A stretch of 64,000 bases of DNA from Moniliella sp. 'wahieum' (lineage: Eukaryota), in contig RSEE01000029.1 in the NCBI GenBank assembly GCA_003971905.1, positions 62,001 through 126,000 of the forward strand. Reading direction: 5' to 3'. Under the pieces are notes generated by a model. It did no database searches and was not told where the DNA came from. It worked only from the letters and a program-made list of their open reading frames with translations. Shown here one piece after another: positions 1 to 64,000 of the stretch (positions are counted from its first letter, which is position 1; every line of letters begins with the position of its first letter). Made by a program: the position numbers and the translations under genes.

Positions 1-753
1 TTCGACGATTTGTACCCGCTGAACGTGAAATGAAATGGCCCTACTCCAGATTCCTTCCATATCCAGATCCCTCCCATATCCTTAGACTTGCATTTCCTAT
101 CCGATGTGCTTTGTGAGTTCTCCTCGCTCGCTTGTCCATCAAATTGTTCAGAGGCACCCCCTCGCCCGTAGGAACATGAAGGCATCCTGTTTTCCTAAGG
201 CCCAGCTACTGCAACAGATGGGCACGCGCGCCTGATGCGCGCCCTGCCACTTCTCAGGAGGACGGAGAGGTGCACTGCCCACACAGATCCACAGGGGCCT
301 CTCGAGAGCGGGCGAATCAGTGGAGTGGGGAACTGGGGTTTGATCCCATCCAGGATCTCAGATCTCATCGTTCTAACGTTCAGCGTTCAGTGAGTGCAAA
401 GCGTTGAAGTTCAACACAAAGCGCCTTTGGTTTGCGATGGTGAGCCGATAAAGAACCTATCCGAGAGAGGCATCTCTTGGCAGCGACTCAGTACTCAGTT
501 GCTCATCCGAGTCACCACATGCATATCCATTCGTGCGTTGGTGATTGAGGGCGTGTTGCAGCCGGGTTGCGGGGGCGGGTATACTTTATCCCATCGATAT
601 CACTACAAGTAGTCACTCCTTCCGCATGATGCACCTAAGGCCGCCTCTCTGATAAGCTGATGGGCAGGAGCACTAATAACCGGCACTCGGGACTCGATAC
701 TCGATAAGGCCAGCAGCCCAAGAAAGGAAACTAGGAACCAGTAGTAGGAAGCT

Positions 754-796
754 GCGTTAGGCGTTACGCGTTACGCGTTACGCATTACGCGTTATG
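754..796. repeat. Heptamer array (GCGTTAC)n = TTA-CGCG-TTA type
   Basis: gcgttag gcgttac gcgttac gcgttac gcattac gcgttat read directly. Confidence 0.9.
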
Positions 797-981
797 CCCG
801 ACGCCTTAGGTGACTACAGCGTGGATGTGCACGCGCTCATGTGACATGTGATGGGACCCAGGGAGCCGTGGCATGGCAACAGAAGCATGCCAATGGGACC
901 CCCCCGACCCACCCGGTCCCACCCCGTCGCGGTGATATGGTGCATGGATGCAAACATCGGGGTCAGTCATTGCCTAAAGTC

Positions 982-1128
982 CCTGAGTCACTAGTCATGA
1001 GTACTTAGTATTTAGTACTTAACGTACTGAGTACTGAGTACAGAGTCATGTGCATGTGAGTACGTACGTTGAGTACGTTGAGTACGTTGAGTACTCATGA
1101 ATACTGAGTCTGAGTACTGAGTGCATGA
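982..1128. repeat. Degenerate AGTACT-based heptamer array (TGA/TTA-GTAC-TGA) with 10-bp GAGTACGTT variants
   Basis: tgagtacttagt...gtactgagtactgagtac...ttgagtacgttgagtacgttgagtactca...ctgagtactgag. Confidence 0.85.
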
Positions 1129-2134
1129 GCGTAGCCGGACTACGGGGACACAGGACCGTGGTGCGTGGGAGAGAGGACGTTGCCCATTGTGCGATACCGC
1201 GTTAGATCGTAGACCGTGAGCTTGATCCTGGACAGAGCGTCGACGGGGACGAGCGAGGAGGAAGGTGTGTTACGTGGAGCGTAACTTGCTCTGAGATCCC
1301 AGCCTCCAATCGGAGGCATTGTGGCTGAGGTGCAGGAGAGAACGCATCGTTCTCCCGCTTAGTTGGAGATGTGCGCTCACCGGTCCCTACAACCCGATGA
1401 TGGCCGAGCTGGCTGCTCAACGGCAAGTACTGACTGGCCCAGCAAAGCGACTGTGCTGGCCTCGTCGCGCTCGAGTACCTAGGTCCGCGTCCCGGGATGT
1501 CGATGAGCGATGAGATCTGAGAACTGCGAACTGGATGCCGAGGCGCGGCTGGGCCACAGGGGCGGCGTTGGTGCGGATGCGGAGGCTGGTGGGCGCCCTG
1601 CTGTGGGCACGGACCCCAGTTGGACGCTAGGCCACCCAGCCCACCATGCTCTTTTGTGCGCGGCTTGCGTGGACGGCGTGGTGCTGTGGATGAGATCTGA
1701 GATGGGACACGCGCCAAGGCACGCTCATCGGCATCCTGGGCCCAAGGGAGCATGTGGGTATGTTTGCTCCTGCGTTGCTGACGGGAACGATGAATGCTGG
1801 GTCACGGGCCGGGGTCACGGGAGCAGCCGTCACGTGCAGGGGTGGCCGCGGGCCACGTGGCCTGCGAAGAACCAGCGGATCTTCTGGGCCGCAGGCGCAG
1901 GCCCTGAGGCCCACGTCAGGCCGATCAGAGTCAGAGGCAGTCCACTCCCCCCCCCTCAGGCCTCACTGCCCCCCCGCCGCAGCGCGGAAACGAAGCGCGT
2001 GGAGGCGCTGAGGTAAGCACGCAAAAATTTATTCCGGCGCACCGCGCCAGTGTGTCCTCTTCCTTCCCGCCGCTGCGTTCGCCCCTGCCTTTTCTCTTCT
2101 CCACCACCGCCCCCTCCTGCTTGCCTCCCTCGCC

Positions 2135-3015
2135 ATGTCCCTCCCCGACTTCAGCAACGCCGCCGCCCTCGCTGGCCTCGAGAAGTTCCTCGCCGACAAG
2201 TCCTACGCTGGGTATGTCGCCCCCCTCCCCCCCCTCTGCCTGATGATCATAACGCTATGGTCCGTGTTTCCAAGCCCAGCGGCGTAAGACCCCGCGACTT
2301 TTTGCTGTGAAGACAACCACTTCTATGGCACTCTGACCCTTCCCATCCTCCCTTGCCTTGCCCCTCCCCTTCCCCATACTGACCTTCCTCTGTGTTGCCA
2401 GCGCTGAGCCCCCAGGCCGATGTTGCCACCTACGATGCTGTCGCCGCCGGTGTCTTTGCCCAGTACCCCCACGTTGCCCGCTGGTTCGCCCACGTCGCTT
2501 CGTACGAGGCTGAGCACCCGGCCCTGAAGGGCGACAAGGCTGCTGCCAAGGCTCTGGCCGCTGCGGGCGTTGCCGGTGGCGCTGCTGCTGCTGCCCCTGC
2601 CGCCGCCGCTGAGGAGGAGGACGACGACGACGTTGACCTCTTTGGCTCGGACGACGAGGAGGAGGACGCCGAGGCTGCCCGCGTCAAGGCGGAGCGTGTT
2701 GCCGAGTACGAGAAGAAGAAGGCTGCCAAGGGCCCCAAGGGCCCTGCCAAGTCGGTCGTTACCCTCGAGGTCAAGCCGTGGGACGACGAGACGCCCATGC
2801 CCGAGCTCGAGAAGACGGTGCGCTCGATTGAGATGGAGGGCCTTGTCTGGGGCTCGTCCAAGCTTGTCCCCGTCGGCTACGGTGTCAGCAAGCTGCAGAT
2901 CACCCTTGTCGTCGAGGACGACAAGGTCTCGCTGGAGGACCTCCAGGAGGCCATCGAGACCCAGGGCGAGGACTACGTCCAGTCGACCGACATTGCTGCC
3001 ATGCAGAAGCTTTAA
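2135..3015 (+). CDS. EFB1: Translation elongation factor 1-beta (2 exons; intron 2212-2401)
   Basis: Exon 1 [24 protein letters not shown], then GTATGT...CTGAC...CAG intron. Exon 2 contains [57 protein letters not shown] probable 1-nt indel lies near the exon junction. Confidence 0.97.
2236..2341 (+). ncRNA. Intronic box C/D snoRNA, U18/snR18-like
   Basis: Box C TGATGA at 2241 and box D CTGA at 2333. Antisense element TGGTCCGTGTTTC (2258-2270) is complementary to the conserved LSU rRNA sequence GAAACACGGACCA. The host is the EF-1beta intron, as for yeast snR18. Confidence 0.88.
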
Positions 3016-3513
3016 GTTTGCTGCCAGCCGCTGTATGTTCTCTCTCTGAAAACGTTTGAGCTGTGTCATGCTTGTCTCTTGATACGCTCACCGACTAGGG
3101 CTTTTCATATCTTTGTTTGCCATGCTGCAGTAGTTGAGTAGGATGGCAAACGCCTTGTTGTCACCCCGCGGCGAGAACCCTCGGCGGATCATGTGAGTGT
3201 GTTGCTGCAGTCAAGGGTAGTAGGTTTGTTGAGGGGATTGTCTATTGGGAGCTGTACGTCAGTTGCCAGCTAATCGCACACCCAGCGGGGTTGCCCATAT
3301 GTGAAGCTGTGCAGCAGCAGGTTTTTACAGGAGCCGTCCCTACCGTGGCCCAATTCCATTCGCCGGCTCTCGCGGTCACGGTAACTTTAAAGGGGAACGG
3401 AAACGCCGCAATATATACGGAATTGATTTCGCCTCTTTGGGCTCGATATTTGATTGAATGCGCCAGGGAATGGCGTGAATGACGGAAGCACCAGGGAGAA
3501 GGAGACAAACACA

Positions 3514-5683
3514 TCAACGATACGGTACCGTGAATAGCTTCATAAGTTCCCACCCAGCGTTGGGCTCGACCTCTGTCCCATCGCGCGACACTTTAACGGG
3601 ACGGTTTGATCGCCAAGGGTTGCGAATGCCGTTGGTGCGCGTAAATGGAACATCCATCACTGCAACCCACTCGATGGGGAATGGGGTCGGGGTCGGGTGG
3701 ACGCACCCGAAGACGACGCGTCCGACGATTGTCCCACCAAGATGGTTCCCGATGGGTCCCCTGGAAGTGACGTGTTGGTAGAAGGCGTCGATGGCGAGGA
3801 TGCGTTGTCGCGACCATCTGAACTCGACCCTTCAACACCACGAAGGGTGGGTCCCAACAACGACAAGGAGGTGGGCGCTACGATCGGATCGGCAGGCGGT
3901 TCTTGCTTCTCTGTCCGACCCGTTGCTTCGCCTTCTTCGCGGGGATGAATGGGCCCGGCCATACGTGCAACGCCAAAAAACCACCGGACGTAATGGCCGA
4001 CATGAACAGATAGACCGTTTCCGAGTTGCGATAGGCCTGGTCCAGATCGACTCGTTGTGCAGTAACGTTGACCACATCTTGGTGCGCACAGCATGTTTGA
4101 GCGTACTGAGATGATTCGACTTGAGGATAAAAAAGCGATAGCGTAACGCGGGATGACGAAGCAGACTTGAGGTAGTCTCTTGAAGCGACTCGGTGGACAC
4201 CTCGCCTTCTTCCCTTGACTCTGCGTGATTCGTCCGTCGACTTTGTCTCGTTCGCTTTGTCAGTGGGCCGAGATTCAATGTGCCGTTTCTTCTCTGGCAC
4301 GGCACTTTCAGCAACTTGGGGGCTCCTCATCTCCTTTTTCGTCATATTTTCCGCGCGTTTTTGGTATTCATGCACGTACCGAACATGCAGACCATGCCCG
4401 TGCTGTCCTCTAACACCCGCTTGCTGCTCCGAAGCTTTGGACCGTGCTTGCATGGTTAGTGGTGCTCGGTCAGTTGGATTGAGCTTCTTTTCCTTGTTGG
4501 ATAGGTGGGAGAACCATTCGAGTACATGCTTGAGTAACAGCTCTGACTCCCAGTTGACAAACGCGCACTTGGACCGCGGGATGACAAATACGCTCACAAT
4601 TCCATGGGGTGGTTCACAATGGTCTCGGGAGGAAGCACCATGTTCTCCTGGAAGAAGCGTATCACATCGGGCTCGGTAGTCTCCCTTGGTACGTTACCTA
4701 TCCACAGCACATGATCGCTGCGTTCGTGGGCGTGGCCTGTTTGAATGTACGACGAACAAAGTTGATCTGGGACATTTGGGCCCGACTAACCAGGTCGGCC
4801 ATCACGAGCAACGGAGGTCCTGGCAGGGTGGGGATAAAGGGCCTGCCTGCTCCTTGACCGTTCTCAACGGTTTCCGCTTCGCAGCGGCTACCTGCATATC
4901 TTGTTCCTCGGACGTGGAGCGAGCGGACTCGGCTTCGTCCTCTTCTTCTCTCTTCCTCTCACTGGACGAATCCGGCAACTTGTGCCCTGCCATTTTGTTG
5001 CCCAACGCACCCTCTGGCTCCCAGCCAGCATCGGGCTCATCCCTAGCGGTGACAAATACTTCGTTCCCGTGCGGAGGGCTAGTGTGCGCTGAGAACCTGA
5101 GAATTCCCCCCGGTTCCAGGTGGGGCGCCCCCCATTCGACTTGCCCCCGAGGAAGGAAGGACCAAGGATGGTGCCTTCTCCCCCAACCGGTGCCGAGTCT
5201 TGTGAGTTTCGGCGTGCATCCATTCTCCCCTGTGCATGTCTGGACGACGAGGAATGCCCATATGCGTTCCCCCATTGTGGGTGGGCAGCGATTCGCTCGA
5301 AGAACTCGTTGCCACCGAACGTACTTTCGGACGTGGGGGAAGCGACAATGCCCGCTGGACCTGTATGGTGCTAGAAACAGATGGTCAGGTAAAGGTTTAA
5401 GGGGATAGGCAAGTGGTACGACCAAATGAGACGTTCGTACCCGGTACGTAGGAAGTGACTTGGGACTACTTGAGCCTGTTGTTGACGAGGTGGCTTGCCC
5501 CGTGGTCAGATTGCTCACATGGGAACTCAAGCTTGAGGTGGAGCCCGAGCCCGAAGATACCAAGGGGGGTGGACCCGGTTGGGGTGGCGTTGATCGTTGC
5601 GCGTCATGCTTGTACCGAACGTGCCTGATGTTGGGCTTTGTGGAGAGGGAATATGGTGGGACAGAGTCAAGTTGCTGGAACAA
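3514..5683 (-). CDS. RRM + YTH (YT521-B-like) RNA-binding protein; frameshifted in the assembly, 5' end uncertain
   Basis: RRM-like SVFVIPRSKCAFVNW. YTH motifs RFFILKS, MWSTLLHNE, LDQAYRNSETVYLFMS and GVARMAGPI; at 3520-3690 on the minus strand PFPIEWVAVMDVPFTRTNGIRNPWRSNRPVKVSRDGTEVEPNAGWELMKLF. Confidence 0.82.
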
Positions 5684-6884
5684 GACGGGGCATCCCTACC
5701 AGGTGGAATCTCAGTTGATTGCTGCATGGTAACTGAGAGATGATGAACGGGTGACATGAGAACGTTGAACGTTGAATGATAGTGGTGGTTGGTAGTGAGA
5801 AAGGTGCACCGTGCACGTGAGTTATCAAGAAGCAGGAGAGACAAACGTGTATGAGGTACGAAGGAGTCAAATGGATACCGAATGTTAATGACTCCACACT
5901 CAGCGAAGATACCCTCCAGCTCTACAGAGGTCCGGACAGGAAATGTTCAAGTAGCACATGCGGGGCGGAGTTTCCTGGGCGCTCAGGATTACAGTATCAC
6001 CCTGTTCCACCGTAGTGGAAGATGTGAGATACGAGATTGGATGGAATACCTCGTACAAGTGTAGAGTGCGCCGTTATGCAAAATGGATCCGAGCTTGCGA
6101 CTCTTGATGGCTATAGTGTTCCAATGAAGGACATCTGCAGACATGTCGTGAGCTCCATCAATACCATCCCCATGTCGGGGAGGGTGAAAGAGAGTAATAT
6201 ATATACTTCTGGTTCAAAATAAACCGTTCCAGAAAATCGGAGGCACAACGCATGTGCCTGTGGCGCGAGGCTCTGACCGTACAGTGAGCACCACTCTCAT
6301 CGGCTAAATGTTGTAGGCTATATATACTGGGCCAGGCTGTTGGCCCTGATTGATGGGCCCCGAGCAGTGTACCATGCACGTGAAGGCTCATAGGGCTCAC
6401 CATTGCGGTCATCAATAACTTCGGCAGAAGTGTGCACTTTCGGGTAATGACTATACTCTACTCTAGACAAAACAGAGACCAATGGGGTATCCACCACGCA
6501 CTATGCGTCATCGCTCATCGATCATCAAGCTCATCAAGCTTCAAGGCGTCCACAGCAACCCCAACTAGTAACGAGTACCTAGACACTTGTCCCAGTCACA
6601 ACACAATTTTCTCTCTGAAAAGTCTATTATACAGTGTTCTCTTTAGTCAGTTGGTGGTGATACTACTAGCACTGCTTGCAAGAAGTAGTGCCTGCTGGTC
6701 ACTATAATGCCAGACTACGGCACGGACGCGTGACGTACGTAACGCGTGCTCTCGCATGTGTACCTGTGTACCAGCACGCTCAGCTGAGCGCTCACATGCA
6801 CTCACACAAGTATCCACTACTCGCGCCACATCTGGTGAATGATTAATGACGGGGGTGCCAAAGGGTCCTGACCGGTCTGACCGA

Positions 6885-6917
6885 CTTGAAGCTTGAAGCT
6901 TGAAGCTTGAAGCTTGA
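6885..6917. repeat. Heptamer array (CTTGAAG)4+
   Basis: cttgaagcttgaagcttgaagcttgaagcttga. Confidence 0.95.
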
Positions 6918-9605
6918 CGAGCAAGGCTCTATTATATAACATCGCAGGTTACATGTTACAACAGTCAACACCGGTACAAAGGAAGCAGGAGAGAGCTAGG
7001 ACAATGTTGGTCGTTGAACGTTGGTGCGTGATGCACTATATCGGTTTGGTCGACATTTTCCCCACTTGTCATGAACGTCATGAAGCTTCAAGAGCTTGAA
7101 GCTTGATTATTACATTGTTGACTAGTGACTAGACATGTTTCATCGCAATAAAGCCCTACTTGTGTGCGAGCTGAGGGATTCTCCTTGTTCAGTTCGTTGA
7201 ACGTGGTGAAGCCGGTGAGGCCTGAGGCCTGAGGCCCTAAGGCCTTGCGAGGCTGCCGCATGCTCAATCAGATCTCAGATGTGTAGTTCTATAGAATTTG
7301 TCGGAACGGATCCCAATCGGTGGGTGTAGTAGCATCATACTCAACAGTGTAGAAAAGAAGTTTTATGTACCCACACATGTGTTGCAGCCTGCTGCGCGCG
7401 GCTCAAAAGAAGTTAATAACTGTAGTCAATAACTGAGTAACTAGTCACCACTACTAGAGGGATATACTAGTGACTGGCCAATACTCAGCATAGTATCCAA
7501 CTTAGCAGATCCAAGTTCCCCAGAGATCTAGTCATTATAAATACATGGCCACGGTGCCAAAAGGAGGTCTGCTGAGACTGCAGTGGCAAACGTCTTTAGG
7601 CCTTCTTATAGATCCCTCATACTTCCGAAATGGCATCATAACATGTGTCACGGGCGCGGCCGGGCTTGCCATATCCCGCCTTGCCCGTGACAACATGCAC
7701 AACCGGCGAGATTGAATAAAACAGTGCAAGAAGGGGGACGATACAGGCACTGCTTTTTCGACAAACGGTAAACGAACCAGTAAGCCATCCTGACTACGAT
7801 CTTTGTGGAAGTAGCCTAGATCTCTTGATCTCTCACCGGCAATTCCCAGTTTTCTGTCTAATACCGTCAGTCGACGGGACTAAGCCGGGCCCACGGCATA
7901 ATTATGGACCGGTATAGTTTTAGTTTCGGCATCCATCCGTGGAGCCATGGAGCCTGTGAAGCGTGCTCAACTGTAGCCTATCTGACATTCTGCTCTCCGC
8001 GCCCGTGTCGGTCATGTTATTGTTGTGACGTGGGAGTGACGCGAAGACTATCCGGCAAAACTTCCGCTTCGATGGCTCTCCCACAATCGTTTCAGGCCCC
8101 TTGCCCATTTCAGGCCCCTGGATGGTCCGTCTCCCCTCTCTTTTTCTCTGTTCAACGTTCAACGTTCAGACAGGGAAAAGACAGGTTTCTCAACGCCGGT
8201 AGGCTAGCTGTTAAACATACCGTCACAATTCCTCAGCTTTGGAAACGTTATATGCACTCCACAGAAAACAGAGAGTATCATGTACGGTATACGCTTTCCT
8301 ATTTATCTATGCATTAAGGAAACCAATGGCAGGAGCCGCAGAGGGACCTGACCTGCTTCCGACACTTGGATGTTTGGGTAGGCTAAGCTGATAACACAAA
8401 AGCCGGGTGTTAGTCGGATAGATGAAGAAGTGTGCCTCATATGTCCCCCCACCTCGTTTTGCAATGTTCTGTTGAATACCGTAGGTCTCACTGCTATCCC
8501 CGGAGCATTTACCCACTTGCTCGGTTGATAATATTGACGCGATTGACGGTTGAAGTTGAAAACGTTGAACGTTGACATGTTGACGGGTCCTCGATCACTT
8601 TGATCGACTGGATGACCCTGATCGTGTACGATCGACGCTCACCCGATCATTACTAGATCATTACTAGATGACTTCGATCAGTATAACATTTATCAATCAT
8701 CCTGAGTCAAGGCTAGTCAAAAAGGCTCTTCGGCCGGATTTTGGTTCTCAATCTCCCCATCAGAAAATTGCCAAACAACCCCACGGCCGTGGTGATGATC
8801 GACGATCGTCCCCTCTCTCAGATATGATCCTAGTAATGCTGCAATCCGTAACGGAGAAAAGCACTGGAGGATCACACAGGAGAAAAGGGAAAGGTAAACG
8901 GGGTCGGCTCGTGGGGGCGTTACTTGGCACTGTGCTTGATGCCATTGGGGATGGCGTAGGGGAGAGACAGCTCTCCCCCTTTTTGCTTTTGCCTTTCAGG
9001 GGTTATGTCTATATTGACTCTCTATCGAGACAGGGGAGGAACAACACATGTACTCGTTTGTCTGTAAACAGAAGATGTTACCTTCAACCGCCCCCCCCCA
9101 CACCCCCTTTCTTACAGCCGAATGGACCCACATGGGCTGTTGGGTGCTTTTTGGGACCGGCTGCTTTTCTCTTGATGCGAATTATTTTTCTTCTTTAGCG
9201 ACTCTGTCATCCTGGCATATTAGTAGTCTTACCACAGGGCCGGCGCATATACACACTGTTGCCAAGCTATAGCCTAAAGCTCGCCTTAAGTCATGAGCCT
9301 CACCTTCTGTGTGGTTCCGTCCAGATCCGCCGGCAGTGTTTATAGAGGCGTTTTTAATCGAAAACCGCCGGAGTGTGTCTCACACGCCGCATTGCGGGGC
9401 GCCCATCTGGCAGGCGGTGGTCTGTTTGGAGATGGACAGCAAATGAGACGGTGCCACCACCCTACTGTGGGAGAGGCCATGGAGCCAGCATAAACGAATG
9501 ATTTGACTTTCCCACGAGGCAATATAGAAGCATCAGAGTTAAATGGCGAGTGTCAAGTCGCAGCCGCCCCTGCCGTGGCTCCAACCCGAAATTCGTAGCT
9601 CCAAA

Positions 9606-9702
9606 GGCAATGTGCCCGAGCGGTTAAGGGGATTGATTAGAACTCCAAATTCTAACCATCAATTAGGCTCTGCCTGCACAGGTTCGAATCCTGTCATTGT
9701 CG
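9606..9702 (+). tRNA. tRNA-Ser(AGA), intron-containing
   Basis: GGCAATG/CATTGTC acceptor stem, ATTGA-TTAGAA-[intron]-ATCAAT anticodon arm, long variable arm, GGTTCGAATCC, followed by a T-run. Confidence 0.95.
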
Positions 9703-9820
9703 TTTTATCTGTTTTTTTAAAATTTTTTTAAAATATTTGTTTGGGGAAAGATATCCTGTCACCAACTTGTAACACCAGGTGGAGCAATTCGCGGAAAAGG
9801 GTAGAGCTGGTCCAAGTGGC

Positions 9821-10062
9821 GATGAGACCTGGAGTCCTGATGGTTCTCGAGGGTGATGCAATCGCACTGGTGGTGGTGGTGGTCTAAGCCAACCAGCAAC
9901 GCCTACAGAGGAACAACAAGCAGCGTGTCGCCACCACACAGGGGCTAAGCTGCGGAACAGCCAAAACAAAACAAGACGGAGAGAAAACAATGGAATTCCC
10001 AGGCTTGAGGAGAAACTGAAGGGACATTGGCCAAAGCACGGGCCACCCGATGGCTCAACAAG
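9821..10062 (+). repeat. Diverged dispersed repeat, copy 1 (copy 2 at 13132-13386); probable TE fragment
   Basis: gatgagacctggagtc...aatcgcactg...ggtctaagccaaccagcaac...aaagcacgggccacccgatggctca aligns with 13132-13386. Confidence 0.85.
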
Positions 10063-10204
10063 TGGTCCAGCTCCTATCTGCCTGAAGGGAGGGGGGGTCT
10101 AGGGTTAGGGTTAACTATGTCTCTCATCGCGGGGATGAATCGAACTGGCTGTTGATGCTCACTGAGCCGAGGCTCCAGGTATTCCGCGGTAATTCCGAAC
10201 CCCT

Positions 10205-10400
10205 TCCGTGGTATTCCGTAGTATGTCGTGGTATGTCGTGGTATGTCGTGGTGAATCCGTGTCATTTCGTGGCCATCGGGTTCTTGATCTTTTTTCGTTC
10301 CGTGGTATGTTGTGGTGTTCCGTGGTATTCCGCGACATGTGGTGGTAGTCCGCGACATGTCGTGCCATGTCGCGGTATGTCGGAGTGTTCCGTGGTGGGT
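10205..10400. repeat. Left subterminal 10-bp repeats (GGTATGTCGT/GGTATTCCGT)
   Basis: Tandem ggtatgtcgt-like units adjoining the left TIR. Confidence 0.85.
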
Positions 10401-11295
10401 TTTGCGAGGCGGCTAGAAATTCAAAAGAGTCAGGCTCAAAAATCTCGACCTGGCAATCGGTAATCAAATTTCATTACTGCAATGAAATGTTGAGAAAGAG
10501 CAACACTTGCGAGCGTGCAAAAATTTCGACCTGGCAATCAAGTAATGAAATTTCACTAGAAGACCACCGGGCCTACGGCCCGGCCAGCTGGGGCTTCGCC
10601 CCAGCTTGGTGCTTGGTGCTTGCTCGCCACCGTAGCCACCGGCCCACCGTTCCACGCTGGAGGATTTTTATCACCCACAAGGAGACCACCGGGCCGACGC
10701 GAAGCCCCAGCTGGTGCTTGGTTGCCACCGTAGCCACCGTGGAACCTTCGCCACCTTAGCCACCGTTCCCCCTTCGCCAACACTGACACTTGCGAGCGTG
10801 CGACTTGGGAGCACACTCGGAAGAAGAATCGTTAGCCCGGCGTTGGGCTTGGAGAAAAAATGGTAGAGTGCAAAAGGGCAGCAGCACTCTCACTCAATCC
10901 TTTTCAAGGCTATTAAGAGCGCTTAGCACCTTATACACCTACAATAGCAGTCTTCTGCGTGTCTCTTTTGCACCTATGCCAACAGCTTCTGCTCGTGAGC
11001 CTTCGTCTTCGATCGATCCCAGTGCTTGATAGCTTCCAGTTCCACTGTGCATTTCTGATGCCGATCTCCATTTGATTTCCGTTTCGTTTCACCAACAAAA
11101 CAGTACCCAACAAAGGCAGCACGCATATTGTTTTGCCCTTCTCTTTTCCTCGGGAATAAAATGTACCTTGGCACACGCAACACTTATAGTGTTTTTTGTC
11201 AGACACCAAGTTCGGCACCCAATGGGTGAGGGTAAATCCAAACCTCCTCGTCAGAAACGTCGTCATCCGCTGCAATTCGTGCTAATGCATCGAAC

Positions 11296-12880
11296 TCAGA
11301 ACTTCCTTCTCAAGGGTATGTGTCCCATGACCCACCCAATGTCGGCAAGTGGGACGACAATGTTGTTTACTGATGCGAACGTCGCTCTGTGAAAGCCTTG
11401 TTCATCGCGTGGTAGAGACGCATTACCTTCAGCATCAATCGGATGAGTTCTACCAACAATGTAGTATTCGGAGCCCGCTTCATCGGTCTCCACCCCAATG
11501 TAGTAGTCAATCAACATGAAAAGTGCCCATCGTGCGCCAATTGCTATACAATGCCTGCATTTGTTGTGAGTAGTTGCACACAGTGTCCTAGACGGGACGA
11601 GGCATTCTGACCCTGTTGCCCTCGAACACGTTGCCTGTTCTCATTTTTGGCCCCCACTCGGCTACTGCCCAGATCGATAAATGGGCGGTAGGGTCAATGT
11701 TGAACGAGCACAGCAACGCCGCATCCCCCCTTGCACCATCGAGCCCATCAATAATAGCTTCTCGTTTGTGATTCAACCCAACCGAAAGTGTGGTCATAGC
11801 TTGGGGGAGCATGGAATCCATGCGAATGCCAACCAAGTTATCCTGGTTCCTCCTGCTCGCCTCGTTAGCAAGGACAGGATACGGTTTGGTAAACGAACGG
11901 ATATGGCGGCCCAACCATCCCTGTTCCCATTCTGCCGGGGCGGTCCATATCGCCTGCCAATTGCCGTATCTCCACATGTTGTCAGCCCAATGAAGAGTGT
12001 TGTGCACCGAGATCGAATGTGGTTGATCTCTTCGTTCAGACCGTTTGGAACAGTGAAGTCGTGAAACCGTTGACAAAATGGCAGGGCCGTTGTTCGGAGA
12101 CGTTCGACGTCGGCAGCATACATTTTCCGTTTGACAAACAGCCTAAGCATCACGCTCCCACCAGATCGAGTATCTGCTGAGGCAGATAATGCAACTTGAC
12201 GAACGGATAAAGCATGCAACTCATATTGACTGCAATCTCAAACATGCGCATGCCGCTGTTACAAGCAGAACCAATCGAACGAGGCACTCCACTACAAAAC
12301 GAAGAAGGAAGAAACCTAATCGACCTGTGTTTCAAGGTTAGCTCATTCAAATCAGTATAAGAAACACAACTGTTTCGGGAATGAGGACGCACACTTCATC
12401 TGAAACTCGTTAAAAAGGTCAACATGGGCGGCACCCAAATGTATGGGCAATCTTGGATCACGTAGACCGTTCTTCTCAGATTGAGAAAGGTGGTGTGCAT
12501 GGGCTCAACAGGATGAAAGGAAGGGCACATATGATGATGAGAGGCGCTTTCAGGTTGAGGTAATGTCGGCCATCCTGTATCTGCCTTGAAACAATTCTGG
12601 CTTGCGACTGACCCATGGTCTTCAAGCTCTTGTGCGTTGTACTCTGCAGTTTGACCCAGTCTTCGGGTATGCGCAACGGAGAATGGATGGTATCAATATC
12701 ATCGCTTCCGTCGCCCAGCAGCGGGCAAATTTCAGAGGGATATGTTGTCGTTGGCCAATATACCCCACCCCCATGCCTCTTGCGCCCAACAATATCGCAA
12801 GGGCGGCACGCTCGCTCGCCGGACACACTTGCCATAGATGTGCTTGCTGTGCTTTAGCGTCAGCGATGTTGTACATTACC
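11296..12880 (-). pseudogene. Degenerate EnSpm/CACTA-type (CMC) transposase remnant
   Basis: Fragments NIADAKA..ASVSGERACRPCDIVG...VYWP, LPSSFCSGVPRSIG, and ISVHNTLHWADNMWRYGNWQAIWTAPAEWEQGWLGRHIRSFTKPYPVLAN resemble the conserved blocks of fungal Transposase_21-type proteins. Recognised by eye; multiple stops and frameshifts. Confidence 0.65.
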
Positions 12881-13131
12881 GTGGTCTGAAGAGTAAACGA
12901 CTCCAGGGGGCGGACCAGGGGGCGGACCAGGAGGCGGACATGATGATGGAGAGGACCGAGGGGAAAACCTGGCGAAGACGTGGAGAGTGGACCATCATGA
13001 GGGCCAGAGGGTGATATGTACTCCTTTGGAGCTCCGCGGACGTTCCCGGGGCCTCATTTTGCCGCATCGCACACGGCTAGTATATACTCCACAGGAGCGT
13101 ACATGTGCCGGCCCTCGGATGGGTGGACTTT

Positions 13132-13386
13132 TGATGAAACCTGGAGTCTGGATGGTCCTCGAGGGTGATACAATCGCACTGATGGTGGTGGTGGTGATGG
13201 TGGTCTAAGTCAACCAGCAACCCCTACAGAGGAGCATCAAGCTTCAGACAGCGAGTCGCCACCAGGGGCAAAACTGCGGACCAAGGACAACCAGGAGGGA
13301 GGAAACAAAACGGAACTCCTAGGCCGGCTTGAGGAGGACCTGAAGGGACGTTGGCAAAAGCACGGGCCACCCGGTGGCTCAGCAGG
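13132..13386 (+). repeat. Diverged dispersed repeat, copy 2, inside the TIR element
   Basis: Aligns with 9821-10062. Confidence 0.85.
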
Positions 13387-13863
13387 ACTGTTGGGACGTA
13401 ATAAATGGTACGTTTAGAGCTCTTTGAGGCGCCAGGAGCTCTCGGAGCTCGGTGGCGTGTGGGTATGCTGCGGAGGTTGCCAGGGGCTGTTCCCACACGC
13501 ACAGCGCAGGGCTAATATGCTGAGCTGTGGGGGGTCCGTGCGTCGGCGTTACTGGTCTGTGCACCTTCCCACCAGAACCACACTGCTTTTGCTCTTGTTG
13601 CATCAGTCCTCCTCTTACCGCCCCTTTCACAGTTGAATGATATATATACCCCCCCCCCCCTCCCCCCCTCCACACCGGTCTCCTCTTCCCCCTAACAACC
13701 GCCTTCCCGACATGCCTATCACTATATATTTCCACACTTTCCTGCAGACCAACCGAAGACCAAAACTGGGGTAAGGTGCTAACCAAAGATCTGTCGGCAT
13801 CTCAACAACTGATGCCTGCTGTCCTGTTGGCGACCAACCAATCGTCCCAGTACTGTCTTTGCT

Positions 13864-13950
13864 AGGGTGTACTGACCTGCTGGGTGTACTGACCTGATGT
13901 GTGTTGGTGTACTGACCTGCTGGGTATACTGACCTGCTGCTGGTTACTGA
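13864..13950. repeat. Short tandem repeat of GGTGTACTGACCTGCTG-like units
   Basis: 4-5 imperfect copies read directly. Confidence 0.8.
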
Positions 13951-14689
13951 TGCTGGGAGCTGATCTGCTTTGGGTTTATAACAATCTTCCTACTGGGTAC
14001 TTACATGCTTGGGCACTGACTTACATGGTATGCATGTTGGTATCATATATCAACCTCTGATGTGCTTGGTATGTTAACCCGTACTTCCGCAGTGAGAATT
14101 ACCGATAGCATGTCAAAGGGAGCATGCCACCATTTGTGATATCAAGCAACGGTACGATCGATTGCAGTGTGGATGGAACTTGCGCGCGAGGCGGCCCCAT
14201 TCTGCCTGTTCTGCCCCTTCCTGTTGCGCCTTCACGCTGCGTTTCCCTGATTAACGGCCTGAGGCCTGATTGCATCTTCTCCACCAGTATTGCCTTGCCT
14301 TGCTTGCCTCCCGTAGCACACCTTAGTAATACAATCACTATTAGCCCAACAGAGATGTCCCATATATCTAAAGGATCTAAAGTAACACAACTGCCAATGA
14401 GGCTAGTGAGGGCCGCATATAGGCCCCCAAAGTATTGAGCAATGTAACCCTGTACCGATACATTGCATTATAAGCTAACCCTAAGGCTTATAAGCTAACC
14501 CTAGTGTAACCCTAGGACGCCATTTCCATTCCGTGGTAACCCGTGGTAACCCTTGGTAACCCGTGGAGTTCTGTGGTGTTTCCGTGGTTGAAAAAAAATT
14601 CTAACCTGTGTGGTGTGTCTATGGATTTCGTTCTCACTTTTTTTTCAAGATGGAGGGGCGCACTTATCCCATAGAATACAACAGTATGA

Positions 14690-15037
14690 ACACGGAACGG
14701 GCACGGAAGAGGTACGGGAAGAGGTACGGAAGAGGTACGGAAGAGGTACGGAACGGGTACGGAAGTGGTACGGAAGAGGTACGGAAGAGGTACGGAAGAG
14801 GTACGGAAGAGGTACGGAAGTGGTACGGAACGGGCACGGAAGTGGTACGGAAGAGGTACGGAAGAGGTACGGAAGTGGTACGGAACGGGCACGGAAGTGG
14901 TACGAAGAGGTACGGAAGAGGTACGGAAGAGGTACGGAAGAGGTACGGAAGTGGTACGGAACGGGCACGGAAGTGGTACGGAAGAGGTACGGAAGAGGTA
15001 CGGAAGTGGTACGGAAGAAGTACGGAACGGGCACGGT
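14690..15037. repeat. Right subterminal 11-bp minisatellite (GGTACGGAAGA with GGTACGGAAGT and GGCACGGAACG-type variants)
   Basis: About 30 tandem 11-mers adjoining the right TIR. Confidence 0.95.
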
Positions 15038-15765
15038 ATGCCACGGAATCCAAACTACGGAATACTACGGAATACCACGGGAGGGGTACGGAATCACCGC
15101 GGAATACCTGGAGCCTGGATCAGTGAGGTTGATGACACACACCTCTCACTCATTTCGAAGACAAAACAGAGGGGGTAGTGGAGTGGACGATACTGCTTTC
15201 AAGCATATTACTAGCCTTGTCTCATTCATCGGCCCGTCTTCTGTATGATCCAAGAATAATATAAGGCACGATGAAGACATAGAATCTAAAGCGCCCCCCA
15301 TATGCTCTCAACAGGCTCAACGCCTCTCTTCCATCGCCTCAGCAGCCGGTGAGAAAAGGGACTTAGTACTGTAACTAGGGCTGTTGCCACGGTTCTTAAG
15401 CGTTATTCATCATCTTCGCTGATGGCAATCATACAGTCATGGAACGTTGTCAGTGAAGCCCGCAGTTCTCCAATGAAAGAAGTGATGCATACATTTATAG
15501 ACTACCAAACCGGAGGCGAAAACAGGAGAGAGCGAAGACACATCAGGTAAATGATAAGTCGGCCGTGAATGAAAGGAAGCCTCATGAAGAAGGCAAAACA
15601 GACATGTCGACTTCACCAAGCCAGAGACTACGGCTTGTGACTTGATCCCATATAGAAAAACAGTGCCGACGGGATATATTTCGAGGGGGAACGGAGAACC
15701 TTGTAACTAATACAACTGATGGTACGCTTGTGACTCTAACAACCAACACTAAAGAGAACCCCGAC

Positions 15766-15837
15766 GCCTCTTTGGCTCAATGGTAAGGCGTCGCACTCGT
15801 AATGCGAAGATTAGTCGTTCGATTCGGCTAGGAGGCA
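15766..15837 (+). tRNA. tRNA-Thr(CGT)
   Basis: GCCTCTT/AGGAGGC acceptor stem, TCGCA-CTCGTAA-TGCGA anticodon arm, GTTCGATTC, followed by TTTTT. Confidence 0.93.
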
Positions 15838-16666
15838 ACTTTTTGCGCGGGGGCTGTCAGAGGCGGAGGAACTGTTGCGAAAGCAACACCGTTGGTCTTC
15901 TTCCCGTGTCCTCACGTTTTGGCCGAAAGTCTTCATTGCCGCCCTTCATCGATCATCTGGATCTGCAGATGATTCTAAACCGTTCCGAGACCCTAAGCTG
16001 ATGTAAGTACGCTCGCGCCCATGGGGCATTGGCAAGCCATTCTCGACGGGTTGACCGGCCTCAGTCTCGGTTCACGGAACTTAAGTAGGTCAGGGTGTTC
16101 CTGCATTCACAGAAAAGGAAACCAGTATCGCCCTTTCCAGGACGAATACGTCCCATCAATAAAGTATGCGCCTGCGGATGCAAAACACCAGCGTGTTGGT
16201 ACATTTGAGCCGGCGGACTGAGAGAGACCACCCGACGCGCAGATGCTGACCGACATACTAGAGACATTTCTGAAGATAACACGGACGCGGAGCCTTCGTC
16301 TCGAAAGGAGACGAATATTTAGTGAGCAAATCCAAGAAGCATGGATACAAGCTCGACGCTTCGCCGCTGCTCACACTCTGCACTGCCCAACTCCCAACTG
16401 GGGTCGGCCCCTGTGTTGCAAAAGCCAAAAAGTTATTGCCGCTGCCGCAACTCGCTCTGCCCCCCGTCCCAGTCTGCTCTCTACCCCAGGCGTAACCCAA
16501 TAACCCAATACAGCAGAAGCAACTTCTCCTTACTCAGGGCTCCCCCGTGTGTTGCGAGTTTCCCTCATGTACTACGTTTCGGTTGGCACAACAACCATAG
16601 TCTCTCCTTTGTGCACGAATGTATACACGCTAATAAAAAAGCGGGTAAACCCGATGAATAAAAAGA

Positions 16667-16764
16667 CGACAATGACAGGATTCGAACCTGTGCAGGCAGA
16701 GCCTAATTGATGGTTAGAATATGGAAGTTCTAATCAATCCCCTTAACCGCTCGGGCACATTGCC
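16667..16764 (-). tRNA. tRNA-Ser(AGA), intron-containing, second copy
   Basis: Exons identical to 9606-9702 in reverse orientation; intron cttccatattctaacc versus ctccaaattctaacc. Confidence 0.95.
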
Positions 16765-17849
16765 TTGTGATCGTGCTCGAATAAGGAAGCGACCCATCCT
16801 TCGGCGGCATGCCACCCTGAATCTAGCAAGGTGGTGAAGAGGTGCAGTCTTCCAGAGTGGCAATGAGGTTTGATGGGAAGAGCCGGGAGGCAAAGAATGA
16901 TGAATTGGAGGGTGCGCACAGCAGCCCTCCCCGTGTTACGTACCTCGTCGGATTTGAGAGATGGTTACATTCGAGCTAACTAAGGCGCTTCCTGCTCTAT
17001 ACCCACTGCGTCTTTCAGCCGCGCTACTGCTACTTAAGCTGGCGGCACTGGTCCTCCTATATGCAGCCTACACCTGTAGCCGCCTCTCTGCTACAGGTTG
17101 AAAGACCCCTCCTTGTCCCTCACCCCGTTCGGACGCACCAATCAGCCCAAGCACGCTGAACTACCGCGAGTCGGCCTTTATAGGACCTCCAAGAAATTTT
17201 GTATCCCCAAAAACCTTCCCCCGACGGGCCCCTGGCGGCGCCAGCCCGTGACAGTGGGGGTTCACTTTGGGTGGTATTACTAGAGCGAGACCCAGGTGAG
17301 TGGAGTTCTTTTTGCGCCTTTTGGGCGCTGGGTCTACCCCAACAAGGGGCACGAAGAATAATCGGTGTGCATGAGGCCTGAGGGGAACGAGAAGTAAGGG
17401 CGAAGAATTGGGTTTTCATGTGAGGTGTATGCTTCAATTGGCTTGAGAGAGAAGATGGAGACTCATTTGATTCAATGAAAACTGAGCTGACCCACTAAGG
17501 ATTGCCTGGTGAAAAGGTATCACGACAGATTGTGGCGATGCGCGATCATACGGCTCATTCCGAGCTCTGTTATTCTCAGTTCGATTCTGGGGGCAGTCAC
17601 TTTTTGTTTTGCTTGGTTTGTTTGGGCTATATCCGATCTGAGAGCTTGCATGTCGCGAGGGAGAAGAGGCGAGGTTGCGTACAGGTGCATGCAGCAATGG
17701 ACGACATACCATACAGTAGAAGACCAGGCATGGGTGCCGTAGACTAATCGGTACCCGCGCTAACCCCAGATGGGCTACCGTTCCATCGCCCATCGCTGTT
17801 GGGGCCGGATTTGTGCAGTGCACGTGCTATTATATCAGCACTGGGGTGA

Positions 17850-19750
17850 AGCAACGCGATCGACGCGTTTTATTAGCGCGACGCATTATAATGTTCTCGC
17901 CTGCGAACTCTGCATTGCGCGCGCCTCACAGACGCCGGCAGGCCTCGTCACGCTCCACCCCGCGGGCGAGGCAGATCTCTTCAACCTCAGCTCGGGCCCA
18001 GCGTTTGGCGCACACACCGCACTCATGCGACCGGCCACAGACTGCGTGGCACTGCCGGGCACCGCCTTTTCCAATCCGACCGACAGGAAGCGTTTAAGAT
18101 GGGCTTGGGCGAAATTGGCTTCCCCGCTTGATCGGCACACTCAGACCCAAGCCGCTTCGTTGATTTGCTCACCGCCCTCGCCGGTGGCATCCCATGGGAC
18201 TGCTCCTGCTCCTGGCCGTGGGATCCTCTGGCATCCCGCCTAACTCACCCCCCGAACACAGTAGGACAGGGCAAGGTTCCGCCCCATCGCCTATCGGGAC
18301 CGGAGTTGCCGGCCGTATGCCAACGGCATCGTTTGGGCGAGCGGTTTCTGCTCAGTGGGGGTAGCATCGCGTAAGGGGGGGAGGAGGGTCCGGAACTGGG
18401 CACATTTAACCACGTCACCATGTTCGGTTTCACCAACGTTTTCAACACTGTGCGCTGTCGCACACTCGCCAACGCACTCCCCTGGTATGTCCCCGATCTC
18501 CTTGCTTTGGGCTGGTGGATCTATGGTATATGGTATCCCCTCTCACCTCTGGATTGCTCCGGACGGGAACGAGAACTGCGACAGGTATTACTGCCGTTGG
18601 GCCTAGCACTCAACCTGCGCAAGGGCGTCGAACGGGGGGCCGTGACGAGATTCGTGAGGATGGGGTCATGGTCCTGGGCGCTTACGTCGGATGAGATGAG
18701 GATTGTTGCCGACCGTCCCTCCGGCACCTGCTGAACAGCCCGGCATGCCCACATTGGATGGCATTATAGTACCCTTCAGGGACGCGTCTTACTGTGGCGG
18801 TATGATACTCGACGAAGCTGCGCCACTTGCTCCATACCACGAAGATGGGAGGTGAGCTGGACGATGTGCTAGCCGAGCTTGATGCTTTTATCTGTACCCA
18901 GTTTCGACGGATCCGAATAGACGAGTTACGCTCCAGGTAGAAACGACGATTATCTTGCCATCGGTTTATGAGCCTGCCTCTTCGGATGAGTGCAAGCGGC
19001 TGCCCGCTCTCCTCGTGCAATACGCCCCCCACGCACGTGTTGCGGCCAATGAGATCAACGACTATTGTAGTACCACATTGGGTTCTTGCCCCCTCAGCTG
19101 CATACGCGGCGAACGCATTTCCGGCACGTGCAAGCATTGCTAGAAGATGAGGGCCAAGAGCCAGCAGGAGCCACTGTAGACGCTCAACGCGGCCGAAGGG
19201 CGCATGCGGTTCCGCACAGCAATCCGTTCAACCACTTGGTTTTCCTCAATCCCAGCAGCCAAGCGCTCCGAGCTCACCGACACACAGGTTCAGATTCATC
19301 TCCCGCTCCGTACGCTGTGTCGTTGGTTAGGCAGACGTGCAAGTGTTGGTCCGATGGCCTCGCTAGGGTTCATCTTGGCTTGCACCCGTACCCAGTCCTC
19401 AGTCTCCAGTTTGGCGCATTGCACCAGGCTGTGTGGGACCCGGGACCCGGTTCTCGCTCTCGTCCCCTCCGTCCCTGACACCCACATTCCCAACGCGCCG
19501 ACTGGAGCAGCAGCAGACGAGACGTGCAAGAAAGGCGAGGCATACGGACTGCCGATCGATGGGACCTGGAGTATTCGGAGGATCAGGAATGGAGGTGGAC
19601 CGCACTTAACACTTTATGGGACTCGGACACAAGGGACGGATGGTTGCGTGCAGCAAGGTACATGACAGAAACGCAACACCGTTAGAACAATGGGGGAAGG
19701 AACCCTTCGGCGGTTGGAGCAAGCGGAATGTGAGTAGAACGCCACGTACT
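17850..19750 (+). mobile_element. Decayed CRE-clade (Cnl1/MoTeR-like) non-LTR retrotransposon relic; limits approximate
   Basis: Ordered RT-region remnants LGERFL (~18332), FTNVFNTVR...VPDLL..WWIYG (~18430), EDGVMVLGAYVG (~18660), KLRHLLHTT (~18815) and SLPLR (~18971) match the motif order of CRE-type elements. No YxDD block is visible. Confidence 0.6.
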
Positions 19751-20416
19751 ATGGACACACTCCACGGCGCTTCTATGCTACCAGACGGAGAGAAAGATGC
19801 TTGAGCATGACGGGAAAGAATTATGATGATGTGTCACCTTGAAGATGCTTCCTCGCCACACATGTCTACAAGTGATGCTCTTCGTATCCACGTACGCTAC
19901 ATGCGGTGTGGGCTCGAATGCGGGCACCAAAGGGTCCTGATTGCTGGCGACTTTTACTGATGTCCTATTAATTGGGTGGCACGAAGCAGCAGAGCGCACG
20001 ACGGATGCGTAGATGGTTAGGCGCAGCGCCCTTTCTGTCCCCGCCTTAGGCTCTGGACAAGACATGGATGCAAACAATGCAGGGTTTAACGTGGGAAACT
20101 GGCCCATAGGAAAGAGACAAGCACAATAGGGAATGATGAAAGGTGACTGAGTGGAACAACGTATTTCCTGCTCGCGCTTGCGCAATACCACTAGCTGAGA
20201 CCATATGTTGTTTGCGAGTCAGACGACGGGATGGGACGTACGGTAGTGGGGGTTACTCAACTTCGTTGGAGGTTATCTTGCTTGACTGAAACTGGTTCTT
20301 GTTACTGTCCACATTTGCACCTGAGAGAGAAAGGGCGTTTGGGGAACTGTGTGCATGTCAGTGCCAGAATCATAATTCCTGCATAAGGAATTACCAATAG
20401 CACCTCCTACCAATTG

Positions 20417-20505
20417 GGGTTCGTGGTGTGTAGTGGTATCATGCCTCTTTAGGGTGCTTGACTCGCTCGTAGAGGTGGTCCTCGGTTCGATCCCGGGCGG
20501 ACCCC
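20417..20505 (+). tRNA. tRNA-Pro(AGG), intron-containing
   Basis: GGGTTCG/CGGACCC acceptor stem, CCTCT-TTAGGG-[intron]-TAGAGG anticodon arm, GGTTCGATCCC, T-run terminator. Confidence 0.88.
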
Positions 20506-20906
20506 TTTTTCAACTACTTTTTGCTTCCAGGAGCACACGCCATTGCCACAAGTCTGGCCGACTGCTTCACCTGGCTCTCTCGGCGTCAGGAGATGTATTT
20601 ATGGTAGGCTGGGGCGTTACTAGGTACTAGCTACTTGCTACTGTATGGGCACGACAATAAAGGTGCATGTGAGGCGCCAGATGCATAGGAGGGAGGGGGC
20701 TTAGATGAGCGGTGTCAAACAAAGGAGGGCAGGATGGGAAGAGGGGAGCGGAGCGGAGGGGGGACAACCATCGCCGCCCACGGGAGCATCGCGACTTTTT
20801 CTACGCGATGGCAGCAACTCTGGATCGAAGCAGAGCAGACGGCGCGGACGGTGGGAGGCGAGGGTGCGTGCGCACACCGGCGCTTTTGTGGGACGAGCGA
20901 GCAGGC

Positions 20907-22982
20907 TCAGTAGTCAAAGTCGTCTTCCGCCTCAAAACGCCCACGGCCCGACGACCGACCGCCGTAGCCGCCCCGGCCCGAGTCGCGGCCACCGTACCCA
21001 CCACGGCTGCTACCGCCAAACCCGCCACGGCTGCTGCCGAACCCCCACGGCTCGGGCCGCCAAATCCGCCACGGCTGCTGCCGCCGAACCCACCACGGCT
21101 GCTGCCGCCAAACCCACCACGGCTAGAGCCGCCAAAGCTGTCACGGCTGTTGCGCCCGCCAAACCCACCCCGGCTGCCACCACCGCGCGAACGCGTCGCA
21201 GTGAACGGCATGGTGAGCTCGTCGGCAACCGACGGGGCAAACCCACAGAACCACGAGAAAACCTTGTTGACCACGTCGTTACCGCGGGTCTGGAGCAGCG
21301 GCGCAAGAATGTGGTAGAAGCCGCTCTGGGCACCCATCACCAACTGCATCGTGTCGCTGGGCACTTGTTCGATCGCCTCGGCAGACGCCGCCTTCAAGTC
21401 GGACACGCTGCCAGTGCCTTCGAAGGAGGCGATGACCTCGTCCGACGTGACAGTCTCCACAGGGAGGTCTTGGATTTGCCAGTCGACAAACGGCTGCTCA
21501 AACGGCGCAATGACCAAGTCGGCCCGGCCCGCCGCGCCAGCGCGACCGGTACGGCCAATACGGTGAATGTACGTGTCCGTAGTCGCCGGCACACCCACTT
21601 GGATCACGCGCGTCGTACCCGGGTAGTCTACACCACGCGCCGAGACGTCCGAGGTGACCAAGACAGCGCTGCCGCGGCTGCCGCGGAACGCGGCGCTGGT
21701 GCGCGAGCGCGAGCCCTGCGACTTGGCACTCGACAACTCGTACATCCCCGTCCGACGCACAGGGAAGAGCGAGCTGACATCTTGAAGCAACTGGCTCATC
21801 ATCGACACCATCTTGGTCGACTGGCAGAAGACGATCACCTTGGACTTGTTGGGGTGCTCGGTTTGGTCTTGCGCAATCAGCGCCACCACGGTCGGCAGCA
21901 CGTCCCGGGTCATCCACAACCACCGCGCGCTGGGGAATGTGCTTGTGCACGTTCTCCTCGCCGGGGGGAACACAGTCGATGAAGCGGTGGTCGTCAGCCA
22001 AGGCGATGCTGGACATCTTGCGGATCTCCCGCGACACGGTCGCGCTAAACAGCAGGTTCAACCGTTCCTCCGGTTCCGGAAGGAAGTCCACAATCGTTTC
22101 CAACGCGTCGCGGAAACCCATGTCGAGCAACGTGTCGCACTCGTCCAACACCAACGTCTCGGTGTACTTGGCCGCATCGGCAATCTGCGGCTCGTTCTCC
22201 AGAAAGTCTTGCAGACGTCCAGGGGTGGCAACGACCACATCGCGCGGGGCGGTCATGAGGTGACGCAGTTGCATGTCGCGCCGGTCACCACCACAGAGCA
22301 GGTGAGAGCCCAGGTCGGTACCCGCGGTCAATTTTTGCACTTCCTTGAAAATTTGCATGGCCAACTCGCGGGTGTGGGGAGATGATAAGCGCACCAAAGG
22401 CTTGCTTGCGGTACAAGCGCGCAGCCTGCACGCCCTCGGCATCCGCCTTTCACCCAGCACTTGCTTCACACGCTCCGAAACTTCGCCGGCACGAATGGGG
22501 CCGATAGTGTTGATCCGGCGCTGGACAGCAGGGATGAGGAAGGCAAGCGTCTTGCCCGTACCGGTCTTGGCCTTGACGAGCATGTCGCGGCCGCGGCCAT
22601 CGGACAAGGGCCCACGCTCTACACACCGGCATCGGCAACGTGGGGCAGGAGGGTGAGCACGGCGTGTTGGACGTCGCTCATGTTCTCGTACCCGAAGGGC
22701 TTGACGGTGAGCGCGTGGAGCATCTTCTTGCCGATCTTGCCCTCGAGGGAGGCGAACTTGGTGGGCTCGGAAGGCGGGAGGGCCTTGCCGTCGTCGGTGT
22801 TGCGAACGCAGACGGAGGAGGAGAAAGGCGGGTGGGCAGAGCCGAGGCCGGGCGGGGCAGGGCGGCGGCGGGCAGGGGGCGCGGAGGGCAACCGAGGGCA
22901 GCGCGAGGGTGGCGGAGCCGCGCAGGGCAGCGAGTGCCGGGAGGCGCTGGGCGACGCGCAGGTGGACACTCGGACTCAGCAT
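20907..22982 (-). CDS. MSS116: Mss116-like DEAD-box RNA helicase with C-terminal RGG repeats (frameshifted in the assembly)
   Basis: GYENMSDVQ, KAKTGTGKTLAF, TRELAMQI, ATPGRLQD, LVLDECD, FSAT, TSDVSARGVDYPG, YIHRIGRTGRAG, followed by (GGSSRGGF)n. Confidence 0.88.
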
Positions 22983-24338
22983 CGGGAGGAGGGGGAGGGA
23001 GGGGAGGTGGTGGGGGAGGAGGCAGCAGCGGCGTGCTCTTTGCTCTTTGCTCTTTGCTCTTAGCCCAGAAGCTTCTTCGCCCGCCGCGTCGCACAAAAAA
23101 AATCCGGTTGCCACGCCCGCCGGCGTTGCACCGATCCCTCTGCGCAGCCCAGGAAGAAAGCCATTCGGCCGTGTTCCGCATCCGCCCCATCGAGCACTTA
23201 CGTAACACCCCAGGCACAGGCGCAGTGTGCGGCGCGTGGGCGGATGGTGATGCCGCCATTGATTGCGGCCCGGCGGCAGACACGCCTCGCGCCGCAGCGC
23301 CACAGCAGTGTCATATATCATACGTCACATGTCACACCACGCCGCCCACCGCCGTCGACGCGCCACGCGCCTGCTTTAATTCTTCCCTCGACCTGTGGGC
23401 CAGACTCAATATCCAGTCCAGTTGCACGCGACGCCCCTCGCCTATCCCAGACCGGGTGGTGGGCCTGCCATGGGAATTGGATACTGCACGGGTGGCCATT
23501 CGGGTGAGTCATCTGCGATTGTGGCGTGCCGCAGCAGACACACCGTGACGGTCCGCTCCGTCATCGCCATCGGCCATCGACCATCGACCATCCCGCATCG
23601 GCTTGCTATTGGTTCGAGTAGCGTCCTTCTGGTCGCGTGCTGACACGAGTGCTCCGGCCTGTCTCGCTTCGGCGCCTTCCTTGGTGCTCCCATGCTCGCT
23701 TCTCGGGCCAGCACCATCCTTTGGACCCATCACCTGAACATATTGGCCACACGCCAAGGTCTTGCTGTCTTCTTGGTAAATAGCCCTCGCAGCGAGGGAC
23801 TCGCCATATATTGGCCACAGGGATTCTTGCGCGTGAGGAGACGCGGCACAAGTGCAGTGTAGATCGGGGCAAAGAGGGGAAGAAAGGGAAGAGGCAGAGT
23901 CGATTATTTCAAAGGTAACTGAACGTTCGGCCCTGGCCCCGCCTTGAGACGAACAGTGGGCGTCCCTCATTTGGACTGCATAATTATTGTGCTATACAGA
24001 GTGCGGATTGGGAGCACTCGGTCCGATCCGGGGGATCATAGGGAGAACAGCCTTCCGCCAGGGTGTGAAGACGAATTGAGTGATCAGCCGCAAGTCAAGT
24101 CGCTGTGCCTGGTATAGTAGCTGGGGATTTGGTGCGTTCATGTCATCACATTTCACATTGGCACAAAAAGCAGAGATGCGAGGGTGGTCCCGGTACAGCG
24201 AGGATACGTGAGCACATATATAAAGATCCAAAAGAGCGAGAAAAGCAACATCCGTGGTAGTGATGGTTGGAGAATATGCACAGAATGGGAAGGTTTTGCC
24301 ACGTGGCCACAAGATGATTGCAAGGAGATGAAGGATCC

Positions 24339-26101
24339 CTAGTTTCCGTCCAAGAAGTTCTTGATCCGAGTCCCGATCGAGATTTTCTCCCCCTTGAGAA
24401 GCATGTCCTCGGCATCCCACCGTGCCGTATCCTCCTCGATCGCAGCCAGGCATGAGTGTAGATCCATCTCCGACGCTTTCACCATCTTGGTACGCCACAG
24501 CAGTTTGAATCCCACGTAGCCCACAGCGCAATACGCAATGGGTAGGTAGTTGCACACGAACGTCCCTGAGTCCCAATGGCCCGGACGGAAAACAGTCCAG
24601 CCACTGAACAAAGCTACGCAGAATACCACGCCCAAGGTCCAGTACGCCATTGGTTTGATCAACCGTGGTGGTAGGGTAACGCAGAGGTGGGAATGTTTTG
24701 GGCGGCCATACCAGCGCGGAAGCGTAAGTAGGTGATGGTGATAAAGAACCAGGTCATAAGACCGCCAAGGGAGGACAGACTGGTGAGGTACCCAAACACC
24801 TTGGCTGAACCTTTGCTAACGGACAAGTAAGAGATGCTGCTAAAGAGCCAGACGGCAACAACGGCCACAATGGGAATCCCGTTGGACCACGTGTAGAGGA
24901 ACACGCGAGGTGCGTGACCTCGCTGCGCCAAGGCAATCAGCGACCGAGATCCCGAATAGACGCAGGTAAACCCAGCGCTGCATGCACTGGTGATCACACC
25001 GGCATTGACGATGCTGGGGAGAACTTTGATCCCTGCCGCTTTGATGGCGATCACGTAGGGGCTGGACGCTGCCGTGCCGTCCTGGCCCAGGGCAGGGTTG
25101 TTGGGACTGACAATGATCCCGATCGCAATGACGCCGAGAATGTAGAGCAAGACAATCCGGATCCACACCGTTTTGAGGCAAACGATCAAAACGCGACGTG
25201 GGTTGCGACACTCGGTGCAGGCCAAGCACAGTTGCTCCACACCGATCATACTGAATGTGGCTTGGATCGTGCAGGCAAAGAAACCCAAGAACCGGCCGGT
25301 CGTTCCAGGGATCCCAAGGTACTGTTGGAACGGACCATAGTCGCTGTGGCGCCACCAGTGGAAACCGATCGAGTGACCCGTAGGCCCGCCGCCAGCTGAA
25401 ATGACGATACTGCAAATGATCAAACCGGTCATGAGGATCACCTTGAGCGAGGTGAAGTACATCTCGCCATAGCCATAGAAGCTAGCCGAGATGACATTGA
25501 GAAGCAAGGAAACCACTTGCCCGACCGCAATCCATACCGCCGGGTTGATCTTGTCCGGACCCCACCAATAGCTCCACAGTGTAGCTTGCGCTGAAAGTTC
25601 CGACGCAGCTATAAGGATGGTGGAGATAATGTAGTTCCACCCATGGTTGCGCTCAGAGCCGGGTCGACGAAGCGGCCGGCAAGACGGATATGGCCGCCGT
25701 TTACGGGCAGGTAGGCGCACATGGACGATACCATAAACACGATCGAAACCACCACCGAGGCCATCAAGCAGTAGGCCATGAGCAGACCCAGCGGACCCCG
25801 TTCTGGTACGAAGATGCAATGCCAATAAAGATGCCCGTTCCTGTTGCAAGTCCAGTCCCAGGCCTTGTCAGCACCACGCGTCACGTCACGAAGCACCGCA
25901 TTCTCCATCACCTCTCCCTTGGCCTCGGCCTGGTCACATACCAATGACACCCCCAATACTAACGGCGATCAGACCGCCTGGCTTGATCCCACGCTTCAAG
26001 CCCAGTCCATCATAGTCGTGCGCCCAAGGAGAGTCGGAATCGGTAACAGAGTGCGCGTAGTCGGTGTCTTCTACGATCACCTTTTTCTCCAGGTCCGACA
26101 T
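24339..26101 (-). CDS. Amino-acid permease (APC/YAT family)
   Basis: LKRGIKPGGLIAVSIGGVIG, GTGTGIFIG, GPLGLLMAY, AGRFVDPAL, GWNY, GRFLGF, ECRNPRR, SPYVIAIK, LPSIVNA, SRSLIALA; frameshifts. Confidence 0.93.
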
Positions 26102-26573
26102 GTGGTTGTGGAGAGCGACTGAGGGTGCGAGAACGAAAACCGTGGCGAGTGGCGGGGAATGCTGGGTATACGGAATACCCAAAGAGCAGGGCAGTGGCAC
26201 TTAAAGCTAAAGTATTCATCTCAACTCACCGAAATGATTGATGATGGACGAGGTCTCGAGACTCCACACACTGTGGGTCTCCCAGGCGATAAGGGCGCTT
26301 TTCTCGCCCCACACCCCTGAGATAAAGTCGGAGTATAATCTGCTCTGACAGACCTGGTGCTGCTGACCTGCACCCTTCAAGCTTCAGGCCTCACAATCTC
26401 CTCAAGCTTCAAGCTTCACATACTACCCCGGGGCTTGTAGCGCTTATCGATTATCGACATTGCACGCAAAAGACCCGTGTTCAGGGCCGACGGGCTAACC
26501 TTGAAGCGATTGAAGCTCCGTCTCAAAACGTGAGATTGGAGCTGATGGCGCTGATGGAGCTCTTGAAACGCTT

Positions 26574-28367
26574 GATATAACGTACGTTGCCCGCGGGCAA
26601 CTTAGGACGACCATGCCCCCAGAGTGGCGTAGTGCCTACTATCTAGGAACGGAACAGGCGGCGGAGCCTTTTTGCACATTTTCTGGGCGCAGCATCACGC
26701 ATAAGCGCTAAGCTCAGTGCTCACACCTGCTACGTGTCCATTCAACATTCAGCCATTCAGGTCGAACGTGCGTGCGCAAGCTTGTTAGCCTTCGCACGAA
26801 CTGATTAATTGATCGGCCTTGGACCTTGGCCTTACCAGATCTTACCGGTTAATCGTGCTAGACGTTAACTACCGTTAAACGTTAAACGTTAACCCCTGTT
26901 AGTAGGCACTAGATATTGATGATCGATGACCCGATGACCGGTTCCCCATTCCCGGTAACCGGTAACCCTTCACTAGCTTCACGCTCAGGTGAGCGCCAGC
27001 CCTGACCTTAGGCCTTAGGCCTCATTAATGAGATACTAAAACATGGGCTTGGCAGGGACCTATCCTTGTCGTTGAACGTTGAACACCGGTGACCACTCGA
27101 TCATGATCAAGATTATCGCAGGAGGCAGAGACTGGTGCTGTGGGGTTCCCCAGGGTTTTACCCGCGCCCCGCCCATATTGCGCAAAGATTAATGATTGCC
27201 CGCGGTCTGCTCTCTGTGACATGTTATGAGAGACTCAGCGCTCAGCCCCTCAGCCCCTCAGCGCTCACTGCGCTCACTACTAGTCACTTCGTTTGCAAGT
27301 GGCACGTGGCGCTCGTCTGGGCAGCTGTGTGCCCTGTTGTGCCCCCCTCCCCCGCGCTGCTCATTCCATCTCCGCCCTCTCTGTATACCCGAACGTCACG
27401 CATCACGCTCTCCGTGTGCAGGCCGAAGGAGCCTTGCACCGTTGTTCAGCTGTGAGTACTGTGAGTGCTCAGACTGAGCACTGGTACTAAGCCAACTTGT
27501 TAAATCCCTGAGGAATATGCCATCAGGTGCATCAGGGAATACCAGGGAATACCTAAGCCTGAGGCCTGTGCCTGAGGCCATGATGGATGTCGATGCACGA
27601 TGACGCGTGACGATGAGGTACCTGTGTACCGTGCACGCCCTGCGTGGGACAGCTGCACTAGGCACTGCTGTTGGGCTGCTGTGGCAAGTGGAGCAGATAT
27701 CGTTCACGGAGGGTTTTGTGGCTTAGTCCCGGCCAATCAGGCGTAGATTGTCCCTGGATTCCATAAGAGATGTGTCAGACATGTCAGATCCACAGGTCCC
27801 AGATCTCAGATCTCCGATTTCGCATCTTATCTTATCGATTAAGTATTACGTATTGATCCCCTGGAAAGTCGCGCTCACGCTTGAATCTTGAACACAGCCT
27901 CATTCTGGCAGCACCCGACCGTGCCGCGGACGGTCGAGGGTTGCGCGTCCTGCCGTCGCGCATCGCATTATATACCCACTCCTCCTGCCCTACTGAGGCC
28001 TTGGCGTGAAGGGTTACCTGTTCCCGGGAAGCGGTAATCAGTATCTAGCAGCGAGTAGCTAACCGGTAGCTTGCAATGGATCTAGTAAGGCCAAGGCTCA
28101 AGCTTCAAGCTTCAAGCTTCAAGACCGATCAATTAAACAGTCTGTGCTAAGGCTATAATCATTGGGCACGTACGTGCAGCCTGAATGTTAGATGGGCAAG
28201 TAGCAGATGTGGCATGCATAATGTGACATGTGATCCCTGCGCTTATGCGTGATGCTGCGCCCAGAAAAGGTGCAAGGTTCCAGCGCCTGTTTCCCTACAT
28301 AGTAGCCACTACGCCCCTCTGGGGGCATCGTCGTCCCAAGTTGCCCGCGGCGTACGTACGTTTTATC
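26574..28367. repeat. Diverged long inverted repeat: arms about 26574-27024 and 27991-28367, spacer about 1 kb
   Basis: For example ccgcgggcaacttaggacgaccatgcccccagagtggcgtagtg and ttttctgggcgcagcatcacgcataagcgc match the reverse complement of 28239-28350. Confidence 0.9.
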
Positions 28368-28743
28368 GTTTTAATCGTTAACCGTGCTGTGAACGTATTG
28401 AATGTCATTTGGGTTACGATGTAAGACCGCGAGTCTACTTCTAAAAAGGACGTGCGGGGGCCATGTCAAAATCTCACCGCCAAGCGCCACCAACATATCG
28501 TTCCTAATTGTCGGCTCATTACGCGTTACGCTCATTTCTCTTGCCCTGTTGGTGGCAGTTCGCGTTGATTGGCATCTTGGCCTGGACGCCATCTGCATAC
28601 TATAGCGCCGTGCGAAACACCAAACATAGCGCTGCCAACAGAGAGCCTATTGCAAAAGATGGATCCGCTTCTCATCTCTCGAGCTGTATGGCCTCTTGAC
28701 TCCTTCTCCCAACACACCCAAGCCCTCTTTGAGCGGAGCAACA

Positions 28744-30983
28744 ATGACTACGACCGCCCCTGCACTGACAATTGCAACGGGCGATGAAGAGGAGAAGTTG
28801 GCCCATCTGCATAACGCCTGTGCCGATTGGAACCGGACTTCTCGCTCTGGTTCCGTGAAGAAAGTACTGCCGTTGCACACCACTGCACATGTCGGAACCC
28901 CATTTTGTCTCCCGCTCAGCACAGCAGTGCAGCTCGTTACGGGCGCAACGGTCGCCCGTCAAATTGAGTGGGATGACGGCGCAGAACATACTCTGACCGA
29001 GGTGGGTGAACACGTGTACAGGGGCCACTTGTTACCGGTAGCGGATGTCAAGGACGATCCAACTTCAGAAGAAGCTTCGTCCAATAACGCAAAGGAGGCG
29101 CCGGTGCCAGTGGAAGTTACGGTATCCGCTACAACCAAGAGCGAGCCGGAAGGTGTGACGCCCAAGGCACGCTGCAAGTCGTTAGGTATCAAGGCCGTCC
29201 GACTGACCGGCACCGGCCTTCTCGCTACGGCGCAGCGCAAACGTACTGCATACCTTCTGAGCGTGGACGACGACCAGCTATTGTACGCCTTTCGCCTAAC
29301 CTGCGGGCTGGACACGTGCGGTGCTCCGTCTATGGAGGGATGGGACGCAATGGAGTGCCTCCTACGTGGCCACAGCACGGGACATTACTTGTCCGCGTAC
29401 GCTTTGGCGTACGCAGCTACAGGCACCGATGCGTTGAAGCGCAAGGTACTGTACCTTGTACATGGCCTAGATGAGTGCCAAACCGCTTCCGCGGGGCAAG
29501 AAGGATATGTCGGCGCATTCCCTGAGGCTCAATTTGATGCGCTACAAGACCTAACGCCCTTTCCGGCGGTTTGGGCTCCATGGTACACCCTGCACAAGGT
29601 CCTAGCTGGCCTGCTGGACGCGTACCAGCACACGCACCTCCCTTTGGCATTGAGCGTTGCACGGCGCTTAGGCAAGTGGGCTGTGCATCGGCTGGAGAAA
29701 ACGTCGGTCGAGCAGCGCCAACGAATGTGGTCGCTGTATGCTTCGGGCGAGACGGGCGGGATGAACGAGTCTCTCGCCATATTGTACCGGTACACCCAGG
29801 CACCCGAGTTCCTACGCGCCGCACAGTGGTTCGATACCGACTTGTTCTTGGTCCCATTGCAACAAGGTGTAGATGCACTGATGGGGCTGCACGCAAACAC
29901 GCACATCCCTCAGGTCGTTGGTGTCTTGGCCGTGTACAGGCAAGCAGGGATCGCTACCTACTTGGAAAGTGCGCGTCGGTTCTGGGATATCGCCACCAAG
30001 CATCATTCGTACTCCATTGGGGGGTGGGGCAGTGGGAGATGTTTTATCCGCCGGACGTGATCGCGTCGCGTCGGTGGGTCTGCAGACAGCCGAGACGTGT
30101 GCGACGTACAACTTGCTCAAGCTGGCTGCGCAGCTGTCCGAACTAGACCCAGACCCACAGTTTGGCCATTATTACGAGAAGGCGACGATCAACCATGCCC
30201 TCGCAACAATGGACGTCGGTCCTGGCAGCGGCTGCGACGCGGACTGTGGGAAGGAAGTGGTACCGGGGGGGGATGGAGGTGCAGGGCAGCGATAAGAGTA
30301 CGTATTTCTTCCCTACGGCAGCAGGGTCGACCAAGACGTTCGAAACGAGCAAGGATAATACCTGTTGCCATGGAACAGGGTTGGAGGTACACTTCCGTTG
30401 GGCCGAGGGTGCATTCTACCAAGACACGACGTCACTGTATATTATGCAGTACGCTGCCTGTAATGTCCGAACGAGTGAGATGGAGTTGAATGTGGCTACG
30501 AACGACTTTGCGCCTGACAAAGTCACCATCCAGATTGCTCAACTGCTGGACAAGGTACAGGTCCGACTGCGCATTCCGGAATGGGCACAGTCGGTCCGTG
30601 TGCGAGTCAATGGTCAAATCTGCTCCGTCAACCAAGCGGTGCAAGAGGTGGTGGTGTGTCGTGGCGAGAATGGCATCAAAGAGAACTGGGAGGGGACAAT
30701 GATTGAGCTAGAATGGGGGATTGGCATGGACCTCCTTCGTGCCCCGGATGACCCATCTGTTGCTTCGATTACGTGGGGACCATATGTGCTCGCAGCCTTG
30801 ACATCGTCCAAGGTGATCCCCAATGTTGTTTGCCCGGAGCCCGTGGAGGACCAGTTTGAACGCGTGGCCCGGACAGAATCCTATCCGTTGGCCTGGTCGC
30901 ATCCTGAAACGGGGCTGGTGTTTGTCCCCGTTGCTTGGATTACCGCGGAACCGTACAGCGTCTACGTAAAGGTGGGTATCTGA
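28744..30983 (+). CDS. GH127/GH146-like beta-L-arabinofuranosidase with N-terminal Ig-like segment; no evident introns; two assembly frameshifts
   Basis: LRGHSTGHYLSA, WAPWYTLHKVLAGLLDAY, GETGGMNE, HANTHIPQVVG, YSIGG, AETCATYNLLKL, YYEKATINH, TCCHGTGLE. Confidence 0.92.
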
Positions 30984-31994
30984 GCGTTCGCTTGAACAGC
31001 AGAGGTTCCTACCCTACCTTCTCTCGTATTCCACAATCCCCTTCTCCTCTCTAGAGAACTTTTCCCTTTCCTATATACTCACGGAGGCACATGCCGAGAG
31101 CCCGAATGGCACTAGACCACTGCGAGAGGGGCACCTGTTACTATCCAAGAAAGGAACTATAGGAGAGCGGCAGAGGACGCTAACTCTAGACGCGTTTCGA
31201 AATAGTTGTCGTAACCAGCTGAGACGCGGGGGATCCCCTCTCCCAGCCTTTTGGACAAGACCCTACGCTTCCGCTGCCCAAAATCCGTCCGGAAGGGTAT
31301 GACTACTATGAAAATGGGCGCCGATAGAAGGGGGTCTCAAATTCTTGAAGCATTTCGACATGTAGTTGTTAGGAGGTCGCCTCTCCTTTTGTCTTCAGGA
31401 AGCGAGCGTTCGTCCAGCCTTGGTCCAGCGTTCGAGGGAGTTGCTGAAGTTTTCAGGCCTAGGCGGTCACTCCGAGAGGTCGACTGCACCCAATGCGAAG
31501 AAAACTGATATTTGGCGTTTTCCTATGAAACCACTTGCTCCGCGTCATGTTTTTGGGGCAATCTACGGTATTCTCGCTCGAATCACTGCCACAGACCGCT
31601 CCCCTCCCGGCGTCGCCGTGATCTTGGCGTTCCCTTTCAGTGATATCGCCCCAAGTTCCTGATGTTTTCCGTATATATTTCCATCGCTGGCGTTTTTTCT
31701 CATTTCGTTCTTTTGAAAGAAGAGCACAACTGATACATGTTCTGCGTGACCGGTAACCTGAGCCTCTTGGCTTATATATTGTACAGCGTGGAGACATGGG
31801 GGCTATGGTAGCAACCATAGCCATCGAGTTGAAGTGCGTCAGCTGAGCCCTCTGCTAGAGTAAGGATACTGGCTACGCTTGGTGGAACATCAGGATGACA
31901 GGGCATCGTACGTCACAAGGGATCGTCAAAGAAGAGCGAGTGGATGCAGGGGGCTGGTAGAAAAAGAAAAAAATGGGGGGGGAGGCACTACTCT

Positions 31995-32706
31995 TCACAC
32001 ATGCACCTGACCCGGGTTCTTATTGGCCGCCGAACCAACATGGACGCTCGTTGTTGTCTCCCCCGTAGTGGCAGATTGTTCAACATCAATGTGTCCGGCC
32101 GTAGTAGCGGTACCGCCCAAAGCGTCGCGTTTGGCCTTGTAGTTGCGGATGGCCGACTTGATCGCGTCTTCAGCCAACATGGAGCAGTGCAACTTGACCG
32201 GCGGCAAGCACAGTTCCTTTGCGATTTCGGTATTCTGGATCGCGCCAGCCTGCTCGAGCGTCATGCCCTTGACCCGCTCCGTCATATAGGACGAAGAAGC
32301 AATCGCACTCCCACATCCAAACGTCTTGAACCGTACATCCGAAATAACCCCCTGCTCATTCACCCGGATCGAAAGCTTCATCACGTCCCCACACGCCGGC
32401 GCTCCAACCAACCCAATGCCCACATCGGCATCCTTCTTGTTGAACGAACCTACGTTGCGTGGGTTCTCATACTGCGCCCTGGTCACCACTCTTGCTCGAA
32501 ACACGGTGCGGAGACGAGAGACGTACATGGTCAATGACCTTTTCGTGGTACCCGCGCACAAGCGAGGGCAGGCGCACTGGCCCCATGCTGAGGGCGAGGG
32601 CGCGGGCGGGACGCTGCGCGGTGGCGACGACGCGCACGCTGAGGCCAGCCCATACAGCTCCTCGAGTGGTGAGCAGGGCAAACGGGGCAAAGCGCGTGGG
32701 AAGCAT
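31995..32706 (-). CDS. ISU1: Mitochondrial Fe-S scaffold Isu1 (intron 32472-32526)
   Basis: RGYHEKVIDH|YENPRNVGS, GLVGAPACGDVMKL, FKTFGCGSAIASSS, LCLPPVKLHCSMLAEDAI. Confidence 0.97.
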
Positions 32707-33730
32707 CGGAACAGGGGATGCTGGTGGTGGTGGTGTGGTGGTGGGGCACCTGCGTTTGTGTACCTGAAGGAAGCAGCAGCTACCAGCGATTCGTACATGA
32801 GAGGGGTGCTGTTGGTTCGGTAATTAAAAGTTAAACGAGCAGCCAAGTCAGACTGCGCCCCCGCCGCTGATCCTTTCCACACTGGCCCTGCGCCGCTGCG
32901 CAACCCCTGCCCCCCCGGGGAACAGACCTCCGCCACGACTGCCTCCGCGCCAACGCCGGCGACCTCTCTCCGACCTTGCTCTCTCATCCGTGCGGCCGCC
33001 GTAGACCATGCTCTCTCGCCCGGTGGGCCGAGGAGGCCTTAGGCCGTACGTCTCCAAAGCCTTAGGTAGGCCCTCGGTCTTAGGCCCTAAGCCTAACAGC
33101 TCTATCTCGGACATGGCTCGGACATTAATTGACATCACCACCCCCCCATCGCATACGATGTCCCCACACCCGCGCATCTCGACTGAGCCTGAGTCCCTCT
33201 TCCACCATGCCGAGAGCACCTTCCGGCGGCCTAGCTAGCCCCGCGGAAATAAGAGGAGTGTGGGTCGACGGCGGGCAAACTATAGTTCCCATATATACTG
33301 CCTGTCCAACAGGCCGCTCTCTTGTTCCACAGAGCTCCGCGGCTGATCACAACCAGCGAGCTAATATACCTGTCATCGGTGTCATCTCGGCAGATGTTCG
33401 CGGGGCCAACAGCCCCATTTCGTCTACGGACCATGGTTCTTCCCTCTTTCGGACGTTTGCTGAGCCGCCGGGTGGCTCGTGTGTTTTGTGACTAACGTCG
33501 ATTCAGTTCCTCATCATGCATCACAGGCCTAATAGGTGTTACGTTGTTTTCTCCTTCCTGTTTTCCTTGTTCCACAGCGTAGCCTCTGGTGGCGAGTGAC
33601 TGTTTGATGTTCCTCTGTAATAGGCGTCGCGGGTTGGCTTAGACCGTCGCCGCCACTAGTGTTTGAACTGGATCATGTGGAAAGCAGGCAAGAGTCTATT
33701 ATCGGAGACAGGGATGGGGGTGGATGGCAG

Positions 33731-34497
33731 CTATGATGTTGGATCGGGTTTATCCCGTGTCCCCGCCGCATCGGGCCCCTCCGGCGCAGTGGGATAGGCC
33801 TTCTGCGCAACATCGTCGACGACGGATTGGATCGTCATCACAGCTGGTGCAGTAGGGGTAGGTTGGTCCTCACCCGGGGCGGTAGAATTAGCCGTCTGTG
33901 GTGGATCCTGCGTGCCGGCAGTACCCTGAGGCAGGCGGAGCAAGCGGTGCGGCCATTCCAGGAGGGAAGAGGGCATTGATGTGGCCTGCCATGAGCTGAC
34001 CCATAGGCGTAGAGAGGAACTGGTTGGGCAATTCGAGAATGTCTTTGGGCACTCGCTCTTCTCCCGTCAACAGCTGCACCACCTCGTTCGAAAAGTGGTT
34101 GCAGTTGTTTTGGAGAAGATGGTACGACTGGGCCGTGTACCGCTCCCGCAAGTCCTCCAACAATTCCCCAAACGTTTCTTCGTCAATCTCCGTGTGGCCC
34201 ATATCGAGCCGCTCCAACGGCGCCCCGTGCTGTATAAGCACCACATGCGTCAGCACATACACAGATAGAGATGCACAAAGGGACAGGGGAGAGAGATGTA
34301 CGCACATGGCTCATGCCTGGCGTGGTGATGCTGATGCCCTGGCCAAAAAAGTGTTCTTTGCCGTAGACGACGACCGAGGTGTGGTAGATGGCATCGAGTT
34401 GGGTGCCCAAGAAGGACGCGCTGAGCTGCCGCGCCATGCCGCCGCTCAGATCGTACACCCACAGCTCCACGGGCGAGGGGCTTTCAGAGTCGGACAT
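33731..34497 (-). CDS. PPPDE-domain desumoylating isopeptidase (DeSI-1-like), one intron at about 34234-34304
   Basis: [48 protein letters not shown]. Confidence 0.93.
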
Positions 34498-37394
34498 GGG
34501 GGTGGGCAGGGGTGGAGGTGTTGACGGTGGGAGGAAAGGCGGACCCGAGAATGGAGACTTGAGATGTGGACAAGTCGTCCATCTGGTCGGGTGCCGAGCT
34601 GACGCGGCCCCACATCGATGACGTCGGCCATCCATCGATATTCAACGTTGCGACCAGCCTCCTGAACATTTCAGTGGGTGGTGCTCCCACTTTCAATGTT
34701 CAGCTACATCACACATCACGTGTCGCATGTCACATGTCACGCCCAAGGGACTCGCTCTGACCGATGACACGCGGCCGCTTACGCGATGTGCAATTTGAAA
34801 CGCAAGTGGGCGGCGAAACTGAGACAGAGTGTGGCAGGCGGGGGGGCGGCATAACCCACAGCACAGGCAGTGGTGTGATCACGAGAGGACGATTGCCTGG
34901 CGCGCCCTCGAGGATCCAGTCGCCGCACGGACCAGCCCAGAATGCACCGCCACCCTCTTCCCAGATCCTCGTAGAGTAGCCATGGCCATCTAGACACGCA
35001 GCCAACTCTATTACATGGACCCACCCTCCCACCCCGCGATATAGATGTGGGGCCACGATCATTGCAACCAAACCCACACAAGTTATATAGTCGCGCCTGT
35101 GTCGGATTGTCCTGCGCGATGGTTCATCTCAGCCACAACGCATGCTTCCAGCCCCGAGCCCCTGTCTGTCCCTCCTCCCCCCGCCACCGCACCATGCACT
35201 GCGGGAGATAGGCCCGTTTGGGCGAGGAAAGATAGCAGGATACGCGGTTAGAGGAGAAACCACACCCAAGCCTCTCTCTCCAAAGACACTTTTGAAAAGA
35301 CTCACATGCGAACTTTTTAACGCCTCCAACAGCACAAGCTTCAAGCTTCAACCTTCAAGACAGATGGAAGAGATGAAGGTGCATGAGAGGGGGGCGGCAT
35401 CTTCGTCTTCATCCGCCTCTTCGATCATCGACATCGATCCCCCGACTGCATAAGAGGAAACAGGGACGATATATAAAAGCTATACCTATACTGTGTACAC
35501 ACGCAACACAGGGTGCACACACCTTTCGAACCCCGCGCTTCCCCACACACTCCGATTTTCTTATCTCGACTTTCAAAATGGGGCATTCTCGCATCTCAGA
35601 CTGAGATCCCAGATCTCATACTCACCCACTGGCCACCGGCCACGTCCATAGTAATAGTAGACACGCACACAAAATGTAATGCGACGGATCATCTTGATGC
35701 ACTTGATGAGCGCAGCATCCCTCCCCGATCATGCCATCTTCCTAAGGATGAGTAGGTCCGAATGTACCCCGCGAATCGAGAATCATCGATATCCATGGAT
35801 CACATGCACACCCACAATATCCATTCTTACTCTGCAAACTGCAACAGGAACCAATCCGTCCATTCTGATGATTCACATGTTCACAATGATCGATGATGTC
35901 GATGATGGATGATTCGTTGCATGTCACATGTCACGCCTGACTTATCCCCGTCCTGTCGCCTGGGCGCTCAGCTCAGCGCGCTCAGCTGAGCCGGACCGAG
36001 GTCAGAGATGCGGAATGGTGCGTAACCTACCCCATGTATGGGGGTGATTAATGATTGCAGGCGCTGCCTACTGGTACCCAGGAAGCGTATGCTTCGCGTC
36101 GGCCGAAGAGACGGAGCGATTCGCCGGATCGCGGAGCTAGCGAAGAACTACACACCTACATTTTGCTTTTCAAGACCATTCAAGACCATCTCGTATACGC
36201 TTCTCGTGGAATGGACAGAGGCCGACGATGAATCGATGAGGATCGATGAGACAGCTAGTGCCCCTCGCAGGAGCAATCCATTAAGAGGATGAGATGAGAG
36301 ACCTCAGTTGAAAAGCCTATGAGGCAGAGGAGACAGGGCGGGACTCCCGATGTTACTTGGAGTGAGAATGACGAGGATCATGCTGGCTGGTTAATGGGGA
36401 CTCAGAAACGAAGGCATACAGAGTTGGCGTATCCCCGGTCTTGCTTGTTCCGTACGAACTACTAGATTAGTATACTGTGTTGTTCCTTGTTACGTTAAGC
36501 TTTAAGCGTTACTCGTCTTTACGTTTCCTTCTGGCAGCGTGGGAATACAGAAGGAGATAACTAGGTATCGGTTACATGGTTACAGGCGAACATGGTATGG
36601 CCCAGGTTGGCTCGGTCGAGTATACTTAGTACTAGCCACGCCGCGCCCGCGCCCACACCCCGCGACCCACACGGCACACATCAGATCCAGAGTCGGAGAC
36701 GAAAACACGTGAGGAACGAAAAAGTGGGGCCGTGCCTGCACAGTGTGGATTGGGTCATCGATAATCGACTGGAACGCCTGAGGGCCGAGGCTCAGGGGCT
36801 CAGGCCTGTGAGGGTCTCATCGATCATCGATCACCGATCATCCCCGCGCCACTGGCACACGCAGGCACTTGGCTGGCGCGGGGGCCCGCTTTCTCCCCCA
36901 CGGGCATTTTCGGTGGCAGTGTGGGATACTCAAGTAGTCAAGTACTCGGTACTCAATACCACCCGAGTAGGTCGACGGTACCTTACAGTGCCCTCCAGTG
37001 CCCTACCCGAGTAATGCTATGCATACGTGGCAACGGACCGACTTTGGACCACGTACTTCGTCTTGTGTGGCGTACTTGACTTAGGTACTTAGACACAGTG
37101 CTTAGACAGGCGTAGACGTGCATACAAAACAAGAGGCTGGCCGCAGGGTGGACGCGCTGAGGCTCAGTACTCAGTCCTCTCGGGAGAGACATTTTTGGGG
37201 CATGTGGAACGTGCGACATATAGGCGCGGCATGCACATATGTGAGCGCACCCGGTGAGCGTGTAACAGGTGACATGCTTATTGTGTGCGGCCTGAGGCCA
37301 AGGGCTAAGTAGGCCCCGTACGCGTCTAGGCTGTGTTGAGTGGGCAGGATATGCATCGCAGGAACCGATTCTTGGCTGGATGGTGGGACGATGG

Positions 37395-37503
37395 TGGTTG
37401 AACGTGTTGAACATTTAGTACTTAGTAGTGTGGCACTGAGTACTGATTACCAGTTACCGGTTACCAGTTACTAGTTACTAGTTACTGTGTATGCACTAGT
37501 TAT
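37395..37503. repeat. Mixed heptamer arrays (TTA-GTAC-TTA, TGA-GTAC-TGA, TTA-CCGG-TTA, TTA-CTAG-TTA)
   Basis: ttagtacttag...ctgagtactgattaccagttaccggttaccagttactagttactagttac. Confidence 0.9.
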
Positions 37504-38819
37504 GCATTATGCCAGTGTTGTCTCGTCGCTTGGATTACTATAGTGCCCTCCTCCGGTATGCGCTCGCACGCCGAAAAAAAACACGGACGGTGCGCCAGAG
37601 GATGGACAGAGATGGGCCAGAATGGTAATGAAGAGTACAGAAGGCCACACGAAAAACGAGAGACAGGACCCTGAGCGCTTGGCTCGATCGGGTTCCAGAT
37701 CCTGATCGATGATCCAGATTCAGATTCAGATTCAGATTCAGAGCCAGAGCCAGACTCAATGGAATCGATTCCGAGCCAGTTGATGCTGTTCGGGCCCGAG
37801 CGATCATGGATCACTAGCTCGACCGAGCTGAGCGGCTGAGCCACAACTTGTCACTGCAGCGCTCAGAGAGGCGCAGCCAACCCACGTCCCACAGGCTTGT
37901 TCGACGCCCGAGGTTTGAAATATGCACCCGAGGGACGCCGAGCGCAAGCTGGCGTGAGCGCAGGCGGGCGGCATGGGGGCAGTGTGTGCCAGTGTGTGCC
38001 AGTGGCTAGTGGGGCGTGGCCAGTGCCTGGAGGGGCCGAGCGGACGTACCTGTCTCACACCCCCGCCTGTGAAACATGGTGCATTGCGCAGACACACCCA
38101 CCCCCTCCCACTCTCCCCGCCCCCGCCCCCGTCCCCCGAGAGCACACTGAGGTACTGAGTACTGACCCACTGACGTCCGAGTGGACTGGGCAGAGTGACA
38201 CACACGAGCGTGCGTCATACATCAGACACACTCGATCATGCACCACGCCCAGGCATCCTGTGCGCGCCAGGCGACAAACCACGTCGAATGCGCTGATGCG
38301 CTGATACTGAGTACGGGAGTAAGTGAGACGACCGACGCTCGGTCGATGAAGATCATCGATCAGAGGATCGTACCTGCGTTCTGCACCCAACCGTTGTGTT
38401 GTGCCCAGCGTGACCAGTGGCCAGTGGCCGGCCGGTGGGGCGAGACGAGCGCCGCACAAGTGTGGAGGAAAAGCAAAGCTGCCAGTCGCCAGGACTCAGT
38501 CCGTCGGTCCAGACACCTATGGCCTGCGGTCTGTCAGCATCCAGCACTGGCCCCGTGTTGCTTCATGTGCTCCCGCCTAGAAGCTATGGAAGACAGAGGA
38601 CGCACTACGCACTGTGCGCTACAGCTCAGTTTGACAGCTTGAGCGTTCAGGCTCAACCGCTCAGCCTTCCTGCCCGGTCGCCGCGGGTACATAAAGCACC
38701 CATCTTCTCCCCCTTGCTGCAAGCGCCCGAACCCACCTCCAACTTTCTTCTGATCCACTTCCTTCCCTACTACCCACCCACCACCACACCAACTCCCCCT
38801 TTCCCTTCCGATACCAACA

Positions 38820-40402
38820 ATGTCCTCCGTCTCTCGCTCCCGCCCCCTTCGCGCCCGGGCACCCCTAGCATGGACCACGTATGTCAACCCTCACCCCCCG
38901 ACCCAATACACGTTGGTGCAAGCACGTTGACTGACTTCTTCTCCTTCTAGGTTACCTTCAAGATGAGCTCCAACAGCAAGCCCAGCACGCCTGCACCCCG
39001 CACCCCCCTCCCGCAGCTCCTGGCCCAGTTCACCGAGATGTTCACGGTTGACACTCCCAAATTGAAGGAGCTTATGGCCGACTTTATCAAGGTGTTCCAA
39101 CAGGGTCTTGACACTCCGGGCCAGACAGTGCAGATGTTCCCGACGTACGTGTTTGGCTTCCCCAAGGGCACGGAAGGCGGCCAGTTCTTGGCGCTCGACC
39201 TTGGTGGAACCAACTTGCGTGTGTGCCTGATTGAGCTCAAGGGCGACCGTGCCTTTGACGTCACCCAGGCCAAGTACAAGCTTGCTGAAGAACAAAAGCA
39301 CTGCGAGGGCTCGGAACTGTTTGACTTCTGCGCCCAGTGCCTTGGCCAATTCGTCGAGGAGAACTTCCCCAAGAAAGCGGACGGCTCGGCCGACCTCGAG
39401 CACCGCATCCCTCTCGGCTTCACCTTCTCCTACCCCATGGAACAGGACAAGATCGACCATGGCCGTCTGGTGCGCTGGACCAAGGGCTTTGGCAACCCCA
39501 ACACCGAGGGCATGGATGTGGCCGCGATGCTGCGTGCGTCGTTGAAGAAGTTCAACATTCCCATCCGCCTTACTGCGCTCATCAACGACACGACCGGCAC
39601 CCTGATCGCCTCCCCTACACCAAGCCCGACGTGAAGATTGCCTGCATCTTCGGCACGGGCTGCAACGCTGCCTACATGGAACATGTGTCCAACATCCCCA
39701 AGTTCATGAAGGAGCACCCGGAAGTCAACAAGAATGACATCATGGCCATCAACTGCGAGTACGGTGCGTTTGACTCTTACTCGCCCAAGTACTTGCCCCG
39801 CACCAAGTACGACGTGACCATCGACACTACTTCCAACAAGCCCACGCAGCAAGTGTACGAGAAGATGATTGGCGGTCTGTACCTCGGCGAGATCTTCCGT
39901 CTCTGCCTGATGGACATGATTGACCAGGGTGACCTCTTCGTCGGACAGAACACCTACAAGCTCGACTCGCCCTACGTCTTCGACACGGCCTTCCTGTCCC
40001 TGATGGAGTCGGACGAAACGCCCGAAATGCTCACCACCGCCCGGACTGTTCGCCCACTTCTTCAACCTCGAAACAACCCTTGAGGAAAGGAAGTTCTTCC
40101 GCACCTTGGCCAACTTGATTGGTACCCGTGCCGCCCGCCTCTCCGCCGTAGGCATCGCTGCCCTCGTCAGCAAGATGGGCTTGATCGAGGAGGGCTGCGG
40201 CGTCGGTGCCGACGGAAGCTTGTTCACCAAGTACCCCGGTTACCCGCAGCGCATCTCCGATGCCCTCTGCGCAATCTTTGGCCAAACTAACGGCAAGAAG
40301 ATTCACCTCTACCAGGCCGAGGACGGCTCGGGTGTCGGCGCCGGTGTGATTGCCGCCATGACCAAGAAACGCTGGGACGACGGTGTGTACAAGCACTTGT
40401 AA
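38820..40402 (+). CDS. HXK: Hexokinase (short first exon; intron about 38879-38950)
   Basis: FLALDLGGTNLRV, LGFTFSYP, RWTKGF, INDTTGTL, IFGTGCNAAY, NCEYGAFD, EKMIGGLYLGE, AEDGSGVGA. Confidence 0.96.
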
Positions 40403-40963
40403 ACCCCCTGTCGTCGTCGTCGTCTCCCCCTCCCCTCTCTTCCTCTCGCCCCCGCAGGAGCTGGAGCCCCCCACCGTCTCATGTGACAAGCGTGGGACGG
40501 AGTGGTGCTCTTGTTTCTTGCTTCGGGCCACGAAATCATTCTACGATCGACATGCATCGATAGAGCACGAGCATCCTTCTGTTTGTACTTTCCCTGTCTC
40601 CTTTCTCCCCTCTTCCTATTTGCGGCCTCCCTCTGAGCTGTGCATGGGTTTTCATTGCGCGCTTGGCCTGGCTCGACCAAATTCACCGCTTTCATCCGTG
40701 CCTACTGTCTGTCGTGTGTCTTGTCTCGTGTACTCGTATAGGTGCGCTCTAGCTGCATATAGGTATAGGATCTTGATAGATTCTAAACCATTGTGAGGTG
40801 GTTTGGCGTGCAAAGAGTATACCGAGTACTAAGTCCTGTCTGAGTTCTCAGTCTGTCTTCTGAAGAGTGCAGTGGCGTGATGGATTGCGTGCAGCCACGG
40901 ATGGTAGGTCTGGGCATCCTTGTGGATTGAAAGGTAGTGCGGGCCGGGCGCCCCAACCATGAC

Positions 40964-41067
40964 GTCGGGTTAGCTCAGATGGGAGAGCGTGAGATTGAAG
41001 TTCATTCGATGTCCGATCCGCAGCAGTGGATTCCTCAAGGTCCCCGGTTCGATCCCGGGACACGACA
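40964..41067 (+). tRNA. tRNA-Phe(GAA), intron-containing
   Basis: TAGCTCAGATGGGAGAGC D-arm, TGAGA-TTGAAG anticodon arm, GGTTCGATCCC, T-run; 3' side of the anticodon stem is imperfect. Confidence 0.85.
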
Positions 41068-41205
41068 CTTTTTGTGTGTCTCGGGGTGCATTTTTTGATT
41101 GGGCTTTGCCATCCGAAGGTGGGCAGCGCAAAGGACCTAGGACCAAGGGGGAAGCTGGTCATGCAAATGGATGCACGCGGGTGGAATGGCAAAACCACAA
41201 AAAGA

Positions 41206-41291
41206 AGGTCCCACTGGGATTCGAACCCAGGTTTCAGGAAGACGAGGCAAGCTTCAGAATCCTACTTGCTAACCCACTACAATATGGAACC
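41206..41291 (-). tRNA. tRNA-Gln(CTG), intron-containing
   Basis: Reverse complement GGTTCCA...TAGGA-TTCTGA-[intron]-TCCTG...GGTTCGAATCCCAGTGGGACCT. Confidence 0.9.
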
Positions 41292-41695
41292 GTTGGGTGA
41301 GAGAGTAACATGCGTAAACCTACGGTATCTAGATGAGGGGAGGTGTGCAACCGTCGGATGTTGGATGTGGATGCATTTGAGTCGCGGTGCCGGGAGCGAG
41401 TGGGAGTGGAGCGGCACTTGGCGAGTGGAGCTGGAGGTGAGCTTTTGCGCGCCCCACAGGCGCAGGGGCAGTCGGTCGGAGAAGGACGGGGAGGGGCAGC
41501 GGGATGGGTGATGGTGACGTGGGGGAGGACAGTAGGGTACGACGAATGACGTTCTTGCTGCTGCGACGGCACCATCGATTGATTGATTGGTCTGCCGCTG
41601 CTCCTTAACACAAGTGCCCCCCACCACCTTCACCACCCTCACCGCCTTCACCACTCTCACCACTCTCACCCCCACCCCCACCACCTCGCGTGCCG

Positions 41696-43183
41696 ATGAG
41701 CTACAACTACGGCGGCGCTTACGGATACGGCGGCGGCTACAACAACCGCGCCCCGGCCCCGCTTCCGCCCCAACCCGGCTACGGCGGAGGCTACGGCGCA
41801 CCCCGCCGCCTCAACAGGCCTATGGCGCTCCGCAGGGATACGGCGCCCCTCAGGATACGGTGCCCCCCAGGGCTATGGCGCCCCCCAGGGTTATGGCGCC
41901 CCTCAGGGCTATGGAGGTACGTGTGTCTCCCCTTGTTCTAACCCCTTGGTTCCGCCCCTTGCTCACCATCCACCCTCCCATCCGCCTCGTCCCACCGCCA
42001 TTGTCATCGCCACCGCCAGCTCGTCCGCCGCCCCAGGCCGGCCCCCCTCCCGGCGCCGACCCCAAACTGTGGTATGTCCTTCTGCCCCGCCCTTGCCCCG
42101 CTGCCCAGCCCGCCCACTGACCCCCCGCCACGCGTGTCTGCGCGTCACCAGGGCTGGTTCTCTGCCGTCGACCGCGACCATAGTGGCACGATTGGCGCCA
42201 CCGAGCTCCAACAGGCTCTTGTCAATGGCGACTGGACCCCCTTTGACCTCGACACGGTCAAGATGCTCTTGTCCATGCACGATGTTGACCGGTCGGGCCA
42301 ACTGTCCTACCCAGAGTTTGTGGGCCTGTTCAAGTACGTACATTTACCCGTACCCTACCCGCTCAGCAACGGGCTCGCCCGGTGTTAGCTCTTGGGGATG
42401 CCACTGCTTTGCTCTGTTCTCTGTTCTTTGTTCTTGTTTTCTTTTTCCTTGTTTCGTTGGGCTAACGCAATCCCCCTCCTCAGGTACATTGAGCAATGGC
42501 AGGGCATTTTCCGCCAGGCCGACCGCGATGGAAGCGGTACCATTGATCCGCAAGAACTGGGTACGGCCTTGTCCCAGTTTGGCTTCAACTTGCCCCCCAA
42601 TCTGATCCAGTTGGTAGTGGCCAAATACGGTGCGTGGCGTTCTACACTCTCCTGTCCTGTTCTATCCTGTTTTGTTCTGCTCTGTTCTGTTCTGCTCTGC
42701 TCGGTGGGGGTGGCGTGAACGGGCGAACCCACAATCCCTCCTACCTGTCCCTTTCCACTCTCCAATTGCGTATGTGCGTATGAGCTGATGCTAACCACCA
42801 CCAAGCGAGTTCAGGTTCGGTCAACCGTCCTGGCGGGATCACCTTTGACCATTTCGTCCGCGCTTGCGTCGCGGTTCGTTCCTGACCCAAGGGTTCCAGA
42901 AGTACGACGTGGAACGGCGCGGCGCAGCCACCTTAACTTACCAGCAGTTTATGGAAATCGGTACGTTCGTCTTTTTCCTTGCCTGCCTCCTCCCCTCCCC
43001 CGGGCGCGTACCAAGGGAGCGAGCGAGCGGGGTTCGGGTCGAGTATCCCTCGCTCGCTCCCCCTCTTCTCCCTCGTCGGCACTTCTCCCTTCTCCCCGCT
43101 TTCTTGCGTCTTGCCTTGTCGGTACCTACCTACCTACTTACCTAACTTACTCGTCCCTCCGCGCAGTCCTTCAGGCTCCGTAA
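41696..43183 (+). CDS. PEF1: Penta-EF-hand protein (peflin/Pef1), multi-exon
   Basis: Gly/Pro/Tyr-rich N terminus (YGAPQG repeats), GADPKLW|WFSAVDRDHSGTI, ALVNGDWTPFDLDTVKML, WQGIFRQADRDGSGTI, ITFDHFVRAC, TYQQFMEI; several GT-AG introns. Confidence 0.92.
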
Positions 43184-44250
43184 CTCCTTAACCCCCCTTC
43201 CCCCAGGCTCCGTAACGCCCTCCTCCCTTTCTCGCCCCTTTCGCCACCCGCCCCTCCCCTGCCTCTACGTAGAGATGCTGATTCGTACACGCGCTGGAGC
43301 TCTTGCAAGTTACCAACCGCCTTGTCCCCATCCATCTCCACCCCTAGCTCCATCCCTAGCTCCGTCCCTTTTCATTCCTAGCTCCATTCCTAGCTCCATC
43401 CCCATCTGCGTCTCGGTCTCGGTCTCGGCCCCCATTTGATGTCTCGTTCCCGGGCGCGATGTAGTAGCTAGTAGAGTCCCTCCACCGTTCCCCGAATCTT
43501 CCCTAAACCCACGACCGGTCCCTGCGGGTCCGCCGCGCTGTCATGGCTCACGTGTTGGGCTGTGGCGGTGTGGTGGTGGTGGTGGAAGGCGCTGGATACA
43601 CTGGACGGGAGATGGACCAAGTCGAGAGAATTGGAGGGGGGCTCCCGCCATGCGCTCATCAACTGTGCGCACTTTTTGGCCCGCCCCCTGCCCGAGCCCG
43701 AGGCCGCGACGGTGTATACAGTGTAGTACTACATCGATACCAATGCGCAAGGATGTACTTGCGCTAATGCAATGGCAGGAACGGGTTAGATCGGTGGCTG
43801 GTGTGGATGCAAGCGTCTCGGGTAGGGTCCCGTGTGACATGTGACGCGTGAATATTGAATGCGAGCCAAGATGTCGCTGACGTTGATCGTGGGCCGTGGC
43901 CGTGGATCCAGCCCCCTACTGCATCTCGGGTTGCTCTTGGCGAGATGGATTGGGGAGTACAATACGTTGTGCGGGGTCTTTGTGTGTTGTGTTGTGTGGG
44001 ATGGAGGTGAGGCCAGAGGGAGGAGTGGGAGGGGTGTGGTCCACACGTCACATGTCACACTGTCGCATGTCGTTCCCCGTTCTTGGATCTTCCATCTCCT
44101 ACCTGGGTCTCGGACCTCCTGCATGCTACCTACCTTCAGGCCTACGTCGTCCGGTCTGCCGTGGCGTGTGCGTGCTGGACGAACACGATGGTGCAGGCTC
44201 AATCCAAGACCCTACACATTCCGAGTTTCAAGTAGCAACTGTGTTTTCCA

Positions 44251-44300
44251 GTTCCAAGGTCCAAGGTCCAAGGTCCAAGGTCCAAGGTCCAAGGTCCAAG
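44251..44300. repeat. Heptamer array (GGTCCAA)6-7
   Basis: tccaaggtccaaggtccaagg... read directly. Confidence 0.95.
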
Positions 44301-44314
44301 TTCCCAACCTGTCT

Positions 44315-45542
44315 GTATAGCCCACAGCCCACAGCCATAGGCGCCCGCGCGGGCTTAGGGCACGGGGGTGGGCTGGCTCGCTCCGGCGAGCTGGGTGCAG
44401 GCGCAGGCGCAGGGACGAAGGTGAGCGGCGTGGTGTGCATCGCCTGGGCCAGACTCACTCGCTCTACCTCGTTGGTAGGAACGTCAGCCAGCGGTGGTGG
44501 TGCGGGGGCGGAGGCGGATGGAGCGGCAGGCGTCCCTGCTGTCGCCGGAGATTCAGGAGACTCGTCGCGCCCAACATCCGTAGCGGTAGTGGTAGTGGTA
44601 GCGGTAGTGGGAGTGGGAGTTGTAGCGGTGGCCAACGCGGCAGTTTGGCGTGCCAAGGCCATTTGAGCCTGGAGGAAAAAGGAATAAAACGAAGGTGCAC
44701 CGGGGGGGGCAGCGAGCTGCATCAGTTCTTCCAACACGTACCCAGCCTGGACGAGGGCCGGGACGATGGCGCCGGTGACGGCGCGCACCAGTTGGCCGCA
44801 CATGTACGGCGTTAGGTTTGGCGCAAACGGAATGAGCTTCGGCGGCGATAAGAGCAAGCGCGTCTCCAGCGCAAACGCACACAGCGACACGAGTCCCGGC
44901 CAAAAGAGCGAAGAGGACGTGTAGCTGGCCAAGGTCAGGTGGCGCACCAGGTACGTCGCCCCAGCGTCGGCGACAGCCACCTTGAGCCGCGCGGAAAGGT
45001 CGCTGCGGTCCACATCGGTCGAACCAGACACAGAGTCAGCCACAGCGGCCCCCCAGCAGCAGCCGCACGCTTCGGCAAAATCACTCCCAGCCCGTACGCG
45101 TCCGCGCGCTCGGATCGAGTAGCGTCTGCACGCCTGATTCAACTGGGCAAAGTGCGCGTCGGCCTCCGAGGCTGCGCCAAGACTCGCATGACGACTTAGT
45201 TTGTCAGGATGACGTGTCTTGGCCAGCAGATGCCAGCGCCGCCGTACCCCGCTTGCGACGCTGCGCGCCCGCCGTGCACACCCACCAGCGCATACAGCGA
45301 GTGCTGCGCCAAGATGGACTGCACGGCCTTGTAGGCTTGGTAGAGCGCAAGAAGTAGCAGGACGAGAAGCACGACGATGAGTTGGTAGCTCCGCGCCGCT
45401 CGCGCGCTCGATGGCGCAGGCACGATGCCGTGCGCGACAAGGTGCGGGAGGACCCAGCCGGCGAGGCGCGCGGGCGCCCATGCGTACAGCACCCCGGCGC
45501 TGCCAGCGCCCAGAGCTGGCTCGCCCAGGCGGAGGAGAGCAT
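44315..45542 (-). CDS. Membrane-associated J-domain (DnaJ) protein; limits approximate, frameshifted
   Basis: Hydrophobic segment, then SLYALVGV...VRRRWHLLAKTRHPDK...AHFAQLNQA (HPD motif). Confidence 0.7.
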
Positions 45543-45813
45543 GGCGGCGGCGGGGAGGATAAGGTGGTGGTGATGGTGGTGGTGGTGGTGGGGGGGGATG
45601 GATGGTGGGGCGCACGAGATGATAATTGGCGCCGCCCTTCACGCTTCCCGCTTCACGCTTCAACTTTGCCTGACGATCGACCGAAACGCTCCTGCCGTTC
45701 ACTTACTCACACATGGCAGCCAACCCTACGAACCCAGATTCAGACTCCTACCTCGCCCCCCCCGCCAGCTGCCCTGCCGATGAGCTACTTGTACATTGCC
45801 TCCGCCCAGTGCG

Positions 45814-46910
45814 TCACGCCTCGGGCGTTTCCAGCGCATCCAGCGCCGCCGACAGCAAGTCCACCTTCTCCGTCAGCACCTTGAGCGATGCCAGCAGCAG
45901 CCGTTCGGGCGGGGATGATGCCGGTGGACTCAATGTCAAATAGGAAATGGTCCCGCACCCGGCCCAGCTTGACCGCATCCTTAAACTCCTCGTGCCGCAG
46001 CACCTCGCGCGACACGGTATCCTTCCGTGCATCGGCCACGTACACTTCTTGGCCTCCCTGGGCGGTCGGGCGGGTACCAATGACGCCCTCGGGGAAGCAC
46101 TGGGTAAACCTGCTTGCAGTTCCTTGTCCTTTTCCCGGTCCCCTGTCTGGCCAATCGGCTTGAGAATGTGAATCGTCGGCAGGAGGCGGTAGGAGGCAGT
46201 AGCAACGGGCGAAAACTTGGCATGGTCCTTGCCCACGCCCTTGACGCAGTGCAGCTCCATCTCGATCGACTGGCCCGGACGCATCTTGGCCAGGACAATG
46301 TCCTTGTTGACTGGCCGGGGGCAGGCCGCGTGGGTTGTTGGGCGAGCGCCAGGTCCAGTCCGCTTGCCCGCCTTGCGGCGAAACTGCATCATGCCACTGG
46401 TCACATGCGCATTGTCGTACAACTTGAGCGGGTCCGTCTCGAGCTTGTTGGTGGCCACGTGCCGGCCATTCTTCTTGTACTGCGGATTGCGCGTGCACGT
46501 CGCATTCAGCAGAAAGACGAGCGTGTTCTCATCGTCGCCCGCCGCATTAGGCTCCTTAAAGGTGAACAGGTCCGGAAAAGCCAATGGGCACACCAGGCCG
46601 AGGCGGTGAGCCAGCACTCGTCCTGCACAATCGACGTGTTCTTAAACACATACACATGCTCCACCGCCACTGTCGGCACCTCGGCAATGAGCACACGCCG
46701 AATAGCATTCGCAATGCTCGCGTCGACGCCGACCAGGTCGAGCTCGATGCGGTCGCTGGCGAGAGAGGTGATCTGGCAGGTAAGGCCGCGCGCGGAAGCG
46801 GGCCAGGTCCCAGACGCCGTCGTCAGCGGCCATGTGGCGGGGGAGGAAGGGGACGTGACGTTGCCCACCCGCTCCTCCTCAATCGACACGAGCCGGGGAT
46901 CGAGACTCAT
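45814..46910 (-). CDS. RPC40: RNA polymerase I/III shared subunit AC40
   Basis: [98 protein letters not shown]. Confidence 0.96.
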
Positions 46911-47236
46911 GGTGGTGGTGGTGGTGGGGTTGGTGTTGGTGCGTTTGGTGCGGGCTGGTATCGTCGGTCGATTGTCTGCCCGGCCGCCGCTCGAGAAAAA
47001 AATTGCCTGCGTCGGGAAACCCAGGGGCAGGGGCGGAATCCACTGCGCGCCGGCCGGGCGGACACGAGCGGTTGCCGACCCCCACGCGCTGCCTCGCAGC
47101 GCCTGATATATCCTGCTGGACGCAACACTGGAGTATTTCTGCTGGAAGCACTTCGTATATTCTGCTGGCTCTTATAACCTCGTGTGCGACCTCCACCACC
47201 GCCAATACATCCACACCATTCAGTACACACATGCGT

Positions 47237-48841
47237 CTACTTGGGCACAAACCGCCTCAGCAGTCCTTCTCCCACTCCGCCAGCCCCCCGCCTCCCCGCC
47301 GCGGGCTTGGTCCCAGCCGCCGCGCCGCGCCGCTCCTGCGCCTGCTGCTGCTCCAGCGCCGCCAGCGCACGCTCAAACACACTCCACTCAATCACGTTGC
47401 CCTCCACCGCCTCGCCTTCGGCGGTCTGATGCGCAATGCAAAACTCGGCCTGGCGGAGCCGCGTGAGCTTGACCACATGCGCCGCACTCCCCATCCCGCG
47501 CTAGGTCGTGCACGATCGACCGCACATAAGTCCCGCCACTGACCGTCATCTCCAAGCTGAATGCTGCCGGCGCAATACACGCTCATCGTCCGCTGCGTCC
47601 ACCGTGGTGGTAGTAGGGGTGGCACCGGTGGTGGGTTGGTACTGCTGCTGCATGGCTGCTTTCTTGTGTCGTCTCCGCCGCGGCGCTGCTTGCCTGCTCA
47701 GCGTCCACGGCCTTGGTCGTAGTGCTCTCTTTGTTGGTTTCCGCACGCTCATCCTCTTTGGCTGGCGTTGGCTCTGCTGGCTCCGATGCAACCGGCTTGG
47801 GCTCGGCGCTCGGCTGCTCAGCGTCCACGGCCTCCGCTGTAGTGCTTTCTTTGTTGGTTTCCACCCGTTCCTCCTCGTTGGCTGGCTCTGGTTGCTCTGA
47901 TGTGACCGGCTTGGGATCGGCGTTCGCCTGCTCTGCGTCCTCGCCTTCGCTGTGGTACTCTCTTTGTTGGTTTCCACCTGCCCTCCTCTTTAGCTGCCTC
48001 TGCTTGCTCCGATGCGACCCGCTTGGGCTCGGGCGCCTCGTCGCCCGCCATCGCACGCACCCTCCCCACCAGCGCCTTGTCTTCCTCCGGAACCTCATTC
48101 TCCGGTGGCGCATACGGGTGCTCGCCCGCCTTGAGGAAGGAAGTCAAGCGCACGCATCTACCTGCACCTCGCGCTTGGAATCGGGCGCGGCAGCGGGAGG
48201 TTTGTCGTGCATACTCAAACAGCCGTCTGCCTTCGATCCGAACTGCCGAGTACAGCGGCGGCGCCTGGGTAATCGTGCCGCGAAAGTGGGCCAGAGCTTG
48301 CTCCAGCAGAACGGGCGTCACGTGCGTGTGGGGGGCACGGTACATAATCGGATCCAACTTGTCGTAGCTCGTGGTCGACGAGCCGAGCAGCGCCGTCGTC
48401 GCGTACTCTTTCGTGCACGACTGGAATTGCCCACACGCCTTGGTTCCACCATTGACGCCAATGACTGCGATTGGTACAAAAGGGAGAGGGGGAGGGGGTA
48501 GTCACGCGGTCTGGACGAGGGAGAGAGGCATTTAAGCCAGGCAAAACGGGGAGCGGACGTACCCAGTACCCCGTCGGCCAACGGGTCTAGCGTGCCACCA
48601 TGACCAATTTTGGGTGGGATATGGGGCTGGCGATTGAGCTTGCGGAACATGTTGCCCTCCAGGGGCACAGGCTTGCCATCGGCCCTCTTGAACAGTGCTG
48701 AGCGCGCAAGCAGGGGCTTGAGACGGTCCAGCAGCTCGGCCGAGGTGGGGCCCGAAGGCTTGTTGATGGCAAACACGCCCGAGAGCGGACGGGAGTCGAT
48801 GGTGGACGGGGCGGTGCGGGCACGCTTCGAGGGCGCGACAT
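47237..48841 (-). CDS. PUS4: tRNA pseudouridine-55 synthase (TruB/Pus4)
   Basis: [70 protein letters not shown]. Confidence 0.92.
47688..48036 (-). repeat. Three about 115-bp coding repeats inside PUS4
   Basis: [36 protein letters not shown] three times. Confidence 0.9.
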
Positions 48842-49207
48842 GGCGGTGGCGGTGGTGGTGAGGGTGCGGGTGCCAGGCGATGGGAACCGATGGAGGCGCA
48901 TCGGGAAGATGGCCAGTTGCTGCTTCTGGTGCTTTCCCCCCACTAATAGGGCCACGTGAGAAGCCCCAACCAAAAAAAAACAGAAAAGAAAAAACAAAAC
49001 AAATCCAACGGCGGCGAGGCGAGAATGGATGAGTTGCACCGATCCCCCTGGTCTGGCCCTTGTTCTGCCAGGCAGCATCCATCCTCTCTGGTGGCCTCGA
49101 CGCGTCGCCATCGCCGTCGCCATCGCCATCGCCCCCATCACCTTCACCACCTCCACTACCTCCACCACCCCACCTCCTCCTCCACGAGCCCCCCCCCCCC
49201 TCGGCTC

Positions 49208-52197
49208 ATGGACGAGTACGACGAATTGTACGTTCCCCTCCCTCTGTCCGCATCCGCCGCCTCGGCTAACCCGACCCAGCGGCAACTACCTCGGCGCACT
49301 CTCCGACTCGGACTCCGGCTCGGACTCGGACGACTCCTATGTCTCCCCGCCCGCAGCCCCGGCCCCGGCGCCCGGCGCCGCCTCCGCCACCTCTGCTTCG
49401 CCCCGCTCTATCGACAGCGCTGCGCCCGAGGAGCCATCGCTCGCGTTGATGCAGGTCGATGAGGCGCCCTCCAATGCCGTCATCCTCCACGAGGACAAAA
49501 AGTACTATCCCGATGCCTCCGAGGTCTATGGGGAGCATGTCGAGACACTGTGCAAGAAGAAGATGCCCAGCCCATCACCCAGCCCTTGGTTGAGCCCGTG
49601 CAGATCCGCCAATTCGCACTCCAGAGGCCGACTTGCCCGAGACGAGGTACGAAAAGAAGTTCCTCGTCGACCTCCTCCAGTTCCCCGACATGGTGCGCAA
49701 CGTGGCGGTCGTTGGCCACCTGCACCACGGCAAGACTTCCTTGTTGGACATGCTCGTCGAGTATACTCACAAGATGCAGGTCGATGTCGATCGCCGCTTG
49801 GGCTACACGGACGCTCTCAAGCTGGAGCGAGACCGTGGTATCTCCCTCAAAACTGCCGCTCTCTCCTCTCTGTCCTCTCCGATACGCGCGGCAAGTCCCA
49901 TGCGGTCCACTTGCTCGACACGCCGGCCACCCCAACTTTTCCGACGAGGTGGCAGCTGCGTTGCGCTTGGTGGATGGCGTGGTGCTCGTGGTGGATGTGG
50001 TGGAAGGCGTGATGAGTCAAACCGAGGCCATCATCAAGTACTGTGTGACGGAGGACTTGCCCATCGTCCTGGTGGTCAACAAGTTGGACCGGTTGATTCT
50101 CGAGTTGCGATTGCCCCCGACTGACGCTACTTTAAGATCCGCCAAACGATCGATGAGGTCAACACTGTCGTTGCCTCCGTCTCCTCCGACCCGGCACGGC
50201 GTCTGTCGCCCGAACGGGCAACGTGGCGTTTGCCAGTACCGAGCACCGCTACGTTTTTACGCTTCGCTCCTTTGCCCAACTCTACGCGCTCACCACCCCT
50301 TGGACCAACCTAAGTTTGCCAGCGGCTCTGGGGCGACATTTACTACACGCCCGCCTCGCGCAACTTTACCCGCACCCCGACCTCCGGTAGTGTCCGCAGT
50401 TTCCTCCAGTTCATCCTGACTCCCTGTACAAACTCTACACCTCGGTTTTCCTCGGAACCGGCCGAGCTCAAGAAAACCCTGGGCGGAATGGGCATCCACC
50501 CCCATCGCAAGCGTACAAGACCGACGTTCGGCCTCTCCTCCGCTCGTTCTCACCCAGTTCTTCTCTACCGGTCCCGTGGGTTGGGCGACCTGCTCGTCAG
50601 CCTGCCGAGCGCCCAAGAAGGTGCCGCGAAAAAAGTCCAACGCTACTTCCCCGCCGAGTTGGCGCCCAGCTTGGCCCAGGGCATGGCCCAGTGCGACCCC
50701 AAGGCCGAGGTGGTGGTCCATGTGACCAAGTTGTTGCCTACCGTCGATGGCCGCTCGCTTCGCGCCTTGGGACGCGTGATGAGCGGCACAGTCGAGGTCG
50801 GCATGAGCGTACGTGTGTTGGGACCTACCTTTTCACCACCCACGACGAGGAGGACATGATGCAAGCTACGGTCGAAGGCGTGTTGCTGGACCATACCCGC
50901 TACGTGCTCCCGGTCGAGGGCGTGCCGGCTGGCTCGCTCGTGCTCCTGTCTGGCGTGGAAGAGAGTATCGTCAAGTTGGCCACCGTGGTGGGCGGAACAG
51001 GTTCCGAACTGGCCATCTTCCATCCCATTCGGCAGTTCAACCAGGCCGTGCTCAAAGTCGCTGTCGAACCCCTTGTCCCGTCCGACCTGCCCAAGTTGCT
51101 GGCGGGATTGCGCGCGATTAGCAAGACTTACCCCTTGGCCGAAGTACGCGTGAGGAGAGTGGCGAACACATCCTGCTCGGCACGGGCGAACTGTACCTGG
51201 ACTCGATCCTTTATGATCTGCGTACCATCTGGGCCGAGGTGAAATCAAAGTGTCGGACCCCATTGTCCGGTTTGCCGAGACGGTGATCGAGACGAGCATG
51301 GTGCAATGCGTGGCTACCACGCCGAATGGCAAGAACAGCTTGACGTTGGTGGCGGAGCCGTTGGAAAAGGGTCTGGCTGAAGACATTGAAGCGGGCACGA
51401 TCGACATTCGCTTGCCCCCGCGCCAATTGGCCAAACTGCTCACGGAGAGGTACGACTGGGATGTCTTGGCCGCCCGTTCGGTCTGGGCGTTTGGCCCGGA
51501 CACCCAAGGTCCCAACGTGTTGGTCGACGATACCTTGCCCGGCGAAGTGGACAAGACATTGCTCTATGCGGTCAAACAGTCGATCGCACAAGGATTTGCC
51601 TGGGGTACGCGCGAAGGTCCCTTGGCCGACGAACCGATGCGCAACGTCAAGTTCCGCATCTTGTCCGCCAGCTTGGCCGACAACCCACTCCAGCGCGGCG
51701 GCGGACAAATCATCCCCACCGCACGGCGCGCATGTTACGCCGCGTTCCTCCTGGCCCAACCGCGGTTGCTTGAACCGGTGCTGGCGGTCGAAGTTCAAGC
51801 ACCCCCGAAGCCGTCGGGGACATCTACACTGCGCTCTCACGACGACGCGGGCACGTGGTCCGCGACGCACCGAAACCTGGCACACCGCTCGTCACCATGC
51901 ACGCCTTGCTACCCGCCATCGACTCGGCCGGATTCGAAACGGACGTGCGCACGCTCACCCAGGGCCAAGCCATGCCGCTCCACTCCAAACTTCTCCCATT
52001 GGCAAGTCGTACCGGGTGACCCGCTCGATACGTCCCTCGTCCTCCGCCCACTCGAACCGGCGCCCCCACTCGGCTTGGCTCGCGACTTTGTCCTCAAAAC
52101 CCGTAGGCGTAAAGGCTTGGCGGACGAGGTGAGCGCACGCGCCTACCTCGATGCCGATATGGTTCGCGCCCTTGCCGACGCTGGTGTTGAGCTATAA
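49208..52197 (+). CDS. SNU114: U5 snRNP GTPase Snu114 (EFTUD2), frameshifted in the assembly
   Basis: [106 protein letters not shown]. Confidence 0.96.
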
Positions 52198-53535
52198 CTT
52201 GTTCGCGTGTCTCATGCCTCATGTTCATGTCTCATGTCTTGTGTCCCGTAGCCTTCGTCTCACGTTGCCCTTTTCCTGGCAGCGGTGTGGCGGACCGAGG
52301 CGCAGGTGGCGGCGAGGCACGTAGCCAGCGAACTGCGGACCGATCTTCAGCTCTCTCGCCACACATTGCACCATGCCAGGCGCCCACGCTCGGCTCGTCT
52401 CCTCGTCCTCCTGCCTCCATATAGTAGCTGCTGCCGACGTTGCAGACCCCAGAGTGTAGACTAAAGATGGCAGACTGAAGAACGCAGACTAAAGACCGCC
52501 CCCCCACTCGTCCCTCCCTTTCCCTCTGAGTGGTCTCATCCTGCTGCCCGCTCCTCCCATCGACAAAGAGGCCTGAGGCCTGATTCCTGACTCTTAAAAC
52601 GTACTTAGTGAATGGAATGGCGTCCCGTTCCGCCTCTGCTGACCTAACTGACCATGCCCCGAGAGGCTAGAGACTAGGGGCTAGCGAGCGTGCGTGCGCC
52701 AGTACTCCGTGTCGTGGCGTTTCGTCACACCCCGTGCAGTGAGCTGTAGCAGAGATAGACGCCGGGTGAGGATTTGATGCGGCTGGCGAATGGGTTACGA
52801 ATTACGCGTTACGCGTTACCAGGGGCTGTCGGAAAAGGCCGCCGGTTCGGAGTGTTACATGTTACTGAGCCATGCAGTCCATCGCCGCCCCACCCACAGA
52901 GACCCCAACATCAGTGCCGTCTTACACACCTGTGGCCAACAAGAGCGTTAATGCACATGTACCACCCCGCGAGAGAGAGTGCGACCGCAGCTGGCGCGGG
53001 TTGCTACATGTTGCCTCTCTTTGCCGGGGAGGGTGGGAAAGGATGGGAAATGAGAAGAGATGTGGGCGTATTGGCACCAACTCTGCCGTGAATACCTGAA
53101 GGTCCACTGGCACAACCACGCGCTCAACTCACCAACGTGGGCAGCTGCTGCCAGTGGTTGCCAGCTCAACATGTTCAACGTTGAGTTCAACGCACTCTGC
53201 CCACCCAATCCGCACCCTCCCCGCTACCTTTGCCCAGCTCCGAGAGGAGCTCTGGGGAGCCCTCCGTAGCCATCAACTCGTGTGGTGTTGGGTCTCAACC
53301 AATATATCATCAGTTGCTCTCTTCTTTTTTCTTTGCTCAAGCAAGGACATGATGCCACGGCAGCACTCGGCCGTCTGATGAATCAGCTGCAAAGCAGCCT
53401 TCAGACAAGGCGTGGAGGTGAGGGGCGAGCCACACGTCTTCAAGCGTTGAACGTCTGAAGGGATGGAGACAGGAGAGAGCATGGGGGGCGCAGCCGCCGA
53501 GCGGCACTCTTCCGCCCGGCTAGGCGAGCGTCCCC

Positions 53536-53583
53536 AATCATTAATCATTAATCATTAATCCAACGTTCAACTTGAACGTTCAC
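53536..53583. repeat. Heptamer arrays TCA-TTAA-TCA x3 and AACGTT type
   Basis: aatcattaatcattaatcattaatccaacgttcaacttgaacgttca. Confidence 0.9.
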
Positions 53584-54240
53584 CTCAAGCAACCCTAGCA
53601 CTGGCGTCTAGCATGTATTGCGCTGATTCTTGTGGCATGTGACATGCATGTGATCTGCGGTGTTCTTCCATCTCGTCGCTCGGCTGGGGCGTGGCCGGCC
53701 GTAAGCGTAACGCGCAAACGTTAAGCGCTTAGCCTAAGCATTTTGCCGGCCAGGGCGTCCTGAGCGCCTGAGCCGCTTTAAGTCCGCGGCAGCAAATGCC
53801 AGAGCCGATGGTCGGAGCTTCGCTAGACTGCAATTCCGCTCGGCGATAGCAGTGGAAATACCAAGTGATGCATGACGCATGATGCGGAGCCGGTTCCGCT
53901 CGGCCGTGCTAAGTACTTGGTACTTGGTACTTAGTGTTGATACAGGCCGGTACCCCAACTCGGCATCCCGGCACTAGCTCGCCGACGAGCACCAGGCCAT
54001 ACGAACGAACGCAGCCACACTGATTTGCTGACCATTCCAAACACACACCCGGTGTTTATGCGTGGGTATGTCCGGCCTCAGAATCCAAAATCACCTGTCC
54101 AATTTCCAACCCCCAGGGCGAGCGGCACGCACTCAACGCGTTGGGCCGTGGCTCTTGACCTTGGGTCTCTCCCCCACCATCTGTAGCTGCCGTCGTAAGA
54201 GTGCGAGCTCCCACCTTCCGGCGTCCATATCCTCTCGCAC

Positions 54241-56140
54241 ATGGCATTCGCAACGGTTGCCAGCTTGGCCGCGGACGACCAGCTCGATGCTTCCACCATC
54301 CAATACCGCCCCGGCCCACAAGGAGAAAAGCCTATTGATGAACGGTCAGCCAGCACGATTCCTGATCCCAACCCCGTCGATGACGCATGCGACACGCAAA
54401 AGCGCAAGTTGGTCGGCTGGGGTGTTTACTCAGATGCCGACCTGGTAGAATCGTTGCCTGACCCCCTTGCGGACCCGGAAAACCCCATGACATGGGGAAC
54501 TCGCCGCTTCTTTCTCCTCCTCCTTGTTATCCAAGCCGCGCTGGTCGCCACTACTTGCAGTAGTGCCGCTGCTCTTAGCTATGGCCACGTCCAAGAAATG
54601 TTCCATGTGGGACAAGAAGTTGCAATCCTCACTGTCGCCTTGTGAGTACCCTCTTGTGAAGGCATTGAGTGGCACTAACGTGTGTTTGACTAGGTTCGTC
54701 CTTGGCTTTGGCTTGGGACCTGCCATCTTTTCTCCGCTTTCGGAGTTCTACGGGCGACGGCCCATCTACATTATTTCCTTGGGGACTTTCTTCCTCCTCA
54801 ACTTCCCTGTTGCCTTCGCCAACAATATTGCTGTTCTTATCATCTTCCGATTTCTGTCTGCATTTTGCGCCAGTGCATTCCTCAGCGTTGCCGGGGCCAC
54901 ATGCACTGACCTCTTTCCTCGGGAGGAATTGTTTGTCCCCATGTCTTTGTTTACTGTTGGGTATGTACTGTAATGTTCTCTGTCCCTTCCAAAACTAACT
55001 TGCTCTCCAGCCCGTTTCTAGGTCCTATTCTAGGTCCAATATACTCTGGCTTTGCCAACCAGTTCACTGGCGGTTTCCGTTGGACTTACTTTCCAATCAT
55101 CATTTGGTCTTTCATTCTTGTCATTGGGCTTATCTTCTTCTATCAAGAGACCTACCACCCTCTTATCCTGACGCGTCGTGCTCAGCGTCTCCGCCGCGAA
55201 ACCAACGACCCCGCTTGGGTATCTCAAATGGAACTAGATGTGGGAAGTAAAAACAAGACGCAGGTCGTTTTGCAGTTCATGCGAAGGATTCCCGTGCTCC
55301 TTGCAACCGAGTTGATGCTTTCCCTGTTATGTGCTTGGTCGGCACTTCTTCTCGGTATCGTGTACTTGCTCTTTGAGGCGCTCCCCTTTACCATGCGCAC
55401 TAAACACAACTTCAACGATTGGCAGTCGGGCCTCGTACGTGTCGCACCTTCTTTGACCTGGTGATGCGAGATACTGACATCATCCTCAAGTCATTCTCTG
55501 GTATCCTTGTAGGGGAGTTGGCAGTTTGTTCAATTCCGTATTGGAATATGAGGTACAAGCGGGCATTGGAAAAGTATAACGGAAGTCCTCCCCCAGAAGA
55601 ACGTCTATTCCCCAGTATGCTTGGGGCAATTTTGACGGTGGTGGGCTTGCTCGTATTTGGCTTGACTACCTTCAAGTCGGTCCATTGGGTGGCCCCTATC
55701 ATTTCCATCTTGCCATTTGGAACGGGGGTCATTCTTTGCTTCATGTCCATTTTCGCTTACACTGGGGAAGCTTTCCGTCCCGTTGCAGCATCTGCCATGG
55801 CTTGCAATACTTGCGTCCGTTGTATCTTCAGTACCGCCATGCCCCTCTTTGCTATCCCAGTGCGTGCATGCCTCTATCGTTTCGCTGGCATTACTGACAG
55901 TTGGGCAGATGTTTAGACGAATGCAGCCCGTGGGAGGGTCACTATTCCTCGCCGGACTCAACGTATTGATGGTGCGCAGCTCCCCCTTCAGCTTCGGTAA
56001 TTGCGATGTAAACTAACTGGCTCTAGATCCCCATCCCTTTTGTTTTTTATCGCATCGGAGATCGTGTTCGCGCTAGTAGCAAGTATTGTGCCTCCTAACG
56101 CACGGCTTGCGCGACTTATTATCCAAGTATGTGATCCAAG
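54241..56140 (+). CDS. MFS transporter, DHA1 (drug:H+ antiporter) family, about 5 introns; 3' end approximate
   Basis: DPENPMTW, FVLGFGLGPAIFSPLSEFYGRRPIY, PFLGPILGPI, RWTYF, ETYHPLIL, PPEERL, AASAMACNT. Confidence 0.93.
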
Positions 56141-56603
56141 CTCCTCAATTGTGTATAATTGCATGTGTGCATGCGGCAAGAACTGCCAGAACCATTGTCA
56201 CAGTGCTGGACCTTGTGGAGGATTTCACTGTCAGTTGGGCACGGACCAGGTGGAAAGGCCGTAAGAACTGTCTGTTAGTAGGAATGTCTAGTAGGAGGGG
56301 GTGTATTTTACAAGCGCTAGGCCACGGACCTGGCCTCCTGTGGGTAAGTAGACCACAAGAGATTGAGTTGCCAACTCGGTCCCAGCCTACACCTAGGCAA
56401 TGGGCACCCCCGTTGTCTGGACAGTAAGGAGTGGTGGAGCGCCGTGGTTGAGGAAGTGTCTCTGTATTAGCAGTCGTTCTTAGCCTCGGGGCCCTCAGGC
56501 CTTAAAATTTCCCCCCGGCGGAATATACACATCGTGGCCGCGCCCTATTCCGCCCGTTCATATAACTCGGGCATCGCCCAGTGCTTGTTGGTGAGGCCCA
56601 ACC

Positions 56604-58537
56604 ATGTCGCTGGTTGGGTACGCGTCTGACAGCGACTCGGCATCCGAGACGGAGGCCCCCACCACCACCGCCCCGGCCGCTTCCCTTCCCACTCCGAGCA
56701 CATTCAGTAACACCTTCTCTTCTGCCAATTCTGTTCCGGGCAGTAGTGCCCCCCAAGAGGAGGAGGACGATGAAAATGTCAACGACGACGATGACCTGGG
56801 CCCTGTCAACCCACTTGACGACCCGTTTGGCTTGCATCGTGTCTCGCACACCAACACTTTTCCTGCTCCAAGGATAAGCGCAAACGGAAAGCGCATTCGC
56901 CACCTACTGCACTTGTCCGCCCCTCTGCGCCAGAAGTCGAGGCTGCCCCTTCCCAGGACGAGGCCCTCACGCTCGCTCCGCAAGACTCGGCTATGCTGGT
57001 GAACTTGCCGTATGAGGTGCTGTCGCGCTCGCTCCAAGCAACAACGGAAGAAGAGATCATGCGGAAACGCCAGAACGTATGGACAGGCCATGTCGAGCCC
57101 GCGTTCCTCCGGCCCATTGACTTCCGCAATGAGCAGCGCACCTTTGATACTAAGGGCTACGCTCACGACCCAGCCCACCTGGGCGCATTTGTCGGCACGC
57201 CGTCTGGTTCGGGTGGTATGGCACTCGATCGGAATGCCGGTCTGGCCGGGGGGGAGATGCGGGCCAAGTCACGGGACATTAAGAGGAATCGCGCACAGGG
57301 GGTGACGCAAGTGTGACCGAGGGGGAGGGGGCGTACCAAGGTCCTTGGGCCGGTTGGGCGGGGGAGAAGGTGAACCTGACGGAAGGGGTAGGGCCTTCGG
57401 AAGAACAGCTGTCTGCTTCCAAGGCTAGGGAAGAGCTGCGTGCTTCGGAGAAGACACTTCAAGCCCAAAAAGAAGAAAAGGCACTAGCCAAGACCGGTGC
57501 ACCACCGGGGGAGGAACGCTCCATCTTCCATGGCGAGTCCATGTACGATTACCAAGGCCGAACCTACATGTCCGTCCCGACTGACGTGGACTCCAATTTG
57601 TTCTCGAATCCGGGGATCAGACTTGCTTCCTTCCCAAGGAGTGTGTACATGAGTTCAAGGGACACACCAAGGGTGTCTCATCAGTCCGACTTTTTCCTCG
57701 AAGTGGGCATCTCTCCTCCTCATCAAGTATGGACACCAAAGTCAAGCTGTGGGACGTGTACCATGATGGGCGGGTGTTGCGTACGTTCATGGGTCATAAC
57801 AAAGCGGTCCGGACGGCGGAGTTCAGCCCGTCTGGAACCCAGTTCCTCTCGGCCTCGTATGACCGGCAGATTAAGCTTTGGACACGGAAACTGGGCAGGC
57901 CATCCGGACTTTTTCCAATGGCAAGACACCTTATTGCGTCGCTTTCCATCCGGAGGAGGAGAAGCACTGTTTCCTCGCGGGTATGAACGACAAGAAGATT
58001 ATTCAATACGATCTGCGGTCCGGTGAGATCACCCAAGAGTACGACCAGCATCTTGGTGCGATCAACAGCATTACGTTTGTGGATCAGAACCGACGGTTCG
58101 TGAGCACGTCGGACGATAAGACGATGCGTGCGTGGGAGTGGGACATACCCGTGGTGATCAAGTACATTGCCGATCCCACCATGTACTCCATGCCGGCTGT
58201 TACGCTATCCCCGTCCGGCAAATACCTGGCCTGCCAGTCGCTCGACAATCAAGTGTTGATCTACACGGCCGACACGTTCCGCGCGAACCGCAAAAAGTCC
58301 TTTCGTGGACACAATGTGGCCGGGTACGCGTGCCAAGTCAATTTTAGCCCTGATGGTCGCTTTGTCTCCTCTGGCGACGGTGCGGGCAACCTGGTGTTTT
58401 GGGATTGGAAAACGACCCGCATCCTCAAGCGCATCAAGGCGCATGACCGCGTCGTCATCTCCCACTGTTGGTTGCCGCACGAAACGTCTCAAGTCATTAC
58501 TGGCTCGTGGGATGGGAGCATCAAGCTCTGGGCTTGA
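56604..58537 (+). CDS. PRP17: Pre-mRNA splicing factor Prp17/Cdc40 (WD40)
   Basis: [80 protein letters not shown]. Confidence 0.96.
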
Positions 58538-59441
58538 ATCTATGGGTGCATTCACTTCATCCCAACTAGAGACTTTGTTGGCTACATGACATAGGGCTGT
58601 CGGGTACATGAAAACGTAAAATGCTTCAAGTCAAGACAAACGATGTATTTGTCAGAGTCAACGCCGTCTGTTGCACATGAAAAGTTAGCAAACTTGCTTG
58701 AGCAAAAAGAAAGGTGGCAATTCAGTAGTGACCTGTTCTCGCCCTCGCGGACGGGCACACAAGCCAGTCAAGCGTACACGGGCACCCCCTCCTCAAGCCC
58801 CAGACCAAACCAGACTCGACGCTCAACGCCTGCCCCGCTTCCTCCCTTTGCTCCCGGTCCACAACAGCGCACCCCCCTCCCACTACCAAACCCCATCCTC
58901 CGTAGAAGAAAGAGCCCCATAGGGGAGTTGAATGAGCGTGGGGCTGGGCATCCAGGGCCTCGGCTAGGCGGGCGGAGCGTCGTGCCACAGTGCTCAGTCG
59001 GGAGCGAGGAAGGGGTGGCATGCACACCCGCCGTGCTTGCGTGGTGTTCCCGCCGCTTCGACGGCTCTTCCTAAGTAAACGGACACAGCCCCGTGGGGGC
59101 TTGGTCATCATCCAACGCTTCGGACGACACTTACTCACAGCAGGTGGTGGTGGCTGGCAGCAGCCGACAACCCAGCGGCGGGCGCAAAAAGAAAAACTCC
59201 TGGGCTGGGCGGCGGAACGAGTGGAGGGCGGAATGTGTCTCCAATGCCCACTGCTTGGGGCAGGCTGCTGGCTGGGCCATGCCACGAGCCACGCATGGTG
59301 TGCCGAACATGCCATCACACCCGCATCACATCCCGTCGCAGCCAAAATGAAGCCAAAATAAAAAAACCCAAATTCTTCTGCCCGTCGCGGGCGTCTACAC
59401 TTGGAGGCCACACAACACGCCCCCACCTCTGCGCCGCCACC

Positions 59442-59832
59442 ATGTCCCAATACCTCACGTCCCTCGCTCCGAACTGGACGAGGCGCAGCTGCGCGAGCTG
59501 GAGGCGTACGAGATCAGCCAGGGCCCCCTCTCGGTCCTGCAGCAGAGTGTGCGCAACAACACCCAGATCCTCATCTCGCTCCGCAACAACAAAAAGCTCC
59601 TCGCCCGCGTCAAGGCCTTTGACCGCCACTCCAACATGGTCCTCGAGAACGTCAAGGAGATGTGGACCGAGACCCCTAGGGGCAAGAACCGTAAGCCGAT
59701 CAATAAGGACCGCTTTATCTCCAAGATGTTCCTCCGCGGCGACTCGGTCGTTTTGGGTACGTTGGCTCGTTCTTTCCCCTGACACAATCGCTGACTTTGG
59801 TTCTGCTAGTGCTGCGCAACACAACCGCCTAA
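59442..59832 (+). CDS. SMD2: Sm core protein D2 (intron about 59757-59809)
   Basis: [50 protein letters not shown]...[20 protein letters not shown]. Confidence 0.97.
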
Positions 59833-60542
59833 GCTTGGCAAAATCTACGTGTCGTGTGTTGATCATCTTCTTTGAGAGCGGGAGGCGGGCACGCATGGTG
59901 GTTTATTGGCGAGGAGCGGCTATGACAGACAGTCCTGTGGGTTTGTAGTCACGGACCAATCTCGTGGACCAAGATAGACTCGGGTGAAGTTCCTGCCCTA
60001 CTCGCTCAGTCCGTCATGGAGGAAGCGCACTGCTCGGTCCAGGGCGAGTCGAGAAAAGGCCTTAGCACTATTGTGACATCCGGCAGTACGAGATGCTGTC
60101 TCCATCGTCTTTTCTCCCCGCCGCGTTAGAGGATACATAAGCCAAATTCTTACGCGTACTCGCACCTCCGATCCCTATAGATCCGAACGCCATACTCACA
60201 GCTATCTTGGCACCACCGGCTGTCTCCCGTCGGGGAAGGAGATACATTCCACTAGGTCAGGCGCATGCATTCCACTAGCTTAAATTCACTCGCCAGCCAC
60301 TCAACAACATCTATCCCGGCCAGGGCCGTGTTGAGGAACACGTCTGGGCGCTGAAGTGCGACAGGTTGGCGGGAGGGAAGCGAGCGCCTTTTCCCTGACA
60401 GGTTTCTTCGTGGACAGGGAAAGTGGACGTTATTGAAAGCAGACCCGAATAATGGAAACCATGGATCACTTCTTGATTAATCGCTAGTACATTAGACTCG
60501 TTGGCGTAGCATACTCATAGTGGGGATAACTTCAAAGGCGCA

Positions 60543-62969
60543 TCAGTCTCGTGGGGTAGCTACCCGTCTGCGCGGTCGCTTGGGTAACGAGGCGGTGATG
60601 TCCACCACTTCCCCGTCTCCATTATCTTGCTCTCGTGCCCGTCGCCGGGTGCGTGTGCCAGCCGAGGGCGGCACGCTGCTGTCGGCTGGAGGCGGAGCGG
60701 CGGGACCAGAGCCCCCTCGTGTTGTAGCGCGCACATCCCCATTCATCAGCGCGTCAAGTCGTGCGCGTTCTTTGCGTTCGTTGGGATCATCGTAAGACAT
60801 GATCGCCTGGGTCTGTGCGGGCTGCTCTTCCGGGGAGGGCTCTCGATTGGCATTGGGCAGCGGCAGCGGCGGCGGCGGCAGCGGCAGCGAACGTGTCTTG
60901 GTTTCCATCATGGGGCGCGGCGAGGTGGACTGCCTCCAGGTCGGTGGGCGCGTGCGCCGGCGCCCTTTGCCGTCCGAGAGCAGGGCATGGCGCAGCTGAG
61001 ATCCTGTCGGGCCAGGGGCGGACACAGGACGATGTGGAAGGGGAGCCAAGCGTGCTGGAACGAACGTTGATGGCAGAGCCGTGGGCGTGGGCATTTGGGA
61101 AGGGCCCAATTGCGAGGCGCTGGATTGTGAGGCTCGTTTGGTGCTAAGCGAGGTAACGGTAATGGGTTGATCACACCTTCTTCATACATTCGTTGGAGGA
61201 ACTCGAGGCCCACCACATGAGCTTCGACCCGCCGTGCCATTTCCTTCTTGGGCTGAGATGGGTTCTCATCGCCCACAAGGAGATGGGTGTTGAGCCGACT
61301 GAACGCAGGCGTCATCTTGACCCCCATTCGTTTGGCCATCGTGTCAATATTGTGTCGCACAGCGCCTCCAAGGGGAAAGCCAGTGGAATGGAGCACCACC
61401 CCTTCAGCCCCAGGGACAGGGAAGGGTATCCGCGTAGGTGAATAAAAAAATTGATCCTTGACATCCACCTTGCGGCCCACTGCTGCGCTCTCCTCCAACC
61501 ACAGATGCGTAACCAGAGTTCCATCCTTATCTGTCCCATCGAGGGAATAGCTAAGTGGAACAATCGTATACTCCGCCTTCTCCCCAAGGGGAACAAGATG
61601 GGCACCCATCCGAGTTAGGCTGCTTAACACTTCCTTCTTCTCGTCCAGTTTGGCGTCCACTCGTATCCTGACTCTTCGAGGAAACGCCCGTCAAGGACCG
61701 GCGCGGAAGTCATTGGACTGGTGTCCACAGTCGTCGCAGACTCTGCCCAAGAATCACTCTCTTTGCCCTTGCTAGGCAACCCGTCGTCCCACTTGGATGA
61801 TTCGAGGGAAGTCTTGCGCGCTGGTGCCGATGGTTCCTGCACAATGCTGTCCACCAATCTTCGCTTGGATGAAGTTTCCTTGTTCTTGAGAAAGAGGGCA
61901 TCCGGGCCTAGCCCATGCGGGGCCCGTTCCTGGCGCAGCTTTTCCTGCGCTTTCTTCCTGGACGTAGCATACGACTGCATGTGTTTCCGCCTTTCTTGAA
62001 CGGAGGGTGGATGAAGCGGGTCATAGGGTTCCTCCCCTATGCATAATTTGGCACGCTCGCAGTCCTCCACCCAAACCGCGTCGACAAATTTGAGTTCCAT
62101 CGAACTGCGGCGCGAGCCTTGCGATCTACCTTGCGACTCGCTCTCGCGCAGCTGGCTCGTGATGGTCTTGATGTATCCTGCCTCGGCTTCGAGAAAGAGG
62201 ACGTGGCTCGTCTTGGGAGGTAAGGAGGCACCCCTGAGCACGACGCAGTCTGCCCCCAACGATTTGACTTTTTCCACCTTGGCCTGCACCCGTGCATTAT
62301 CCTCCGACGCTGATGCTGGTCAGTCAGGTGCACAGGAGAGTGGGAGGGGACGTACCCTGTGTGACTAATGCAGTCCGCAGGCCCTGCAGAGGGCGCAGAG
62401 GGTACTCCTCCGCCATGCGCAACGCGTCGCACTCTTGTCCTTCGACCCAGCGGAGCCTTACAGCTTTAATCCACTTGGGATCCACCACTGTCATGCCATG
62501 CAGGATGGCCTGGCGGTACTTGGCGCTGCCCACCTGAAGAGACAAGATGGGTAGCGACAATGGTGAGATCAGGCTGGGTCTTTGCACCCAACGCTTCGGC
62601 ATGCTCCACCAGCTCCGCCTTATCAGCAGCTGGGATGCCAGTGAAGGCAATCACGAGACCAGCCAGGGGACCAGCAGGTTTGGGAGCCGCCACCGGCTCG
62701 GGCTCGGACTCGGGCTCGGACTCAGACCCCACCAGCACCGCTCTTCGCTCCTCGGCCATGTCCGCTTCGTCATCGTCGTGGCGAGGGGCGGGGCAGGGCG
62801 ATTCCTGGCGCCAGGCACTTTGGTGCTGAGATGGCCGCGACGTGTGCCTCGCCGGTTCATGGTCGGCCTGGTGGTTGGGTTCGGGCACACGTGGTTGATG
62901 TGGGCCGCCAGTGTTGTTCTCCCCCAACACGAACATACTCGGGTCGGCAGGACGCGGGCCATAGGCATG
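60543..62969 (-). CDS. Multi-BRCT protein, Dpb11/Rad4(Cut5)-like; limits approximate
   Basis: PLAGLVIAFTGI, THL, SAKYRQA..VVDPKWI, RPLQGLRTAL, FVDAVWVEDC, LVTHLWLEES, STGF...NTHLL, MSYDDP. Confidence 0.8.
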
Positions 62970-63061
62970 GGGGTTTGCTTTTATTTTGTTTTTGTTTTTT
63001 TTTAAAAAATTGAAAGTGTTGCCACCTGTCATGAGCAACTTTGGCAGAAGTAATAAAAAGA

Positions 63062-63145
63062 CGTTCCATGTTGGGCTCGAACCAACGACCTCCCGATGGC
63101 CGTGAATTAACAGTCGGACGCTCTAGCCAACTGAGCTAATAGAAC
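63062..63145 (-). tRNA. tRNA-Asn(GTT), intron-containing
   Basis: Reverse complement GTTCTATTAGCTCAGTTGGCTAGAGCGTCCGACTGTTA-[intron]-ATCGGGAGGTCGTTGGTTCGAGCCCAACATGGAACG. Confidence 0.93.
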
Positions 63146-63447
63146 GGATGTGTCTGTTGTCCATGAACTCATTTCCACTTCTTTGGGGTCACCTGACCTG
63201 CCGGTCTGACCAGCCTCCCTCCTCTCTTCGTTTGCCTGTGATGGTTTCTTCTGAGCTACCTCCTTTACATTAACAGAGCTGGCCATTTTCTCCTGGTTTA
63301 CTTGGTGTGCACGTAACAACTGCACCTGTCATTATACTGGGAGTGGGGTATACACGGCATGCAGCGTGCCGCACTTCAAGCTTCATCGATCATCCTTCAT
63401 CGATCATCCGAAGCACCCCTCTCGTTTTGTGGATGCATGGGTGACCA

Positions 63448-63474
63448 GTGACATGTGACATGTGACATGTGACA
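63448..63474. repeat. Heptamer array (GTGACAT)4
   Basis: gtgacatgtgacatgtgacatgtgaca. Confidence 0.95.
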
Positions 63475-63709
63475 GGCCGAATGAAGACAAGTTGAAATGT
63501 TTCTAGCGACGGAGATGATGATCAATCAACCAATCGACGATGGACCCAAGCTTGGCGTGGAAATTGAACAGCTTCAAGCTTCAAGCTCCCCCGCCTGATG
63601 GAGAAGAACGAGGTGCGATTTCAACGGCAGCAGCCTTCTCCGTCATCGCGTCACCGCCCTGCTCCATCTCCCTCCTCCCCACCTTCACCTTCTGCTGTGC
63701 TCGGGGTCC

Positions 63710-64000
63710 ATGGCAATGAGGACGCTGCACGTGGCATATCTGGGTCCGAAGGGCACATACTCCCACCAAGCCGCTGCAGAGGCCTTTGCCCCCCTCCAAG
63801 CCGGCGCTGCCGTGGACTTTTGCCGCGTGGGAACCATTGGTGAGGCCATCTCTTTCCTTGATGAGCCCCACATGCACGAGGAGGAAAGGTATTGTGTTGT
63901 GCCAATCGAGAACTCCATCTACGGACCAGTGAAGGAGACTATCCAAGCGCTTGAACTCTCGACTGCACCCCCCTGTCACCCTCCCAAAACGCCTACTTCC
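63710..64000 (+). CDS. PHA2: Prephenate dehydratase, 5' part (runs off the window; not in the ORF track)
   Basis: MAMRTLHVAYLGPKGTYSHQAAAEAF, then after an indel YCVVPIENSIYGPVKETI. Confidence 0.88.
   Translation, partial: MAMRTLHVAYLGPKGTYSHQAAAEAFAPLQAGAAVDFCRVGTIGEAISFLDEPHMHEEERYCVVPIENSIYGPVKETIQALELSTAPPCHPPKTPTS

Follow-up and report, generated by a model that had tools for sequence, protein, structure and literature searches.

The window, meaning the whole stretch of DNA analysed here, comprises 64,000 nt of Moniliella sp. 'wahieum' (assembly GCA_003971905.1, contig RSEE01000029.1, positions 62,001-126,000, forward strand). It contains a terminal-inverted-repeat element and intergenic blocks rich in a short recurrent pattern, a match being defined as TNA, a 4-bp palindrome and TNA, with the same N on both sides. 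The larger features are as follows, in window coordinates and with a strand where one applies:

10158-15127, non-coding terminal-inverted-repeat element of 4,970 bp, delimited by an inverted repeat and a 7-bp duplication
10151-10157, + strand, left copy of the target-site duplication, GTTGATG (GT-TGA-TG), a perfect 7 bp
15128-15134, + strand, right copy of the target-site duplication, GTTGATG, a perfect 7 bp
10194-10404, + strand, left subterminal 10-bp repeats, TTCCGTGGTA-like (repeat family D2)
14692-15027, + strand, right subterminal 11-bp satellite, ACGGAAGAGGT x 30.5 (repeat family D1)
25868-28629, divergent upstream region between an amino-acid permease gene (- strand) and a GH127 gene (+ strand), with 22 matches (8.0 per kb)
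34642-37839, intergenic block rich in the pattern, with 16 matches (5.0 per kb)

A sequence-only reading had proposed that dozens of short arrays share one rule, TNA + 4-bp palindrome + TNA at period 7, and the window indeed held 97 matches against 1.6 expected from 20 order-3 Markov simulations. The comparison with other 3-mer spacers that it had suggested singled out TNA alone, the 15 other X-N-Z spacers tested yielding 2-11 observed against 2.0-6.2 expected, none of them enriched. The enrichment is specific to the TNA core and to period 7, with no other period enriched: TNA flanking a 2-bp palindrome (period 5) occurred 9 times against 6.7 expected, a 6-bp palindrome (period 9) 3 times against 0.5 and an 8-bp palindrome (period 11) once against 0.0. 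Unrelated control DNA of similar G+C (L001-L005; 37,130 bases) contained no match; these five metagenome loci, retrieved with a 20-base query from the element's inverted arm and with unrelated flanks, are chance or other-organism matches and served as a negative control only. There were 59 exact tandem arrays with period 7 and a length of 14 bp or more, against a simulated mean of 3.6, and 35 of the 59 had a palindromic unit, with a T-N-A core in 32 of those 35. Among 155 same-N TNA pairs at spacing 7, the spacer was perfectly palindromic in 97 (chance, 1/16). The arrays also show decay by point changes, a further 31 of the 155 carrying one mismatched pair. All 16 possible 4-bp palindromes occur as spacers in the window, two more than the minimum of 14 claimed before (AATT at 10464 and TATA at 14043 and 23311 being the additions), and the 14 arrays cited as examples were all recovered, at most 4 bases from where they had been placed. 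As N was identical in 97 of 113 TNA pairs, the TNA is directly duplicated. We refer to the units as scars, in keeping with the interpretation argued below; individual scars and arrays are:

354-367, GATC-TCA-GATC-TCA
960-1130, pile-up of nested scars, TGA/TTA/TCA with GTAC, CTAG and ACGT, holding two +9 scars GT-TGA-GT-AC-GT-TGA-GT
6885-6917, longest TNA array, CT-(TGA-AGCT)x4-TGA-cg, the left flank CT supplying AG|CT
8533-8548, +9 scar AT-TGA-CG + CG + AT-TGA-CG, a 7-bp duplication plus 2 P nucleotides
13232-13250, CA-TCA-AG-CT-TCA-GA, a 7-bp insertion by paralogue alignment (match at 13237)
27451-27466, +9 scar TG-TGA-GT + AC + TG-TGA-GT
28098-28123, array (TCA-AGCT)x3-TCA-AG, the right flank AG supplying the palindrome
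38146-38160, +8 scar AC-TGA-G + GT + AC-TGA-GT, with 1 base lost and 2 P nucleotides gained
43835-43858, mixed array TGA-CATG-TGA-CGCG-TGA-ATAT-TGA, its middle palindrome not derivable from the present flanks
53536-53560, array (TCA-TTAA)n
63448-63474, array (TGA-CATG)x3-TGA

The length of period-7 identity in 62 single units peaked at 12 bp (20 units), followed by 13 bp (15) and 14 bp (8), and ab-TNA-b'a'-ab-TNA, at 12 bp, forms the basic unit rather than a 14-bp duplication. Plain duplication or slippage would give at least 14 bp, so the 12-bp peak argues otherwise. Five exact 7+7 duplications around a TNA core were non-palindromic, and all five were rotations inside TTA/TAA arrays. Reconstruction of the targets of 58 single events revealed no base preference beyond T-N-A, and only 6 of the 58 had a cd that was the reverse complement of its ab; because the targets were non-palindromic beforehand, the palindrome must have been created by the event. 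These features bear on the possibility that the arrays are heptamer microsatellites with hairpin-prone units, born and grown by replication slippage, which we regard as quite unlikely. Period-7 arrays do reach 4.7 units, self-complementary arrays could slip more easily, and later array growth may partly be slippage, a process that does occur in the window (the non-TNA heptamer array TCCAAGG x 7.4 at 44253). However, slippage requires a pre-existing repeat and copies whole units head to tail, whatever their sequence, whereas the modal unit here has 12 bp and 2 inverted bases at its junction, palindromic arrays are limited to T-N-A cores (32 of 35), inverted dinucleotides also mark the +9 forms described below, and the targets were not palindromic; arrays with several units make up only 16 of 91 and are explained without a special growth process.

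The junctions were then classified by the flank that the spacer copies. The proposed rule, ab-TNA-cd-d'c'-TNA-cd or ab-TNA-b'a'-ab-TNA-cd, fits 86 of the 97 (left type, 30; right type, 34; both, 22), the left and right types displaying strand symmetry, and the scar palindromes are even-centred, cd|d'c'. The remaining 11 spacers match neither flank, as in the middle unit at 43835-43858, and count against the excision model set out below. Besides this +7 class, with a total length of 14 bp, there is a +9 class that keeps both copies of the target duplication, the full 7-mer occurring twice with 2 extra bases between; in 14 of its 16 cases with a TNA core the extra bases are P nucleotides, reverse-complementary to the 2 bases beside them, compared with 9 of 82 among the 15 remaining cores (binomial P 2e-11). 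A +8 class comprised 6 cases for TNA against 3 across all other cores combined. The window junction count yielded no +11 scar, in which both 4-base ends would be retained, and this too counts against excision.

The arrays had been described as clustering in intergenic DNA, and 88 of the 97 matches do lie outside long frames (stop-free frames of at least 150 codons, 57% of the window), with nine inside (1511, 1691, 1956, 8152, 8159, 23311, 23325, 38156 and 44048); this distribution is expected, since +7 causes a frameshift. The pattern itself therefore stands, but not the statement that intergenic DNA is "filled" with it: the 103 exact scars total 755 bp, 1.2% of the window (about 1.6 per kb), and reach approximately 6% of the densest block, figures that do not support the bulk source of intergenic sequence that had been suggested. 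The two 2-kb bins spanning 26001-30000 hold 164 bp of exact scars, and the gene-poor stretch at 9.2-20.7 kb has only 0-1.3 matches per kb. Clustering in 5' intergenic blocks, together with the dominance of TGA/TCA cores (47 of 58 single events), is what might be seen if the arrays were selected protein-binding sites in promoters, for example for a dimeric factor with TGA/TCA half-sites 7 bp apart. This explanation is very improbable given that all 16 spacers are used, that the spacer follows the neighbouring 2 bases and not a fixed motif, that TTA/TAA cores are also present, and that N is C or G in 82% of scars, close to the 70% at background TNA sites.

That reading had also predicted a transposon with a 7-bp NN-TNA-NN duplication, and one such element is present at 10158-15127, flanked by GT-TGA-TG. 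Its ends read 5'-CTCACTGA...TCAGTGAG-3', with inverted arms of approximately 66-75 bp (repeat I3, 10170-10235/15051-15116, 89% identity). It was the only convincing pair of terminal inverted repeats with a 7-bp duplication in systematic scans of the window, where the other pairs were chance-level candidates (for example, 52426/53143, AGCTGCT) and no further copies of the element ends were found. Its own frames look non-protein. Pfam comparison covered 20 of the 109 frames of at least 150 codons window-wide and 31 frames of 110 codons or longer at 5.5-20.2 kb, and gave no match at E<=0.01 for the 15 of these 31 that overlap the element, and no transposase of a hairpin-forming superfamily among all frames scanned, a result that weighs against the excision model. 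By chance, about one 7-mer in 20 has T as its third and A as its fifth base, and with a single element the link from duplication to scars is, taken alone, modest. A separate inverted repeat, 9604-9706/16663-16766, was considered for the element ends and rejected, as it reads as two tRNA-like genes.

We consider it probable that the 7-bp grammar has built up from scars left at donor sites by a family of cut-and-paste DNA transposons; the element, the junctions and the +9 and +8 classes support the repeated insertion and hairpin-type excision envisaged from the sequence. In the proposed mechanism, integration would proceed by a 7-bp staggered cut centred on T-N-A in a target ab-TNA-cd, leaving the element between two ab-TNA-cd copies. 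On excision, the flanking ends would be sealed as perfect hairpins exactly at the border between element and duplication, and host enzymes would open each hairpin by a nick placed 2 nucleotides from the tip, converting cd to the 4-base self-complementary end cd-d'c' and ab to b'a'-ab. Joining would retain a single 4-base end, from the pair available, between the TNA-bounded duplexes, giving the net +7 product ab-TNA-cd-d'c'-TNA-cd or ab-TNA-b'a'-ab-TNA-cd; less often both duplication copies would persist with 2 palindromic bases (+9), or one base would be lost (+8), and arrays would grow as duplicated TNA sites are targeted anew. The hairpin intermediates, the 2-nt opening rule and the joining route are inferred. 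On the basis of one duplication, at an element without a transposase, we infer that the scars were written by the resident element's family and not by another family with 7-bp duplications.

Equal scars could also be left, with no cycle of insertion and excision, by repair after a nuclease outside any mobile element, such as a domesticated transposase, that makes 7-base staggered, hairpin-sealed breaks at NN-TNA-NN. The scars alone do not prove that an element once lay between the two copies, and one element stands against 103 exact scars; yet a break duplicates nothing by itself unless both overhangs are filled before sealing, whereas duplication of the interval combined with hairpins on both ends is the product of integration followed by excision, and an element with exactly the matching duplication is present. 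We therefore judge the nuclease unlikely. Other models were rejected. A duplication of 5 bp (TNAcd with 2 P bases added) is at odds with the complete 7-mers that occur twice in the +9 class and on either side of the element. Duplication of the 3 bases TNA, with element tips left behind, does not account for a spacer that depends on its flanks and exists in all 16 versions. Hairpins with offset nicks, by reasoning, predict the spacer d'c'b'a', contrary to those observed.

Copies within the window were also compared. Among three paralogous copies, 7 extra bases were present only in the 13.2-kb copy, at a site that is otherwise a plain CA-TCA-AG; the insertion ends TCA-GA where the simple rule predicts TCA-AG, which counts against the excision model. 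Between the arms of the inverted duplication at 26.6/28.2 kb, which have diverged too far for single events to be called cleanly, the indels include lengths of 21 (3x7), 7 and 9 bases, and these three fall in array sequence.

Flank hairpins opened by host Artemis-like enzymes are described for hAT, Transib, RAG1 and a Mutator-like element (PMC5499845). As here, footprints of Ac/Ds and other hAT elements in plants, Saccharomyces cerevisiae and Candida albicans retain both duplication copies and P nucleotides (PMC5873905, PMC5499845), and in yeasts the Ac/Ds scars comprise deletions and P nucleotides, with an effect of Pso2 (PMC5873905). However, Ac/Ds palindromes have at their centre the complement of the base adjoining the element, whereas those here are even, between d and d', and Ac/Ds scars are heterogeneous whereas one +7 outcome dominates here, the latter difference counting against the excision model (PMC5873905). 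As the centres differ, hAT is not the best analogue, which qualifies the reference to hAT footprints in the first reading. The usual hAT duplication is 8 bp, against 7 bp here, the element ends 5'-CTCAC are unlike the consensus hAT-type end, and no hAT dimerisation-domain transposase was matched in Pfam among the scanned frames. Two fungal groups, hAT7 and Kyakuja, do have 7-bp duplications and, like the present case, occur in basidiomycetes (Kojima 2025, PMC12730594); the hAT criterion of 8 bp, with 7 bp for hAT7, thus accommodates the length seen here (PMC12730594). hAT7 was described from Pucciniales and is defined by its transposase; Kyakuja (KDZ) has 5'-CA..TG-3' ends without inverted repeats, in contrast to 5'-CT..AG-3' with arms of approximately 70 bp; and the available portion of their description gives neither an NN-TNA-NN target nor scar arrays (PMC12730594).

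Even palindromes of the form cd-d'c' also arise at RAG V(D)J coding ends, from a perfect border hairpin. Under the Artemis rule, opening approximately 2 nt from the hairpin tip gives a 4-base self-complementary overhang. Transib and RAG1 are grouped under the flank-hairpin mechanism (PMC5499845), but Transib/RAG duplications are 5 bp (2-5 bp across the clade; PMC12730594) compared with 7 bp here, where there is no sign of a RAG-like protein. Tc4, PIF/Harbinger and IS5-type elements share the T-N-A targeting seen here but with a 3-bp duplication as opposed to 7 bp. The PIF/Harbinger and IS5-type elements insert at T-N-A and duplicate the 3 bases TNA; such a reading of the resident duplication is disfavoured because two further 2-base coincidences would be needed. 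Tc4 inserts at CTNAG (bioRxiv 10.1101/2023.11.06.565293). The Galileo/P-superfamily foldback elements have a 7-bp duplication (PMC2775673, PMC4168063). Galileo resembles the present element in this and in its long structured inverted ends, but the superfamily has a THAP-type transposase, none of which was seen in the scanned frames. P-type excision leaves element-end remnants in place of P nucleotides, and Galileo has a target consensus other than NN-TNA-NN. In its 7-bp duplication, 5'-CTCACTGA ends and subterminal 10-11-bp repeats, the element fits no 7-bp-duplication family in the published descriptions compared.

P-nucleotide excision scars are well known and are normally observed singly in reversion assays; our search of the open-access literature turned up neither a 7-bp NN-TNA-NN target nor scar arrays of this kind. 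Here the scars are dense and uniform enough for several parameters of the proposed mechanism to be read directly from the genome: the transposase target, NN-TNA-NN with no further preference; the site at which the donor is cut, exactly at the border; the host hairpin-opening offset of 2 nt; and the preferred joining outcome. If genome-wide, the pattern would explain how palindromic heptamer repeats are born, would be a source of indels in promoters and would offer natural data on end joining in a basidiomycete. A broader joint reading, possible rather than probable, is that of an unclassified fungal cut-and-paste lineage with a 7-bp NN-TNA-NN duplication, RAG/Transib-like flank hairpins and long structured ends, active enough to leave its exact scars at the density seen here, rising to 5-8 per kb upstream of genes. 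Under the same tentative reading, heptamer tandem repeats would be born mainly from re-targeted scars, which would also be a leading indel source in the promoters of this early-branching Ustilaginomycotina-like fungus. Its genome would record tens of thousands of transposition events together with the rule by which the host opens hairpins at 2 nt.

An assembly or sequencing artefact would be another source of such arrays, and the single public run examined, a food metagenome (share 0.07; compared with window positions 1-20000), was too thin to cover them with accurate reads. Respect for coding sequence, flank-dependent rules and decay by point changes are nevertheless produced by none of the known error modes, making an artefact exceedingly improbable. 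The contigs of that run, short and of low depth and thus too short and thin to show indels, displayed no joints and no indels at arrays. Among the eight pieces listed, four matched the window without a difference and lie within the element (11729-11928, 12172-12325, 13362-13576 and 14438-14619), and the piece at 4280-4509 showed 2 differences in 230 positions.

Exact tandem arrays of at least two units were counted in the window and compared with 20 order-3 Markov simulations, yielding 59 arrays at period 7, 65 at period 6, 9 at period 8 and 7 at period 9 (simulated means 3.6, 12.7, 0.8 and 0.4, respectively). Thirty-five of the 59 period-7 units could be rotated to the form x-y-z-N-z'-y'-x' (primes denote reverse complements), with T-N-A as the central z-N-z' in 32 of them. 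The corresponding 10-mer, a 4-bp palindrome between two identical TNA triplets (same-N), was found 97 times against 1.6 expected, while none of 15 other X-N-Z spacers exceeded 11 (expected 2.0–6.2), enrichment was nil or slight when TNA flanked 2-, 6- or 8-bp palindromes, and 37 kb of unrelated DNA of similar composition contained no same-N match. The TNA-palindrome-TNA rule proposed in the sequence-only reading is thereby confirmed, each of its listed palindromes was located, and all 16 possible palindromes are present. Allowing any N gave 113 matches (N identical in 97, complementary in 9 and otherwise in 7) grouped into 91 arrays, of which 75 were single, 11 double, 4 triple and 1 quadruple. 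Among 155 same-N TNA pairs spaced 7 bp apart, 97 enclosed a perfect palindrome and 31 a spacer with one mismatched pair, the latter looking like decayed palindromes. The great majority of same-N matches (88 of 97) lay outside long frames, defined as stop-free stretches of at least 150 codons.

The anatomy of single events was then reconstructed. Period-7 identity in 62 single units extended most often over 12 bp (20 units), followed by 13 (15), 14 (8) and 10 bp (7); the basic structure is thus not a 14-bp duplication but a direct 5-mer repeat separated by two inverted bases, either ab-TNA-b'a'-ab-TNA or TNA-cd-d'c'-TNA-cd for a target ab-TNA-cd. The left flank alone accounted for the palindrome in 30 matches and the right flank alone in 34; 22 matches were consistent with both flanks and 11 with neither, against 0–6 in any class for the 15 control cores. 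Direct 5-mer repeats containing TNA peaked sharply at spacing 7 (27.7 per 1000 versus a baseline of ~2–4 per 1000), with lesser peaks at 14, 9 and 8. The spacing-9 cases, in which the full ab-TNA-cd is repeated with two bases between (+9, by net bases gained), are the most telling of the spacing classes: in 14 of 16 such cases the two bases were reverse-complementary to cd or to ab, compared with 9 of 82 for other cores (P=2 × 10−11). Six spacing-8 cases fitted the loss of one base and gain of two inverted bases, versus three across all controls. Plain 7+7 duplications of TNA-cored heptamers were effectively absent from the window, the five found being rotations inside TTA/TAA arrays, and no base preference beyond T-N-A was found in the inferred original targets. 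As only 6 of 58 inferred targets were already palindromic, the palindrome is created by the event.

Fully inverted 10-bp palindromes of the form TNA-cd-d'c'-TN'A occurred nine times in the window (~1.6 expected per given N pairing), with arms that stop at five bases; they may represent longer tracts of P nucleotides, the inverted complement of adjoining flank bases.

Perfect 10-bp palindromes, eight of the nine
Positions 5527, 6785, 7081, 1088, 10546, 53175, 53573 and 53722

Period-8 repeats with TCA at 27241–27262, 26738–26760 and 36789–36804 (for example, CTCAGCCC x 2.8) fall outside the simple rule and can be parsed as a 7-bp duplication with a single additional non-P base.

A resident element with a matching target duplication was identified by an inverted-repeat scan and sequence reading.

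Terminal-inverted-repeat element
10158–15127, ends 5'-CTCACTGA...TCAGTGAG-3'

Its inverted arms span ~66–75 bp (89%), its left subterminal sequence comprises 10-bp repeats and its right one a 30-unit satellite with an 11-bp period, and a perfect 7-bp direct repeat, GTTGATG (GT-TGA-TG), flanks it; reading this duplication as 3 bp would require two additional 2-base coincidences. Two systematic scans of the window for 7-bp direct repeats beside inverted ends returned this element as the sole convincing pair. None of its frames was Pfam-recognisable and they look non-protein, so the element is non-autonomous. Short telomere-like interstitial repeats (TTAGGG/CCCTAA type) lie just outside its left end (10095–10120) and inside its right part (14478–14515). 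An inverted pair of near-identical tRNA-like genes 7 kb apart (9604–9706 and 16663–16766; 97–100% complementary), with apparent introns and uncalled by ARAGORN in bacterial mode, mimics element ends at first sight.

The earlier proposal of transposon excision with a 7-bp target duplication is supported by these data, and we refine it to a 7-bp duplication, perfect hairpins and two P nucleotides. Integration would involve 7-base staggered cuts with T-N-A at their centre, and subsequent excision would leave each flank closed by a perfect hairpin; if these hairpins were opened 2 nt from the tip, the resulting duplexes would end at TNA with 4-base self-complementary overhangs, cd-d'c' and b'a'-ab. 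Retention of one of the two overhangs between the duplexes would generate +7 scars in both mirror forms at equal frequency, which agrees with observation, whereas retention of more would give +9 and trimming of one base +8. The hairpins, the 2-nt opening rule and the joining route are what we infer from the scars. RAG coding ends arise by cleavage exactly at the border, while hAT cleavage is offset by 1 nt. In Ac/Ds scars, the palindrome has at its centre the complement of the base adjoining the element (PMC5873905); the window's palindromes are, in contrast, even, which points to a cut placed exactly at the border rather than offset by 1 nt. Flank hairpins are described for hAT, Transib, RAG1 and a Mutator-like element, with Artemis-like host enzymes opening them (PMC5499845), and Ac/Ds leaves P-nucleotide scars in yeasts, where Pso2 has a role (PMC5873905).

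Judged by its scars, the window departs from the hAT palindrome rule. PIF/Harbinger elements target T-N-A with a 3-bp duplication, and P-type excision leaves element ends. Tc4 likewise targets T-N-A (CTNAG) with a 3-bp duplication (10.1101/2023.11.06.565293); both share the target seen here but differ in duplication length (3 versus 7 bp). Fungal families with 7-bp duplications include hAT7 of rusts and Kyakuja of Agaricomycotina, the latter ending in 5'-CA..TG-3' and lacking inverted repeats (PMC12730594); compared by ends and duplication, Kyakuja has the 7-bp duplication in common with the element but its ends do not match. 7-bp duplications are also reported for Galileo, an element of the P superfamily. 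In the open-access text searched, neither an NN-TNA-NN 7-bp target nor heptamer scar arrays were found described.

Iterative removal of exact scars yielded 103 events (83 +7, 14 +9 and 6 +8) totalling 755 bp, against 1–8 events with eight control cores. Exact scars thus account for 1.2% of the window; relative to the space outside long frames they amount to 2.8%, and within the densest block to ~6%. The earlier description of intergenic DNA as filled with such units was too strong. Densities reached 5–8 per kb in 1–1204, 5696–7861, 25868–28629, 34642–37839 and 63123–64000, blocks lying upstream of genes as judged on partial gene models, and fell to zero in 30981–31898, 40541–40998, 55914–56560 and 59946–60545; this distribution hints at a preference for 5' regions. 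At least two units were present in 16 of the 91 arrays. Because each scar creates an additional TNA site, and scars occupy a substantial proportion of TNA sites in dense blocks, repeated hits may suffice for arrays, although slippage may add to their growth. The 9200–20700 region, which has lower G+C (0.49–0.54) and few genes and contains tRNA genes and the element, carries sparse scars (0–1.3 per kb), unlike regions upstream of genes.

Paralogous sequences within the window were also compared.

Repeats compared
9820–10060, 13130–13385 and 33400–33660 (inverted): dispersed repeat, three copies, ~250–300 bp, 85–90% identity
26574–26973 and 28006–28367: inverted duplication, ~400 bp, 77–88% identity, permease/GH127 divergent upstream region

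At a CA-TCA-AG site, the 13.2-kb copy alone of the three carries seven extra bases, giving TCA-AGCT-TCA, followed by GA where the simple rule predicts AG. Most differences between the 26.6- and 28.2-kb arms are indels located within arrays (21 (3 × 7), 7, 9, 8, 22 and 18 bases among them), at a divergence too great for calling single events. One copy of the dispersed ~300-bp repeat is internal to the element, with another just outside; the repeat may derive from sequence capture or constitute a second mobile element of small size.

The window is eukaryotic (G+C ~57%), with fungal-type genes for a DEAD-box helicase, an amino-acid permease, GH127, NifU/Isu and Snu114, and a first exon resembling EF-1-beta. 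The permease fragment shows 51–56% identity to Sporisorium, Pseudozyma, Ustilago and Thecaphora proteins, and the Snu114 fragment matches named proteins of Ustilaginomycotina at ~60% identity and one further protein at 72%. On this basis, the host is treated as a probable deep-branching Ustilaginomycotina-like basidiomycete with no close sequenced relative in the collections searched. No period-7 array in the window is longer than (TCCAAGG) x 7.4 at 44253–44304, which is non-palindromic, lacks a T-N-A core and looks like an ordinary slippage microsatellite.

Follow-up and report, generated by a model that had tools for sequence, protein, structure and literature searches.

The length of the target duplication (TSD) is treated as a near-fixed character of a DNA transposon superfamily, since it mirrors how far apart the two active sites lie on the target. 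In the family descriptions of PMC12730594 from which we draw here, all characterised CMCT lineages have TSDs of 2-5 bp and mostly CA starts, and the TSD of EnSpm measures 3 bp. The fungal families for which these descriptions give a 7-bp TSD are Kyakuja and hAT7, not CMC. Kyakuja, a member of the KDZ group from Agaricomycotina, has CA..TG ends, no terminal inverted repeats (TIRs) and a 7-bp TSD; Plavaka has TSDs of 2-3 bp and TGT..ACA or CATCA..TGATG ends (PMC12730594).

We analysed a stretch of 64 kb (the window) from contig RSEE01000029.1 of Moniliella sp. 'wahieum', a smut-related, Ustilaginomycotina-like fungus. Positions 10158-15127 of this window are a real transposon of about 5 kb with a 7-bp target duplication, which is inserted in a non-coding stretch between tRNA genes. 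Both junctions could be read directly: the left one is ...ctggct GTTGATG|CTCACTGAGCCGAGG... (10151-10157/10158), the right one ...CCTGGATCAGTGAG|GTTGATG acacac (15127/15128-15134). The two TSD copies at 10151-10157 and 15128-15134 are identical and abut both TIR ends. A larger candidate element at 9689-16680 with TTCGAA as its supposed TSD was rejected; it consists of two inverted copies of one tRNA gene.

The left TIR (10158-10235, plus strand) can be aligned to the right end over about 67 nt, with weaker similarity beyond. The right TIR (15051-15127, minus strand; last bases TCAGTGAG) was delimited by direct reading, an inverted-repeat search and gapped alignment. The inverted-repeat search returned the arms 10170-10235 and 15051-15116, which are 66 nt long and 89% complementary. 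When aligned from their extreme ends, both TIRs open with CTCACTGA and show 4 mismatches and one 1-nt indel in about 67 columns. The 16-nt TIR core has two matches in the window, namely the two ends (0.05 expected). Next to the TIRs lie subterminal arrays on the plus strand. On the left (10207-10394) they are built of 10/20-nt units with TCCGT/CGTGGTA cores, as seen from tandem-repeat rows (10207-10272, 10298-10332 and 10321-10364), direct repeats reaching to 10394 and motif counts. On the right (14692-15027) an 11-nt unit, ACGGAAGAGGT, is repeated 30.5 times (score 495, 88% matches), and further repeat rows occur at 14528-14577 and 15054-15080. The TCCGT core is common to both sides and always faces inward (6 on the left, 33 on the right, 0 on the opposite strand). 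Hence the three structural features of the original prediction, i. e. TIRs of about 65 bp, arrays of subterminal repeats on both sides and a perfect 7-bp direct repeat in the flanks, were all recovered.

With CACTG near both ends and short subterminal repeat arrays, the element resembles EnSpm/CACTA. It differs from this family in its TSD of 7 bp instead of 2-3 bp (2-5 bp in CMCT), in its long TIR of about 67 nt, and in its terminus, which is CTCACTG and not CACT(A/G)...(C/T)AGTG. CACTG thus occupies bases 3-7 of the TIR, 2 nt inside the ends. If CACTG is nevertheless taken as the terminus, the adjoining 3-mers are GCT and AGG, confirming the earlier claim that this choice gives no matching TSD. 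The CT and AG outside CACTG are inverted relative to each other, not direct, and thus belong to the TIR and do not form a 2-bp TSD. The heptamer GTTGATG by itself is not rare (13 matches in the window versus 9.0 expected); what gives the repeat its weight is the position abutting both TIR ends. At a fixed offset, an exact 7/7 match directly beside the two ends of a 67-nt TIR would arise by chance with a probability of about 6e-5.

An ordinary CACTA element (CACTG...CAGTG) with a short duplication or none could produce the same picture, if it had landed exactly at a pre-existing GTTGATG-GTTGATG footprint junction. Exact heptamer duplications are indeed common here (57 loci versus 3.6 expected), and the position of CACTG 2 nt inside the ends would suit such an origin. 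However, one exact junction would have to be hit, which corresponds to the order of 80 positions per 64,000 or about 0.1%, and the inverted CT and AG are part of the TIR. We consider this explanation very unlikely.

The original prediction had further proposed an atypical family with a 7-bp TSD. For the present copy this holds, as its duplication is 7 bp and not 2-3 bp; with this one insertion (n=1), 7 bp may be the rule of the family as well. The window contains one copy of the element and no paralogous empty site, and the TIR core had 0 matches in metagenome contigs. Among public sequencing runs, one holds part of the stretch (0.11 share of sampled words); it yielded a few contigs of 150-215 nt that are identical to internal parts, and none of them runs across either junction. 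Literature searches turned up neither a CACTA element whose TSD is 7 bp nor fungal heptamer footprints.

The interior of the element contains a disrupted minus-strand gene (about 12635-11753). Among transposase families it is similar to Tnp2/Transposase_21 alone, i. e. the EnSpm/CACTA type, in agreement with the EnSpm-like remnants that had been predicted. Its best-kept piece (11753-12016, minus strand) comprises the H(3)H, the catalytic E and the downstream stretch of a Tnp2/EnSpm-type DDE transposase, and was detected by phmmer, a family HMM and tblastn. In a phmmer search of 1.84 billion representatives, the ORF 11588-12142(-) had two hits at E<=1e-3 (3e-4 and 8e-4), and the identity to the nearest proteins is only 34-36% over 70-77 residues. 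Among the longer proteins related to the better hit, PF02992 is present throughout (5/5 in precomputed domains; 4/4 when four of these were rescanned, E 7e-16 to 3e-18). The family HMM matched the 11753-12016 piece at profile positions 864-956 (E 8.7e-8), and tblastn of this stretch within the window gave E 7e-10 to 9e-11. The consensus of the family has the motifs C-x2-C, H-x3-H and CER; read by eye, the window ORF aligns with it free of gaps (SVHNTLH...AEW...PY).

Weaker collinear remnants lie at 12228-12635 (minus strand), where the family HMM matched twice: 12635-12462 corresponds to profile positions 676-732 (E 0.019), and 12314-12228 to positions 763-791 (E 0.086). At least one stop and one frameshift precede the 11753-12016 piece. 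These are the top three hits of the family HMM in a six-frame scan of the window (2104 segments), all of them inside the element, on the minus strand and in order, and very weak collinear tblastn matches extend as far as 12975. The individually significant part of the remnant amounts to only about 260 bp. The traceable part of the transposase is the C-terminal third; the N-terminal half, the two D residues and C(2)C were not recovered from the remnant by tblastn or the family HMM. Pfam gave only two chance-level hits for the 15 ORFs of the element (ETF_alpha 0.022, PIEZO 0.068), and the family profile had chance-level hits only among PDB sequences, with no match to RAG1 or Transib.

By simple arithmetic, a gene of about 1060 aa that is positioned by the match at 12016 would extend from near 14430 to near 11250 and fall just within both arrays. 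The remnant would be what is left of the element's own gene, and the element, now decayed, was probably an autonomous transposon of a CMC-like lineage. Its closest known systems are EnSpm/CACTA, to which alone the remnant is related with H(3)H...E retained, and, grouped with it, uncharacterised Tnp2-like proteins of Tilletia indica. The fungal CMCT families Plavaka A/B are likewise EnSpm relatives and carry the motifs C(2)C and H(3-4)H, but the relatives of the remnant match PF02992 and not the Plavaka model. One relative, on a 4.4-kb metagenome contig, has a near-intact Tnp2-like gene with one in-frame stop. A motif CTCACTCAGC located 620 nt downstream of this gene resembled the terminus of the element but was rejected, as with <=1 mismatch it also matches in 126 of 200 shuffled sequences. 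The likeness in local alignment was dismissed as well (score reached in 426/500 shuffles); the contig does not contain the other end.

Alternatively, the element could be a non-autonomous member of another superfamily with 7-bp TSDs (hAT7-like, Kyakuja-like or a short-TSD MULE), in which the Tnp2-like stretch was picked up as cargo or stems from an older nested insertion, and is irrelevant to mobility. The interior would fit this, being a patchwork of simple repeats, footprints and a dispersed repeat of about 260 bp (13133-13384, plus strand; other copies at 9821-10060 and 33458-33645 with 76.5% and 72.7% identity), and so would a transposase that is traceable only in its C-terminal third. The 7-bp TSD is shared with Kyakuja, likewise in a basidiomycete, and with hAT7 of Pucciniales, and is not specific for hAT. 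These are the families, and not CMC, for which such TSDs are documented in fungi in the descriptions cited above (PMC12730594). Hairpin-type footprints, moreover, are the classical hAT signature (PMC2921059, PMC5499845). The footprints of the window, too, are made up of two TSD copies whose junction bases have been complemented, as in the hairpin model of Ac/Ds and Tam3, a feature that is not hAT-specific.

Several observations speak against this. Neither a BED finger nor a hAT dimerisation domain was found by Pfam in the 15 ORFs of the element, the 60 ORFs of the flanks or the 117 ORFs of the window, and the same search of flank and window ORFs returned no other transposase family such as KDZ or MULE. 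KDZ matches were also absent from the element's ORFs and from the relatives of the remnant. Termini of hAT elements follow the pattern YARNG and their 8-bp targets the rule nTnnnnAn; the ends found here are not hAT-like, and the target rule described below has T3/A5. The ends are equally unlike the CA..TG ends of Kyakuja, which lacks TIRs, whereas the present element has one of 67 nt. No internal TIR pair or short TSD that would mark a nested CACTA was found around the remnant, and the position and direction of the remnant suit a full-length gene between the arrays. An origin in another superfamily therefore seems unlikely to us.

The window also contains numerous heptamer footprints, and their statistics strongly favour the footprint idea of the original prediction. 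In the TNA register, 94 heptamer-pair events were counted (0.6 expected) at 60 loci. They are 7-bp duplications in which about 2 junction bases are swapped for the reverse complement of the neighbouring end. Pairs of a TSD and a palindromised copy number 45 and 48 (about 3.5 expected) and occur with period 7 only, which supports the footprint model that had been put forward for the heptamer units. At the informative sites a 2-nt conversion is the rule (34), next to exact copies (5) and 1-nt conversions (3), and among the 16 pairs of the TSD+2nt+TSD class, almost every spacer equals one heptamer end in reverse complement. Decamers of the form TNA, palindromic 4-mer, TNA number 97 (2.4 expected), and in 86 of the 97 the 4-mer is templated by a flank; a 3-bp TNA duplication with an untemplated 4-nt palindrome was rejected on this ground. 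Nor can the pattern be put down to a mere preference for palindromic heptamers, as these are in themselves not enriched (1080 versus 1041 in shuffles). The pattern is the signature of hairpin-type excision, and we infer that excision proceeded via hairpins.

From 93 sites the target appears to be NNTNANN: the third position is T in 75% of them and the fifth is A in 74%. The TSD of the element, GT-TGA-TG, has both T3 and A5, as anticipated from the heptamer centres; for a single site the chance of this is about 0.05, so that the statistical support is weak. The outer bases of this TSD are not palindromic. Bases of the element's ends were not found in the footprint spacers, and hence the scars show no link to the TIR of this element in particular. 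That the family of this element is the source of the footprints is plausible but unproven.

Possibly, the CMC-like nature and the 7-bp TSD of the element are both genuine, but the footprints stem from a different family with the same stagger, and the fit of GTTGATG to NNTNANN is a coincidence. The weak single-site support and the spacers devoid of element-end bases are compatible with this. The copy is long dead and yet contains two footprint pairs of type T2 itself (14041-14054 and 14258-14271), which means that an active source existed elsewhere, and 60 loci in 64 kb speak of a much higher activity than would be expected from a single decayed copy. On the other hand, the element is the sole 7-bp-TSD element and the sole transposase trace in the window, and two unrelated families with the unusual stagger and T3/A5 in a compact genome would be less economical. 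We regard a separate footprint source as rather improbable.

Returning to a single lineage, we see about an even chance that the locus is a decayed, once-autonomous cut-and-paste transposon of the Tnp2/EnSpm type (CMC, RAG/Transib-related) with a 7-bp NNTNANN target, and that such elements excise in the hairpin manner. Its transposase would have cut the target with a 7-base stagger at an NNTNANN heptamer, here GT-TGA-TG, and gap repair would then have created the 7-bp duplication. The subterminal arrays with the TCCGT core are predicted to be binding sites, likely of the transposase or an accessory protein. By analogy to the RAG/Transib relatives of EnSpm/CACTA, excision of elements with this target rule would be expected to proceed through hairpins on the flanking DNA. 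If opening of these hairpins took place about 2 nt away from the tip and was followed by rejoining, the product would be two heptamer copies in which about 2 junction bases have given way to the reverse complement of the end next to them.

If true, a 7-base spacing of the cuts made by a CMC-type transposase would stretch the TSD rule in the lineage from which RAG1 arose, and structural studies of target capture would gain a natural case for comparison. Tentatively, and with rather less confidence, we suggest that in an EnSpm/CMC branch of early-diverging Ustilaginomycotina the stagger may have changed from 3 to 7 around a central TNA, that hairpin-mediated excision may have left scars at about one per kb of non-coding DNA, and that palindromised heptamers may have been hit again, thereby seeding the genome's palindromic heptamer microsatellites. 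For hairpin-type excision repair, the window is a natural record of unusual clarity and density, as nearly all of its footprints have about 2 bases converted. In one compact genome, this record makes it testable how flank hairpins are opened in a fungus, and whether transposon footprints seed microsatellites and promoter variation. Pfam-supported ORFs, which make up 30% of the window, hold only 1 of the 60 footprint loci.

Direct reading of the two junctions of the 5-kb EnSpm-like element (10158-15127) gave ctggct GTTGATG followed by CTCACTGAGCCGAGGCTCCAGGTATTCCGCGG on the left and CCGCGGAATACCTGGAGCCTGGATCAGTGAG followed by GTTGATG acacac on the right; both ends start with CTCACTGA. A repeat finder placed the arms of the terminal inverted repeat (TIR) at 10170-10235 and 15051-15116 (66 nt, 89%), and a gapped alignment started at the outermost bases spans about 67 columns with four mismatches and one indel. 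The original prediction had described long TIRs abutted by an exact 7-bp GTTGATG repeat, and CACTG as a terminus without matching target-site duplication (TSD). Both statements are borne out: the trinucleotides abutting CACTG are GCT and AGG, thus there is no 3-bp TSD, whereas with a terminus 2 nt longer the flanks agree at seven of seven positions. GTTGATG is common in the window (13 occurrences vs. 9 expected), hence what counts as evidence is not how rare it is but that it abuts a long TIR at both tips. Within the window, the two ends of the element are the only places with the 16-nt TIR core. A relaxed scan of the window for TIR pairs immediately flanked by direct repeats recovered the element and, at 7 bp, one other pair, which lies in GC-rich DNA and was rejected as being at chance level (two found, 1.45 expected). 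Both the transposon and the 7-bp duplication flanking it are genuine.

Comparison of the 15 internal ORFs with Pfam gave nothing meaningful. The longest ORF on the minus strand (11588-12142) was subjected to a full HMMER search of 1.84 billion representative proteins, which returned two matches (E 3e-4 and 8e-4), both over residues 42-118; both proteins are themselves without a Pfam domain. The better match, P0001, aligns over almost its full length, at 40-46% identity, with five proteins of 933-1172 residues (the Tilletia-type family), all of which carry PF02992 (Transposase_21, Tnp2; the EnSpm/CACTA transposase family). In a Pfam rescan of four of the five, PF02992 was found at E 7e-16 to 3e-18. 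As leads only, P0001 lies among proteins of basidiomycetes in a language-model atlas, and a minority of the clusters near it carry DUF4218, Transposase_21 or Plavaka. The five-protein alignment contains C-x2-C, H-x3-H (HLLLH) and CER with the catalytic E, which the relevant section of Kojima 2025 (PMC12730594) gives as CMCT hallmarks. By manual reading, the window ORF aligns without gaps to the stretch with H-x3-H and the catalytic E (SVH-NTL-H ... AEW ... F..PY) and shows several changes of the R-to-W type, typical of decay. When the window was translated in six frames and each of the 2104 segments was scanned with an HMM of the family, the three best matches all lay within the element, on the minus strand and in profile order: 12635-12462 (profile 676-732), 12314-12228 (763-791) and 12016-11753 (864-956, E 8.7e-8). 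This last match, together with the PF02992-bearing relatives, supports at the sequence level the EnSpm-like nature of the transposase fragments that had been predicted here.

The first two pieces share one frame with a stop between them and the third lies in another frame; thus the transposase gene is broken. Nothing recognisable of the N-terminal ~600 residues was found in the element, and their space holds a 260-bp dispersed repeat (13133-13384), a C-run, a 17-nt array and two footprints. The Tnp2-like stretch may be a captured fragment. Yet a gene of about 1060 residues projected from the match at 12016 would run from ~14430 to 11250 and so fill the interval from one set of subterminal arrays to the other, and no internal TIR pair delimiting the remnant as a nested element was found. 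For these reasons we take the element to be a once autonomous copy that has decayed.

Because the 7-bp TSD had been tied to heptamer units elsewhere, a census of such footprints was made in the window. Arrays of three or more perfect copies number nine at period 7 and 4, 2, 2, 0, 1 and 1 at periods 4, 5, 6, 8, 9 and 10, respectively. A heptamer is exactly duplicated at 57 loci (3.8 in shuffles), and at 35 of these the unit is palindromic round a centre base in one rotation (0.4 expected); palindromic heptamers taken by themselves show no enrichment (1080 vs. 1041 in shuffles). In a first type of hybrid pair, the second copy of a heptamer abcNdef starts with the last bases of the first copy in reverse complement; the second type is the mirror form. 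There are 45 and 40 of these (about 5 each expected), and 45 and 48 pairs with 2-nt conversion (3.4 and 3.5 expected). The excess is found at length 7 only (length 8: 4 and 5 vs. 1.1). In the T3/A5 register alone 94 events were counted at 60 loci where 0.6 were expected, which strongly supports the footprint model as a description of the window. Decamers consisting of TNA, a 4-nt palindrome and TNA number 97 (2.4 expected), and the palindrome is templated by a flank in 86 of them (left 30, right 34, both 22), by neither side in 11. Where both outer positions of a junction are informative, 2-nt conversion prevails (34), with 5 exact copies, 3 1-nt conversions, 1 inner-only change and 8 others. 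In 16 pairs a heptamer is repeated after 2 nt; in nearly all of them this spacer equals the first or last dinucleotide of the heptamer in reverse complement. A 9-nt-period array at 1064-1094 (GTACGTTGA x3.4) is likewise a repeated heptamer with a 2-nt palindromic addition; it falls in this +2 class of the same footprint system.

Pfam-supported ORFs make up 30% of the window and hold one of the 60 footprint loci; examples of these non-coding loci are 6885-6919, 7214-7234, 28096-28123, 63374-63408 and 63447-63474. Palindromic heptamer arrays reach up to seven units and look like one site used repeatedly. Among 93 hybrid pairs with the centre unfiltered, 75% have T at position 3 and 74% have A at position 5, and the centre base is C in 36, G in 30, T in 16 and A in 11. 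From these footprints we infer NNTNANN as the target.

A single intermediate could account for all footprint classes, the biochemical details being those of the general hairpin model. The element would be excised, leaving a 7-bp TSD on either side, and both flanks would be closed as hairpins, each with a nick about 2 nt to the 3' side of the tip. If the left end's long 3' tail were then joined to the right end's recessed 5' end, the first hybrid type would result; joining of the bottom strands would give the mirror type. If one palindromic addition were kept with both TSDs intact, the +2 class would arise; a hairpin opened at the tip would give an exact duplication. An already palindromic heptamer would on excision yield an exact duplicate, so that arrays could grow through repeated use of a site, and slippage may contribute to this growth. 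This scheme corresponds to the hairpin model that is classical for hAT and its relatives; PMC2921059 deals with Ac/Ds, and PMC5499845 with MULE, hAT and Transib.

The TSD of the element (GT-T-G-A-TG) matches the footprints in length, T3, A5 and S centre, a fit with a chance of about 0.05 for one site. No other element with a 7-bp TSD and no other trace of a transposase were found in the 64 kb. The element's superfamily has RAG/Transib among its relatives, and for these the formation of hairpins on the flanks is established. Against a link counts that this copy is dead and yet contains footprints, at 14041 and 14258. No bases of the element's ends are kept in the footprints. Other families with 7-bp TSDs exist in fungi, according to the family descriptions in PMC12730594. 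It is nevertheless plausible, judging from the sequence, that the element's family made the footprints.

As far as the family descriptions in Kojima 2025 (PMC12730594) go, EnSpm has 3-bp TSDs and CAC..GTG ends, Plavaka A/B 2-3-bp TSDs, and the CMCT clade overall 2-5-bp TSDs with ends mostly CA..TG; 7-bp TSDs are listed for Kyakuja, which has CA..TG ends and is without TIRs, and for hAT7 of rusts. By these values the element is EnSpm-like in its transposase remnant, its subterminal arrays and its CACTG-containing TIR, but differs in two defining features, terminus and TSD length; with Kyakuja and hAT7 it has only the TSD length in common. In open-access full text we found no paper on a CACTA element with a 7-bp target site and nothing relevant on heptamer footprints in fungi. 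For the whole chain, a decayed autonomous CMC-like member whose 7-bp stagger at NNTNANN is atypical, we put the chances at about even; all that is said of the family is based on one copy.

The TIR core had no match in metagenome contigs, and the one public run holding the sequence yielded short internal contigs only, with neither a second copy nor an empty site. The single related locus with DNA context is on a 4.4-kb metagenome contig, L001, and lacks one of its ends. Its near-intact Tnp2-like gene (L001:359-3172) has a single in-frame stop (1760-1762) and is 48% identical to the Tilletia-type family. CTCACTCAGC at L001:3793-3802, 620 nt downstream of the gene, was rejected as an element-like terminus, the resemblance being without statistical support.

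The tandem arrays predicted inside both ends were located at 10207-10364 on the left (10/20-nt units) and at 14692-15027 on the right (11-nt unit x30.5), with smaller right-side arrays at 14528-14577 and 15054-15080; an inward-facing TCCGT core is common to both sides. The 11-nt unit is present in about 30 copies compared to a handful of units on the left, which suggests a satellite-like expansion of the right array after the element's death.

The best named matches of a conserved Snu114 exon (~60% identity) are from Thecaphora, Violaceomyces, Sporisorium, Testicularia, Tilletiaria, Malassezia and Exobasidium, hence the host is a member or near relative of Ustilaginomycotina, to which none of these named taxa is close. 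The remaining window holds ordinary housekeeping genes; 117 of the 162 ORFs with 130 aa or more were scanned, and no second transposase was found among them. The element lies within a cluster of tRNA genes in a gene-poor part of the window, with a tRNA-Thr gene (15766-15837, plus strand) 640 bp to its right. Two intron-bearing tRNA genes, found by Rfam and missed by ARAGORN, bracket the region (9606-9702, plus strand; 16667-16764, minus strand). The two represent the same tRNA in opposite orientations (97% identity over 104 nt) and mimic a larger TIR element, which was rejected. ARAGORN called a tRNA with a stop anticodon (tta) at 20416-20506, a tRNA-Gln at 41206-41291 and a tRNA with a 4-base anticodon at 63060-63146; these calls may be false, or tRNAs with introns may have been misread because of the bacterial settings.

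The ~260-bp dispersed repeat (73-77% identity) lies within the element (13133-13384), ~100 bp left of the insertion site (9821-10060) and between two genes (33458-33645, minus strand); it matched no Rfam family, and the overlapping ORFs had no Pfam match. Short hairpin-forming inverted repeats occur at 10461-10558 and 10584-10714. The region 10420-10760 may be a separate small repeat, since a diverged copy of 10561-10661 is present in sequencing run X1.

Follow-up and report, generated by a model that had tools for sequence, protein, structure and literature searches.

The three-base sequence TNA, or TWA, is the target duplication of IS5 and PIF/Harbinger elements, while duplications of 5 bp are made in the Transib/RAG system, together with hairpin opening of the Artemis type. 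Palindromic P nucleotides are carried at the excision sites of V(D)J recombination, hAT and Transib, and the excision footprint of Tc1/mariner is TA-CA.TG-TA. Heptanucleotide tandem repeats are known as STRR in cyanobacteria. As for mutation by local copying, Ripley's model is reportedly one of quasi-palindrome correction. In the available text of PMC5453318, the four-point model of template-switch mutations accounts for small perfect palindromes and apparent mutation clusters, with no mobile element involved. The accessible portion of PMC4561436 describes excision of the PIF/Harbinger element mPing as mostly precise, and intergenic heptamers, the TAACTGA repeats, are described for Beggiatoaceae in the available part of PMC4679880.

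Here we describe short units of fixed geometry in DNA of Moniliella sp. 'wahieum' (GCA_003971905.1, contig RSEE01000029.1, positions 62,001-126,000 of the forward strand). This whole stretch of 64 kb is referred to as the window, and all the unit statistics given below come from this single window.

Inverted repeat between divergent genes

A diverged inverted repeat was found within the 2.8-kb spacer separating two divergent genes of this Ustilaginomycotina-like fungus, one for an amino-acid permease (24659..25849, minus strand; PF00324, E 1.2e-64) and the other for a GH127 beta-L-arabinofuranosidase-like protein (28696..30983, plus strand), the latter in two frames (28696-30060 and 30162-30983). 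The top named matches in the GH127 protein search were bacterial, at about 44-46%. When the orthologous locus was sought through GH127 in metagenome contigs, at least 80 loci were obtained, all about 36-46% identical, and no usable relative was among them. The whole window yielded tRNAs and nothing else against Rfam at the gathering threshold, and the region 26200-28700 yielded a single, sub-threshold snoRNA match at E<=1. The scan for promoters and terminators, using models of bacterial type unsuited to a eukaryote, stayed at or below the shuffle level.

The left arm lies at 26574..27024, of which the core (26574-26860) aligns well and the tail up to 27024 less well, being broken by left-specific blocks of 46, 22 and 39 nt. 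The right arm (27994..28367) was located by repeat search, blastn and anchors. The inverted repeat proposed in the earlier note is real by all three approaches: the repeat search gave the collinear inverted pairs I1-I6, with 88% for the outer arms (26574-26647 / 28294-28367); blastn within the window aligned 26574-26828 with 28367-28113 (74%, 269 nt, E 1.5e-44); and chained exact anchors carried the homology out to 27017-27024 versus 28001-27994. The spacer between the arms (27025..27993) contains five further loci of the form TNA-P4-TNA, where P4 is a 4-bp palindrome (27073, 27235, 27258, 27601 and 27832); its ORFs (83-106 aa) gave no Pfam hit and the spacer itself no Rfam match.

With inverted arms of about 400 nt, an 88% match over the outer 74 nt and a spacer of about 1 kb, the locus has terminal inverted repeats as do foldback or long-TIR DNA transposons. 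It differs from such elements in that blastn detected no other copy of the arms within the 64-kb window and the spacer ORFs contain no transposase domain, so that neither of their marks, multiple copies or an encoded transposase, was seen within the window. The outer arm ends are fuzzy (GATA[T/A]AACGTACGT and beyond), with no clear direct repeat or target-site duplication visible there. The inverted repeat is best explained as non-coding DNA that was duplicated long ago, in inverted orientation, within the divergent-gene spacer of a basidiomycete; it has no evident function and is useful as a pair of paralogous sequences.

Units specific to each arm

The right arm carries the array TCA-AGCT x3 -TCA-AG (28098..28123, plus strand), which on the other strand is (CTTGAAG)x3 plus CTTGA and makes this arm 21 nt longer than the left. 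The reverse complement of the right arm reads gatcggt-(CTTGAAG)x3-CTTGAGC-cttggccttact, the 21 extra bases being exactly three units, while the left arm at 26811-26836 reads gatcggc-CTTGGAC-cttggccttacc. The left counterpart of the array, CTTGGAC (26818..26824, plus strand), has TGG instead of TNA at this site and is without the insertion. The pair CT-TGA-(AG-CT-TGA)x3-GC (right) and CT-TGG-AC (left) is therefore a natural experiment, in which the end of the right-arm array keeps the pre-event 5-mer and its flank, CTTGA-GC. As the earlier note had claimed, the added units are not copies of the neighboring unit: CTTGAAG obeys the flank-templated rule described below, under which CTTGA-GC represents the state before insertion. 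This rule also explains why the added CTTGAAG is palindromic and the retained CTTGAGC is not. The difference between the two also argues against ordinary heptanucleotide microsatellites, in which chance 7-bp duplications would expand by slippage with hairpin-forming quasi-palindromes being favored.

Other units on the plus strand are specific to the left arm, including TAAGC-GC-TAAGC (26702..26713), which is a 5+2+5 structure, the array GT-TAA-ACGT-TAA-ACGT-TAA (26873..26892) within the 46-nt left-specific block, GA-TGA-TCGA-TGA (26918..26929) and CC-TTA-GGCC-TTA-GGCC-T (27006..27022). At some sites the arms differ with equal length. CCGG-TAA-CCGG-TAA-CC in the left arm (26952..26967, plus strand) corresponds to GAACA-GG-TAACC at the same place in the right arm, and TG-TGA-CATG-TGA in the right arm (28222..28233, plus strand; TCACA-TG-TCACA on the other strand) corresponds to TCA-GTGC-TCACA in the left. 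At the common ancestral TCA site of the latter pair, the right arm has CATG, templated by its right flank CA, and the left arm has GTGC, one substitution off GCGC, the filler expected from the flank GC on its left. Such equal-length differences are best read as independent events at one ancestral TCA site, not as presence versus absence.

All the strings quoted in the earlier note were recovered at the places it gave, including those at 26702, 26873-26892, 26920, 27008 and 28224, and its view of the units as arm-specific was upheld, none of the eight TNA-P4-TNA loci in the arms (six left, two right) being perfect in both. Elsewhere the arms have diverged by 12-29%, yet the TNA units within them are perfect. 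The same note predicted gaps in multiples of 7. Since the MAFFT global alignment of the arms was unreliable at 26709-26760 and past 26860, anchor-based length differences were used, and the non-zero ones were 3, 3, 14, 8, 21, 9, 46, 22 and 39, the large ones being composite. Only two of these nine (14 and 21) are multiples of 7, about the chance level, and the prediction was borne out only weakly. The insertion reading is partly supported, by the arm-specific, perfect units and by the 21 nt that make up three units, but not by an overall 7-nt bias of gap length. From the internal logic of the units, we infer insertion, not deletion, as the direction of change.

Common rule of the units in the window

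Exact period-7 tandem arrays of at least two copies were counted 59 times in the window, against 3.85 in Markov shuffles; for period 8 the window had only 9. The 10-mer TNA-P4-TNA with the same N in both TNA was detected 97 times, whereas 50 dinucleotide shuffles gave 2.6 +/- 1.7. Complementary N, the outcome expected of simple snap-back copying across TNA, was counted only 9 times (2.5 expected), and such copying was rejected for this reason. Among TNA to TNA spacings of 0-9 nt, strong enrichment was observed at 4 alone (155 versus 39), and the filler was palindromic in 97 of these 155 cases, against 2.0 expected. All 16 palindromic 4-mers were present as fillers. The trinucleotides involved were TCA (39), TGA (35), TTA (19), TAA (4), TAG (2) and CTA (0), T-N-A alone being enriched.

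In most cases the filler matches the adjacent DNA. Among 62 isolated 10-mers, the filler half equaled the flank on one side in 47 and on both sides in 6, against an estimated chance level of about 7-8 (1/16 per side); 7 of the 62, as well as the middle units of mixed chains, matched neither flank. These 47 cases have the structure TNAab-b'a'-TNAab, in which a 5-nt stretch is repeated directly and the 2 nt between its copies complement the flank beside them in reverse. The corresponding 12-mer was found 108 times on both strands, with 0.2-0.25 expected, and the two orientations are equally common (25 versus 29), with no strand or regional bias. The general form, a 5-nt repeat with 2 nt complementary in reverse to its last two, was counted 158 times against 7.65. 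The 'palindromic heptamer' of the earlier note is a by-product; the primary structure consists of five nt from TNA onward, repeated directly, and two inverted nt. The idea that a palindromic heptamer already in place was duplicated as a symmetric 7-bp target was rejected, two-sided matches being found in just 6 of 62.

Of 77 chains of units, 62 carry a single filler, and the modal length is 12 nt. Three chains (26377, 43835 and 63376) contain mixed fillers, indicating that units are not copies of their neighbors. Copying cannot produce such chains, and under slippage there is no reason for T-N-A to be required or for the filler to be a palindrome of exactly 4 nt. Although the enriched period is indeed 7, multi-copy arrays exist, some of them non-palindromic (TCCAAGG x6.9 at 44253, TGCTCTT x4 at 23034), and the excess of runs extends across lengths of 10-14 nt, as expected of older duplications in decay, most loci are 12 nt long in two fixed mirror phases (23 of 28 period-7 runs of 12 nt; 47 of 62 isolated units) and do not hold two full copies. 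Microsatellites consist of at least two full units copied from a neighbor and are subject to no requirement of motif or symmetry; neither holds here. Slippage as the origin of the units is already contradicted, and we regard the microsatellite reading as improbable. The bacterial heptanucleotide repeats (STRR and TAACTGA) likewise are 7 nt long, lie between genes and in many cases carry TAA or TGA, but there one fixed unit is present in many copies, whereas here the unit is free beyond TNA and the palindrome, and the majority of loci do not reach two copies.

As to location, 94 of the 97 units are outside open frames of at least 200 codons, which occupy 43% of the window. This confinement to non-coding DNA is one point in favor of selected functional elements, either three-frame stops insulating intergenic transcripts or TGA/TCA half-sites for protein binding; a stop-carrying heptamer repeated three times puts stops in all frames, and the available part of PMC4679880 includes a regulatory proposal for the intergenic TAACTGA repeats of Beggiatoaceae. 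Selection for stop codons was nevertheless rejected on the absence of enrichment of TAG and CTA (2 and 0), and both TNA strands are used equally. Most loci have fewer than two copies, no unit of the eight is conserved between the paralogous arms, and a filler that is arbitrary yet palindromic and flank-templated is predicted by selection neither for stops nor for half-sites. A functional role is very unlikely on these grounds.

Possible mechanism of unit formation

As the main reading, to which we assign a probability of about 45%, the units are non-functional products of ongoing flank-templated insertion in non-coding DNA, most likely by short-range template switch. A site x-y-T-N-A-a-b would gain 7 nt to become TNAab-b'a'-TNAab or its mirror xyTNA-y'x'-xyTNA, so that five nt beginning or ending with T-N-A would be copied directly and the intervening two nt would be the reverse complement of the adjoining two. 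For the switch itself we infer a fold-back geometry. The last five nt (xyTNA) of a nascent 3' end would fray off the template and bend back on themselves, TNA forming a turn of three bases, and the folded end would then gain two nt templated by its own x-y. The small hairpin would stay looped out while synthesis restarts at x on the original template, giving xyTNA-y'x'-xyTNA with N identical in both copies. The units would be neutral mutational debris, purged from coding DNA and decaying by substitution.

The insertion geometry accounts for the palindromes of 4 bp and of 6 bp (A-NNNN-T) as well as for the 'palindromic heptamer'. Each event would remake its own target, so that homogeneous arrays, (CTTGAAG)n for example, would grow as events recur. 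The fold-back geometry would explain the one-sidedness, the same N, the use of any x-y, the growth of arrays and also a rare variant of 9 nt, in which the palindromic filler has 6 bp (3 versus 0.5 expected). As in the four-point model, a reverse-complement copy of adjacent bases is written by a single local event: b'a' is complementary in reverse to the ab beside it, and TNAab is then copied again directly. In contrast to that model, the geometry here is fixed (2 inverted plus 5 direct, net +7) and tied to T-N-A, and the density is very high, with 108 perfect 12-mers per 64 kb; no motif dependence is seen in the available text of PMC5453318.

Several points stand against fold-back. Polymerases have no established ability to extend a 3' end that is unpaired, or only minimally paired, within a three-base turn, the fixed size of the two-nt extension lacks a firm explanation, and the fillers matching neither flank do not follow from it. 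The need for T-N-A is likewise unexplained, since closure of the loop by a base pair predicts that C-N-G, G-N-C and A-N-T are equally usable, contrary to the counts of the 12-mer (CnG 2, GnC 4 and AnT 4, versus TnA 108). This strict specificity points to a protein.

An alternative that takes up this point, and which we consider possible but doubtful, is that the units are break-repair footprints of a putative T-N-A-recognizing protein, either transposase-like or another nuclease. One strand would be cut at the TNA boundary and the other five nt off, with fill-in duplicating the five nt; the end distal to TNA would form a hairpin, and its opening two nt off the tip would leave two palindromic 'P' nucleotides. 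Strict T-N-A with any N resembles recognition by protein, a 5-nt direct repeat with exactly 2 palindromic nt would fit a fixed stagger and hairpin opening at +2, and 5+2+5 structures without TNA are present at a low level. However, the palindromic nt always come from the end distal to TNA, whereas a two-fold symmetric transposase would yield the mirror product as well; this product, TNAab-N'A-TNAab, is not enriched, the classes that would hold it being near background.

The likeness to footprints of Tc1/mariner and of hAT, Transib and V(D)J recombination is in a direct repeat, resembling a target-site duplication, around a short palindrome. The fixed duplication on both sides expected of Tc1/mariner is seen as the same-N TNA (97 versus 2.6), but constant transposon termini do not fit the filler, which varies among 16 different 4-mers, half of it equaling the adjacent flank in 53 of 62 isolated cases; fixed termini were rejected accordingly. 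The 2-nt palindromic addition is shared with hAT, Transib and V(D)J recombination, and the 5-nt direct repeat with Transib/RAG (fixed repeat with palindromic addition, 158 versus 7.65), but additions are received by the TNA-distal end alone and not by both flanks. The palindrome here comes from the local flank on one side of TNA, and the window yielded neither an element nor, among the ORFs scanned, a transposase domain. For a hAT-type footprint with a one-nt offset, the predicted flanks did not fit in one example inspected by eye. PIF/Harbinger and IS5 share with the units the direct repeat of the same three-base motif, but they give no reason to expect a 4-bp palindrome templated by the flank, and PIF/Harbinger excision is mostly precise in the accessible portion of PMC4561436.

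A literature search at the level of abstracts gave no published description of TNAab-b'a'-TNAab. A more far-reaching proposal, which we hold with considerable reserve, is that a lineage-specific T-N-A-recognizing enzyme leaves a stereotyped scar of 7 nt, of which 5 are duplicated and 2 derive from a hairpin, at hundreds of sites per 64 kb. Such an enzyme might be a nuclease that cuts asymmetrically, a transposase that has been domesticated, or a polymerase of replication or repair in which fold-back activity is unusual. If true, the scar would represent a sequence-specific mutational signature not described before, steadily building intergenic DNA, and could serve as a molecular clock of events. 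Should the rule hold genome-wide, it would provide a clean, countable mutational signature that is defined to the single nucleotide, requires a three-base motif and can be followed through its decay series, and would go far to explain why intergenic DNA in this fungus has so odd a texture. The units offer a directly testable case of templated insertion. For annotators, 'palindromic heptamer repeats with stop codons' in this DNA are most likely mutational debris and not regulatory.

Decay of the units and a second paralogous pair

Imperfect forms of the 12-mer constitute a decay series, with 109 copies carrying one defect (8.7 expected) and 259 carrying two (108 expected); perfect and slightly decayed units together number hundreds within about 36 kb of non-coding sequence. 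As for an artefact of assembly, sequencing or polishing, the decay series, the depletion from coding frames and the agreement of two independent paralog pairs are evolutionary features not expected of one, and we give this explanation hardly any weight. The second pair lies away from the inverted repeat: compared with the paralogous copy (about 9916-9925), where the site reads ACA-AG, the copy with TCA-AGCT-TCA (13237..13246, plus strand) has a clean insertion of 7 nt, and this unit lies inside it.

A TNA-anchored unit with 7-nt period

All unit statistics refer to one 64-kb window. Exact tandem arrays of period 7 numbered 59 against 3.85 expected, with only 9 of period 8; the repeated unit was a perfect odd palindrome in 31 of the 59, and the trinucleotide T-N-A (TNA) was central in 28 of these 31. 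The 10-mer composed of TNA, a 4-bp palindromic filler and the same TNA (hereafter the unit) had 97 occurrences, where 50 dinucleotide shuffles gave 2.6 +/- 1.7. With complementary N, which makes the whole 10-mer a perfect palindrome, the count was 9 against 2.5 expected. Other trinucleotides directly repeated around a 4-bp palindrome were near background (83 vs 62). Among filler lengths of 0-9 between identical TNAs, only 4 stood out (155 vs 39), and 97 of these 155 fillers were palindromic against 2.0 expected. The enriched trinucleotides were only TCA (39), TGA (35), TTA (19) and TAA (4); since TAG (2) and CTA (0) were not enriched, a stop-codon reading of the units is ruled out.

All 16 possible 4-bp palindromes were represented as filler. 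The 97 10-mers formed 77 chains with one (62), two (11), three (3) or four (1) fillers, three chains being of mixed filler, such as TGA-CATG-TGA-CGCG-TGA-ATAT-TGA at 43835. With differing fillers standing side by side, the units are not copies of their neighbours. Fixed transposon ends as the source of filler were also rejected, as these cannot give sixteen flank-dependent fillers. Long open frames occupy 43% of the window, and 94 of the 97 perfect 10-mers lay outside them; no strand or regional bias of the units was found (25 vs 29).

The 62 isolated units revealed a one-sided structure: the period-7 match extended by at least two bases on exactly one side in 47, on both sides in 6 and on neither in 7, the chance level being 7-8 flank matches among 62 as calculated from 1/16 per side, not by shuffling. 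Of 28 period-7 runs of 12 nt with a TNA-type unit, 23 fell into one of two mirror-image phases. This structure can be written T-N-A-a-b / b'-a' / T-N-A-a-b, where five bases are directly repeated and the 2-nt gap between the copies is the reverse complement of the two bases preceding it. On both strands together this 5+2+5 12-mer occurred 108 times against 0.2-0.25 expected, and the first T was present in 108 of the 120 cases meeting the remainder of the pattern; no further flank consensus was found around the units. Versions with one defect (109 vs 8.7 expected) and two defects (259 vs 108 expected) were in excess, indicating that the structures form a decay series and that a large load of them is hidden. 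Because the symmetry centres lie 3.5 nt apart, the period is 7 by necessity, and the palindromic heptamer, the 7-nt period and the 6-bp palindrome A-NNNN-T (337 vs 173 expected) all follow from the 5+2+5 structure. We put the probability that this descriptive rule holds at roughly 0.85. On the plus strand, the TTA type exceeded the TAA type, whereas TCA and TGA were about equal, and the central base, oriented to the 5+2+5 structure, was C in 21, G in 17, T in 7 and A in 2 cases; part of these imbalances comes from a few arrays.

Slippage as the origin of the units fails for the fixed-phase 12-nt structures, the mixed fillers, the motif requirement and the obligatory 4-bp palindrome; slippage may still alter the length of existing arrays. 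Two long 7-nt arrays outside the TNA rule, TCCAAGG x6.9 (44253-44300) and TGCTCTT x4 (23034-23061), are probably true slippage microsatellites, so period 7 is not exclusive to a templated process. Short tandem repeats of period 8-11 with TGA/TCA were located at 1064-1094, 26537-26561, 27241-27278 and 8645-8669, their units being GTACGTTGA x3.4, TGGAGCTGA x2.8, CTCAGCCC x2.8 and GATCATTACTA x2.3. Together with a mild enrichment of spacing 6 between identical TNAs (75 vs 38), they may represent longer-stem or compound variants of the unit-forming process. An 11-nt tandem array of ACGGAAGAGGT (about 30 copies, 88% matches) lies at 14692-15027 within two overlapping open frames, and a related segment at 15051-15127 matches 10235-10158.

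Diverged repeats as natural experiments

The diverged inverted repeat described in the earlier note (left arm 26574-27024, right arm 27994-28367) is real and unique within the window, and every string quoted from it was present at its given coordinates. A repeat search gave six collinear inverted pairs running inward from 26574/28367. When the region was compared with the entire window by blastn, each arm matched the other alone (74% over 269 nt, E 1.5e-44). Chained exact anchors extended the homology from 26579/28362 to 27024/27994, and about 970 nt separate the arms. Pfam gave no match for open reading frames of this inter-arm spacer, and Rfam nothing above noise for the repeat region. Neither a target-site duplication nor a second copy in the window was found; the repeat is therefore not callable as a transposon and is treated as an old inverted duplication.

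Gap lengths between the arms had been predicted to be multiples of 7, which in this simple form was not borne out. The difference between anchors was 0 in eight intervals and 3, 3, 14, 8, 21, 9, 46, 22 and 39 nt in the others, only two of these nine (14 and 21) being multiples of 7 against about 1.3 by chance. The large differences are composite blocks, mostly built from TNA units. The clean 21-nt difference reads gatcggt-CT-TGA-(AG-CT-TGA)x3-GC-cttggcc in the right arm and gatcggc-CT-TGG-AC-cttggcc in the left, which has TGG and no insertion at the array site. Removal of one period from TNAab-b'a'-TNAab, leaving TNAab, is taken as restoring the pre-event state; removal of three periods from the right-arm array leaves CT-TGA-GC, the non-palindromic unit considered in the earlier note to be shared. 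In the inserted AG-CT-TGA, the AG reverse-complements the left flank CT and the remainder repeats CT-TGA, and for this reason the added units are palindromic and the retained one is not. The right arm at 28206-28239 carries 14 nt extra (cat-TATGCATGC-cacat) relative to 26709-26726 of the left, with a 5-nt direct repeat at 14-nt distance around ATGCAT/GCATGC palindromes, perhaps the product of a related but larger event.

A common ancestral TCA site reads TCA-CATG-TCA-CA in the right arm, where the filler is that predicted from the right flank CA. In the left arm it reads GC-TCA-GTGC-TCA, with a filler one substitution off the GCGC expected from the left flank. The pattern suggests that the arms underwent independent events, one each and equal in length, by which some arm differences arise without length change. 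As for the proposal that the units are arm-specific insertions younger than the duplication, none of the 8 arm loci was perfect in both arms, TTA-CCGG-TTA vs CTA-CCGG-TTA being the closest, and we regard insertion after the duplication as likely. In a second diverged pair (13120-13400 vs 9805-10075, 76%), a 7-nt insertion in one copy forms TCA-AGCT-TCA where the other has ACA-AG. The uninserted paralog lacked TNA at the site in both clean cases, too few to weigh.

Possible mechanisms

A short-range template switch is our tentative choice for the process making the units, at somewhat less than even odds. The last five bases of the nascent strand (xyTNA) would fold back on themselves, TNA forming the turn, the folded end would be extended by two bases with x-y as template, and the mini-hairpin would be looped out, synthesis picking up again at x. 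One-sidedness, the same N and target regeneration follow from this model, array growth follows from target regeneration, and all geometric features of the units are reproduced. Against it, only T...A works, not C...G, G...C or A...T, a restriction that fold-back leaves unexplained. The motif would be accounted for by a TNA-recognising protein making an asymmetric 5-nt staggered break with the unit as its scar: fill-in would duplicate five bases, and a far-end hairpin opened two bases off its tip would add two P-type nucleotides. This origin, which needs an asymmetric enzyme, is the other of the two models left standing and is given lower odds than the template switch. Simple snap-back copying through TNA was rejected, as it predicts complementary N, which is rare in the window.

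The closest analogues of the units are the footprints of Tc1/mariner elements, the P nucleotides at hAT, Transib and V(D)J junctions, and the TNA/TWA that IS5 and PIF/Harbinger elements duplicate. Excision of mPing is reported to be precise (PMC4561436). The nearest published concept found was short-range template switching (PMC5453318). No description of a TNA-anchored 5+2 insertion was found in a full-text literature search with subscription journals outside its scope, which is not proof of its being unpublished.

Gene content and setting

Intron-containing tRNAs, split genes and proteins of the EFTUD2 type identify the window as eukaryotic. The proteins include the U5 snRNP GTPase EFTUD2, a DEAD-box helicase, ISU/NifU and a BRCT protein. 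For the EFTUD2 fragment, the top named matches come from Ustilaginomycotina (Thecaphora, Violaceomyces, Sporisorium, Malassezia and others) and reach just 57-60% identity, from which we infer a smut-like basidiomycete of deep-branching position. The tRNA genes with introns gave Rfam matches of 97-104 nt and were uncalled by ARAGORN. Two such tRNA-like genes, 9604-9706 and 16663-16766, lie in opposite orientation with 97% identity over 104 nt (Rfam 46 bits). ARAGORN reported a 'tRNA-Stop' (anticodon tta) at 20416-20506 and a tRNA whose anticodon has four bases (gtta) at 63060-63146, of which Rfam confirmed only the latter (63062-63145); both are likely intron-containing tRNAs misread by the bacterial-mode scan.

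The inverted repeat is contained in an intergenic spacer of about 2.8 kb, bordered by an amino-acid permease gene (24659-25849, minus strand) and a GH127 glycosidase gene (28696-30983, plus strand). In a search of 5.8 billion proteins, no close relative of the GH127 protein was found, and the best named matches were bacterial (Bifidobacterium and others, about 44-46% identity); the matches from a metagenome scan all fell at 36-46% identity. The GH127 gene may have been acquired horizontally.
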